A stretch of DNA of 63,593 nt, counting the filler, from Lenisia limosa (Eukaryota; Protista; Breviatea): NCBI GenBank assembly GCA_001655205.1. It is 13 parts of 13 records of this genome, joined end to end, with 100 filler letters (N's around TTAATTAATTAA, not from the genome) between each part and the next. Parts side by side here need not be neighbours in the genome. Positions count along the whole stretch, not along the records: positions 2,472 to 8,663 come from LPNZ01002182.1; positions 8,764 to 11,961 come from LPNZ01010240.1; positions 12,062 to 14,427 come from LPNZ01000676.1; positions 14,528 to 17,347 come from LPNZ01004704.1; positions 17,448 to 30,197 come from LPNZ01010343.1; positions 30,298 to 37,649 come from LPNZ01007998.1; positions 37,750 to 43,305 come from LPNZ01006073.1; positions 43,406 to 45,441 come from LPNZ01001532.1; 5 more parts are not named here. One strand, written 5' to 3'. Below, piece by piece: positions 1 through 63,593 of this stretch. A model generated the notes under the pieces. The model searched no databases. It had not been told where the DNA came from and saw only the letters and a program-made list of their open reading frames with translations. Each line of letters begins with the position of its first letter. The first letter of the stretch is position 1. The translations under genes and the position numbers were made by a program.

Positions 1-103
1 TGGGGAAACAAGAACTAAGAGGTTATAACAATCTTAAGTGGTACACGATAATACAAAAAAATATATGAAAATAATGGAATGTTATTTATTTTTGATCAGA
101 AGA

Positions 104-467
104 TCACCAACTAACCACAAGTTTCAAGATATCAGCATTCTTCTTGAGCCAATCCTTGGCCCAGTCTTTGCTTGGAGAGTTCTCAGGGGTAGTAGTGCCG
201 AATTCCTTGGCAGTAGTGAAGGCCTGATAGAGAATAAGTGAAGAGAAATATCCACAATAAAAAGAGACCAACAAAATGGATACGATATTCTGACCACCCA
301 CCTACCATCTCTCTCAACTCCGTGGTGTTTGGGTTCTCCCCACGGACAATACGCTCCAAAACAAGTCTTAGAAAGGGGTCAGAGATATCTGGATGGAGAT
401 ATGTTGTGCGTCCAGGTCTTCGCTTGATAGCCCCATTTTTATACTTTGAGACCTGGTTGCGTTTCAC
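104..467 (-). CDS. Hypothetical protein, probable exons
   Basis: Two protein-like minus-strand blocks (GRTTYLHPDISDPFLRLVLERIVRGENPNTTELRE; AFTTAKEFGTTTPENSPSKDWAKDWLKK); no family recognised. Confidence 0.3.
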
Positions 468-1416
468 CTAATCAATTAATAAAAAATCACAAAAAAAAGA
501 CTTTTATCATCAGTGAATACAATTTGCCTCCTTGCGTTGAGGAGATATGCAGCGGTGGACTCGGAAAGGTATTCTAGGACACCTTTGTCCTCCGNNNNNN
601 NNNNNNNNNNNNNNNNNNNNNNNNNNNNNNNNNNNNNNNNNNNNNNNNNNNNNNNNNNNNNNNNNNNNNNNNNNNNNNNNNNNNNNNNNNNNAAAACGGG
701 TTCATAAAGATGACATCAAGATAAGCAAGATTGGGCGATTTTGCCGAATTGAAACTCTTTTTACAGTACAGATATTATCAAAAACTGGATAAAGACAGAT
801 GGAGGCGTACTATAGGAGGAGTTCTAACAAGGGCCAAAGACAAAACCCTCACCTGGTCCTTCAAATCGTCAAAGCGCCGAAGAATTGACATTAATGAAAC
901 TAAATACTATATTTTGATTAACTAGAAGGTGTTTTGCTTGGTAAAAAAAAACAAAAAAAAAGGTGGTCAAAGATCGCTGATCACCAAACTTTTTTTTAAA
1001 AAATAAGTCCCCTGTTTGACCCATTTCCTCATATTTGCCCATTATTTTTCTTCTTTTAACGCAATTATACGATATTTAGAACCATGTTAACATCACATTT
1101 GGCAGTTTCCGACAGAATAAAAAACAATTACGAGTACGATAAATGTTGGACTTAAGTCATTTTTTAGTCTTATTATTGCTTTGTTTTGACGTATTTTTTT
1201 GGAAAAAAACTTGTCCGACGTTGTAGGAAAGAAACAAATCCTTTTTAACAGAAAATATCATCATTCATTTTCTTGAGAGCTGTCGAGGTTTTCCCCCCCT
1301 GTCGAGGTTTTCCCCCCCTGTCGGGGTTTTCCACCCCCACCTATATCATGATTCAGGCTTCCATAGTTTTCCTCAAACTCAAAGTTTGTTCAAAAACTCG
1401 TTTTACTCTCTCGCAG

Positions 1417-2371
1417 ATCCAGCAGCCCCTCAAATGCACTGGGAGAAACCTCCATTGATGAACCCCTTTTCCAGGCAGCTTCCATAGGAATGACTGTAGG
1501 TGTTGTTGTTTTATATAGTTGGTGCTTTATTTCGGATGTCTTATTTGGACAATTTTCTTGGATGAATATCCGTTATTGTGAATGTTGGAGTGTGTTATTA
1601 GTGAGACTGTTTTATTTGAACAGCTGAATGAAACGTTGGGATGGCTTATGGTGTTTCATATGAAGAAATGACTCTACTTGCTTGGGTGTGGCACTGGAGT
1701 CTGCTCTTTTTGTAAATATTGCTTGTTTCCCATTTCCATTCCATCAACCATCCTATCCAATCCTCCTTGTCATCCCTTCAGTACGTACCATGTGTCTGTC
1801 CTCTTGGGGCCTTGGAAGTAGCAAGCTGCCAGTGCTTCCACGGCGCGAACTTCACCGTTGTCGGAACCAGTGAAATCACGGTTATGACAACCACTCACCA
1901 GTATGAATGATTGTTTTTTCTCTCATTTTTCGATCTATTTAGTTTTTTTTAGAATTTAACAATATAATTATTATAAACTGTGATCCCATAAGCAAAAGCA
2001 AACCTGCTTCGGCCAGATTATCTGTATCATACTCACGTTATATTACGCATCTTAATATATTCTCAATCTCCCCCTCAGGTTGGTAACAGTTGGTCATCCA
2101 TTTGAAACTCCGCCTAAAATCGTAATTCAGTCCACTGATGCGGGTAGGAAGGGAGGCGGGTTTGACAAGATGAAATGTTAGAGGGGTTATAACAGTATTA
2201 TACATATATTAAGAGGAAGGCAGTATAACAAAGTGGTCAATTCCGGTTGGAGTAGGTGAATAACACATTTTATCATAGCTCTGGCTGATAAGATGATTTG
2301 CACCTCCTCCCCCATCATCTCGTCTTACCCCCCCACCCCCCCAGGATCTGGTCGACCTGTTACCGTTGAAG
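1417..2371 (+). CDS. Hypothetical, possibly extracellular protein (partial, multi-exon)
   Basis: GT-AG bounded exons including VTVGHPFETPPKIVIQSTDA|GSGRPVTVE and a Cys-containing block CVCPLGALEVASCQCFHGANFTVVG; runs into the scaffold end. Confidence 0.3.
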
Positions 2372-2471
2372 NNNNNNNNNNNNNNNNNNNNNNNNNNNNN
2401 NNNNNNNNNNNNNNNTTAATTAATTAANNNNNNNNNNNNNNNNNNNNNNNNNNNNNNNNNNNNNNNNNNNN
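2372..2471. other. Artificial scaffold spacer
   Basis: 44N-TTAATTAATTAA-44N; stops in all six frames. Confidence 0.97.
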
Positions 2472-2995
2472 TCCGTCCCGGGCTCTGATCATGCTGATCT
2501 CTGTCTTCCTCTTCATGATGCTGGTGTTCTGCCTGGTCAGAGTCTTCGAACGCGTGCGTAACTCTGTGGGGGGGGGGGTAAAACGAAGGAAATATCGATG
2601 AATATTTGTGTAAATGTACTAATCAGGAACCAAATAATCTGAAACTCCAAACAAACCAACGCTAAAACTAGACAAAAGCCAGATGACAAAAGCACAAAAA
2701 CAAATCTGAGGGGGGGGGGTGTTATGTGTTAGGGCTTCCCTACGGTCCGAAAAAGACCAAATATCGATATTTATCGAGAAATTCAGGCTTTTTTGGGACC
2801 GTAGGGAAGCCCTTGGAATGTTATTTTTGTGTTTATTATATATTCCCATATTTTACTCATCTAGCGATGCAAGAAGATTGATCAGTCCCTGGTAGAGATT
2901 GGGGAAATAAGGTAGAGGATTGTTTCTGGCCGAACCGAAGGGAATGGCCTTGCTTTTTTTTTTTTTTACAGTCAATTCTCCTGTGAGTTTGGCTT
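2472..2995 (-). CDS. Hypothetical protein exons (strand ambiguous)
   Basis: Minus reading DKAKLTGELT|GLINLLASLDE|VTHAFEDSDQAEHQHHEEED with an acceptor at 2565-2564; a plus-strand TM-like reading also exists. Confidence 0.25.
2566..2655 (-). repeat. Family D1 intron-terminal element
   Basis: Minus strand TTTGGAGTTTCAGATTATT...TTTCCTTCGTTTTACCCCCCCCCCACAG; homologous to 32740-32830. Confidence 0.75.
2732..2811. mobile_element. MITE family A, subfamily A2
   Basis: TIR GGGCTTCCCTACGGTCC...GGACCGTAGGGAAGCCC. Confidence 0.8.
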
Positions 2996-3659
2996 TGTCT
3001 ACGTGATGGTAGTGTTTAATATAGTGTTTCTTAGTTTTGACAATGGGTGTGTTGTGAGGCTTGTTCATGGATTTGTTTGTATTTCAGCACTTTAACATCT
3101 ATCACAAGTTGGGTACATATTTAGCCAATAATTCTGATCTGATTATCGAGTGGATACGGAGGAGTATTGTTGATTGACGAATAATTTGATGACCGAATAT
3201 TGAAAACACGTAATAGTGTAAATATATGTCTCGAGAGCAAGTGTTTTGCTTCTTAAAATTTGTCCCATGCATAGCGTATCGTAGTTGATATTGAAGGTAT
3301 TGGCAATAACTACAAATTGAAAATCAGTTCACCAGCCCACATAATATTACTTATATATCATATAGTATGTTATGAATTCTCTTTATCCGAAAATTGTATC
3401 TTTTGTCCAAAAATGAAACTCTACCAGTTCACCTAATCTAGTGATAAATATATTTGAAACAAAAGAAAAACGAAAAATATAACTTGGAAACAATTACCAT
3501 ATCCTACCTTACATATTGAGCGTCATGATTTTAGTCAAATCTGTACATGTCATAGCTACCCGCTCCTTCCTGAATTGTCATCAAGTTTTTTTTTTTGGGC
3601 AAGAGAAATAATTTCTAGATATTAAATTAATAGAGCTTCACTGACGGTTAATACACATA

Positions 3660-5717
3660 TTATCTTCCCACTCGGTATTGGACGACTTTTGTTACGGTTC
3701 CACCAGTGGCAGCGACAACAGCAACGGGAAGAAAGTGGTCATCTTGAGGATGCGCCGCTCGACCGTGGGGACTGACAATTAAGTCCTGGGGGGGGGGGGT
3801 GATGGAAGCAAAACGCCCAAAATCAAATCGGTTTGCTTAACATTCTGGAACGGTGTGAAACATCAGTATATTGAGGTTCAAAAGGGATGATAATGATGGT
3901 AATGTCAGCATGCCTACTTGGAGAGCTTTCTTTCTATCCGAGCCAGAAAGGGCAACGGCAGAATCAAAAGCCTTCTCAAAGGGAGCCATATAGGGAACAT
4001 CTCTTTCCTAAAATGGATTAAAATTGTGGAATGTCATTAATATCCCACAATAAAGACATGTAGTAGTAACATACATGTACATGAAGGACCAATTCAAATA
4101 CAATCTCACATACACTGAAGATATCACTGAGGTTGTGAGTGGCCATTCCAGAGCCAATAATAAGGATGTTCTGTTCTCGAAGGCACCGAAGGGCACTACC
4201 AAGTTCCCAGGCTTCATCCACTCCACCGCTCCTGAGCATGCTGACTGACACGACAGGGATGTCCTGATTTATTAATTCAAATACTAAGCTGTAAAATGAG
4301 AGCTCTGGTCAAAATTTCCTAGAAACAGCACCAAACATCGTCAAACAACAGTTAAAAGTGTCTAAGAGACATTTAATTTAGCATTGTTGATACAAAGGCA
4401 AACAAGAGAGGAATAATGTCAAAAACAACCAAAATTGACCAAATACAATTCGACATCATTCCTACCATTGAAGGGTTGGCAACTTTCAGAGGCATCCAAA
4501 TTCCATGGTCTCTTCCCCCATCGTAAGAATCAGCATTCAATCCTTGGGTGGTAAATGATGTTACAAAAGACATTTAGTCTATTAATTCATATATATACAG
4601 TATGTATAGTATATATAAATGATGTTAGGTAGTATAGTTTCAGTCAGCCTACCATTGGTTTTAAGTAAGGAAATAATATCATGTCCAAGGCTTGGGTTAC
4701 CTGGAAGTTAGTGAGAGTAGAAAAGCTTTGCTTATATTCAGTATCTGTAATTCATTAATATAATATGTGAATGGCTTTTATGAATCCCAAATATATTTAC
4801 ATAGGGTATAAAAGGGCTAAAGAGTTCACCAACGTACCCGGTGAAGTGAACTGCATTTGGTACAGCTCAGACGGGAACCCGCCAAAGTCATAGATCGTGG
4901 AAGGAGCATCACTTGTTGACACCTAATGAGGGTGATGGAAGACAACTGAAGATATTTTAAAAATAAGAGCATATATTTGATCAAATAATGTCCTTGAAAA
5001 ATAAATACACGTTATCGACAGAGAATGTCTGTGAAATGTTAGGAAATATTAAATTCATCAAGTTAGGACTATATAGTGTGCACAGAGCTGTAAGACAAAT
5101 GACTGCGTCATGGTGTGGACAGCTTCGGTCAGATACATCTTTATTGTTATTTCTCATTGCTATGTAGTATATTGGTCTTGCAATATCCCAAGTAGGCTGT
5201 GTTACTAATCATACCTTATACGATCTTCCAAGGAAGTGCCCAGAAACAATAACAATGGCCTATAGATGGTGAGAAGGCAGAAGTAATATTGGAATGAAAA
5301 AATAATAATGGAGTGTTTGATCAAAGACTTCCTCCTACAGCCTTGACATTTACCCACTTACCGAAGGTACACGGGGGAGGGTTGATATCATCTTCTTAAA
5401 GTACCTAATTGACAATGAGAAACACCAAATTGTGAGAAATGAGAACATTGAGAATTCGATCAATATTTTTGGGATTTGATGACATGTAAATGCCAAGCCT
5501 CTTGTATTAGCATCAATTCTACGCTTTAATTTTGTTAATAAATACAGTAAACAATCTGGGGGGATTCCTGGGCAAAGTAAAACAGGACATTATTACGACA
5601 TCATATGTTATCTGAAATGATATAACTCAAAACTCCCGCCAACTTAGTTGCCGGGTGTGCAGACTGAAGGGCTGTCATAGGGCTTCCATGTGATAAAAAA
5701 ATAGCCGGCTGTGACAT
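3660..5717 (-). CDS. DODA: Extradiol ring-cleavage dioxygenase, LigB/4,5-DOPA dioxygenase family, complete and multi-exon
   Basis: Spliced motifs MSQPAIFLSHGSPM, AIVIVSGHF, PSTIYDFGGFPSELY, RDHGIWMPL, LGSALRCLREQNILIIGSGMATHNL and AHPQDDHFLPV; ATG at 5717, TAA at 3662-3660. Confidence 0.92.
3788..3845 (-). repeat. Family D2 element forming the acceptor of the last DODA intron
   Basis: Minus strand ...GATTTGATTTTGGGCGTTTTGCTTCCATCACCCCCCCCCCCCAG|GAC. Confidence 0.6.
5065..5165. mobile_element. Family B dispersed element, internally deleted copy
   Basis: GTGTGCACAGAGCTGTAAG tail joined directly to ATGGTGTGGACAGCTTCGGTCAGATACA..TTTCTCATTGCTAT; lies in a DODA intron. Confidence 0.7.
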
Positions 5718-6086
5718 AATTATTGTATTTTGGGGATTTTCGGGAGCTAAATAAAGGGGTGAAGCTAGCGTTATCAAGATCAGTCAGAGTCTTAGGCTAA
5801 GAGTGATCTTGGGAGGGAAGGCAGATTTTGTTGAAGGGTTAGCTATATTCTGTTGTACTCTTAATATTACAATTATTAGGACGTAGGGTGGAGTACTGCT
5901 TAAATAGGAAGGTAAGTGACAAAATGGCGTGTGGAATGTCGAATTACGAAATTAATGCTCCTCACTATTTAAAGTGGTTTTCTCCTGTCAAAATCCCTTA
6001 TTAAGCATATTTTTATGTTAACTAGATAATTTAAAGGGCATATTGGTAGTATTCCAGATTTAATATATTGTCTTCTTAACGAAACC

Positions 6087-7265
6087 ATGGACTCTACTTC
6101 AAGGAGGCGCCCAGTCCCTCGAAAGCCCGAATGGAACATGAACACGCGAACTTCAAGCTATTTTAACCCGCCTCCTCCGCTCCTCTACTCCATTGGCAGC
6201 ATCTACGAAGATCTTCCCCCAAAAGCCGTTGAGAAGCCCAAGGCCACCCACGCTCCAAAACAAGCAAAGAATCGTGTTCCTTCGCGTAAGCCTATCAAAA
6301 AGCTGATTGGTGGTAGTAAGCCAGTCGCAAGGAAGACAGCTCCCTCTAAACCCCTCCCTCCAAAGCCGAAACAACATGTTGAAGAAGCCGTTAAGGAGTC
6401 CCCAACTAAAGAGATTGTTGAACAGGCTGTGGAAGAGGCTAAGCCGATTGGAAGAGAAAATGATCCCCACGAAGAGATGTTGGAAGCCACTCCCGTAAAA
6501 ACCAGTCGTTTTAGCGCAGTTGGCGTGGAGACGTCACCTCTTGTTACATCGTCCGTGGCAACATCGCCGTTTGCTCATGTGGATTCAGGGCTGAATGTCA
6601 GCCAGAACAGCCAACAGAGTCAGCAGTCAGTTCATTGTGAGGGGTGTTATGTTGATAAAGGGTGAGGAGAGTTGCCTTTATTTTAAACAGCTTTCTCATA
6701 ACTCTCAAGGCATTTACCTCATCCCACAGATCATGAAGCTGACGAACCTCTCGAGCCTCTCCAAAAAGATGTCAGCACCCCTGTTTCAGCTCGACCAATC
6801 ATTGGTGGGAGGGTATTCGAAAATCAATTGGGTGGGTTGGGAGGGTTGGATTCATCAATTTTACCTGAAATGAGTGTGGCATGAAATGGATGTATTTAAT
6901 GAGAATTAATCATTTCACGGAACAGAAGGAGATAGTGACTATTCTTTTAACCGTATTTTGAGTTGATAAATAGTACTCAAGCATAACAGCTCGGTTATCA
7001 TTCCACGGGACTAATGCTGACGAGTTTAGAATCTCTCCCTCTTGACTGTGTGAATCCTCTTACAGAAGACATTATTGACTACTTGCTAGGTGGGGAAGGG
7101 GAGGTTGATTAAAGTATAAGACATTATATCGGTATATAATACATGTACGTTTATCACTGTTTTTTTTTTTTTTTCATATGATATGTATATATATGTATAT
7201 CCACAGATTTTGATCAGAGTACTGTGTTCTTCTTTTTTCTTCTCCAAATAACTGGCTGTGTTTGA
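6087..7265 (+). CDS. Hypothetical Pro/Lys/Glu-rich, largely disordered protein
   Basis: 192-codon first exon, followed by in-frame spliced exons (DKG|HLPHPTDHEADEPLE..; GYHSTGLMLTSLESLPLDCVNPLTEDIIDYLL); divergent from DODA; 3' end uncertain. Confidence 0.45.
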
Positions 7266-7399
7266 ACCTACCTGGATAAATGTCATGTGTTTTTTAATGA
7301 TTTAAAGACCCTCAATATCTGAACCTAATATTAGTTTGTATTTGTGTTATGAAATATTTTTGTCTGTTGGCCTGCTTTGTTTGTTGTTTTCAGCCCTTT

Positions 7400-7473
7400 G
7401 TGTTTTTAGCCAACAGGGTTAATTTTGGGCTCTTTGTTTCATACAATTTTAAATTTACCCCCCCCCCCCTTAG
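7400..7473 (+). repeat. Family D2 element at an intron acceptor
   Basis: TTAGCCAACAGGGTTAATTTTGGGCTCTTTGTTTCATA...TTTACCCCCCCCCCCCTTAG|. Confidence 0.7.
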
Positions 7474-8520
7474 GCGATACAGTAGATCTTCTGAACACTC
7501 TCGAAAAGCTCCAGCCGCATCCCGTCACAGAGCCTCCGATGGAGACCCTGTGTTTTGGACCTGGGTCTACAGTACCTTGTCACCACCCCGCACCGCCCGT
7601 ATCTCTTCCCCCGTTCTTCTCTCACACTCAGGTGGGAGGTGGATTACTCAGACAGTTGTTTTTTTAATATGAGAAGATCATTCGTATTAATAAACTCAGA
7701 CACGATGTTTATATCAATATTTTACTAATCTGATTTCGGACAAAACTAAAGGAAAGGATCGTTGATAAATATCGTAACTCTGTAATTGAAATGATGTCGA
7801 TATGTTCCTTCTCTTGTTTCCGAACAAAGGTGACAAATAAATATTGATATTTCTCTGAAGTTTCACTCGCACACAGGCCGCCATCCCACCAATGCCCGTC
7901 ATGTACCCCTGTCAGCCCCCCCAGGAACAATTAGTCTGTACCTGTCATCTTGGAACTGCTGCGGCAGCACCACAACATCCCGTTTATCATCGGCAAGCCA
8001 CAGCGTACCCCCAGCAATATGAAGTCTCCCACCCCGTACCGCCCTCTGTTTATCCACATCAGCAACATCCCAACCCACTCCCCGCGCAGCCTGTCATCCA
8101 ACATTCCCACCCAAGTCAACAGGTTGTCCCGGGTGCCGCCACCACGGATGTGGAACTTGTCACCACCGCCGCCGGCTCGGATTCGGCTATTGAAGGTGTC
8201 GAGAAAAATACACAGACTAAGACAAGGTGAGGGGGCAAGTTGGAAATTTTGGTTAAAGGGGAAAAGAGGGTCTGATAAAAAAATACGGTGATATTTTAAC
8301 TTTTTTTATCCTTTTCTGCATATTTACTATAGATTTCTCATTATTGTACCGTGATGGTGTGGACGGCTTCGGCCAGTACAACCGTGTTTTTTATCAAATT
8401 TCACATGATATTGCAATCCGTTACTATACCAGAAGACGAGCCACCATCTTCTGGACAGGTCCTCAAGCATCTCGCGATGCTACAGAGCGACTAATGAAAT
8501 ACACTAGCAAAATGCTTCAG
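7474..8520 (+). CDS. Hypothetical Pro/Gln/His-rich protein (partial)
   Basis: Exons 7474-7632 and about 7876-8225 join in frame (FFSHTQ|AAIPPMPVMYPCQPPQ). Confidence 0.4.
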
Positions 8521-8543
8521 TGGGGGGGGGGTCAATGTACACA

Positions 8544-8587
8544 CAGTGACCAGGGATTCATTAGGTCAAGACTTATCCCGGTCACTG
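8544..8587. mobile_element. MITE family C, short copy
   Basis: CAGTGACC...GGTCAAGACTTATCCCGGTCACTG. Confidence 0.65.
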
Positions 8588-8663
8588 TATATATTTATAC
8601 ATCTAGTATACTATATACTATATATGATATATATATTATGTATATATACTATATATTTTTATA

Positions 8664-8763
8664 NNNNNNNNNNNNNNNNNNNNNNNNNNNNNNNNNNNNN
8701 NNNNNNNTTAATTAATTAANNNNNNNNNNNNNNNNNNNNNNNNNNNNNNNNNNNNNNNNNNNN
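8664..8763. other. Artificial scaffold spacer
   Basis: 44N-TTAATTAATTAA-44N. Confidence 0.97.
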
Positions 8764-9777
8764 CCCCTCCATGCCTGGAGTGGCTACTTCCGTTCTCGGG
8801 GCCGTGTTGCCCCCGTTTTCAAGAGTTGTCGACATCGCCATGAGCCCGCCCCTTTCCCCAGGGTAGTGGGACGTTCAAAGCAAATGTAACATGAATATTT
8901 AGAGCAGGGACAAATGAATTACATATATGACGTCACAGTACGTAACTAGTTAATCCTATCGGTCCGTAAGGACTGAAATACTTGATAAATGTCGCTATGT
9001 TATCGATATTTCTCGGGTATGTTTTTTTTTCTTTTTTGTTTGTTTGTTTTTCAGAAATGTTCCATCTTTAGAGTGATAGAATGNNNNNNNNNNNNNNNNN
9101 NNNNNNNNNNNNNNNNNNNNNNNNNNNNNNNNNNNNNNNNNNNNNNNNNNNNNNNNNNNNNNNNNNNNNNNNNNNNNNNNNNNNNNNNNNNNNNNNNNNN
9201 NNNNNNNNNNNNNNNNNNNNNNNNNNNNNNNNNNNNNNNNNNNNNNNNNNNNNNNNNNNNNNNNNNNNNNNNNNNNNNNNNNNNNNNNNNGTGGTGACAG
9301 CAAACCATTACACCTATACGGCCCAACTTGGACCCTTCAAATCATGTGGGGCGGTGCGTTTTATATAACACAAAAATATATATGACATATCATATGATAG
9401 AATATATCATATATATGAGATTTATAGTGAGTTATAGTGTCATATACGCTATTTTTGGCATCAAATTATGAATACATAATATATAATGTAGTACATATGA
9501 TATATTATATCCATACCCCATAGGGATATGTCTGAGCACAGAAACGACCGAAAATAAATCGATAAATATCAATATTACCGGCTTTTTTGGAACGAGGTGA
9601 AGTACCAGAGATATAATACCCGTTAGCTGCTCCCTCCTCCTCTGATTTGGAGAACTAGGAACCCTCCTTATGCCAATGTAGTTGCTCCCTCCTCCCTCTG
9701 CACTGCCGCGGAAGTTTCGGCTGGTTTCCACGCGACAATACTGGAATCGTGAGCGGTGGTTTCGATTGTACAACGAA

Positions 9778-9871
9778 GGTTTCACTTCGGTTCAAAGAAA
9801 GACTGAATTCTCGATATATCCTCGAAAACTATCGATATTTTATCGATCTTTTTCAAACCAAAGTGAAGCGC
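9778..9871. mobile_element. MITE family A
   Basis: Degenerate TIR GGTTTCACTTCGGTTC...AAACCAAAGTGAAGCGC. Confidence 0.7.
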
Positions 9872-10052
9872 TTGCTATAAGCAGGGCTTCTCTTCGGCTA
9901 CCAAACACTATCACCCCCCCATACAATCGTCGATAAATACAATGGCTCCGTGGAGTTAATTTCCTCAAAATAAATTGCACATAGCCCTAATACATACCAT
10001 TATTTTGTCAGTCTTTTGGAGCGGACAGTGATGTTCTTCTCAATATACTATA

Positions 10053-10123
10053 CAGTGATCGGGATAAGTCTCGACCTTTTAGAAATCACATAGCAAATTG
10101 GTCTAGACTTATTCCAGTCACTG
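10053..10123. mobile_element. MITE family C
   Basis: CAGTG-starting TIR of about 28 bp, TA on both sides. Confidence 0.8.
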
Positions 10124-10827
10124 TATATTTACTGCAATTTCTGACTAACACTCGCCAGAGGAAGCCTACATTATTTGAACACCCGAGAAGATGATGAGGA
10201 TGATGAAGAAGGAGAGGAGAATAACAAGAATTTCAGTGGGGGGGGGGGGGGNNNNNNNNNNNNNNNNNNNNNNNNNNNNNNNNNNNNNNNNNNNNNNNNN
10301 NNNNNNNNNNNNNNNNNNNNNNNNNNNNNNNNNNNNNNNNNNNNNNNNNNNNNNNNNNNNNNNNNNNNNNNNNNNNNNNNNNNNNNNNNNNNNNNNNNNN
10401 NNNNNNNNNNNNNNNNNNNNNNNNNNNNNNNNNNNNNNNNNTATGTCTGTAAAGCAAATGATTGGTTGAATTATGTTGTCAATTAGCCAAGAATAATCCG
10501 TCTGAGGACCAATGCCACCCCCTCGCAGCTGTTGATCAGCGTTTTCTTGGAGGTAAAAATAATAAAACAAAATTAAAACAGAGAAAACAGATTCTTTAAC
10601 CTTACCTGCTCCATAGCTAGATACAGCGGAAAGGTTCCGTTGGTGAACGTCACCTTTGGGTGGAACTGAGAGAAGGTCCCCTGAGCGCACGAATCCACCA
10701 CTGACAAGAAGGTCACTTTTTATCCACTCCCTGGAATACCTTTGATTCCTAATCTGGTCAACAACACAACATCGAGGCGCCACGATAGAACGACTGCAAT
10801 CCAATCTGGTTTGTTGACTCACAACTA

Positions 10828-10926
10828 GGGCTTCACTTCAGTTCGAAAAAAGACTGAAATTTTCGATAAATAATCCTCGAAAATTATCGATATTTTACTG
10901 AAATTTTTCGAACCGAAGTGCAGCCC
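10828..10926. mobile_element. MITE family A
   Basis: TA-GGGCTTCACTTC...GAAGTGCAGCCC-TA. Confidence 0.85.
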
Positions 10927-11202
10927 TAATCGCAACTGCTGTTCACAGAATGAACATGAGAATGAATATAACTAAATAGTAAAAGTGCACAATTCACTTA
11001 CAGGAGCATCATTCCTCAGAACAGCCCAGATGGTTTTGAATTTGAGAAGCTGGTGAATAATACAAATACAGGTGCTGTTATTGCAGTGGGCTTCTAAACA
11101 AACACCCTCACCAATATGAAGAATTCTGCGAGGTAAAAATAGTTAACTGAAATAATCTTCTTATTCTTTTTGCTGAAATGGGAACTGTGTTTTCCTCCAA
11201 CC

Positions 11203-11577
11203 TTAGTAAAACAAGTTGGCGTCCCAATTCCAGAAAACTTGATACCATGATAAATAGAACCAAACATGGTCGATGTTAATATATTTGTTAGCACACTGCT
11301 TACAAACCACCACTTCTGCAACCTTCTCTACAATCACTTCAGGTTCCTTCTCTACAATCACTTCTGCAACCTTCTCAGCTCTTTCAGAACAGTTCTTTTT
11401 GACAGTTCTTCTTTTTCTATCAGCTAGAAGCTTGTCAAGCGGCAAATACGCAAGTCCACACTGGAAGGGAAACTCAACAGTAACCACTTTAGCTACTTCC
11501 CCAGTGAGATGCAGTGCAAAACTGGCGAGGTGCAACGAGGGGTCAGAGGAGTGACACGGCATAATTTTCCATTCCAA
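11203..11577 (-). CDS. Hypothetical protein exon
   Basis: Open frame with charged, repetitive KVAEVIVEKEPEVIVEKVAEVVV; no family recognised. Confidence 0.25.
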   Translation of the reverse strand: MEWKIMPCHSSDPSLHLASFALHLTGEVAKVVTVEFPFQCGLAYLPLDKLLADRKRRTVKKNCSERAEKVAEVIVEKEPEVIVEKVAEVVVCKQCANKYINIDHVWFYLSWYQVFWNWDANLFY

Positions 11578-11636
11578 CCTCGGCTTAAAGTCTTTTTTTA
11601 CGTGGAATTTTCTAATGTTCCCAGTGTATTCTCTTA

Positions 11637-11732
11637 GGGCTTCACTCCGGTTCGAAAAAAGATTGAATTTCTCGATAAGTCCTCGAAAACTATTGGTATT
11701 AAGCCAGTCTTTTTTGAACCGAAGTGAACCCC
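11637..11732. mobile_element. MITE family A
   Basis: TIR GGGCTTCACTCCGGTTCG...GAACCGAAGTGAACCCC. Confidence 0.8.
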
Positions 11733-11827
11733 AATCCCAGTGTAATATATTTTTGTTTTTGTTTTCTGATCGTATTACAACTAATTTTTTATCATCTTAT
11801 TTACTTCAAACTTTCGATTTTTTTTTT

Positions 11828-11925
11828 GGGATTCACTTCGGTTCGAAAAAAACCTGAAAAATATCTATAGTTTTCGAGGATTTTTCGACAAATTCAGTCT
11901 CTTTTTTTTGAACCGAAGTGATTCC
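11828..11925. mobile_element. MITE family A, degenerate
   Basis: GGGATTCACTTCGGTTCG...GAACCGAAGTGATTCC. Confidence 0.75.
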
Positions 11926-11961
11926 TTAATTATTTTTCTAGTCTTATTCCTTAGAACTTTC

Positions 11962-12061
11962 NNNNNNNNNNNNNNNNNNNNNNNNNNNNNNNNNNNNNNN
12001 NNNNNTTAATTAATTAANNNNNNNNNNNNNNNNNNNNNNNNNNNNNNNNNNNNNNNNNNNN
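11962..12061. other. Artificial scaffold spacer
   Basis: 44N-TTAATTAATTAA-44N. Confidence 0.97.
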
Positions 12062-12159
12062 TGCACACGGGTTAACCTTGCCATTCCAAATTATTTATAG
12101 CAATGATATAAAAAACAAGGTTATATCTGGTCGAAGCCTCCTATTTAGGTATCTCCCTA

Positions 12160-12254
12160 GTGCTTCACTTTGGTTCGAGAAAGTCCAGAAAATATCGATA
12201 GTTTTCGAGGTTTTATCGAAAAATTCAGTCTTTTTTCGAACCGAAGTGAAGCCC
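12160..12254. mobile_element. MITE family A
   Basis: TA-GTGCTTCACTTTGGTTCG...CGAACCGAAGTGAAGCCC-TA. Confidence 0.85.
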
Positions 12255-12274
12255 TATACCTCCCTCCCCCACCC

Positions 12275-13100
12275 AGGTTAGATAGGCGTGGTCGTTGACC
12301 GTGCGGCAAAGAGGGTTGGACTCTTCCTGTTCAAACACACCAGCAGAGAAGAACCGGCCAAACTCTGAAGGGTCAGCTGGTTAATATATATGTCACTGTC
12401 ATAAGGGTCAGCTTGTCATCAAATAACTGTCAGAAGGTTCAGCTTTTAATCAAATAACTAATATCAATATCATATATCATATATATAGTATGTATAATAA
12501 TGTATGAATACACATAAAGTGAGTGGTAAGTCTTATAAAGGCATCCATGGGGAAAGTGCACTGACGTTGGGAAGAAAACATTGGATTATACTATTATTCC
12601 ACGGGGTATATACAAACCATCAATGGCAACTAGGCACTTGGAAGAGACGGAAATGTCCACAATTGAGAATCCTTTCCACGGGGTTTCCAGTTCAAGAAGT
12701 CCAGATTGCTGGGGAATTGGTGGCAATAATTTGGGGGGAAAGAGGAATATGATGACACGTTGGGGAATGGGAATATACTAATCAGTTGGAGTGGGGAAAT
12801 CGGAGGAAGAGGGGAAATTATTAAAGAGCAAAGAAAAATTGATGAAATTCTAAAAACAGTTTCAAATGAGAAAATAATGTTGACTGTGAATGGGAGAAAA
12901 AAAAACAAAGATATAGGATTGAACAATGAAAGCGGAAGTTTGCTTAAGTTCACCGCAGTATAGTCACGCCATTCAGCCCCACCAAAAAAATGTTCAAAAC
13001 TGTCGAAGCGCCAACATTTTGTATGACGGAGGTATACGTCAGGAGAGATGTGCGGCTTTGTCGCTTCGAAGTGATGGAGGACATGAACCTCCTCTACGAA
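12275..13100 (-). CDS. Hypothetical protein exons
   Basis: Protein-like blocks LHHFEATKPHISPDVYLRHTKCWRFDSFEHFFGGAEW, GLLELETPWKGFSIVDISVSSKCLVAID and ADPSEFGRFFSAGVFEQEESNPLCRTVNDHAYLTW, with plausible splice sites. Confidence 0.4.
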
Positions 13101-14427
13101 ACTCTTGCTCCCAATTGTGTTTCACTTTATTACATGGACTCGTTACTTTCACAGCAATAATATCTCAACTCATATTTGATATAGTAGAATACTACGCTAA
13201 TTAATTCTTCTTTGTTCATTTTGGTTCAGAGAAACCCTTTTGGATTCACTAGAAACTTTTTAAGATAATATCATTAAGCAAACTTCCGCTCCAAACAAAA
13301 ACAGTGAAGATAAAGAGGGGGTAATAATAATAAAAGCGAAAAGGAATAATCAAAAACAAAAAAAAAAGACGGAAATGAAAAAGTTGAATACTGAAATACG
13401 AAGAATAAATACCAAAAAAAAAATTTTTTTTTTTAAAAAATACAAATAAAATAAAAAAACAAGAATCATACGATGGATTTTGAGTAGAAGTTGGATTGAG
13501 AAATTTGAAAAAAACAAACAAACAATAAGGTTGTAAGTAGCTGACTGAAGCACACCTTATCATTTTGCTAATTAGAGATTTTGGATTGTGTGGAAAAAAC
13601 ATTTACAACAATATTATATATTTTATGATATGCAGAGAATAAGAATAGGATTTAGCAGTAGAGTCAGAGTTGCCAGGCTGGTTTGCTCACCGTCACGTTT
13701 TGTCCCACGTTGCCATGATAATCATTTATGTTCCACGCAAAGAGCTGGTTCAAGTCTGGGGGTGAATTACAGGAATTTAAGTCGTACCGCTCAACACAAC
13801 AAAGCCCTCGAGGTGAACGATAAACTTGGTAAGAGGGACCGGGGTTACACCACTAGGAAAAGGGAGAATCTAAAGAATGAGAAGTTGAGAGAGGGGATTG
13901 TTTGGTGTAATCTTATATAAGCATATATGTCGTATACTTCGGGTAGCTGGAAAAAATACTATCACAAAACGTGTTGAAATATGAATAGTACTAATATAAC
14001 TATACCATGGAATATAATAAGTAGTATACATAATATTACACTATTACGAGCCATGATCATATCGCTCTGTTATTATTAAGTTGACTGTTCAACATCCAAT
14101 TTTCAGGGAGTGGTGAAATGCCAACATGCACAACAACCACTAACCGAAGGGTTGAATATTTTATCCTCCATTTTGCCCTGATACAATTGCACCAGCTCGC
14201 CACTTTCTAAAATGGTCAATATCCATAGTAATATTATATAAAAGCTATGTTGTAAAAATGCGAAACGAAGAAGAGCAAGGAATGATATGGGTACATTTTC
14301 GCTTTCATTTTCTTCTCAAATGCATAAAATTACACCCCACCAAGGGAAGGGGTACACTTCGGTTCGAAAAAAACCCAGTGAAATATCGATAGTTTTCGAG
14401 GCTTTATCGAGAATTTCATCTTTTATT

Positions 14428-14527
14428 NNNNNNNNNNNNNNNNNNNNNNNNNNNNNNNNNNNNNNNNNNNNTTAATTAATTAANNNNNNNNNNNNNNNNN
14501 NNNNNNNNNNNNNNNNNNNNNNNNNNN
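14428..14527. other. Artificial scaffold spacer
   Basis: 44N-TTAATTAATTAA-44N. Confidence 0.97.
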
Positions 14528-14568
14528 TTTTTCTTTCTTGCTTGGATCTATTTGAGTCTTTTTGACAG

Positions 14569-16549
14569 GTGTGTAGGCGTCATCAATGGTGGGGATGAAA
14601 AGTCAGCAACAGGCCGTAATAACATCGGAAGGCTAATCAAAGAGGTGGGTGTACGCTCATCTTGAGAAGTAGAAACCCAAGTTTTTTCTGAGAATAGGTC
14701 GTGGAACGTATTGCTGGTTTATCCAAGGATTCCTTTAATTTGAAATTAATTGTTCAGAACGGAGGCAAGCTCTTCGACCACCCTCAAGGAATTGACATTG
14801 CCATTGCTGCAAAACGAGGTTTGTTTTGCCTCTTTCCCTGCATGGGGATGATAGGCTAGCATCAAATGCGAATTTCAATTAAATTACTATTTGCTTGACT
14901 GTCTTTTCCAGACCCTCGTGCAGTCAACTTTTCCAAGCAGGGAAACGGAAGAGATGTTCACCTCCCTCGCTTTATCCTAGAGTTTATTGAGAAGAGGACG
15001 AGACCAAGTCCAAGCAGAAAGGTTGGGGCGAGCAATAGAAAGTGTTAGTTGTTCACTTCCTTGGGGTCTTCAATCATCATGAGTTTGATACTTTCTAAAA
15101 TGAATATTATTCTGACTATCATGGGGTTTGAGGTGTATTTTATTCTTTAGTATTTGCTCTTGGTTTCTCCTGAAACACGCAAGCAACTTGCTCTGACTGA
15201 GGATGAATACGGTGACAGTTATACAGTCCCCACAACTCTTTTGGACTTCACTCTGGTGGGTATTGGTGATCAAAATACATTTCAATACTATTTTCAGTTT
15301 CATCTGGAGTTTTCTCCTCTTAAAAACGTGTTTGCTTTTTTGTGGCTCTTTTCTCTTCGTTAACATATTTGTTTTTTTTTGTAGAATAGTGTTCATATTT
15401 GGCTACATATTTGATTCTCTNNNNNNNNNNNNNNNNNNNNNNNNNNNNNNNNNNNNNNNNNNNNNNNNNNNNNNNNNNNNNNNNNNNNNNNNNNNNNNNN
15501 NNNNNNNNNNNNNNNNNNAATGAATTGAGAGAAATTGTGAGTAGGGAATACTTGTCCGATATTTGTTTTAAGTAATCCTCTCTTTTTTTGGATTTTTTAG
15601 ACTCATGTGACCGTATATAACGGCACTTCGTGCACTATTTGCATACAGACATAACAAAGGGTGTTTTTTTTTTGTTATTACTCTGAAACCAATCTGCAAT
15701 TAACGGCTGTTTTTATGTTTCCAGGGACGAGATTTCATTGCTGAAGAAGTCAGCTCCCAATTTGACCCTAAACCATTTGATAACACCATCGTGTTCTTTG
15801 AGCCCAAAGATAACGGGTGAGTGTGGGAGCAATATTGTGGGAGAGACGGAGGTATATAAAAGACGGAGCTTTATGAAACAGTTGATTGTTATCAATGAAT
15901 GCCGGTCTTCTGGGCTGGACCTTTGGTATATCACATATATACAAACGCATTTCAAACCTCGGAATTTGGTTTCGGAATATGATATGATTGTGTTCATCTT
16001 TTTCTCCACCCTTTTCACTTCTTCGTAGCCAAGTGGGAGAAAATCTCAAATTCGCTGCTGCGGGTAGGCATTTCAGTGGTGTATTAGTTATTATTAATTC
16101 TGACAACTTTAAACCTCGTGTTCTTTGTGTGTTCTTTGTACAACAACATTGTTGATCTCCTCGAGAGTTGACTAATATAGTCGTGTCCGCATTGGGGGGC
16201 AGAGTCACGACCAAAAACGAGCCATTCGTTACGCATGCTATTGTTGAAGACTTCGAACATGAGGAAGCCCAACAGATCTATGAACTCTTCAAATCGTATG
16301 GGAACAAAATGCAATCAGGGAGGCGTTCTATGTTAACTGATCTCAGGGCAAGAATGTTTAAGGGTGTTTACAGCAGCGAAGAANNNNNNNNNNNNNNNNN
16401 NNNNNNNNNNNNNNNNNNNNNNNNNNNNNNNNNNNNNNNNNNNNNNNNNNNNNNNNCGCTACCATGGTATAAAAATATATTTTGGGCTCTGACCCCCAGG
16501 GGCGGAGGCAGCGTTTGAGAATGAAGATGCACTGATCCCCAATGTTTAA
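14569..16549 (+). CDS. LIG4: DNA ligase IV, C-terminal tandem BRCT region (5' partial)
   Basis: BRCT1 (VINGG..IGRLIKE|NGGK), inter-BRCT EDEYGDSYT motif typical of the XRCC4-binding linker, FDNTIVFFE, and BRCT2 (VSALGGRVT..FVTHAIV); stop position tentative. Confidence 0.85.
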
Positions 16550-16684
16550 GATTTAACATGGTAGCTTTATTTAAATGTTTCTTATTTGCAAATATATTCT
16601 CCTGTTTCCTGTTGCAATCCCAATGGAAACAACAAAAGAAATAGTATCAATAACACACAGAAATCAGACCATTCACACAGGTGG

Positions 16685-17267
16685 TTATGCCCAAGGAGAG
16701 TTCGATTGAACAACATCGGTCGTATTGTCGTATACCTGAAGGATAAAAATACAGACGCTGATAGAGTAAAAAGCTCAAAAATCAAGTCAATCAGATAAAT
16801 ATACTATACAGACACTGTCAGCGAACCTTCCACCCCTTGGCAGCGAGATCAACCATTTCGTCCTTGTTGTTTTGACTCAAAGATGACAAAAGAGAGCGTG
16901 TCAATGGTCTGGGGGGGTGGGGGGGAGNNNNNNNNNNNNNNNNNNNNNNNNNNNNNNNNNNNNNNNNNNNNNNNNNNNNNNNNNNNNNNNNNNNNNNNNN
17001 NNNNNNNNNNNNNNNNNNNNNNNNNNNNNNNNNNNNNNNNNNNNNNNNNNNNNNNNNNNNNNNNNNNNNNNNNNNNNNNNNNNNNNNNNNNNNNNNNNNN
17101 NNTGTTTGTTATTGCTTGTTTTGTTTTTTTGGAGTTTCAAATTATTCGGTGCCAATATTCTTCATCAAAATTTCCTTCGTTTTACTCCCCCCTCTCACAG
17201 AGTCAGCTGACTTCGAGCTGCTTGGATGACTTGATCCTTTGTGGCTGAACGGAGAATTGACCTTCTC
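16685..17267 (-). CDS. Hypothetical protein 3' end, convergent with LIG4
   Basis: Three exons splice in frame: GRRSILRSATKDQVIQAARSQLT|LPLTRSLLSSLSQNNKDEMVDLAAKGWK|VYDNTTDVVQSNSPWA*. Confidence 0.5.
17120..17200 (+). repeat. Family D1 element in reverse orientation at an intron donor
   Basis: TTTGGAGTTTCAAATTATTCGG...TTTCCTTCGTTTTACTCCCCCCTCTCACAG; on the minus strand this reads CT|GTGAGAGGGGGGAGTAAAACG. Confidence 0.7.
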
Positions 17268-17347
17268 CTGTATTGGTGATAATCTGTTGTGGTGTGTTTA
17301 GCTGTGAAACATGTAAGAGAACCGGTTAATGCATATCATTGTTAAAT

Positions 17348-17447
17348 NNNNNNNNNNNNNNNNNNNNNNNNNNNNNNNNNNNNNNNNNNNNTTAATTAAT
17401 TAANNNNNNNNNNNNNNNNNNNNNNNNNNNNNNNNNNNNNNNNNNNN
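17348..17447. other. Artificial scaffold spacer
   Basis: 44N-TTAATTAATTAA-44N. Confidence 0.97.
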
Positions 17448-19070
17448 TTTTGCCGACAGCCGAGGGAGTGGGGCTTTTGAGGAAGTCATTACAGACCACA
17501 ATCTCATGAGGAGTGTAGGTCCTGGAGACAAGCCACGTCTTCATGTCGCCCTTTCCCTTGGCTTGGACCAGCCGTGACTCATAAGTAAACCTGTCAAGAT
17601 GAGAACCTGATTTAGTCCCATATCCACGATTCAGATGGGCTATTGAAGGAGCCTACTCTGAACGAGACGTCATGAGCTCGTAAGTCGAGTGGCTGATCTG
17701 CAGCCGGCCATGTTCTCCGGTCGATTCGCATCTAGACGTTTAAGTGTAGTTCAGTTTCAAGAAAAGCACAACCCAATTCCCCAGGAAACGCCAGCCCCCA
17801 TAATACCTTGACGCCACGTTGACTGCATCACCAAACAGCAGGAACCTCGGCCGGATTTCACCAACAACGTTTGCTGCCTAATTTGGCGTGAATTGAATCA
17901 TAGCAGTGGGGAAGCAATACTCAGCTTTGTTTCAGTCAAGCGTACCACGGGGCCTGTTGCAATTCCAGCTCTGATGTTGAGGAAAGGCGACATTGGGTCA
18001 GTCTCATCAAACCTGCAAGTGATTACCAAACAAAATTAGTATATTACATGCTATATCTTCAGTGTGTAGTATATATCATTCCTAGCACTCACATTGCCAG
18101 CCATTGAACGACATTGTTGTCCCCAAACCGGAGTTTTTGGCTCTCTTCGATCATGTCCAATGCGCAGTGTACCGCTCGCGTGGCGTAATCCTCCAGCGGG
18201 TCCGGCAGATTGGCTACGCACATGTACTGGTCTCCTGGGCAGTTATGTGATGACGAAGCAAAGATGGCGATGGAGTTAAATACGGGCATCAAAACCCCTC
18301 CCTGAATATCGTTGTTATACTGACAAGGAAAAATTATTCAGTGTACCCACCAGTGATTTCCATTTTGTACAGGCCGTACTTCTTAATGACAGAGTCATAG
18401 ACATTGTACAAACGCTCGAGCATGTTCATAACCTTTGTCCATCAGAATCAAAAACCAATCTCTCAAAAAAGCTGTCCGATCAAATACTCTTAAAACAGTA
18501 GTATCCCCTAGAAGCCGACTCAATTATATTTCGCTCAAAACCATCCCCTCTCCACCATAAGAAAAAACAAGTAAATTCCTAAGTTTACCTTTTCAGGGGA
18601 GTTTTCACTCGACATTTTGGTGTAGTTGCAAATGTCAGTGAACAGAATCTGAAGGATGAAACACACCACAATTGAGAAATAAAAGAGTACCATTGAGTAC
18701 CAAGTTTCTGTAAAATCACTAGTCTAGGCTCTGGGAAGACTAACGGCAAATAATGGTCATGCTTCCACGACTTTTCTCAACGTAGTATGATCTTACATGT
18801 ATGATAAAACGAGACCTTACCGAAACGCTGGGGTACTTTTCAGGCTTGATGTCCGAAATGCGTTCACCTTGTGCAAGACGCAAGGCAATACGCTCCGGAA
18901 GTACCTGGCAATAAGTTATCAACCGTTTTTTATTCTTATTTAACTACAAGAAAACCTGCCTACAGCATTGAGGAGCTCGTTTGTCTCTTCCATCTTCTTG
19001 CGTTCCTTATCCTCAACAACATCCAATTGCGAGAGGAACGTAGCTACTGTGCCCTTCGCACCTGTTTTGA
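17448..19070 (-). CDS. Class III adenylate/guanylate cyclase catalytic domain (about 8 exons)
   Basis: NELLNA|VLPERIA, ILFTDICNYTKMS, YGLYKMEIT|GDQYMCV, NIRAGIATGPV|AANVVGEIRPRFLLFGDAVNVASR|CESTGEHGRLQIS and QAKGKGDMKTW. Confidence 0.93.
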
Positions 19071-22000
19071 GGTTAGACAATAGGCTGTCTGGCAGTAAAG
19101 CTCAGATTAATTTTGATTAGATAGCCAGCTGCTTACGGTCGACTCTCTGCTGATTAATGGAGGTGCTGAGTTTGTCATGCAGCAGAGATGCGCTCTAAAA
19201 AGATAAAACATATTCAAACGAGTAACAGTGAGTGACATTATCTGCTCCTCCAGTAGCTGCATACTTGTAAATAGAACCTGAGATCAGCACCTTCGTCTCC
19301 GTCAACAGTCCAGGAGGGAACAAGGGATAACATTCGAGTGATTCTTCCATCAAGTAATCTGTAAAACATCAACTATCATACTAACGTCTTTAATAAAATT
19401 GCCCTTGCATACTTGACTTGGTTTTGTGCTCTCCTGATAACAAAAAAGAATACAACGCTTGCAAAGAGGAGGGCTGCCAATGTTCCTGTTGTTTGGTGAC
19501 AATAATTTAGGCCTTTTGTGGAACAAAATAATATGAAGAAAATGTTGGATTATTCTTTTAAAAAAAACAATAAACAATCGTGATAAATGTATAGGAAGAA
19601 AAAATATCGATGATAATGACCAACCAGTCATATAGAGGTTCTTCTGCTCAACAAAGTCATCAGAATAATGAGCTTCGAGAATATTGGCTGTTCTACACAG
19701 TGAGAGGAAAACGAGGTGTGGCATACTCATGAAGAGCCTTGGCAATGGGCCGCCCGGCCTCGACAAGGAACTGGATGGAGGGATGACTGGGACCGAGGGC
19801 GTTCTCGTCATCTTCAAGGACAACCTGTTCCGTCACACTTTCAATGACTGCGGTTCTTGTAGAGCATTTGATTTTGAGTATTATATGATAACAAAACAAA
19901 AACTTGAAAAACAAGATAAAACAACGGGAATAAAGACACCATTATTGCCACATAAGACTCACCAGCGCCGCCTGCTGGACCAGCTTCAGGATGGCCTCGA
20001 AGCCGCCTTTGCCGTCGAAGACATCACCGCTGCGGAACTTGATGGGGTTGCACTGTTGGTACATCAGCACATTAAACTCATCAAACCTGGAGAGTCAAAT
20101 AGTTTAGCTGCTAAGGCCTTACGTGTTCATGAAACGGCTGTCTCTCAAGTCGGACGCAATGTTCTTTGACTGCTCAACAGCGTCGCTAAACTGCTCCAAA
20201 CTCTGAGTCAACTGGTTCCTCCAATACCTGCCAGGGTAATTTGGATAAGGAAGATAATGCTAAGAGCAACAGAGAATGTATATTAGGCGCACATACCCTG
20301 CGGTTTTGTTGTTTCTGAAGATATTGTCCGCAGCGAAGCCCATCTGCAGTGATAAATAGCGTATCCTATCAAATAACGTATCCAATCAAACACACATAAC
20401 GTATCCTATCAAACACACATATCAAACACACATAACGTATCCAATCAAACACACGTATCCTTTCAAATGGTAAAGCAATCCCGGGTTTCTGAAAGTGAAA
20501 TGAAAATTATTATACTTGAAAAAGTAAGATATCTTTACGATGATTTAACGTCGGTGAGAGCTTACTTTGAGAATACATGATTCACGCATATTGGCAACAT
20601 TGAAGAGAAGCGCTGAGTCATCCTGCGAAGGTCAATTTCCAATATTGTGGTTATTNNNNNNNNNNNNNNNNNNNNNNNNNNNNNNNNNNNNAAAGACAAG
20701 GAGAATCGTAAATCCCCAGATCATGGAGCCTCGTGGACTGTCCAAATTGAGGCCAATCTTCAAAGTTAAAATGATCATTGTAAATAACAAGACGAATCCA
20801 AGCTTGACCGTTTTGTTATTTGCGATTGCACTCATTTAGATTAACACAAGATCATTTCACATAAACTATCAATGGTACAAAATATCATCGCATTTTTCTT
20901 GCTAAATCACCCTTAGACTATTAAGCCAAAACATTAAACCTTCATACAGGTCTGAACATAACACGTGAGCGTCGTCTCTCTCGGATGAACAGCTGGACAA
21001 TCAGAGACAACAATAAATGACTCCATAACAGGAAAAGTTGGTACCATCTTTCGAACCTCAGTATCTGCAAGGTCCTGGCGTGTTAGGAGAATTAAAAGCA
21101 GCGCGGCAGGCAAGAGAATAATGGAGACTGCCAACACCACACTATACACACTCGTACTGTTGTTAATCTAGACTGTCAAAGCCCACAATCAAACAAAAAG
21201 ATGCCATTTCACAAGACAACATTTGACGATACCTTATCCTCAACGTCTTGTCTGGCCCTCTCATGCACCAAAGACGTCAACGCTGCGGGTGTGAACATTG
21301 TTAGGTATGATGTATAGAACTAGCAAGTATTTGCAAAAGAAGCAACACAATTTCTGTCAAGAAGAGCCCTGGGGCCCGGGGTACCGAAAAGTGCCGTGTC
21401 CATTCTCCAATAGCCATTCTGGAACTTAGTACTCAGAAGAATGTCGGCTGCTGTTTCGATCTAAAAAGTCATTCGGGACCGTCAAACTATTCAAATAACC
21501 TTGTTCCCACTTTTGTTTCATCATCCAGAGTAGCTTTGTCATTTGTAGATGTTGTATACGGATTCTCAGCGAAATCGGGGTAGAGAGCGTCGAAACGATC
21601 AGAGTCTTCCTCGTCCTATTCGTTAACAAAGACTATTATTGATGATGTATCAGCCTCAATACCGCAACATCATCACCAAGTGAGAATATCGATACTAGTC
21701 AGTTGCATGCTTCAATTAATTCAAGGCTTAGAACCAAGTTCAGTTCCCTCAACCTCCCAACCGAAATATCATATTCGAAGTCCTTGAGGAAGGTCACGTC
21801 GGAGTCGGGAATATGTCGTCCCCACTGCGCAAGGCGAGCCGATATCTTCGTCATGTGCACCAGCTGAATGGTCAGAGTTTTGATTGGCCAAAATGGACAA
21901 GAAGGTTGTACCTAAGAAAACTATCTTTTAGAATTTGTAACCTGTCATTTATTTCATGAAATAAGAGTCGATCAGATTAACTCAGTACCGCATTGCTGCC

Positions 22001-25000
22001 GTCAGACCTTTTCAGTTTCCTCGATAACCTTGACGCCGTAAGCCTTTTCATCATCTTTGAGCATGGTCATCATTGTATCGTACATCCTGCGTTCATAAAT
22101 GATAATAATAATTAATAGGGTACATATTTGGTTAATTAATTAATAGGAGTAAAGACAGTGCCCTTATCGAGACCGCTTACGGGTGTGTGCCTGCTACTTG
22201 CAGGTCAACGTATCTGTAGAAGCTTTGGAGGTCTCCCAGCTGAATAAAACGCCGACAAGCAATCACCTAAAACGTCAGAATAAATAGCTTATCATATTGT
22301 TAACAATAGCACTCGTACTTTGTCAATGTAGTTCTGTAAGCAGGTGTTCAGAGTTAGCTGGGTGTAGGCCCTGGGGGGGGGGGAAGATCAGAGTTCATGA
22401 CAGCCTATCGTTTTACAATTAAACAGGGCCATCCACACTTATTGTTTTTGTTTCAAAAATACCATCCCTTCCCATCAACTTTCGCAATGCCACCACCAAA
22501 GAACCAAAGTACGTACCTAACATCGAAGTGGTCCCTGGAATCATTAACCGCAGAGAGCATCACAACCGGAGCAATGGCCTGGAAGGTTACAACAGCTACC
22601 ATCGTTGAATAAAACCGTTCACTTAATGGCCCCAACACCAGCCCACAAACCATGAGGACGCTGCCCATCAAAATAAGAGTCATGGCAAGACCTAAGGACA
22701 TTCGTTGTCTTTGGTACTGTTTCTTCAGCGTACGCAGCTCCCCCCTGCAATATGAGTAAAAGTTCGGAACGAGAAAGGTTATCCCACACCACACCACAAC
22801 ATTATTGAAGATATCATACATACTACTTATCTTATGATTTGTAATATTGCTGCGTACTTAACTTCGTTTGAGGTAGAAGTGGCCAACAGAGCAGATCTAT
22901 ATGAGGTAAAATAGGGGGGGGGGGGACGTCCATCAGCCTAAAAAGTCCTTGCAATGACTTCAGCACTTCACAGACCACCACCCCACCTCATTTGGCTATT
23001 CATCTTCTTGAGGAACACCATGCCGACGACAGCGAAAACACCCAACAGGGCGACACAAAAAACAATTAATACTGGAATAAGGGCCAATTGTGTCTTCTGT
23101 AATTGTCAACAAGCCTCGTTTTCTCCATAGATATGGTACCCAAAAGAGATGCAAACTGGTTCCACCCACAAGGTCATCCACCATTTCGTAATTCTTGTCC
23201 TGCGATCTCGTCAAAAGTAACCTACGGAGTTATCAGCAACATATGGAGCTATTGCCCCCTATGCCAGACAGCCAACTCTTCGAACTGCAAAGTCGGCATC
23301 TTCATGGCCGAGATGTGACTGAAAATCGCGTCATCAAACATGATGCTTCGAGCAAGTAACGTCTGTAATATAAACACCAATCTTGGGTAAATAATACGTA
23401 AAAGAACGCTTGAAAAAAAAGCAATACCTTGTTTCGTGCGGAGAGTTTGAGATCTTCCTCCTTTGTGGAGTACGTGGTTGTGACTCGCGGGTAGTCTTGG
23501 TGGATCTGGGCAGCCCATTCATCGGTACTAAATCGTCATTGCATCTAGAGAGGCCTGAAAATAGAAAACACAAATTGAAAGTGACTTCTTTATTTCGAAC
23601 ATTGTACATCTCATACCTGATATCCCAGTCCTTATCTGCAATTTCCTTTGCAAAATCGAAGTCAAGGTGGTCGAAGGCGGAAACTGTCAGGTACTGTGCA
23701 ATCTCTTGAACATGCCCTGTGATATGAGTGAGACCAAAACAATATTCTGATGAATCGAATAATATCCAATAAGACTATGCCTGGTCGGCAACCTATGTTG
23801 CCATATCCCTTTGGCGTACACGCAGTTCCAGCAAGGCTTTGTGCCTTTGAAACGAGAGCGACCTCCTCCGTTGTGATGTCGAGGTCTGCCAGGCGTCGCA
23901 GAAGTTCATCGATTTTGTCGTTGTGTCGCATCTGAAATCATAAACCTTCAGTTATTGCCGTAGTAACTTATATGATATAGCAATGAGAAATAAAAATAAA
24001 GATGAATCTGGTCGAAGCCGTCCACACCATNNNNNNNNNNNNNNNNNNNNNNNNNNNNNNNNNNNNNNNAATACTTCAATTACGATAAACGCAGGGATTT
24101 CTGTTTTAAAGCCAATCCATATCCACATATCCATTAGACTATTCCGGAACATATTGTAAAAGGTGTCTTGAACGGGCAACTCACGCGTTACGGTTGATTG
24201 TGTCAACTGAGACACTTCGCCTACAACGCTGCTCGTCTCATTCGTACCCTTAATACCAATGGATATAATCTTGCATTCCTCAAGAAATTAACGATATCGT
24301 TCATCTTCAAATTCAAGTTTGATTTATGACACCCCATCGAACAAAACTGAGGGCGCTTCTCCTATGAACCTCACCGGCCTCATAGACTAGGGGATCTCTC
24401 CACCTGAGACCTAGTCCTACTATTGAGCCACTTATAATCTGTTCTCCCATGAGGACGCTATCAATATTTACGATAGTATTATTCTATAAAGCCTTTGATG
24501 TCTGCGATTCTAACTCTCTGGCACCTCCTGAATCTGTGACATAAGACGGATTTAGGAGAGCCTACCTGGGTTATTTTGCAGCGGCTATTGTCATTATTCA
24601 TGAATCTAATCCTTGCAGGTACAGGCACGCAGAAAGCTGTGTGCACAGAGTTGTAAGGCAAATGATTGGGCGAATTAATATTGTATACCAAGATAACCCA
24701 CTTCAGTTGTGGAAGCGGATGTTTGTGATAATTGCAGATAGGGTGGGTAGATTGGGTCAATATCATCAGATATTGGGATAATATGTTGATCAGATATCAA
24801 ATGTAGACACTATTGGTTCCATGTTGGCGTTGAACGAATCCAGATTTGAGACATAATTGCAGATGGTCAAAGAAATATGAGTGAAGGCTTCGTCAACTAT
24901 GTTATGAGGTCAGACTGTATGAACTGGGTATAAAGTGTTGAGAAATCATATGTATACAGCGAATGGGCAGTCCCAATATGATTAATTCGTTGTGCAGCCT

Positions 25001-28000
25001 GCTCAGCAGAATGGGTTATAATATGACGGCGTTGGCCAGATGAAGTAACATGGAACATCATAGTAACTAATAGAGGAAAACACTGACTTTATCGATAATG
25101 CGATAAATATCAATATTCGTTTGTGCAGCCCCAACATACATTCCAAAAGAGTCGTCTGTGCAGCCCCAACATACATTCCAAAAGAGTCGGTAGAATTTGA
25201 CAGTTCCTGCTTGGGCAAACGATTGCGAGGCAAAAGCAAACTCATCAATTTCGTAGCGAAGCCAATTCGACATTTCCATTGCCTGACACATTAATCAATA
25301 CATGACTCCAAAAGAAGTCCACGAAAAATCCTCAATGTTTTTGTGTCAAGTGAAGAGACCAGTTGGTACTCCCCATACGGTAATGTGGTCATCAAAGGAG
25401 TCTTCAAATGCTCCGATGTCGTTGAGGGACTGTGCAGTTAATTCAACCAGATGTCGTCAATTTCAGGCATATAGTTCAGAAGCCATTGAGCAGTAGTTCT
25501 ATGACAAGCAAGCATACTTTTGATCCGAAGTAGAGAGCAACCGCATAGAAGAAGAGACAAAAGAAGAGCAGTAGATCAACATAAATAATCCGAATGCTGC
25601 CCGCTTTGCGATAGCCTAGAATAATGTTAAGGCTGACTTGGATGAGGCATAGAAGCATAGAGAATTATTAGATTGGTTCCTTCACTCCTCATTCTCAGTC
25701 CCCACAAACTGGCACTTGAAACACTCGACGTATCACTCATTTTCCTGCAGGGTGCCATTCTAAGAGAGATCAATAACACCGTAACCATTGCCCTCAGTGT
25801 GAATATCATATACTATATATATGACCAGATATAACATAGTACTGAACTATACCCTCACGCACTTGGTTGAAGGGGCTCTTTCAGACACTCCACGCATGCT
25901 TTGCAACTCAATTCCGGAAGGATTTTCAGTGTCAATAACCAGGTCTCTTACTGGGGGTGCATCAGGGCCTAAAACATCAACTGTGTCCGTACCAAGTAAA
26001 CCCTGATAAATAGCTATTTACAATAGTCTATTACAGTTTTGATAAATAGCAATTTACAATAGGCTTATACAGATCTGCTTGAAATAAGTATCCTCAGAAC
26101 CTGAGCCTCACTTGAATTGTTCCAAGAATCGTTGACAATTTCAACCTCGTCATTCGCGCCGTTGTCTGCATCATAAGTCCAACCACGTAATAGTTAAAAT
26201 ATTTTCATTTATTGATTTGATAAATGAAAAGGCAAGCACTGCTTACTTTGGAAATCCATATCAATAGATGGTGGAGTGAACGGAGAGGGTTTGACCAACT
26301 CCTGCTCCCTTGTTGGCTCAGAATGCTCTTTAGAAAGTGGTGAAGGGACTAAGTCATGAGATCGCAAACGTAACTGCTGCTCACCAGCATGGTCTTCCTT
26401 CTCAGTGCTATTGGAAAGGGATGACTCGGACTGTAGATCACCAAGATCTTCTAAAATGATGAATACTAGTAGAGATAGCTCTACCTTGTGTTAGAACAGA
26501 GGGAGAAGCGTTTGGCGATGTGACAGGCCTGTCCAAAGGCCGTGCAATGACTGAGGGTACTGGGGTCTGCTGTGTGAGGTTGACTCAAAATGGGATGTGA
26601 CCAGGAGTGGGTTGTCAAAATGAAAATTCGCAGTATAATACTATTACAACAGGTATCTTCACATTGATATATAAATATCATATGAAATACTATGTAACAC
26701 ATATCGATATATATATATAGTACTATAATATTCATCTGGAACTTCCCATAAACAGGAATTGGGCTCACAGAATTTGAGAGAAAACAAAAATAAGAACCCA
26801 GCATATTCCTCTACACAAGCCTCACCGTGACACTGTTGCTTATTCCTCTACACAAGGCCCACCGTGACACTGTTGCTTCGGCTCACGCGGGGTGGCTTGT
26901 TGTCCGAAGAAACCAATGCGGATGCTCCAAAGACCTGAAATGTCATGACAAAAATCGAACAAAGTTGGAAGGCAGTATTGACGTCATCTTGATAGGAATC
27001 ATAAAAAAATGAAACAATGACTCAATTGTGGCTCTCATCGACCGTTTGGCTCACTTTGCCTGGAGATTGTCTGGAGGGGTCAAAAGAACAGAGCAATTCA
27101 GGGCATTTATGGATTCTTGGTATGAAATAGTTTTAAAAAGTGTACCTCAAGCTTTCATTTTTTTTTAAGTAAAGCAAAAAAAAATAAAGCAATTAGTTGT
27201 ACTAAAGTTCAAGAAAGGAGCTTACTGAACGTCATCTTTGAGGATGGGTGAGAGCTTTCTGACTCCGAGGGATGACAAACGTGACCCGTTTATCTTGGAG
27301 CTAGAAATCGAGCCTCCCTATATAATAAGCACAGGGGTCTTGTGTGTGTATTCACATTCCAAATGATATGATGTGTATCCCCCCCCCCTCTGCATTGGGA
27401 TTTGCTTTTCCTCTCAAAAAAGTCTGGTGAGATAATGTTCCAAAACCCCTTACCAATTCGCTTGGGATGTGTTCCACAAAGAACCTAGAGGAAAATTAAA
27501 AAGAACGACTCTTCAAACAAAAGAAGCCTCATACTTATCTTCGTCTTTGATGGGAATATTCGCCATTTTGAATGAGAGCACGTTCTTACGTTCTGAGAGT
27601 CAGCCAAATAAATAATTCAATACGACCCCCCTCCTCCCCAAAACCCACCAGTAATTGGCTCAACATCCGGTAGGTGTAGCGGCTCAATTCGTGCCTGATC
27701 GCTTTGCTAAATGGTCAAATAGGCCTAATAATACTTATTTGAAGCTGGCTTTTGAATCCGAAAAAGAGCAACTGTGGCAGATCCTCACGTGGATAATGGC
27801 AGCAGCAGTTGAAGGCGAAATGTGACTGAAGGTATTCATAACAACAACCCAATCTCTGACCGCCTAAGATATTAGTATGGAAATGAAAATGGTTGGGTTT
27901 ACCTCTCGAGTTGAGTTCCGAATTTTGAGAATGATGATGAAGACGATAAGAAGAAGGATGGCAGGCAGTCCAATTCCAACCATCAGCTCTGAACTGTCAA

Positions 28001-30197
28001 CAATATATGAGGTAAATTTGAAATATTACATATCGATATGTAATAATAATATCTGAAAATGAGAAGACTCATACCCATCATCATTTCATTAAAACAGCTA
28101 CTATATATCATATGTATATTACCCAGGCCAACGAGAATCAGAGACATAGCTTGAATTGGTATCGGCAAGGATAGCCAGGTGTGACCCCATGGTCTCGAAT
28201 ATGCCACCAAAACAATTCCAAATCAAAAGATTTTTCGCTGACAAGTCTAAAGCATCAGAATCCTCTACCAACCATAGAACCAAATGAAAGTGTGGGGAGA
28301 GGAATGGGTTGCACAGTAAATGCAAAGTTCGAACCTGCGTTGACGGCAGTTGGACACTCGACACCCACGCAGTTCGCCTCATCTTCAGATAAGGAATACA
28401 TGCGGGTGGCGGAGGTTGTGACGTGGACACCCTTAAAGGTGATGTACATCGTTAATAAAAAGGGGTGAAGTAAATGGGGTGAAACTCTCCCTTTGCTATA
28501 TTTGCCAGCAATTTAGCTTACTGCATCATAGAGGTCCGTGACCTCAATTGGGTAGTTCTTCAGGTTGATGGTAGGGTAGTGATTCAGACGCTCCACCTGA
28601 AGAGTGACACGGGTTTCATTGGATATTCTGCCCACCCGTGAGTTGTCGACAGGATTGATGTCACCATCTCCGAAGACAAGAGCATGGTGTAGCTCCTTGA
28701 ATTCCGCAGTGGCTAAAGTGGCCATGGTAAAAATATGTTCACGACAGGTTTTCAAAACTACAAGTACTATGGTCACTACCATGTCACCAACATTCTACAA
28801 GGTTCGCATTGATGGCACTGTACTCTGAATCAGTGCTGTTCTGAAGATGGAGCAGTCGAGATGTTTCCAGGCCAATATCGCCTATTAAAGTCCGACGTAA
28901 CCCAGCTGGAGGGTCATGGAGGATTCTGAGTCAAAGCAGGCATATTCACTCACCTCCGTTTGCTTCAAAAACAAGGTCGTTTTGTTTTGACAGCATGTAG
29001 TTGAGCACCAGTGTGGATAGAAGCAGGATGAAGAGGATACTTCCGAATCCAGTCCAAGTTTGGCACTGAACATCAAACACGATGCACAGTAAAACAGCAA
29101 AGGCGAATTATCAAACCTGAGCTATTGGCTTGTAAATATTCAGCCCAGCTTACACTTAACGAGCGAACAGGATTCCTCAATCGTCTGATTTCCCATCTGT
29201 CGTGATTGTCTTCTGAGACAAGAGAAGTGGCTTGGTCGTCTTCAACTAAAGACAATAAAGTTGCACGGGCAGCTTGAGACATTGCACATTGTGAAGACCT
29301 CATTGGTGAATGCCAATGTATTATCTGAAGCTTTACGGTAACGAAACATGCACTTGGTATGTGTGGGTTTGTTTGCCCACCCAATTCCTGGTAGCGAGAA
29401 TGAAGGTTACTTCCGCCACTTTTGACTTCTGAGAGAAACTTCACATATGCACTAAAAAGTGATTTCATATTTAAGTATGGATTCCACTCTGCACAATAGA
29501 CCCATCCCCACGTTAGAACCGTTTTTGACGACGGACAGTTAGCGAGAAGCTTGGTGAAGGACATATTGGCGGCGTTCTCACTGGCCTCAATCTAAGCAGT
29601 CATGATCAGTTAGAATCATGCTAGCCTTCTTCATCAAGCCCGCAGACATCGATAATGATTGGGGGGAGTGTGGCAAGGTCAACGTTTGGGCGTGAGACCC
29701 GGGTCCAGAAGTCCCTGATGTGACTGACGCAAATGGTATGGTGCCTTCTTGCGTCACGCAGCAGCTGATGGCGTAAATATCACATCAAAAGAGAACAATA
29801 TCTCAAGAGTCTGCATCCAAGGCAGCTCGTGCCAACCTTTCGGTACTCCGGCAAATTGGCCAAGTCGGCAAGCCCATCTCTCGCAGTGTGTAGTCTGAAT
29901 GGCATTCAGTAACTCAGATATATTTTGTGATGATATTTCTCCAAGCCCCGAGTTCATTTCACCTTTTGGAGATCAAATGACATGCTCGGCGGTAGAACAT
30001 AAAGCGAATGTCAAGAGGCCGACTCAATGTTGCTGCCTAAGAAGTCAGAAAGCTGGTTTAAAAAGAAGGCATGTTGAAGGATCCATGGCCGACTTTGGCG
30101 CTGAACTTTCTGGCAAGAACCGGCTCCTCCTGATAGTACGCAATGAAGTGGGCTGCCAGAGCAAGGAACAGCGGACAATACACTGCACCATCAAAAC
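17448..30197 (-). CDS. Probable single giant multi-pass membrane cyclase gene (both ends truncated): TmcB/C-like N-terminus, several TM segments and helical sensor-like domains, C-terminal cyclase
   Basis: Dozens of short minus-strand exons across the whole scaffold with no obligatory stop found; TM blocks at about 27900-27990, 22500-22760 and 20720-21140. Single-gene status is inferred. Confidence 0.55.
23978..24029. mobile_element. Family B element (partial)
   Basis: TATAGCAATGAGAAATAAAAATAAAGATGAATCTGGTCGAAGCCGTCCACACCAT. Confidence 0.75.
25122..25189. repeat. 35-bp tandem duplication of a splice donor junction
   Basis: TGTGCAGCCCCAACATACATTCCAAAAGAGTCG x2. Confidence 0.9.
26804..26878. 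repeat. 37-bp tandem duplication of a splice donor junction
   Basis: TATTCCTCTACACAAG..CACCGTGACACTGTTGCTT x2. Confidence 0.85.
29380..30197 (-). CDS. TmcB/TmcC-like helical (TPR-like) region
   Basis: Spliced RPLDIRFMFYRR, HHTICVSHIRDFWTRVSRPNVDLATLP and IEASENAANMSFTKLLANCPSSKTVL|TAYVKFLSEVK resemble, from memory, the FW..D...L / A...F..LL..P.S..VLR.YA.FL pattern of protist Tmc/PAS-cyclase proteins. Confidence 0.6.
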
Positions 30198-30297
30198 NNN
30201 NNNNNNNNNNNNNNNNNNNNNNNNNNNNNNNNNNNNNNNNNTTAATTAATTAANNNNNNNNNNNNNNNNNNNNNNNNNNNNNNNNNNNNNNNNNNNN
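30198..30297. other. Artificial scaffold spacer
   Basis: 44N-TTAATTAATTAA-44N. Confidence 0.97.
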
Positions 30298-31239
30298 ATT
30301 TTAACAAGATAATTCCCAACCATTAGTGGTCTTTGTGGTGATTCTAGAAACCAGGCTTTCAACATAATGCCGGGTTGCCTTGTCTGCCAGGAATCGACTG
30401 TCAGCTGGGGGAAGGGGTAAGGATAACGGAGAAAGACAATAGGGGCTCTGCTGGACTTCTCTTGAAAAAGACTGGAAAAATATCAGAGTTTCCGAGGATT
30501 TCTCGAGAAATTCCGTCTTTAGGGATAGTGCTGGAGATATGGGCTAAATCAAAAAGAAACATACATGTATATATATACCCAATGTATTAAGGGGTGCAAA
30601 GAGGCCATTGATAAGAAACAGGTTGCAAAAAAAATAAACAAAAAAACAAAGTTGCAGGAAATCCAAATATAATCAGGTGGGGTGCTTTTTTGTCGAAAGA
30701 GGCCCAGCAACAGGGGGTCGTCAATTCCAAAAAGGAGACGTGTCCCGAGAAAGGTGTGTTTATAATGGTGTTTTGATACTAGGCTGTCTAGCTTTATCAT
30801 TTTGTCAAATCAAGCAGACGCTATTAGTTTGGATGTTTGTTGTTTCAAACAAGGCCTTTATTCTTGAAATGGAGTGCTTTCCTGAGGTCTGGGTGTTTTT
30901 ATGTTAGCACATGACTATTGAGACTCTTCATTAAGCTTCCTCAAGCTCAGTTTCTCAGGTTCTTCTTGCACCTCAGCAGGATAGCCCCTCTCCTTGCTGC
31001 CCGCCTTGCAAATCTGACCCTCGCCCAAACAGCTCGAAGCTTCTTGGCTCTTCTCAGTCAGAGGGGTTCCAATTCTAAGGGCGACTCCGACAAGGAGTCC
31101 GACGAAATTTTCAAGGCACGCCAAGAACCCCGTTCTCCTCCAGCGGGTAGCAGGTTGCCGAAAACAGCTCGTCCTCAGCCGCAAAAACCTGCCTTAACCC
31201 CACGCTCGAGTGTTTCAAGTCCCCTCTGACGAACAAGAC

Positions 31240-34200
31240 AATGACCCGGTTGTTCGCCGATGTCGTCGCAATCCACGCGGCGGCGTTTGACCATGAGCTC
31301 GTGGCGATTTCCTCTATTGACATCCACGCTCTGTGCGACATGGAGCACCCTATTCCAGCGTCTTTTAGAATGAATAATATATTGAAGGACATGATAAAAG
31401 TAGTAAACTCATCTACTTTTCACCCTTGATATTTGGCTTCAGGTCCTGACGCCGTCAAAGCTGCTAAAGACCGTGGTATGGTGGTCCTTGAAATAAAATA
31501 AAAGTGGATACTGTACCACCTAGTTGAGATGAAAGTAACTGAGGATTTCTAAACTACAAATAGACAAAAGAGCATTTTGAAGCACTCCTTCCGTCGTCAA
31601 CAAATTTAAGCGAAGCTTTGACTCTTATTGGACTCCCTCCGGTTCACAGACCAAAAGAGCATTGACTAATCAATCACCAATTCCTCCACTATTCCTTCAT
31701 TGTTTCTACGAATAGAAAATTCCCGAGTCCTGGTTTAGGGGTCTCGGATGATGTCACTACCACTTTTCAATGCTGTTTTTAACAAACCGCAAAAGGACAA
31801 AAACACATTTAAATAAGGAGACTGGGAAAAGAGACATATTGTAAAAGAAGGGGGGGGGGGGNNNNNNNNNNNNNNNNNNNNNNNNNNNNNNNNNNNNNNN
31901 NNNNNNNNNNNNNNNNNNNNNNNNNNNNNNNNNNNNNNNNNNNNNNTTTTGATACAAACAGAGTGCTTACCTTTAGTTTCGAGTTGTTCCTCTACGTCTC
32001 TTTGGTCAGCCTTAGTTTGCGCCAAGACCTGAAAAAAAAAAGTTAAGGTTTTACTACACATCGTGATACCTTAATTTGGGCATCAAGACGATCCACGTGC
32101 TCGCCAAGGTGGCTTTCGTTCTTAATAACTGACAACTGAGGGGGGGGGGGGGGNNNNNNNNNNNNNNNNNNNNNNNNNNNNNNNNNNNNNNNNNNNNNNN
32201 NNNNNNNNNNNNNNNNNNNNNNNNNNNNNNNNNNNNNNNNNNNNNNNNNNNNNNNNNNNNNNNTAGTCTGGAAAATATACTTATATTGGGGGTTGAAAAA
32301 TAAAAACAGGCCAGTTGCTTCTGCATAATGGGAATGTTGTGATGTCTGGGGAGGGGTAAAAAATGGCCAAATTTTGATGAAAATTATTGGCGTAAAGGTT
32401 CTCGGTTCAAACAAATGGAATGTAAGTAGGGCTTCACTTCGTTTCGAAAAAGTCCGGCAAAAATATCAATAGTTTTCAAGGATATATCGAGAATCCAGTC
32501 TTTTTTTCGAACCGAAGTGAAGCCCTAAATACAAGTAAAGCATTACTACTCACTAGAGCTTCACTTTCGGTTCCAAAACACCTGTGAAACATCGATATTT
32601 ATCGAGAATTCAGTCTTTTTGGAAACGAAAGTGAAGCTGTACTTCCCACCTGTGTCTGGTTTTGGGCGATCCGTTCCTCCGAAGACTGCGAACGAGTGGC
32701 CAGCCCCCCAATTTCCACCTCGCAACGCCTCAGTAGTCTGTGGGGGAGGGAGTAAAACGAAGGAAATTTCGATAAAGAATATCGGCGTAAAGGTACTACT
32801 CACGAACCGAATAATCTGAAACTCCAAACAGGTTAAGTGGAAAACTTAGAGGGGGGGGGGTCAAGAAAAGATAAAAAAAATGGGGGAAACAAATACACAT
32901 CTCTGGTAGCATTTGGGTAACACACAAGGGTTAAATAAAAACCAAAAAAACAAAAAAGAGACTCAAACAACGCCCAGACCATTTGCTTCTTAAAAATGGA
33001 AAAATCATGAAACAAGCCCCCCCCCCCACTTTTCAACATCTTCTATCCTCTGCACATCGGCGCATTTTTGAATTCTGACAGACAAGTCGTGGACGGATGC
33101 GTCGTGGGCGGCTCGGCTGACAACCTCGGAGGGATCCATGATCGATTCCGGGCCCATCTGAGAGAGTACCCGGGTTTCTGGGAGGGGGGGTGAACCGAAG
33201 GAAATTTAGATGAAAGGGTACTAATCCAGAGTTAAATGGAAGCGATGAAAAACTCTCTGCTGGCTCGGTAGGAGAGTAAAATTGGATAATTTATGAAACA
33301 AACAAAGCCCAAATCAACTCTATTGACTGACAACACACACGGGTAATGATTACTGTTTTACTGGACATCGGACATGGACCAAGAGAAGCCCTAGTAATGA
33401 TGATTATATTAAGAGAAATTGTATTGTTGTTAATCGTTGATTATCCAGAATTCCGTCTTCCCTGGGAATAACACCCCTCTCTGAAAACACCCCCCCCCCC
33501 NNNNNNNNNNNNNNNNNNNNNNNNNNNNNNNNNNNNNNNNNNNNNNNNNNNNNNNNNNNNNNNNNNNNNNNNNNNNNNNNNNNNNNTTGCCGAAACCTCT
33601 AATATCTGGAGAGGTAAGATTAGAGTTTCACTTCGGTTTGAAAAAACCCGGTAAAATATCGATAGTTTCCGGGATTTGTCGAGAAATTTTCAGTCTTTTT
33701 TCGAACCGAAGTGAAGCCCTAGGTAAGGTAATGCAATATCCACCCCAAGTATGTATAGCTATATAGCAATGAGAAATAAAAAATAAAGTTGTATCTGGCC
33801 GAAGCCGTCCACACTATCACGCTTATAATAGATATTGGATTATAGTATAATATTAATTCACCCAATCATTTGCCTTACAACTCTGTGCACACAGCTTTAT
33901 GCGTGCCTCCCCAGCGATTCATGAATAAGGACAATAGCCCATGTTGTATAGATATCATATGATAATATGTACATAAACACACAAACCCATATCTATGAAT
34001 CATCTAATATCATATGATTATTATAATTTACCACTTACCTGGGATCTTAGGGAGTTTACAGCGCTTTCGTTCCCAGCCGCCTTGCCTCCCAATGTTACCA
34101 GCATTGGAGCGTGATCCGTGTCAACCTGGGGAGGGGGGGTAAATTGGAAATTTATGAAACATAAAAAGCCCAAAATCAACTTTGTTGGCTGACAACACAC

Positions 34201-37200
34201 GGTGGGGGAGTTGGAAAATTGGTGCATATCTAGCCGAAGATGTATATATATGTATGTTTATGACCATACTATAGTGCAGAACTGAATACTATACCAACCT
34301 TTCTTGCCAGTTTGACAAGTCCAGTGTGAATAGAGGCGGNNNNNNNNNNNNNNNNNNNNNNNNNNNNNNNNNNNNNNNNNNNNNNNNNNNNNNNNNNNNN
34401 NNNNNNNNNNNNNNNNNNNNNNNNNNNNNNNNNNNNNNNNNNNNNNNNNNNNNNNNNNNNNNNNNNNNNNNNNNNNNNNNNNNNNNNNNNNNNNNNNNNN
34501 NNNNNCAACACGGGAAAAAGAAGAAAATTTCGAGGAAGAATATTGGAGGATGTTGGAGTAAAATTAGAACAAGCCCAAATCAAGTGTTGGCTGACAAAAC
34601 ACTAGGGTTGATACCGATACCAACAAAACAAACGAAGGGCTTCACTTCGGTTCGAAAAAAGAAAGAATCCACGAAAACTATCGATATTTTACCGGCATTT
34701 TTGAACCGAAGTCAAGCCCTACACCGACCCTCACTCCCCTCTTTAACCATTAAATCAATACCCACCACCCCCCAAACTTAAATGAGATATTGGACTCCCG
34801 TGCCGCCTGGTACCCGTTAACCAGGGTGTCGATGTCTTTCTGGGGGGGGGGTGAGCAAGGGATATGTTGATGAATATTGGCGTTGAGTGGGGCTTCATTT
34901 CGGTTCGAAAAAAAGACTGATTTTCTTGATTGATCCTCAAAAACTATCGCTATTACCGGTCACGAACCGAAGAGAAGCCCTTGCGCTGAGGNNNNNNNNN
35001 NNNNNNNNNNNNNNNNNNNNNNNNNNNNNNNNNNNNNNNNNNNNNNNNNNNNNNNNNNNNNNNNNNNNNNNNNATTGACACATTTATGAAACACATTACC
35101 AAAAAAAAAAACAATTGCCCATATTTTCAAAAAGACTTGATCAAAAAAAAAAGACATCTTATATCATAAAAACACGACCATTGAGGGTATCAAAAAAAAG
35201 AAAATTAAGAGACAATAATACAAATAAGAGTAACAATAAATCCTTAAGAACACCCCTGTTTCAATCCATCTTGCAATCATCTTATCATCTCGATCCACTT
35301 TTGTTGATGTTCATATCATCATTCACATTCCTTTCTATTAGAGTACAGTGAGACTCTGTACTACTTCCACCCCCCCCCCCCCNNNNNNNNNNNNNNNNNN
35401 NNNNNNNNNNNNNNNNNNNNNNNNNNNNNNNNNNNNNNNNNNNNNNNNNNNNNNNNNNNNNNNNNNNNNNNNNNNNNNNNNNNNNNNNNNNNNNNNNNNN
35501 NNNNNNNNNNNNNNNNNNTGACAACAGGGGAGGGGGAGTAAAATTGGAAAATTTAAAACACAAAAAAGCCCAAAATCAACTCTGTTGGCTGATAACACAC
35601 GAGGGCGCCCCTCCACCAACATCCTCTATCAACGCCCCCACCTTTGCAACCAAGTCTCGGATGAAATGAAGATGGTCACTGGAAAGTTCAGTTGGTGCGC
35701 CTCCAGCTACTAGGATGAAAAAATAATACAAAAAAAAAAATGGAGAATTGTGGATATTTCGATGAATAATACTGGAGTCAAAAACGTGAGGTTTTATTCA
35801 GTCAAAAACTGTCTTATGTCACACAGGGAGGGATAATCACCCGTCACCTTATCATGTTTTTTATTATAAAATTTAGATTGCGACAACACACACCTTCGCG
35901 CACACATGCTTAAGGTCCACCAAGAAGTGTACGCGTACTATCCCAATTTACCACAGGACATGCCAAAAAGGGGGGCATCTTGTCCCGTCTATAACCGCGC
36001 AAAAAGACGCACAATTGTGCAGGTAAAAAATGAACTATCTAGCTATGTTGTATTTAATTGGTTGAATTTTTTATTATAAAATGTGAATGTGCAATACTCA
36101 TTTAATACGATTCCTGGAACTCCCAATTTGATTGTCGACGTGAGATATATAACGAGACGGTGCTCTTTGTTTGGTGAACATTTTGGTGGGAGAAAATGGG
36201 AAGTTTATGAAACAAAAAACCCAAACTCTGTTGACTAAGAGGGGGTCGGCAGGGTAAAATTGGAAGATTAATGAAACAAGATGGTGGGTGGTATGTTAAC
36301 TTGGAAATTTAGATGGAAAATACTGGAATAAAACAAAAAAAAAACATGAATCCCTCAAACCCTCTCAACCACCTCCCCCTACAAGATTCGGAAGTTGTAA
36401 GAGGTTGTACAATTCGGGCAACTTCATACTCCGCAAACTAAACATCATAAACAAACGGGGGTGATGATTTAAAAGCAGGTTGCGGTTGGAGAACCTGGCT
36501 CGGTCGAAGGACAAAGACTTAGGTTATTTAGATTTAGTCAATTAAGAAATAATTATTGAGATACGAAAACAACAATTATGATTGTCATAATGACAAATTT
36601 TATTGAAATTCTTGTAAAACGTAGAAAAAATATGACCTCAACGAAAGTTGTTTTTTCGGATATCTGCGAATATTCTACTGGTATGCTTCGAACCGAAGTG
36701 AAGCCCTATCAACTCCCCACCTTAGCCTCCAAGTTATCAACAATCGGTGCAATTCGGTCCGATGTCTCTGTGAGTTTGTCAACCTGAATGGTGATTGGTA
36801 TGTGTGTGTGCATATTATATGTGGTACTGACGAAATGGTACTCGTGGGGTTGGGTACTGGTTAATTGATAAGCGTGCATCTAATAATATGCAGATTAGAA
36901 AAACCAAAGGAGGCCTCATCACGCTTCCAGGAGATATTTGAGAATATAGTATAGCAATGAGAAATAAAAAAATATGGTTGTATCTGACCGAAGCCGTCCA
37001 CACCATCATGCTTCCAGGAGATATTGGAGTTTTGCATAAGACCCACCTTTCTATGGTNNNNNNNNNNNNNNNNNNNNNNNNNNNNNNNNNNNNNNNNNNN
37101 NNNNNNNNNNNNNNNNNNNNNNNAGAATTGTATGTAACAAATTCTGGATTCAAACTAATTAAACTCTCCTACGTCACAAAAAATGACAAAAATGATAAAT

Positions 37201-37530
37201 TTTCGAGAAATATATCGATATTTTAGCCCCGAAACCGAAATGACCTGTTTCCGATTTCGGTTTGGTTCGGTAAATTGATTATATTCGACAAAGTCGGCTT
37301 GGTAATTACCACGGATCCGTGCACTTAATTTTTTGAAGAAAATAATTGATAATAATTAAAAAAAAGTGTTTACATTACAATGTGTCGCACTTCAAATTGT
37401 ATTAATTACGGAACCGGACCGAAGTGAAAAACTACCTACATTACTCCCTTTCGATCTTTACAACACACTCCCCTCCCTCCCTCACTTGTCTGTCAATTCG
37501 TAGTACGTCGTCTTTCACGTGTTCCATATT
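31240..37530 (-). CDS. Hypothetical coiled-coil protein (partial, many exons)
   Basis: Exons MEHVKDDVLRIDRQ, VDKLTETSDRIAPIVDNLEAK, KDIDTLVNGYQAARESN, VHDLSVRIQKCADVQRIEDVEK|LLRRCEVEIGGLATRSQSSEERIAQNQTQ and LGEHVDRLDAQIK|VLAQTKADQRDVEEQLETK. Confidence 0.55.
32429..32525. mobile_element. MITE family A
   Basis: TA-GGGCTTCACTTCG...CGAACCGAAGTGAAGCCC-TA, intronic. Confidence 0.88.
32556..32639. mobile_element. MITE family A, second copy in the same intron
   Basis: TA-GAGCTTCACTTTCGGTTCC...GGAAACGAAAGTGAAGCTG-TA. Confidence 0.8.
32740..32830 (-). repeat. Family D1 element at an intron acceptor
   Basis: Minus strand ...ATTTCCTTCGTTTTACTCCCTCCCCCACAG|ACTACTG; the same intron begins GT followed by a G-run. 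Confidence 0.8.
33623..33719. mobile_element. MITE family A
   Basis: TA-GAGTTTCACTTCGG...CCGAAGTGAAGCCC-TA. Confidence 0.85.
33762..33938. mobile_element. Family B element, longest copy seen
   Basis: TATAGCAATGAGAAATAAAAA..GGCCGAAGCCGTCCACAC..TTACAACTCTGTGCACACAGCTTT..GCGTGCCTCCCC..GACAATAG; no TIRs. Confidence 0.8.
34128..34200 (-). repeat. Family D2 element at an intron acceptor
   Basis: Minus strand GTGTGTTGTCAGCCAACAAAGTTGATTTTGGGC...TTTCCAATTTACCCCCCCTCCCCAG|GTTGAC. Confidence 0.8.
34637..34719. mobile_element. MITE family A
   Basis: GGGCTTCACTTCGGTTCG...GAACCGAAGTCAAGCCC-TA. Confidence 0.8.
34890..34980. mobile_element. MITE family A
   Basis: GGGCTTCATTTCGGTTCG...CGAACCGAAGAGAAGCCC. 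Confidence 0.75.
36950..37030. mobile_element. Family B element with a flanking direct duplication
   Basis: B head lies between two copies of ATCAYGCTTCCAGGAGATATT (36919 and 37006). Confidence 0.7.
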
Positions 37531-37562
37531 CCTGTAGTGTGAGAAAAAAGTCTGGGTTCAAA

Positions 37563-37592
37563 TTCATCATCATCATCATCACCGTCATCACT

Positions 37593-37649
<57 letters not shown>
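37563..37649. repeat. (CAT)n microsatellite
   Basis: Long ATC/CAT trinucleotide run reaching the scaffold end; could be a poly-Asp exon on the minus strand. Confidence 0.9.
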
Positions 37650-37749
37650 NNNNNNNNNNNNNNNNNNNNNNNNNNNNNNNNNNNNNNNNNNNNTTAATTA
37701 ATTAANNNNNNNNNNNNNNNNNNNNNNNNNNNNNNNNNNNNNNNNNNNN
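37650..37749. other. Artificial scaffold spacer
   Basis: 44N-TTAATTAATTAA-44N. Confidence 0.97.
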
Positions 37750-38067
37750 TTGCAGTTTGACTTTACCCCCACCCACTGGCTTTTCTGTGACTCCAAAAAG
37801 TTGGACATAAAGGCATCATGAATCCTGGAAAGCGTCAAAAAATAAAAAAGCAATACATAGACATTCTTACAAGAGCATGAAAATTGGTTACAGTATCCCT
37901 ATGTATTTATTTGTTTCCCTAGATTTCAAATGTAAACATATTAAAAAAAACAGTTCTTACATTTCAGATTTGCTGAGGAGGGAGAATCGGGTCCCTTCAT
38001 TTTTGTGCATGTTCAGGAAGTTCTCACTAGGGAGTAAGATTAAGGCCTCACTCGAGTCTGAATATAA

Positions 38068-38150
38068 CGCAACGAGAAATAAAAAATAAGGTTGTATCTC
38101 GCCGAAGCCGTCCATACCATCCCGCTTATAAGATATATTGGATTATAGAA
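38068..38150. mobile_element. Family B element
   Basis: GCAACGAGAAATAAAAAATAAGGTTGTATCTCGCCGAAGCCGTCCATACCATCCCGCTTATAAGATATATTGG. Confidence 0.75.
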
Positions 38151-39659
38151 AAATATTAGTTCACTGTGAAATAATACATATCGATATAATACTAGTATGT
38201 AAAGTGCATCATTCCGATCCACTGTAATCAAGTCTGAATATTAATCCTCCTATAATATCGCATTACCCCCCCCCCCCCCNNNNNNNNNNNNNNNNNNNNN
38301 NNNNNNNNNNNNNNNNNNNNNNNNNNNNNNNNNNNNNNNNNNNNNNNNNNNNNNNNNNNNNNNNNNNNNNNNNNNNNNNNNNNNNNNNNNNNNNNNNNNN
38401 NNNNATAAAGTGATGTTTTTTTTTTTCTTTTCAGAAAAGTTTCTGATAATAGGACCACAAAAGAAGGCGGTAAAAAATGTACACAAGCAATGAGAAATAG
38501 AGATAGAGAGAAAAAAAAAAGAGGAACATAAGAAATCGAGAAAATGATGAGAAACAGAAGAAAAAAAACATGATCACTAGAGAAAATGACCAGAAATATT
38601 CTGTATTCCAAGGTTGGATGAATTAAGATTATAATGTCTAAACAATGGCCAAAAAAAAGCGAGAGAATCAAGAAACAAAAGAGATAACGGTGTTGAGTTA
38701 GCCTTTATTGAGCTTGGTATCGTTGTGCATTGAATCCCCGTTTACATCGCACTTTCTCCAGGTTGAATCCGGTTTAACATTTCAATCATCCCCCCCCCTC
38801 TTATTTGCTAATGCCCGCTTTGAGCCATAACTTAATATTCCCTTTCGCAGGTTGCCGGTTCTTACTATCACGCGTTGGTGAATGACAAAAAACAAAAGCT
38901 TCCATCCTCGTGGCTTACTGTCAACTTCAGACGGTAGGGGAGATCTTATGGAATTCTATTCAATGTGTTGAATAATACCCATCTAGCTTCCCTCGTCCCT
39001 TCTTGACCCCCCCCCCCCCNNNNNNNNNNNNNNNNNNNNNNNNNNNNNNNNNNNNNNNNNNNNNNNNNNNNNNNNNNNNNNNNNNNNNNNNNNNNNNNNN
39101 NNNNNNNNNNNNNNNNNNNNNNNNNNNCGTAATTTTGTTTTTGCAACTTTCCTCCCCCTTTTTTTTTCAATTTTGTAGTGATATGCGCCCTCACGCAGTG
39201 ACAGAGATTGTTAACAAGGCGATGAAGTATCCCTAGTATGACTCACAAAAGGCAAATGGGTACACTGTCACTATGACCCGCTCCTTGTGGACATAAATGT
39301 GTATGAAAAGAGGGAGAAACATACCGTCCCCTTGTTTACCCAGTGGTTTCCCACAATTACCTCCATGCACTCTTCACACATTATCCAGTTAAACGCTTGG
39401 CCATTCGGTTTGTCGTACAAATTTACCAGGACAGTTCCAGTTTCCTGCTGCGATGACGACAGCCACTGCGTCAGCCACGCGGGGAAAAGCATCAACCTCA
39501 CCGTTTCCCAGCTCAACCGCCTGGTGGATTCGCCGGGTACCAGCAGATTAAATGAGCGCCCGGCCCACATTGGGCGTACTACGCAGTCAGTTGCCGACTT
39601 CAGTTTCTAAAAATAGAAATAACATTCACAATTTCAAAATATTGAAATAACATTGAGAT

Positions 39660-40072
39660 TCACGGATTTTTCGACGATCCGTCGGCAAAGACCCTGCGAC
39701 CACCCGTTCCCGTCCGGTTCTATATCTTCCAGTCAGAGGACTACGCACGGCGGTTCAGCAAGTGTTGCCGGCGTAATAACGCGGCGGCCGACAGCAGCGT
39801 TGCCTGGTCGCCCTGCCTGTTGAAGCAGAGCCTGCTGGAGTCGCTGGCATTGGCCGCCGACAGACAAGCGTTCCACACCCTGGTAAGCGGCCTGGACCTC
39901 CACTTGAGACCACATTCGCGGACCGTGTCGAAAAAGGCCTGGGCCAAGCTGCCGTCTTCGGTGATCAGCTACTGGCTGGCGCGACTAGCCACGGCCGAAG
40001 GACGCACGCGCGTCAGCTGGACTACCCCTACATACTGCCCACCCGAAAAAAGCTGTAATTTTGACGTAAGTG
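39660..40072 (+). CDS. Long GC-rich hypothetical exon
   Basis: About 135 uninterrupted codons with high GC3 (IHGFFDDPSAKTLRPPVPVRFYIFQSEDYARR..SVISYWLARLA); strand not certain. Confidence 0.35.
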
Positions 40073-40351
40073 TTGATTTGTTTTTTTATATATCGTATAT
40101 TTCATGCATCCACCAGAAGTTTCTTTTCAGTGGCAATTAATCTAAGAATAAAAGCAATATTGGCATATTGGCAAGCAGAAAAGTAATATTGGCAAGAAGA
40201 AAAGCAATATTGGTAAGAAGAAAAGCGATAAGATGGCCAAAAAAAGCGAAAAGCGATAATGCAAGAAAAAAAAGCCAAAGCCCACGACCCACAGATTGAA
40301 GGATTTGACCGTAGGCATATGAGGAGAAATACCTGGAGTGGTTAGGGATTA

Positions 40352-40428
40352 GGGCCTCACTTCGGTTCGGAAAAATATTGATAGATTTTGAGGATTTATC
40401 AAGAAATTCAGGAACCGAAGTGAAGCCC
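40352..40428. mobile_element. MITE family A, internally shortened
   Basis: TA-GGGCCTCACTTCGGTTC...GAACCGAAGTGAAGCCC-TA. Confidence 0.8.
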
Positions 40429-40507
40429 TATTAGGGATGAGAGGGGGGAGTGGGAGAGATTCAGTTCCCAGGTCAACAAATTTAACTGCAAAAAAAACAC
40501 ATTTTTT

Positions 40508-42655
40508 ACCCACTGTTGAGATTCAGTGTCGTTTTGAGCAAAGGCGTCGAATCGAATCTGGCCCAAACCGTGTCGAGGGGGAACCAGGCCAAGTAACACG
40601 GACGTTGTGTATACCAGGTCTATTACGGTCAAAAATTGGTGTGACATTGCGATGAGGAGGTATACGAAGGCATATGTACAAAGATGAGAAATAAAAATTG
40701 TTATTATGCTGGCCAAAGCCGTCCACTCCATCACATAGTATAAGAACAAAATTAAAAGAGCAAAAAGAAAAATAAAACACGATTGAGCTCACACATCGAG
40801 AATATGCGCAAATACAAGAATAAAACAAAATGACACGTCCTCATGTAAAAATGTCCGTAATACTTGTTTTAGAAGCAGATGTTTAGCCAAGGGTCATAGT
40901 CAGAATTATACCGTAGAAGAAAAGTCGATTTGCCCCTATCGGCCTAGAACTCACCTTTGAGATGCAATTTAAAGAATAAAACAAAGTCGCACATCCTCAC
41001 CTTTAAGATGCATCTCTAAACGAAAGCCATTCCTAAGTTGTTACTTTCAGAATTCTTATAAATATGAATCATGAAAAAGAATAGCTATTACACAAGAAAA
41101 GCCACAAAGCGATCTAACCCCTCCCATCCCCACTTGATACCCGGGCCGAACATGCCAAAAACGGGGTGACGTGCCCCGTGCGCGCGGCCTCCATGTCCGC
41201 CTAAATTGGCGTGGCCTGGGGGGGAGGGGATAAAATGGAAAATTGATGAAACAAAAAAAAAATCAACTCTGCTGGTATGGCTTATAAGAGATATGATATG
41301 GATTATCAACTCTGCTGGTATGGCTTATAAGAGATGATATTAGATTATCAACTCTGCTGGTATGGCTTATATGATATTGGATTATCAACTCTGCTGGTAT
41401 GGCTTATAAATAAGAGATATGATATTGGATTTTAGAATAATATTATTTTACCAATCATATGCCTTACAACTATGTTTACACAACTTTCTGCGTGCCTCCC
41501 CATATATTATATAGCAAATAAAAAATAAGGATGTATCTGCAAATCGGTCAAGAACACCCACCATGGTCACCAAAAATCACGACCAGTGTATCATTGTGCT
41601 TCGGTATTTTGGCAATTGTTGAGAGAACATCTTCAACTAAACAGTGTTAATATTAGATGGGAAAAGCTCCTTTATTGAACAAGGTGTTCATGTCATTGTA
41701 TCAAACCCAAAACGACATATCTAGTTAAGTCGGTCAAGACTTACCATGGACACTGGATATTGTAATATATGATATTATAAGCTATATAGCTATATGATAT
41801 AATGAGTATATTACTGTATATTTGAACTTCTTACACATAAAACATCAACATCATATATAATAATTGTATGTATTAGTAATATCACATTATGATACTAGTA
41901 TTACAATGTAAAAAGAGCTATACAGAGCACACGGTTTTATATCAAATATGCCATGATATGTCAATATCTATTCATATTCTTCAAAAAAAAAATAGATAAA
42001 AAAAAAAGAAGAATGACTGACCCAATTTATCCGTGTGTAGAAGAGCATCGCTTTATTATCATAATATCATACGCATATAAGCGTATATATAAAATAAAGA
42101 AATAGTATGAGGTACTACATACATTCATACAGTATAAACTACTTTGATACACAATGTATCTTTCCTCAACTTACCCAGTTTATCCGCATTAAAAATTGCA
42201 TCAACCTACCCAGTTTTTCTGTATTTAAAATTATATCAACTTACCCAGTTTATCCGTATGAAGAAGAGCATCGACTGCAGTATCGGAGAAGGTGCCAAAC
42301 TGATGCATGGCATGATCGTTGGCTGACAAGTGCAGGAGAGAAAAGTACGGTAGACTGTTGAAATGTTAAATCTGAAGAGGAAAACGAAATACTTTCTAGG
42401 GATATAAAATAACACAAATGAATAAAGAGAAGTAGAAGTATGGGGGGCTATTGAAAGGTTTAATAGGGTTCAAGAGAGAGAAGTGGGGTAGTAAGGTGCC
42501 TAAATTAGGGTTTCAATTCGGTTCAAAAAACCCCTGTAAAATATCAATAGTTTTCGAAGATTTATCGAGAAATTCGGTTTTTTATCGATAATACCCCCCC
42601 CCCCACATATCGGCAGTCAGATGCTTCTTGACGAAGGTGGTGTGCGCTTCATCAT
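40508..42655 (-). CDS. Alkaline phosphatase superfamily enzyme (type I phosphodiesterase / GPI-EtN-P transferase-like), partial
   Basis: NDHAMHQFGTFSDTAVDALLHTDKL|VEDVLSTIAKIPKHNDTLVVIFGDH|GHANLGGHGG; metal-binding DH.xH and GDHG motifs. Confidence 0.75.
41218..41275 (-). repeat. Family D2 element at an intron acceptor
   Basis: Minus strand AGAGTTGATTTTTTTTTTGTTTCATCAATTTTCCATTTTATCCCCTCCCCCCAG|GCCAC, splitting the GDH-G motif. Confidence 0.75.
41260..41410. repeat. Four-copy tandem repeat of about 40 bp, chimeric D2/B
   Basis: ATCAACTCTGCTGGTATGGCTTAT(AAGAGATATGATATTGGATT) x4. Confidence 0.85.
42166..42256. repeat. Three-copy 35-bp duplication of a splice donor junction
   Basis: TCAAC(T/C)TACCCAGTTT at 42166, 42201 and 42236. 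Confidence 0.85.
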
Positions 42656-43305
42656 CTTTTAAATAAACACTCTGCCCTGATTTGCCTTGCCTAGATTGTG
42701 AGAGAGAAAAAGGAATGTGATAGAGGGTGGTCATCCAAGATATCATATAGTATACAAAAAAATCATATAGTATAGTATGTATATATAGTACATGATAATG
42801 ATATATATATAGGTGGACCAACAAAACCGCGCCCACTAACATAACCGCGCCACTTTTTGAAAAACCATGTTTCTTTGGACAAAGTCCGGTTAAATAAGGG
42901 CATCTTTTCATTATTATTCCAAAATAAGCTTCAAAAAGTAAGAATGAGAGTTTTTTTTTTGTTGGAATTTTCTAGAAAATAGTCTCTTAAAAAAAATAGT
43001 TCAGTTCATTCCCTTTTCTCCCTTTTTTTTCTTGAAGAGGCCTTTCATTTGAGTGTCAAGATCAAAAATATTGTAAGTGGGGAAAGTGTCGGGATAATTT
43101 GCTATGTCCCTTAGCTTTCATTTCCTATTTTTTTTTTTCAAAAAATATTATATTTCTGTTGAGTTATGATGTTCAACATATTACCAATCAACTTTGAGAA
43201 TTGACCCGCTTTTTGAAATAAATGACCCGCTTNNNNNNNNNNNNNNNNNNGATGTTATTGACCTTTTTTCAGGTATAGTCGGTCAAAATCAGACTTTTTG
43301 GCCTA

Positions 43306-43405
43306 NNNNNNNNNNNNNNNNNNNNNNNNNNNNNNNNNNNNNNNNNNNNTTAATTAATTAANNNNNNNNNNNNNNNNNNNNNNNNNNNNNNNNNNNNNNN
43401 NNNNN
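43306..43405. other. Artificial scaffold spacer
   Basis: 44N-TTAATTAATTAA-44N. Confidence 0.97.
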
Positions 43406-43409
43406 CCAG

Positions 43410-44248
43410 GCCTGTGGCACTATCAACCTCGTTACCATCCCCTGCGACAGATTTTCCGGACACTCCAAGGTTGGAAGGGGGGGGGGGAGTATTGATGCAT
43501 ACTCTCTGCAAAATGTTATTACAGCCCCATGTATATTATACTTATCATGAGCACTTGTAGCATTATATTAGAACACAGAAAGTGCACAGGGCAGGGTGAA
43601 TAATTAAATTCTTCATATTACTTACCCTTTAAATCGTTTCGTTTTATAAACCCTTCATATTACTTTAATAACAAACCTAGGGCTACGCCTACATCGAGTT
43701 CGCCGAGAAGGAGGCTGTTCAGCATTCCCTCATGCTGACTGAGACTCCTTTCAGAAACAGAAATCTTAAGGTGGGAGGGAGGTGATATATCTCCACTTAC
43801 CCCCTCAATAATTCGTACACATTTTTCTTCAAACTTGTGTTTTGTTAGCCAACACAGTTGATTTTGGGCGTTTTTTGTTTCATAATTTCCCATTTTACTC
43901 CATATATAACCCCCCTCTCCCCCAGGTTGTTGCCAAGAGAACAAATGTGCCTGGTATGACAGCCTCTCGCGGCCGTGGAAGAGGTGTGTTTTTTGAATGA
44001 TGCTTTGAAAGACCATGTGTTTAGCCATGAGTTGATTCTGGCCTTAACCGTGTGTTTCGCAGTTGTTTAGCCAGTGATTCTGGCCTCATAAATTTCCAGT
44101 CAACAGGGTTGATTTTTTTTTCTTTTTTCTTTTCTTTTTTTCTTTCAATTTTACTCTCCCAGGACGTGGAGGATTCAGACGGGGTTCAAGAAGGCCATTC
44201 AGCCCTCGTCGCAGCCGCTTTAGAAACCCCCGTTTTGCCCCTTATTAG
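43410..44248 (+). CDS. PABPN1: Nuclear poly(A)-binding protein, RRM and RG-rich tail (5' partial)
   Basis: ACGTINLVTIPCDRFSGHSK|GYAYIEF..FRNRNLK|VVAKRTNVPGM..RGRGR|GRGGFRR..RFAPY*. Confidence 0.92.
43835..43925 (+). repeat. Family D2 element at a PABPN1 intron acceptor
   Basis: TTAGCCAACACAGTTGATTTTGGGCG...ATTTTACTCC...CCCCCTCTCCCCAG|. Confidence 0.8.
44095..44162 (+). repeat. Family D2 element at the next PABPN1 intron acceptor
   Basis: AGTCAACAGGGTTGATTTTT...TTCAATTTTACTCTCCCAG|. Confidence 0.7.
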
Positions 44249-44599
44249 CTCCTTTGCTCTCCCTGTCCGTCTATGTCTTGTTTTTTTTCGTTAGTGTACA
44301 AATTCCACTGGTTCTTTCGGAGTGCTTCAGCAATTCTGTGAATGATAATTTTGGGTATTATACTGCAAAAACAAAAAAAAAATACAGACGATAAAGGAAG
44401 TCGTGGCACAATGAAAATTTAGATCAAGAGTGATCAAACCTGACAAGAGCCTGGTTGGAAAAAATAGAGGCCTTTTTTTCTCTCTATTTCTATTGAATTC
44501 ATGTACATAGGGCTATTTGAGAACAAGTAAAACCACAGAAGAGACAAGAGAAGCACATCACACACTCTCCTTCGTTCTTTCTATCCTTGTATACGCACA

Positions 44600-45436
44600 A
44601 TGGATGCAGCTAGCGTAAGACTCTGTTTATACGACACATTATTAACGTATTAGCAACAGAAAGAGGAGAGACACGCTCTTATCGATGGCTGCTCAAGGGG
44701 TGGTACTGACTTTCTCAAGGTATGCGGCCTTTCATCGTCCCTATGACAATAATATATTAATATGTCACAAAAATGCGGTATATTGTAAAGTAAGACCACT
44801 GACATACTCGCTTTATCTGTTTTTGAACCTGATCAATTTCTGATCTCCTTAGACGTTCTACCAAATCTACGATATCAACCGTCAGGTAAGCCTGGTCAAG
44901 CTTGTCCCACATCTACGCCTAAAGCGATTCCGGTGGTACAAAGATTAAGGCCTATCAACAAGAAAGCAAAACTCTCATGTCGACGTTTGTTTTGATTGCA
45001 AAATCGTATACGCAGGCTTACAGCGTGATTGTTTTAAGAACAATAATGTTGGATGTATCTGTAAAATATCGATATTTATCGAGGATTTATCGAGAAATTA
45101 AGGGGTCTGTGTAATAGTTTCTGGTCACTTCTGGTATCATTGCAGTGAAAGAAATTTTGGGATAATAACCTGTCTGAAGAAGAGCTATTGCAATAGTGTC
45201 AACTATAACGACCAGCATTCATCACCATCACCATCTTTCACCATCATCATCACACAACATCAAAAACAAGTCTCCCTCACCTTCCCAGATGCTAACCAAG
45301 GCCTTTCGAGAAGAAACCGTCTTCATCTTCAACGGCAATCAAGTAGCCACCCAGCGTGAATCATTGTCACAATTTTTCAACACCCTTCCCGCGACCGTAC
45401 ACGATGTCAAAACTTTTGACTGCCAACCCGTTATCA
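44600..45436 (+). CDS. NXT1: NTF2-related export protein p15 (3' partial)
   Basis: MDAAS|KEERHALIDGCSRGGTDFLK|TFYQIYDINRQ|MLTKAFREETVFIFNGNQV..FFNTLPATVHDVKTFDCQPV. Confidence 0.85.
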
Positions 45437-45441
45437 GTGGG

Positions 45442-45541
45442 NNNNNNNNNNNNNNNNNNNNNNNNNNNNNNNNNNNNNNNNNNNNTTAATTAATTAANNN
45501 NNNNNNNNNNNNNNNNNNNNNNNNNNNNNNNNNNNNNNNNN
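45442..45541. other. Artificial scaffold spacer
   Basis: 44N-TTAATTAATTAA-44N. Confidence 0.97.
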
Positions 45542-45716
45542 GGGGGGGGGGGGCATTCAACCGCTGGATCTCTATGGTCCTGGTTTCAATAGAGATTACT
45601 GCAAAAAAAAAAAAAAATCTAATTCGGGACTTTCTTTTGTCATATGCATCAAGACACAATCCGAATATGACAACACCAGGCAAAACCCCTCGAAAAAGGT
45701 AGTACTCTCCACTCAC

Positions 45717-48700
45717 GAGTCAACATAGAAGTTCAGACGAATAGCGTCCTCAGCATCACGTCGGCCCTTAAGAGCCTCATGGTACCTGCGGTTATTATAT
45801 ATAGAAATGAGAAAGAAAGCAAGGTTAAATCTGAGTGAAGCCGTCAGCACCATTACACTTATAAGAGATATCCATACTCATAAGAGATATTGGATTACAT
45901 AATAATATTCAATCACTCAATCATTGACCTTATAACTCTTACAGTTTATCTCTTAACAAGGCAATGCACCCCTATCCCCATGTTCTTTTATCCTTAGATT
46001 ATACCTGTACTACATGTACCGTACCTTATTTGCATATAGTAAGGTATTGTCTGTTCTTACAACCTAGGTCACCATACCTCCTGCTGAAATGCTGGGGGTC
46101 CTCAGCGTCAAAACAGACCTGGAAACGGGGAATCTGAACAAGGGTAACGGAATGACATGACATACATACATACAGTGAAAACATACAGCAAATCGGTCAA
46201 GACTTATCCCAGTCACTGTACACATAACACAAAAAATCCCCCAGAAACAACGCAACCCCTTCACCCACATCGACAAGGGTGTCCAAGGAATGCTCAAACG
46301 AAAGGCTGTAAGTCTGCTGCTGTTCATTCCAGGCACGGACGCGGCAGGGCTTGAATTCACCAGGAAGAGACGAGAGGTCTAGAGCCTAGCAAGGTTAATA
46401 TCATATCATATGATAGTACTGAAATGTATATAACGTATATAGTATATGTAATATAATATATAAACTATATATCATCTATAGTATCTGACCGAAGCGTAGA
46501 CACTATCACACTTCTCAGAGATACAGGAATATCTATATATGCATAGTATAATATATGGAAATAAAATAATAAAGATGTATCTGGCCGAAGTCGTCCACAC
46601 CATCACGCTNNNNNNNNNNNNNNNNNNNNNNNNNNNNNNNNNNNNNNNNNNNNNNNNNNNNNNNNNNNNNNNNNNNNNNNNNNNNNNNNNNNNNNACAAC
46701 TCTGTGCACACAGCTTTCTGCGTGCCTCCCCAGCAGGACAATAGGTAAATAGGAAGAAAGGAGAGATACTGAATACCACCACCACCACCTTAGCAGGTGC
46801 CACCCCCACCTTAGCAGGGACATACGCGGCCGGACTGTCTTGAGCTTGTTCGATCCACTCATTGGGTTGTCTGCTTTCCGTCACGGTACTCACGAAGGGC
46901 TCGAGGGGCAGGAAGGCTGGGAAGGGGCTTTCTCCCTAAGGTGTTATTAAGGCTTTAGTTCGGTTCAAAACAAGTAAGGATATTTATCAATGAACTATCG
47001 AGAAATTCGTCAGTTATCGACCATCAAAGTGTTTCAATAGAGACTGCTGACAAGATATAATAACTGACAATATATAATAACTGCTCCGATCCCCCCTCCC
47101 AACCACTCAATATTAAGAGTTAATCCCCCCCTCCCAACCATGGCCAAGAGTTGCTCGTTAGTGGGTTTGGTCACGTCAACGCCAATGCTAAACAAATGAA
47201 GGGGGGAGAAAAAGAAAATATTTGATTCCGCCAAAATAAAAACTCTAAAGTGAGAGGTTCGCGCGATTTACCCTATGTCTCAACATAACCCACTATTTGA
47301 GCTCACTTGCTAAGGTGTGCAATAGATTTAAGGAGTGTGGGCGCAGAAGCATGGTAATTTGTTGATGGTATCCCTATGTATTTATTTGTTTCCCTAGATT
47401 TCTAATGTATACTATTTCTCTTGTATAAAAAGCGGTTTGATAAGGAACAATAGAAAAGGCCTCCCAAGTACCTGAGAAGGAGTTCACCAATGTTAACACT
47501 GCAATATTCACGCTTCTTCCTGCAGGATGTTACCTCGAATAACCGCAGTACGCTGCAACAAAAAAAAAGTGGAAAATGAAGTCTCATATTCTACTCATTG
47601 TATTTTTCTGTATTATTCTGTAGCAAAAAAAAACCACTCCGTTCCAACCGCTCAATTTCAACTCTGCGAGGTGCGGCGCCGGGAGGGGGGTCGTGCCGGG
47701 CTTTCACAAGGGGCTCCACAACCCTCTGGGCTGGCTCTTCCTAATTTCGTGAAGTGGCTTCGCGTGAGACATATTGCCATGGAAACTCCATTTCACACAC
47801 TTAAATTTCAAAATTTTGTCAATTAATGTCTTCAAAAAAGTAATCGCACAGAGTCATCTTTGCGTTTTTTGGAATATTAAACAAAACCTTGTTTTGGCAA
47901 TCCTTCACCTCAAATGAGTCAATTATGCTATTGTTTACATCATAGACGATATAGTATTACAGCTACCCATTGCCAAAACCCCCTTTACGGGGTTGAAAAT
48001 GTCTTCCACGGGAGTGATCGATATTGAAGCCTTGTGGGCGTTTCTCTGGGGGGTTGTCGGCAGAATCACTGATTGTCTAAAGGGCATTAAGGGCTAAATG
48101 GTTGTCGAAAGCGCATGAAAGCAGATTATATACATGTAGTTCCAAAACCTGGCTCGATCGAAGGATAAAAAGAACCATAACCTAATTTGCAAGAACAACA
48201 GTTACGAATGTCATATGACCAAAATCAAGAAAAAAAGTTGTAAAAATATGAAACATCTTGATATCCTAAAAAAACTACCATGAAAATTCCCAGCACTGCT
48301 CAAGGCGATAGAACATGTTTAGGGCTACCTATGTTTGTACCTATGTTTGTACCTATGTTTATACCTATATTTATATAATGTAGATAAGGGAAGTCGGTAA
48401 AAGGGACCCGTACAAACCTCAAATGGCCCGCGCCGGAACTATGGTCGGTATAGGCAGGAGGTGCTCCGGGGGTCTGGGGGGTACTTTGTGGGGCTGAATT
48501 GTCAAGAGAAAAAAGCAGTGTGGGCTTAAACAACATCGTTATCAAGGGGAGTTGCTTCGAGTACAGCTGAAACATTAAAAACTGATATTGCAAGACTATG
48601 ATCTCTGCCGGGCAAGAATACTGCCTGTCTTGCCATAAGAAGCAGTGAAAGTTTCAATCTTGATCTGCATCCCCGGGCACCCTTGGGTTCAGGGCTAGTA

Positions 48701-50000
48701 GTCTGTCTGATCCTGTCGGAAGCTTCGGAAGCGTCGGGTCGGAAGGAAGAGGCGGTTCCGAANNNNNNNNNNNNNNNNNNNNNNNNNNNNNNNNNNNNNN
48801 NNNNNNNNNNNNNNNNNNNNNNNNNNNNNNNNNNNNNNNNNNNNNNNNNNNNNNNNNNNNNNNAAGTAATGAATCTTCTTGAGGAAGCGAAATTCAATAC
48901 CACCAAAAAAAAAACTCGAGGAAGCGAAATTCAACACCAAAAAAGAGAAAGCGGAAAATAAATTGCAAAAAACCCACCCTTGGGCAGTTTCTGCTTCATG
49001 GGGGACGACGAGGCGGGACGGAGGGACGCGAAAGTCCGTTCCGGTATGGCCGCAACGGGCTCCTGGGGCTGTGCCAGGACCTCGCTGGTGGGTGAAGAAA
49101 AGCGACGAAATAAATAATAATAATAAAAATTAACAAGAGTGGTCTTAAATATAAATACTTGGCAATAATACCGCTCTAATTGGAGGACATAAACAGACTG
49201 CAATAAGTCCTGACACGGATATTGAGCTTATACATATATCGCTATAAGTCCAGGGATATTCAACTATATACACTGACTGCGATAAAACCTGACACGATTA
49301 CTGATCTTTATCTTTAGACAATCGTGTCAGGACTTATCGCGGTCACTGTAGGACAACTAAAAACCATCCCCCATAAAACATCTCTGTCACTTCCTTTCAC
49401 CTTTCACTCGGGATGATTTACTAAAGTACCATAACCTGTCCAAAACCCAAATAACCGATATTTGTGATTACAATCTAATTACAGCCCAGGGCAACATCAC
49501 AAAGGAAGACAAATATTTTTTTATCGTTAATAACACAACACTACATTGTTGATCGCAAATAACACATCGATAATAACACCACTTACTGTTGATCCACACT
49601 GTTGATCTCTAATAACACCACGAGATCGCTAATTACTTTAATTTTCCAAAATAACACCAGTCTTGCCATTTGTCTCACACACATAACACCGCCCTTTGTA
49701 TAACCAGGAACGAACCTGTAGAAGCCGCGTTGCCGCACACTCTGTGATAGATTCTCATTTGCATTGCTAGAAGCGGGTTTGTCTGACTGAGGAGAGGAGT
49801 GGAGAGAAGAAGAAGGAAGTGATACCCGGACGTTTCCTGCAATAACTGGTCAAAATGTCGAATTGAAAGAATTTGGTTACCATCCAAGGGTCTGGAGTTC
49901 AAGGTGGAGACCGGAAGACGTCCTCGCCTTCTGGACGAGCTCTTCTAGAGGGGTTAGTCCTCACTCTACGATTCATTTAACATACTTTAGAGCTCTGCAT
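45717..50000 (-). CDS. DNAH1: Axonemal inner-arm dynein heavy chain, DNAH1-like N-terminus (3' truncated)
   Basis: PPPGAAPRRVEIER|KKREYCSVNIGELLLS|IGVD, FLPLEPF..ESRQPNEW and IPRFQVCFDAEDPQHFSRR|YHEALKGRRDAEDAIRLNFYVD; proposed ATG at 50000 (MQSSK|). Confidence 0.83.
46490..46745. mobile_element. Family B element(s), tandem heads plus tail across an N gap
   Basis: Two GTATCTG(A/G)CCGAAG..CACAC heads and a tail ACAACTCTGTGCACACAGCTTTCTGCGTGCCTCCCCAGC. Confidence 0.75.
46785..46818. repeat. 21-bp duplication of a splice donor junction
   Basis: CCACCTTAGCAGG x2; minus strand CCTGCTAAG|GTGG. Confidence 0.8.
49271..49348. mobile_element. MITE family C, divergent subfamily
   Basis: TIR CAGTGACCGCGATAAGTCCTGACACGATT, TA on both sides. 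Confidence 0.75.
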
Positions 50001-50305
50001 CACGTTGAAATCGATAAATAGAGACTACAGTCTGTAAAAGAAGAGATGATATAAAAGTGTCAATCAGATGTTACAATGCGTTGTGTATAAGCAATATTAA
50101 CGTGTAATTTGAATCTTTTTACTCAATATCACAAATTTCAAACATTTATATTAAAAATTACTGGGGGGTAAGATAACCCAATTTGGGTATTTCCGTGTGT
50201 TTGCCCCCTCAAATCTGCCTCTATGCGGTACAGTATCTAGTCAGTTTATAGAGTAATAGCTAGTGCCGAAAAACGAAAAGACCCCGCCACTCACAACATC
50301 TCGCC
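50001..50305. promoter_or_regulatory. Putative bidirectional promoter region
   Basis: 305 bp between the divergent start codons of the DNAH1-like and GLT1D1-like genes; depends on the proposed DNAH1 start. Confidence 0.45.
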
Positions 50306-53300
50306 ATGAGCAAGAGGGTAGGCTTGATCGCACCCTGTACTATTGCTGCCTCGGGCAACACAACTACAACGCTTCGATTAGCAGGTGAGTCACATCTATT
50401 GCCAGTTTTCCATAGTCAATTGTTCTTGCACCGCTGTTCATTGTCCATGAAATATATATTACTGCGAACATTTCCTGACTTTGTATAATATGTCTGAACT
50501 TGGCAAAACACTTTCTTTCCAGTTCAATTTAAACTTTTTTTACTTACATATGAATGTGATTTATATAATGTAGTTTAAAAGTAATCTTTTTATATATATA
50601 CAGTGACCGAATATGTCTGAAGCGCTTTTCCTTGGGAAATCAAATGGCAAATCGGAAGACTAATCATTTTATATAATGTGTATTAATCTTTCTCTTCGTA
50701 CATGTCCATATTATCGATACTAATACTCCCACTTTTTTACTTATTAATTCGCAATAAAACAGGGAAACTAAGCATAAAGCGATCAAAGAATCACCTTAAC
50801 AGGGCTCCTCTCTTCCGAAGGCAATCCAACTGAAGTGCTGAACATCTACTCGCTACCCGAGTGTGAGACTGAAGCTGAGGTAGGGTGGGTATAGGAGTTT
50901 AATTATTACTGATAAAGTGAGACTTGGAATAGTCACCAAGTACGGCTGTTGGGTCTGCCTAAAGATGACGTGTCACCAACCAGATCTTGGGTCTAGGGCT
51001 TCACTTCGGTTCGAAAAGACTGACAATATCTCGATATTTATCGAAGATTTATCTAGAAATTCAGTATTTTTTTGAACAGAAGTGAAGCCCTTGTATCATA
51101 ATTAATTTTCCAAAAAAAACCATTATTTATGACTTTTATAAAATTTACATAAACTGATGGGAACTGATTACATTGTAACTGTTTAGTTTACCTGAAATAC
51201 TCATAGCAACTGAATAAATTATGGTTTAGTTTTCCTGTTTACCTTAATGCTAATAGCAACTGGTTATATTGTAACTCTATTTACCTGAAGTAAAAGAGGA
51301 TGGCTGCCTAGTTTATCTGCAATTCTTATAAATGGCTGCCAAGTTTACCTTAAAAACTGACACCACAGGTGACATTGCTGAAATGGATTGAAGAGAAAAA
51401 GATAGACCTTGTTGTCCTTCTCCATGCATACAGAGCTGGCAAGTTCTTTTCAAAGGAGAGGATTCCTAAGGATTCGCCACTTCTCACGACTAAGTACACA
51501 CTGTTCACTTTTTGTGACCTACAAAATTATTTGGGCTGCGTTTTATTCATTTTAGTATTTAATTACCATAGATTTGTTGTTATTCTTGGGGGTACGGATG
51601 CGAACGTCGCACTTTTCGACCCATTGAAGGCCCCTGTAGTTAAGGTAAGAATATGAATGTTGGTTATGTGCCAAGTTATTAATGGCACTGTTATGTTATA
51701 AAAAAAGGCTATGTATTGGTGATGTTATGCGAAATGTGCGATAAGTAACTTCAGCTTTCTTTGCATAATGAGCTTTACATTAATTCCCAAAGCTAGTGCT
51801 CTTCTATTAGAAATCACAAGGTCTGAAATAGTGTGTGTTATAAAAGGACCTCGTGTTATGTTTGCAATATTACCACCAATCGAACTAACATTTCTAAGAG
51901 GCATGGAAATTTTCGAGGTTTTACGATATTTTAGCAAATTGAATCTTGATTTGGATAAATCTCTGCACATTGCCAATAACCCGGCAAACATCCAAAACGG
52001 TGTAGGAGAGTAATTTTGAAACTGAAGGTGTATTTTCATTGGGATCTATTGTTATAAGAAGAGCGCCATTTCAAACCCTTATATTTTTTTTAAAATGTTA
52101 ACTTTATTTCTTGGAAACACTATTCGCACAAAGACCTATTATTTCCCTTACTAACTGAACCTCTCAGGATGTTTGCGAAAGAGCTTCAATGATCATTTCC
52201 TTCACCAAAGCCATGGCAGACAAAATAAAAGTGGGGGCAATGCAAGTTATGTTACTAATGTTTCTTGTTATATTTTCGATCTCAACTTGCACGAAAAAAG
52301 ACCAGGAGTAAGATGAACTGCGTCATTTTTGTTTTTTTTTGTTTTTATTGTTGGAAGTCCTACACCTCAGTAGTATGCCCTTGCAGTGAGAAGTTATGAG
52401 TAGTTTCACCTTTTAGTGGGAAGTTCCCGCTGCGAACATTACCATGATCCCGCAATCCATCCCACCCTACTCTGATTTGAAACCGTAAGCTTCTGATCTT
52501 TCACTTTCCTGTGATATTATATTCTTTCACTGCTCATGAAATCTTTCACTAATCACCCAAGGTGGTTGGGCTTTGTTTGTTTTTGTGCTGTTTTCAATCC
52601 TCATCTCTATGTTCAGCCAGAGTTAATATTTTGGGTGTCGAGGCAATCTAATCAATCTATCCCCCCCTCCCTTACGGAGTGATGGGATGTGGTGCTGNNN
52701 NNNNNNNNNNNNNNNNNNNNNNNNNNNNNNNNNNNNNNNNNNNNNNNNNNNNNNNNNNNNNNNNNNNNNNNNNNNNNNNNNNNNNNNNNNNNNNNNNNNN
52801 NNNNNNNNNNNNNNNNNNNNNNNNNNNNCACAGAGACGACACGAGCCTCCGTAAGCGGTTTGCCCTCTCCCAAGACCGCCTGATATTCTCAATGCCAATC
52901 TCAATCCGGCCCGTAAAAGACCCTCTCCGCCTCCTCCGCGCCTTCAGTCGCATGCACGTCACGTGCCCGCGCGTCTGCCTCGTTATTATGGGCCCCGTGC
53001 TTGATGATGAGATGATGAACGAGCTCGAGAAGGCGACTGGGAATGGTTTGTGGTTATTCAGGTGTTATTTCTAGATTTTATGAGAGAAAGAAATACATTT
53101 CAAAATATAATCTAATGGATAACATTTCCCGCTTTTTGGTCCCACTCACAACGCTGAGCGTCTTCAGCTAACAATATAGGAGACCCCATTTGTGACACTG
53201 ACAACAGCGGAAGCGATATGTTTGGGGGGTGGATTTTGACTTTATCTTCTTTCTAAATAAGGAATAGAAAAATAGTGAGTATCCGCCCACATAATTCTTC

Positions 53301-54832
53301 TCCTATCTCACCCAATAATTCTTCTTACAGCTCTATGCTCTTGAACAACCATTTTTCTCTTCTTTTTGTTGTCTCAGCACTAGAACATCGATAAATATGA
53401 TAAAATCCTCAATGAATCCTCAATAAACATCGATATTTTTTACCTGTCTTTTTCGGACCGTAGGGAAGCCCACCCAGCACTGATCGAATAGGTCGCTGGA
53501 GGAATGTGTATTGAAGCTCAACAAGCTGGTTGAAGAAATGAAGGAGGAGGATGAGTCCAATGAAGTGTACGAGCAGCATACTGGTTGAGGGGGGAGGATG
53601 AGTCCAATGAAGTAGATATACAGTGACCGGGATAAGTCTTGACCGATTGTCCTTGTGAAATCATAGCAAATCGGTTAAGACTTCTCCCGGTCACTGTACA
53701 TATACATAGTTGTATGTTCTAGCTCTAACCGCATTTACCCTCCAGCAACCGCTCCACCCGGAGCCCTTCGACCCTCCAGTTCTTCCTGGCTGTTCTACCA
53801 CCCCGCAGTAGACAAGGCAACCATGGACGGCATAATGAGTGCCAGCGCAGCCGTACTCAACTCGTCCGTTTCAGAGGGCATGGCGGCGGTATTACTGGAA
53901 GCCCTGGTGAGGTATTCATTTTGGCTCCTTTCAACATTTATCCCCATTCACGTTTTAGGCTCTAAAAGTGCCTATGGTTGCAAGGAATATTGAAGGTGAG
54001 TACTGGTGATACATATGTTTTGAAACTCTCCACGGAATATTGTAAAGAAAGGATCATTTGCCCTTTGTCTTCTCTGGCTGGGTATCCGCCCCCCCCCCCC
54101 ACAGACATCTTATATACCACCAGAATCATCATCATACATTCTATCATAATAAAACACCCCCACACACACACACAAACACATATACATCTAAAATCTAAGG
54201 ATACAAAATAAAACATAGGGATACCACAGTCCACTGACTCGGTTTAACGTTTCAGGCAACGCGGCCGTTTTAACGCACAACAAAACGGGGTTCCTCTTCC
54301 GGACGGATTTTGAATTTGTGGAATGTTGCGCCAGCGCGCTCAATTCGCGTGTTGAGGGTTCAAAAGAATCAAGTCAGCTGAATATGAAATAAAATAGTAT
54401 ATTTTTATATCAAATCATATCATATATTGATATATAGTATATGATATGATTGTGCTAATTGCCTGACTTCTCTCTGTTTCATTTTGTTGAACCGTCTTTT
54501 TGATAATATGAACTATCCAATAAAATGGACCTGTTAACTCTCGAGTGGCTTATCTTATCAAGAACCTTGCTCTTCGTTACTCTCTGTGAATATACTGTTT
54601 TCCGTTTCCCGGCAACCCAAATTGGCATTTCCTGGGTTTATTTTTCAAGTTTTACTTTATTTTTATTTTTTATTTTTTTTGAGTAAAAGATGCAAGTATC
54701 CCGCTGATATTGTGTAACCAACCCCGCGCTAACATGGCAGATATCATTGCTGACGGATTCGACTTGGTCAACACCGTGCACCACCCAGATGCCGAGAAAA
54801 AGGCGTATAAACGGGTTATTGAGGGTATTTAG
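50306..54832 (+). CDS. GLT1D1: GT4-family glycosyltransferase, GLT1D1-like, complete
   Basis: SGNTTTTLRLA, VLLHAYRAG, FVVILGGTDAN, SIRPVKDPLRLLRAF, VLNSSVSEGMAAVLLEAL|ALKVPMVARNIE|GNAAVLTHNKTGFLF; TAG at 54830-54832. Confidence 0.88.
50996..51090. mobile_element. MITE family A
   Basis: TA-GGGCTTCACTTCGGTTCG...GAACAGAAGTGAAGCCC, intronic. Confidence 0.85.
53621..53696. mobile_element. MITE family C, best copy
   Basis: TA-CAGTGACCGGGATAAGTCTTGACCGATT...AATCGGTTAAGACTTCTCCCGGTCACTG-TA. Confidence 0.88.
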
Positions 54833-55239
54833 AGTTGTTGGATGTTATGTGGGGTATGTTGGTGACATGTTTCTATTTTGAATGTATGAAGAGTAGGGCT
54901 TCACTCCGGTCAAAAAAAATACCGAAAATATCGATAGTTTTTGAGAGAATTTATCAAGAAATTCAGTCTTTTTTCAAACCGAAGTATAAAGAGTTACAGT
55001 TGGTTTTGGTAGGTGTGTATAATATCGAAATATCCTCTTTTGAGCAGAAAACTTCTCGCCAAATGCTACTACCTTTATTTCGATAAATCCTCCTATCGAT
55101 ATTTTTCTGATTTTTCGGACCGAAGTAGCCTGTTTTTTTTTTACTTCTCAGCTGTATACATGATTAACTTTCATGAAAGAAATAAGGGATGAGTCGATTG
55201 CCGTATGATAAATAGAGATGAGAAATAACAGAAAATGGA

Positions 55240-57643
55240 AGTATGTCGCCAGGTACCCGGCTTACAACCTGAAAAACAACACAGTTTAGATATTGAAGAA
55301 GCTAAAACTCTACTGTTCCTAAGCCGCACTTTAACAAAACCGAGTGGGTTGTTCATAGTGTTTTAAACAGCTTTCCCCCTCTTCTCATACACCATATATT
55401 ACTCTGACTAATTTACACTTTTTTCGACTTTAGCGATTATAATATATTCAGAATATAAGACAAATACATTAGAAGGATCATCTGATGTAGACCTAAACAC
55501 GTCATTGCAGAACAAGGGAGGCTGAAAATTTACCCAATAGGGTGATTTTTACACTTTGAATTGTACCCAGTTTGCTCTTACACTTGCCTACTTAAATTTT
55601 CCCAAATTTGCCGAACCACTCAACTTTGTAAAACATAAGGACCGTTTTTATTCATCACCAAACTCCCCCTCTTTTTACATAAAAAGACCCCTCAACCTGG
55701 TAATGAAGGTCCCCGCCATCCTGAGTGCCTCCGTCATTGCAGCGGTAATAGGCGTTGCCCCCAATTACTTCATTTCCCACCTGACAGAAATAAATGCCTC
55801 TCCAATTATGTAGCTTAGAACTGGCTGAATTTTTCAATTACAATTAACATTGATGTGCAATTGCAGGTTATACTCAAAAAGTTAGCCTCAATATCGATAT
55901 TGATCGAGAAATTCAGTCATTTTTCGAACCGAAGTGAAGCCCTAAAATATGTGCATGTATTCGATAAAGTCGGACTAATTGTAAGTATTTTGGTTCCCTC
56001 CTCACAGTGTAATGCTGATTGCCCCCGGACTCATAGAAAGGGTGGGCTGACAAGGATAGGACAGCTGAACAATTAGGACTAGGGATCTGCACTGTATTCC
56101 ACCCACAATTTTGAAAACAAACATCATAGACTCATAAACATCATTGACACAGCCAGAGTAGGGCTTCCCTTCGGTTCGAAAAAGACCTTTCAAATATCGA
56201 TAGTTTTCGAGGATTTATCGGGAATTTCAGTCTTTTTTGAACCGAAGTGAAGCCCTAAGTTGGGAAACTTCGTTTCCCCTCGTTGCCGACATCCATAACC
56301 AAAACAACATTCCTCAAACTCTATCCTTCGTTTGTCATATGATTATGGAATAACTACATGTAGCTAGTATATGATATAAATATTCTAGCTAAATATATTA
56401 TGCATATCATATTGTATACTATACTATATTATATGTAGACATAACAAATACTTTTGGATAATATTAATTCACCCAGATATTTCTTGCCCCCAAAAAAACT
56501 TCACACCCCCCCCACTTCGACTTCTGTAGCCATAATTCGCAGTTGCAGGTAAATATCCGCTAAAATGACCGGGAAGTGTTGTGAAGTTATCCTGGGGACT
56601 GTCAGGCATGACTATGATTATCCCGAGCCTATGAGGCATGACATAGATTGTAGTGAAGTCTCTATTGAAACTAACTTCATAAAGAGCCGACCATTGAACT
56701 GTACACAGACAACATCCGCAATGAAAGAGATAAATGTAATAAATATATGTCAGACCAGGGGGAGGGGGTTATGATATGTAGTAAAAAAATTAAAACAAGC
56801 TAGTATAGTATAGGGTTATAGTAGAAATTAATTTAAGATTTGAGCCTTGGCGTGAGTATATTACAAACGGATTCGTTCTGTTTTAGGCATATTAGTTATT
56901 TGCGGTTTGAGGTGTAGTAAGGAAATCAAGATGTATGTCAGATTATCAATTCCGCAGTTCCAGGGGGATAAATTAATTCCTGTGAGGCGGTATAGCCATA
57001 TTCACCCGAGTGTATCAGAGTCGTGAGACTCGTGGGTCAATTTCATACGAGTGGGTATGATATCATGAGTGGATATGGGTTAACATTTCATGATGTAGAA
57101 AATGATTGTTCACATCTGTAAAAATGAACCCCAAAAAGTGATTTGATGACTGACCATACCTTCAGAGTGTTCTGAGGGAGTCCAGTTGTTCCCTTAATGT
57201 ACTGAATCAAATTGGTGTCGGTTGAGCGGAAGTGGATGGACTGATGCGCAATATTTCCCTACTGTTTGAGAATAAGGAACCATAAAAAAAAAAACGGAGG
57301 AGTTCTGATTGAGAGAACTACCAACAACACATAGCATGTCATATTATGCTATATAACTATCTACTAGCTTATCCAGTGACCTGGATAAGTCTTGACCTAT
57401 TTTCCTTGGGAAATCATGTTATACCCCACTTTATAGCAGTATATTTATGAGAACTCGAAAGTTGGTCATATGGTCATATCACCTGTGGATAAGGGCCCTC
57501 CTCACCTTGCAGTAGTATCTGACCTCAGAGGTGCCCAGCGAGGTGAGGAGCGCCGTACTGGCCTGGCCCCATTCAAGGGGAACAGTCGACCCTTCAAACC
57601 CTGGGGTTCTGGCAGTGTAGAGCGGCAATGTCGAGGTCAACAC
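55240..57643 (-). CDS. Fibrinogen-like domain protein (5' partial)
   Basis: EWGQASTALLTSLGTSEVRYYCK|SIHFRSTDTNLIQYIKG, FTTLPGHFSGYLPA and HPFYESGGNQHYT|VGNEVIGGNAYYRCNDGG..LHYQ resemble, from memory, bacterial/cnidarian fibrinogen-like YCDxxxxGGGW-type domains. Confidence 0.55.
56161..56255. mobile_element. MITE family A (A1/A2 intermediate)
   Basis: TA-GGGCTTCCCTTCGGTTCG...GAACCGAAGTGAAGCCC-TA. Confidence 0.88.
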
Positions 57644-58082
57644 CTGCTCAGGTAAATAGCGATTCCCAACGGTCTGAAAAAGACTGGTAAAATATCGATA
57701 TTATTGAGGATTCTTAGAGAAATTGGTCCTTAGGGAAGCCCAACAGGGGGGTAATTAGAAAAAGGGGCCGGGAACGTATTTGATTACAACTAAGGATGGG
57801 CTGGCAGAAAGAGTGATCCATTTCAAAGACAGAGTTCTTATGGCTCTATTATTCTTTTTGGGGTTTAATCCTTCGCATTAAAACGTAATATTAATAATTG
57901 TTAAAGGTTTGGGGAAAATGGTTCTCATCTTAGCATAAAATTAAGTAGGAACCTCCTCCTTTTTATCCGAACTCACTTTGGTCCGAAAAAAGACGGTTGT
58001 TTTGGACAAATCCTCGATAAACATCGATATTACCGCCCTTCTTCGGACCATAGGGAAGCCCTCAATATGACTGTTACCAAGT

Positions 58083-58182
58083 NNNNNNNNNNNNNNNNNN
58101 NNNNNNNNNNNNNNNNNNNNNNNNNNTTAATTAATTAANNNNNNNNNNNNNNNNNNNNNNNNNNNNNNNNNNNNNNNNNNNN
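58083..58182. other. Artificial scaffold spacer
   Basis: 44N-TTAATTAATTAA-44N. Confidence 0.97.
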
Positions 58183-58202
58183 ATTTACCCCCTTCCTCAC
58201 AG

Positions 58203-59434
58203 TTATTCCCTGTTTCTCTGACCTTGGCTCTATCGCAAATGGAGCGTTCCAATGCCACAATGAAGGGTCTCCAGACAACACCAACCAGACCGTTTTCCAT
58301 GTAAGCTGAGAGGATTTCTTTCTGGTAAAAAAGGCCATTTACCATGTTTTTCTTTTTTTCATTCACTCCCCTCCCTCAATTTGCGACTTCTTTTTTTTTG
58401 TACATAGATTTTCCATCAAACAGACACTCTTATCATCCCCCATTCCATCCTAAACAACCAGCCTTAGAAATGAAAATTGCCTCTTTAACCCCCCCAGGAT
58501 TGGCCTGGGCTTTATTTCGTTGTTATCAACCCTTGTGTGTTGTCAGCTAACAGAGTTGATTTTGGGCTTTTTTTTTTGGTCTCATAAATTTCCTTCGTTT
58601 TACTCCCCAGGTATGCAATCTGGGCTGNNNNNNNNNNNNNNNNNNNNNNNNNNNNNNNNNNNNNNNNNNNNNNNNNNNNNNNNNNNNNNNNNNNNNNNNN
58701 NNNNNNNNNNNNNNNNNNNNNNNNNNNNNNNNNNNNNNNNNNNNNNNNNNNNNNNNNNNNNNNNNNNNNNNNNNNNNNNNNNNNNNNNNNNNNNNNNNNN
58801 NNNNNNNNNNNNNNNNNNNNNNNNNNNNNNNNNNNNNNNNNNNNNNNNNNNNNNNNNNNNNNNNNNNNNCCCTTTACTCCAATATTCTTCGTCGAATTTT
58901 CCTTCGTTTCACTCCCCAGCGTACCCCTGTGACAAGGCCACCCAGCCCTCCGTCACGAATGGAGTACTCTCCTGCAGCATCAACGCTCTCGATTCCCTCA
59001 GAACCACTGATGAATGTTACGCCTCTTGTAATACTGGCTACGTGCCTACAGGTGGGTGGGAGCTATCCTTTCTCCACTATTCTTCACCTAATTTTCTTCG
59101 TTTTGTGTTGCTTTCGATAGAATTGATTCAGGGCTTTTTTTGTTTTCATAAATGGTCCATTCTATCCCCCCCCCCACACCTGGGATGCGGTGCCACAGAA
59201 ACGACTGGCTTGGCNNNNNNNNNNNNNNNNNNNNNNNNNNNNNNNNNNNNNNNNNNNNNNNNNNNNNNNNNNNNNNNNNNNNNNNNNNNNNNNNNNNNNN
59301 NNNNNNNNNNNNNNNNNNNNNNNNNNNNNNNNNNNNNNNNNNNNNNNNNNNNNNNNNNNNNNNNNNNNNNNNNNNNNNNNNNNNNNNNNNNNNNNNNNNN
59401 TACACCTGGAGCACCCCTGGTCCGAATTGCACAC
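58203..59434 (+). CDS. Sushi/CCP-like repeat protein (partial)
   Basis: PC..LGSIANGAFQC, PCDKATQPSVTNGVLSC..CYASCNTGYVPT and YTWSTPGPNCT: the C-x-P..NG..C..C..GY..W..P.P.C pattern. Confidence 0.6.
58540..58610 (+). repeat. Family D2/D1 hybrid at an intron acceptor
   Basis: TGTGTTGTCAGCTAACAGAGTTGATTTTGGGC...TTTCCTTCGTTTTACTCCCCAG|. Confidence 0.8.
58870..58919 (+). repeat. Family D1 element at an intron acceptor
   Basis: CCAATATTCTTCGTCGAATTTTCCTTCGTTTCACTCCCCAG|. Confidence 0.8.
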
Positions 59435-60556
59435 GTAGGGGGGGGGGGTAATTGTAAGATAATAACAGTAATGGAAGATGTGCTCTGTGCGCACAAAGTT
59501 GCAAGGCAAATGATTAGGTGAATTAATAGTGTTCTTTCATCCCTTGTAACAACCTTGGTTTTTATTGCACATTGCTATTATATGTATGTGTGGGTGGGTG
59601 GAGGAGGGGATAATAGGAATGCTCAACAATCGTAAGGTGATTTGGAGGTTGATCTGAAAACAAATTCTGGGGAGTAAAGCCTTCCCACATGTCCAACAAA
59701 CGGCTGAAGTTGTTAAAAAAAAAAAAAAAAAANNNNNNNNNNNNNNNNNNNNNNNNNNNNNNNNNNNNNNNNNNNNNNNNNNNNNNNNNNNNNNNNNNNN
59801 NNNNNNNNNNNNNNNNNNNNNNNNNNNNNNNNNNNNNNNNNNNNNNNNNNNNNNNNNNNNNNNNNNNNNNNNNNNNNNNNNNNNNNNNNNNNNNNNNNNN
59901 NNNNNNNNNNNNNNNNNNNNNNNNNNNNNNNNNNNNNNNNNNNNNNNNNNNNNNNNNNNNNNNNNNNNNNNNNNNNNNNNNNNAGTTCTCCTGCGATATC
60001 AATGTGGGCAAACACATGGGGAAACTTGAACTTGAAATCAATATCTAACGGGGGAAAATTAATATTCCCAAGAACCTGGGGTTCCGATACACATTATTTG
60101 GAAAAAAGAGTGCCTTTCTCTCTGAGACCTTTCCCTGAGGGTACTTGTGTGTTTCTAAAATGTATTGGCTCTAGAGAATATTACTGGGGTTTATTTTTTT
60201 TGTGTTTGTTTTGTTTTTTTCATAACTATTCCTTCACCTTTTTATTTCATTTTTTTAGGATGGCTCCTGGGATTCTGACATGACCTGTCTCTGTAGGGGG
60301 GGGGGTGTAATTGTACCCCTTAATAACAATAATTAGATTTGACAAGGAATCACTGCGTGGAAAATGATAGTTCACATGTGTGAAAATGATCCAAAAAGTG
60401 ATATGATGATTATTCCCCCTTTGTCCCATTTGATGCCCCACTTTCCCTCTTTTTAACATTTAGTCATTCCTCCCATTGTAAACCTCGCGGCTGTCCAAGA
60501 CCCTGCATCCATGACAACTATGGTGGGGGTATTACTTCTCTAATTTGATTCAAATT

Positions 60557-60656
60557 NNNNNNNNNNNNNNNNNNNNNNNNNNNNNNNNNNNNNNNNNNNN
60601 TTAATTAATTAANNNNNNNNNNNNNNNNNNNNNNNNNNNNNNNNNNNNNNNNNNNN
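60557..60656. other. Artificial scaffold spacer
   Basis: 44N-TTAATTAATTAA-44N. Confidence 0.97.
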
Positions 60657-60681
60657 AAGGACGTCCACTTCAAAAAAACGG

Positions 60682-60790
60682 TGTTTTAAACTTCGGCACA
60701 TTGACTTGGGTGTTTTAAACTTCGGCATATTGACTTGGGTATCTTTAACTTAGCGCATTGACTTGGGTATCTTTAACTTCGGCACATCAT
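60682..60790. repeat. About four copies of a 28-29 bp tandem repeat
   Basis: TTGACTTGGGT(G/A)T(T/C)TT(A/T)AACTTCGGCACA units. Confidence 0.85.
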
Positions 60791-61373
60791 TGAGTGGGTT
60801 GAAACTAATATTGAAGGAGATTTTAAGCCGCCTGGAAGACTGCCAAAGAGCCTGTCCTCCCCTTGACCCCTTATGGGCTGACTCTGTCGCTTCAATGAAG
60901 CCCGTCTATACCTTTAAAAAGAATGTGTAAGATGGTTTGTTGTTGGATTTTGTTTGTCTTCATTTTGTTCTTTGTTTTTCATTTTTTTTTTCTCTTTGTT
61001 TTATGTTGTTATTTGTTGTTTGTTTGTTTTTTTATTGTCACCTGCTTGTTTTTATTTTATTGTTTTGTTTGTTTATTGTTTTCATTTTTGCTGTATTTTG
61101 GGCTATTATTTCATTGAAGCCGGGTTTACTTTCAAAATGAATATNNNNNNNNNNNNNNNNNNNNNNNNNNNNNNNNNNNNNNNNNNNNNNNNNNNNNNNN
61201 NNNNNNNNNNNNNNNNNNNNNNNNNNNNNNNNNNNNNNNNNNNNNNNNNNNNNNNNNNNNNNNNNNNNNNNNNNNNNNNNNNNNNNNNNNNNNNTTTTGT
61301 GAGATGAGAAATAAAAAGAATAAATTTTCGACATTATGGATGAGAAATAAAATAGTTATGATTGACGTTACAG

Positions 61374-61870
61374 GAAGCCTTCACCACCCCCCGTAGTGCC
61401 CATGGGACAAGCACCCTATCTTGTCCAGGTACGTTGCTTGTCTTGTGTCTCTGGATTGCTTTGAAAATAATATATTAAATATTATCACTTCACAGCGTAA
61501 GAGCAAAATTAATGCATCAAATATACATGTAAAAACAATCTTGGGGGGGAAAATAATGGGGACACCATACTCCAATAACAGAGTTTTTCAATAAATCCTC
61601 GATATTCACAAATTATGATATCAAATACATATATTTTCTTGGGCTTCACTTTGGTCCACAAAAAGACGGAATTCCTCGAAAATTCCTACTAAAGCGCTTT
61701 CAAACAATAGTTTATGGTGTCATAATGCATTTTTCTGATTCCCAAGATTTTATTTAATGTGTATTATTCTTGCCCCCAACAAAGACGAACACTAACACAG
61801 CAGGTTTCAGCGGTCATCGCCCTTGACAAGTTCACGCCATTCTCCGCGGTTTGCACCAGGATTTCAACAG
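61374..61870 (+). CDS. Hypothetical protein exons
   Basis: KPSPPPVVPMGQAPYLVQ|QVSAVIALDKFTPFSAVCTR with canonical splice sites. Confidence 0.3.
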
Positions 61871-61954
61871 GGAAAAAATGAATTAAGCATCAACCATCAT
61901 CTTTTCTTTGTTTTTTGCTTTTATTTTTATAATTATTATCATTATTATTATTAT

Positions 61955-62054
61955 NNNNNNNNNNNNNNNNNNNNNNNNNNNNNNNNNNNNNNNNNNNNTT
62001 AATTAATTAANNNNNNNNNNNNNNNNNNNNNNNNNNNNNNNNNNNNNNNNNNNN
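61955..62054. other. Artificial scaffold spacer
   Basis: 44N-TTAATTAATTAA-44N. Confidence 0.97.
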
Positions 62055-63210
62055 CTGTGGTCATTGGCGGCAGTCAGCCCACCCTCAAGATAATTACTGA
62101 CAACTCCCCGCCGCTGGACATGATAAGGCAGCGGAGAAACAGTTTACCGTGAGTGGTGAGGGATATCCATTTATCAAACAAAAACAAGGAAGGAGAGGAC
62201 TATGGAACTCACAAAAGGCACATTTCCGCCTAACACTGTCCAGACATCAGCCACTGCCTAGTCCTCGAAACAATTCTCATAGTACGAGGTTTTTACTGCT
62301 TAATTCCTTGCTATTAGGAGAGAGTATAAAGCAATGTGGTATTGACTGGGGCAGAAACTAAAATCCTTCTTTTTCAAAAGTTGTTTTTTTCTTTTACATA
62401 CAACATTTGATATCATATGCATATGACATGCAATTTTTATTTAATCTATCGGATACCTTAGACCCACTTTGCCCGTTTCCAAAGTATTCATCATAAATAG
62501 CATAAATATCATAAATATCATAAAGGTGATAATTCGGGCCATCCATATACCCCCTTGGTATATTTTCTGTTGTATAAATTATATAACCCCCCCCCCAGAC
62601 ATTCTGCTGGTGGACGACAATGGCGTGAACCTGAAGGTGGCGACGATGCTGCTGTCCCGGGCCGGCTTCATGGTCGAAACGGCCTCTAACGGCCAGGAGG
62701 CGCTGAATGCCGTGCTCGACCATCGCGAGAGGTCCGGCAACTGGGCTGTTGAAAGAAATCTGAATAATTGGGGGGCAACTAATTAAACGATACCGTATAA
62801 TTTGAGAGATGAGATATAAAATAAGGTTGTATCTGGTAGAAGCCGTTCACACCATCACGCTTATAAGAGATGTACCATATTTATTCACCCAGTAATTCGC
62901 ATACTTGCTGTCTACATATTGAGGGCTTCCCTTCGGTCCCAACAGACGGCATTTCTGAATAACTATCACTTCAATGGTCTACTTTGGACCGTAAGGAAGC
63001 CCTGATATGAGTTACTATCGCTGTTTCATTGTAATCATGAGATCTGTATCCTACGTTTTTTTTTTTTTTTGAACAAGGAAATATTATACATATGAAACCT
63101 AGGGCTCACATTGACCGTCCCTCATTTTCCGATTTAACTCACCTAGGATTTCTCTATGTCTCTGCGACTGCCAAATGCCAGTCATGGACGGCTTCGAAGC
63201 TTCTCGAAAA
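62055..63210 (+). CDS. Two-component receiver (REC) domain, probably the C-terminus of a hybrid histidine kinase (partial)
   Basis: NILLVDDNGVNLKVATMLLSRAGFMVETASNGQEAL..DHRE|RISLCLCDCQMPVMDGFEASRK; phospho-acceptor Asp retained. Confidence 0.9.
62808..62900. mobile_element. Family B element
   Basis: GATGAGATATAAAATAAGGTTGTATCTGGTAGAAGCCGTTCACACCATCACGCTTATAAGAGAT. Confidence 0.75.
62923..63002. mobile_element. MITE family A2, degenerate
   Basis: GGGCTTCCCTTCGGTCC...GGACCGTAAGGAAGCCC. Confidence 0.7.
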
Positions 63211-63593
63211 GTGGGGTTTTCTTTATAGTATATATATATATATATATATATGTGTGGGTCCTCAAAGCTCCGGACCATTCAATGTATATGTAGAGTCAAA
63301 GCTCCGGACATCATTCAAAATTCACCGGACACATCAAAACTCCCGGACAGCTTGAGTTTTCCATATAAAATCATCATAAACCCTATTTCCCTTTTGTTTT
63401 CCAGAGTAATTTCAATCTTAATCAAAGGATGAAACGCTCAAAACCACATTAAGTGCCTAATCCGTCTATTTAAGGCCAAATACTGCCAAAAACACAAAAA
63501 AACGTAATAAAAGACCATATTTAAGGAATATATGGCAACTATCCGGGAAAGTTAACCATTATAGACAGTGCTACTTTGAGCATTTTTTTTTTT

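What the first reader, a model, noticed from the sequence alone, without database searches (positions are those of the whole stretch)
2566..58919. A repeat family (D) that forms the 3' splice end of introns in unrelated genes: candidate introner-like or acceptor-donating element
Seen in sequence: homologous 60-100 nt segments (D1 ...TTTCCTTCGTTTTACTCCCC; D2 ...GCCAACAGAGTTGATTTTGGGC...TTTCCAATTTTAC(T)CCCC) end within a few nt of the acceptor AG, in gene-sense orientation. Acceptor positions are 3787 (DODA), 7473, 32347, 32739, 33179, 34127, 34841, 41217 (phosphatase, splitting the GDH|G motif), 43925 and 44162 (PABPN1), 58610, 58919 and probably 2565. These sites lie on several independent scaffolds. 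Established: introner elements are transposon-derived introns that share sequence across unrelated genes. Inference: D either created these introns or is a mobile element that inserts at and takes over acceptors. Caveats: a few copies are mid-intron (33260-33345, 36190-36320). From memory, the PABPN1 K|V intron position may be shared with animals, which would favour colonisation of an old intron.
Basis: partly seen in the sequence, partly recalled or inferred. Interest (0 to 1): 0.85.

Follow-up and report, generated by a model that had tools for sequence, protein, structure and literature searches.

The report
Repeat homing to intron splice ends
In this intron-rich single-celled eukaryote, a short high-copy repeat sits against runs of C followed by AG, forward at intron ends and backward at intron starts; it likely invades existing introns by homing to that sequence rather than creating new introns.

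Summary
The repeat is real. D1 and D2 give 23 profile hits on 6 of 13 scaffolds, and contig depth over D is about 1,000-4,000 times that of unique DNA. Most listed acceptors hold. D is not an introner: similarity covers only one intron end (3' ends 18 of 28 pairs, 5' ends 1 of 28). A second, unlisted copy at 17198 appears to do the same. Both donors read CT|GTG, which on the other strand is C-run+AG. So D follows the sequence C-run+AG on either strand, not the direction of the gene. Its end (TTTTAC+C-run) equals the host's own acceptor signal, so insertion is likely tolerated. Best reading: a non-autonomous element that colonises existing intron ends by complementarity-primed copying. No partner enzyme was found, only one clear target duplication, and no genome-wide test was possible. 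New variant; the bold reading is that excised introns template their own tails.

The parts
2574..2705 (-). D1 copy (core 2574-2659, left module to 2705), antisense, directly after the donor of plus-strand intron 2566-2864
   Evidence: nhmmer E=2.6e-21; RNA contig covers 2472-2565 and continues with the letters of 2865 onward; DNA depth falls from 12,967 to 78 at 2705/2706
2563..2577 (+). First copy of a 15-base direct repeat that spans the exon-intron junction (working donor)
   Evidence: 14 of 15 bases match 2705-2719; mostly a G-run, so weak alone
2705..2719 (+). Second copy of the direct repeat, GT replaced by GA; likely target-site duplication
3809..3839 (-). Partial D2 before DODA acceptor 3786 (intron 3917-3786)
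   Evidence: E=5e-4; open joined frame; DODA exon matches PF02900 proteins
7391..7460 (+). D2 before acceptor 7473 (intron 7090-7473)
   Evidence: E=3.7e-16; open joined frame
17122..17189 (+).
   Evidence: E=2.8e-14; minus-strand exons join in an open frame ending in a stop, facing the stop of a plus-strand gene; no RNA test
32354..32417 (-). Partial D1 before a C-run+AG at 32346 that may be unused
   Evidence: E=2.1e-9
32748..32835 (-). D1 before acceptor 32738 (intron 33029-32738)
   Evidence: E=4e-24; open joined frame
33186..33344 (-). Tandem D2 (33274-33344) plus D1 (33186-33239) before acceptor 33178
   Evidence: RNA piece 33030-33178
34138..34202 (-). D2 before acceptor 34126, preceded by a further D tail
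   Evidence: E=4.2e-20; no RNA cover
34515..34608 (-). D2+D1 array running into an N gap
34842..34885 (-). Weak D1 tail before acceptor 34840, next to a family-A hairpin element
   Evidence: seen in alignment; not found by nhmmer
35536..35607 (-). D2 followed by a C-run and the start of another unit, then an N gap
   Evidence: E=1.3e-18
36193..36331 (-). Degenerate D fragments, mid-intron
   Evidence: E=5e-6 and 0.2
41231..41275 (-). Partial D2 before acceptor 41216 (intron 41561-41216, in the G codon of GDHG)
   Evidence: E=2e-4; open joined frame
43830..43900 (+). D2 in PABPN1 intron 43771-43925; the hit ends 25 bases before the end of the AG
   Evidence: E=9.6e-19; exon matches PABP2 structures at E=4e-5; open joined frame
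44093..44115 (+). D2 fragment in PABPN1 intron 43984-44162
   Evidence: E=9e-4
58498..58607 (+). D2 body with D1 tail before acceptor 58610; CCCCAGG on both sides; the upstream AG at 58497 gives a stop if used
   Evidence: E=2.4e-17
58871..58915 (+). D1 before acceptor 58919
   Evidence: E=7.7e-8
59067..59162 (+). D1+D2 array ending at a C-run with no AG close by

Best explanation
D1 and D2 are short, high-copy repeats that lie against C-run+AG sequences at one end of otherwise unrelated introns, and they likely arrive by secondary insertion, with the element's C-rich end predicted to pair with the G-rich strand of the target and prime copying by a reverse transcriptase not identified here. 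Shown: the family, its abundance, the fixed end at a C-run, one-ended similarity, tandem and chimeric copies, and one RNA-proven antisense copy at a donor. Inferred: the target is the DNA sequence C-run+AG on either strand (acceptors, and donors whose exon ends in CT); repeated hits at the same target build arrays; and because D ends in TTTTAC+C-run, like the host's own acceptor region, it replaces the likely branch-point region without breaking splicing.
For: Similarity at 3' ends in 18 of 28 intron pairs, at 5' ends in 1 of 28. C-runs preceded by D are followed by AG in 10 of 12 cases, other C-runs in 17 of 60 (p=0.0006). RNA-proven donor at 2566 with antisense D1. Of 16 hand-listed G-rich donors, the 2 with exon-terminal CT both carry D and 0 of 14 others do (p=0.008; 0.02 if the doubtful CT donor 60293, without D, is added). 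No antisense copy away from such a site among 23 hits, whereas family B lies mid-intron in both orientations. Depth edge is sharp at the C-run, with mixed flanks beyond; left ends vary. One 14-of-15 direct repeat flanks the 2566 copy. Tandem D1-D1 joints exist in DNA contigs. No hairpin or terminal inverted repeat (z -0.8 to +1.1, against -7.4 for family A) and no Pol III boxes. Priming by 3'-end complementarity is known for tailless retropseudogenes (PMC5322556, passages).
Against: No reverse transcriptase or transposase among 42 frames scanned. A clear direct repeat in only 1 of 14 D sites, and it is mostly homopolymer. Depth does not fall steadily away from the C-run (89,000, dip, 121,000, 43,000), so 5' truncation is not shown. 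The consensus of 50 loose ends beyond the C-run shows no AG (agreement 0.38), so AG adjacency is shown only in this window. Only two antisense copies, one without RNA. 11 of 23 hits lie in one gene, so copies are not independent. In 45 contigs D1 continues into A-runs on the G-rich strand, which could mean a poly(A)-tailed element of opposite polarity. Donor lists were made by hand.
Confidence: 0.5

Rival explanations
1. DNA-level templated copying: breaks at G/C homopolymer runs are repaired from another C-run+AG locus, copying 50-200 bases upstream of it; D dominates because it is already common.
For: Explains the fixed end, the strand rule, chimeras (D2 body with D1 tail at 58610), arrays and scarce duplications with no enzyme of its own. 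Assembly gaps cluster at G/C-runs.
Against: Very many near-identical copies of two families (7,725 contig records at 95% or more on one scaffold, with other repeats included; 1,322 on 254 bases at 85%) suggest active amplification; the 15-base junction duplication at 2566 fits staggered nicks.
Confidence: 0.25
2. D inserts at random in introns and selection keeps only copies that land at and serve as acceptors.
For: Its end resembles the host acceptor signal; 20 of 22 distinct segments are gene-sense.
Against: Harmless antisense mid-intron copies should then be common; none was seen. The antisense copies sit at CT|GTG donors, where an antisense AG has no role in splicing.
Confidence: 0.1
3. 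D is a decayed introner that created these introns.
For: D reaches the splice boundary in most copies; it can stand at either end; intron age was not tested.
Against: No shared 5' ends (1 of 28 pairs), no inverted D at the far end, intron lengths 132-384 with unrelated interiors, arrays and internal copies.
Confidence: 0.08
4. D is a non-autonomous rolling-circle (Helitron-type) or other DNA element with a preference for C-runs.
For: Tandem arrays, one fixed end and few duplications are Helitron-like (recalled; lack of duplications also in PMC12130899, passages).
Against: No terminal hairpin on either strand.
Confidence: 0.07

Closest known systems
Introners (Gozashti et al., PMC9860276 and PMC12130899; passages read)
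   Same: Shared sequence at splice boundaries of unrelated genes; one element end resembles a splice site; can face either way.
   Different: Introner similarity must reach both intron ends; D covers one end of otherwise unrelated introns, forms arrays, and is the kind of secondary insertion those surveys filter out.
Tailless retropseudogenes mobilised by LINE-1 (PMC5322556; passages read)
   Same: No poly(A) tail needed; the target is complementary to the terminal 2-18 bases of the RNA; target duplications.
   Different: Those derive from tRNA, snRNA, 5S and mRNA and use A-rich targets in mammals; D's target is C-rich, coincides with splice ends, and no LINE partner is identified.
Alu and other SINEs that supply 3' splice sites (recalled, no call)
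   Same: A repeat supplies pyrimidine tract and acceptor context.
   Different: Alu creates new internal acceptors and exons after broad insertion; D sits at existing constitutive ends and adds no exon.
Sister stwintrons of Xylariales (PMC12403724; passages read)
   Same: Intron sequence proposed to spread through excised intron RNA; complementary intron termini.
   Different: Whole introns at new positions with inverted repeats; D is a one-ended piece inside existing introns.

Membership tests
Introner | Similarity reaches near both splice boundaries | tested here: not met
   5' ends 1 of 28 pairs, 3' ends 18 of 28 pairs at p<=0.01 among 8 introns with both ends known
Introner | Similarity stops at the exon boundary | tested here: met
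   Depth falls from 13,319 (2562-2570) to 22 (2553-2561)
Introner | Intron position absent in relatives | not testable with these tools
   Exons too short for the locus and homologue searches; no paper found; D motifs absent from metagenome and viral contigs
MITE / TIR DNA transposon | Terminal inverted repeats, hairpin | tested here: not met
   Folding z -0.8 to +1.1 for four D copies, -7.4 for family A; no inverted D partner
SINE (Pol III) | A and B boxes, tRNA/5S/7SL head | tested here: not met
   No box match with recalled consensus patterns; no Rfam match in the window; full left end of D not seen
LINE-mobilised retrocopy (tailless type) | 3' end complementary to target | tested here: met
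   D ends in a C-run at C-run+AG sites on either strand
LINE-mobilised retrocopy (tailless type) | Target-site duplication of about 8-30 bases | tested here: inconclusive
   14 of 15 bases at 1 of 14 sites; CCCCAGG at 58497/58610; C-only duplications cannot be told
LINE-mobilised retrocopy (tailless type) | Autonomous partner with reverse transcriptase | not testable with these tools
   No genome held; none among 42 frames of the window
Helitron | Subterminal hairpin and conserved termini | tested here: not met
   far end of D not available

The most novel reading that the evidence does not exclude
Excised introns are themselves the template: splicing frees an RNA whose 3' end is D+C-run+AG, that end pairs with the G-rich strand of any other acceptor (or CT|GTG donor), and a reverse transcriptase writes the tail in. 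D would be a self-propagating intron tail, a mobile element whose RNA end is made by the spliceosome and whose target is the splice signal.
Probability: 0.2. Interest if true: 0.85.

Novelty: new variant of a known kind. Interest (0 to 1): 0.62.

Why it matters
If it holds genome-wide, a mobile repeat uses the host's splice signal as its landing site and rewrites the branch-point region of many existing introns. Introner surveys discard one-ended similarity by design (PMC9860276), so such elements would be overlooked. It also offers a system in which copying of spliceosomal intron RNA back into DNA, long proposed and rarely shown, can be tested on many events. For annotation, the near-palindromic ends (CCCCCACAG against CTGTGGGGG) make donors look like acceptors of the other strand, as happened at 2565.

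Tried and rejected
No whole genome is held, so the genome-wide test was not run. D motifs found nothing in metagenome or viral contigs. No Rfam family in the window. Pfam on 42 frames gave only a receiver domain and a weak RRM, no mobile-element protein. Lineage was not determined: DODA gave two hits at 52-55% without taxon, another exon none, the PABPN1 exon two weak multi-domain hits. Exons 34125-34039 and after 34840 and 32346 had no RNA cover, which proves nothing. Earlier notes of this scan on this genome or sequence: none. Rejected: 2565 as acceptor (RNA); D as TIR element; whole-intron homology; 58497 as the used acceptor (stop in the frame that is open at 58610). Ten literature searches showed no description of a repeat homing to C-run+AG splice ends; the library is incomplete and the species tables in the supplements of the introner surveys were not read.
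Full report
Setting. The window is 13 scaffolds of 1.3-12.8 kb joined by N spacers. It comes from an intron-rich eukaryote whose lineage I could not fix. No whole genome is held. Two runs hold the sequence: X1, kind not on record, with 92% of the words of a mostly intronic stretch and read here as genomic DNA (it may be the window's own source), and X2, a poly(A) RNA library from the same study. Both are contigs, one study only.

The repeat is real. Profiles built from six window copies each gave 11 D1 and 12 D2 hits at E up to 1 (5 of the 23 have E above 0.01; two overlap, so 22 segments), and none in the reversed window. A 22-base motif of each family matched 6 places at up to 3 mismatches against 0 in 100 shuffles. 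Hits lie on 6 of 13 scaffolds, 11 of them in one gene; the two longest scaffolds have none. In X1, unique pieces have depth 24-32, bins holding D reach 16,000-30,000 at 95% likeness, and D1 reaches 80,000-121,000 at 85%, with 1,322 contig records on 254 bases. Summed contig depth is not a copy number, but it points to a very abundant family.

The listed acceptors. An RNA contig piece runs 33030-33178 and stops, supporting acceptor 33178 and donor 33029 on the minus strand. Joined frames are open at 3786, 7473, 32738, 41216, 43925, 44162 and 58610. The PABPN1 exon matches PABP2 structures (E=4e-5) and a DODA exon matches PF02900 proteins. 34126 and 58919 have open downstream frames. 34840 carries only a weak tail. 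32346 is doubtful: no GT donor gives an in-frame exon before the gap, skipping it is in frame, the three letters by which an RNA contig overruns the next acceptor fit the skip, and the candidate exon has GC 0.35 against 0.45-0.59; an exon ending inside the N gap is not excluded.

The correction. At 2565 an RNA contig of depth 19 covers 2472-2565 and continues with the letters found at 2865. The intron is 2566-2864 on the plus strand, and D1 lies antisense directly behind its donor. Both donors read CT|GTG, which is C-run+AC+AG on the other strand. Among 16 hand-listed G-rich donors the 2 with exon-terminal CT carry D and 0 of 14 others do (p=0.008); I dropped one mis-placed row and two donors that failed the G filter, and adding the doubtful CT donor at 60293, which lacks D, gives p=0.02. 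Of 81 C-runs, 9 beside N were dropped; those preceded by D are followed by AG in 10 of 12 cases (the two donors and 32346 included), others in 17 of 60 (p=0.0006). Family B, as a control, lies mid-intron on both strands relative to its genes (gene strands assigned by hand).

Not an introner. The surveys require similarity near both boundaries and filter out secondary insertions (PMC9860276, PMC12130899; passages read). Among 8 acceptor-type D introns with both ends known, 70-base windows matched in 18 of 28 pairs at the 3' end and 1 of 28 at the 5' end. Lengths are 132-384 bases with unrelated interiors. No inverted D was found at the far end. The terminal C-run and AG also occur at acceptors without D, and in PABPN1 intron 43771-43925 D2 stops short of the host's own C-run. 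Whether these intron positions are old was not tested.

Anatomy. The end at the C-run is sharp: depth falls from 13,319 to 22 within ten bases and the flanks beyond are mixed, agreement 0.38, with no AG visible in their consensus. The other end varies; loose ends show that other copies run further than any in the window, and D1 and D2 share a left-hand motif. Arrays and chimeras are common: D2+D1 at 33344-33186 and 34608-34515, D1+D2 at 59067-59162, a D2 body with D1 tail at 58610, and D1-D1 joints in three contigs. The 2566 copy is flanked by a 15-base direct repeat spanning the junction, the second copy having GA for GT; no other of 14 sites has a comparable repeat. D has no hairpin, no inverted ends and no Pol III boxes, and no Rfam match.

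Mechanism. The anatomy fits an element whose C-rich end pairs with the G-rich strand of a C-run+AG target and is copied in upstream of it. Complementarity-primed retroposition without a poly(A) tail is documented for tailless retropseudogenes (PMC5322556, passages read); applying it here is inference, and no reverse transcriptase was found in 42 frames. Repair of homopolymer breaks from another acceptor would leave much the same picture and is the main rival. Random insertion plus selection does not explain the absence of antisense mid-intron copies or the CT|GTG donors. Against my reading: one duplication only, no steady fall of depth, two antisense cases, clustered copies, and A-runs on the G-rich strand in 45 contigs that could mark opposite polarity. 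The boldest reading is that excised introns, which end in exactly D+C-run+AG, are the template; RNA-borne intron spread has been proposed for stwintrons (PMC12403724, passages read) but nothing here shows it.

Literature. Ten searches listed no report of such an element. I read passages of PMC9860276, PMC12130899, PMC12403724 and PMC5322556 and the first fifth of PMC11282704; the rest were seen as listings. Supplements, including the species tables of the introner surveys, were not read and may bear on novelty. Alu exonisation and Helitron traits are recalled.

Verdict. Observation partly confirmed; introner reading not supported; acceptor colonisation supported and refined to a strand-independent C-run+AG target. 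New variant of a known kind, interest 0.62.

Noticed in passing
window 12157-12257 and 21 other loci: Family A: about 100-base hairpin element with TAGGG ends, folding z -7.4, MITE-like; several copies lie beside D or splice ends.
   Followed up: partly
window 33765-33914 and about 15 other loci: Family B: non-palindromic intronic repeat of 150 bases or more, mid-intron, both orientations; used as a control.
   Followed up: partly
whole window: Many donors are followed by G-runs and many acceptors preceded by C-runs, so intron ends can pair; assembly gaps often start at these runs.
   Followed up: partly
window 43771-43925: PABPN1 intron has complementary ends over 16 bases (p=0.005 against shuffles); D2 sits between them, as if inserted into a short hairpin intron.
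   Followed up: no
window 17448-30197: The longest scaffold has many short introns, few C-runs and no D copy; by eye it encodes a multi-membrane protein with a cyclase-like end.
   Followed up: no
window 52562-52671: Diverged D2-like copy seen in the alignment and sharing a 14-base motif with the left module of D1; not found by nhmmer.
   Followed up: partly
run X2, laid on 32748-32830 and 2566-2704: The poly(A) library holds D-containing contigs from other loci; retained introns, untranslated regions or DNA cannot be told apart.
   Followed up: no
window 59435 and 60293: Two GTAG+G-run sites share a short downstream motif; possibly a third small family at donors.
   Followed up: no
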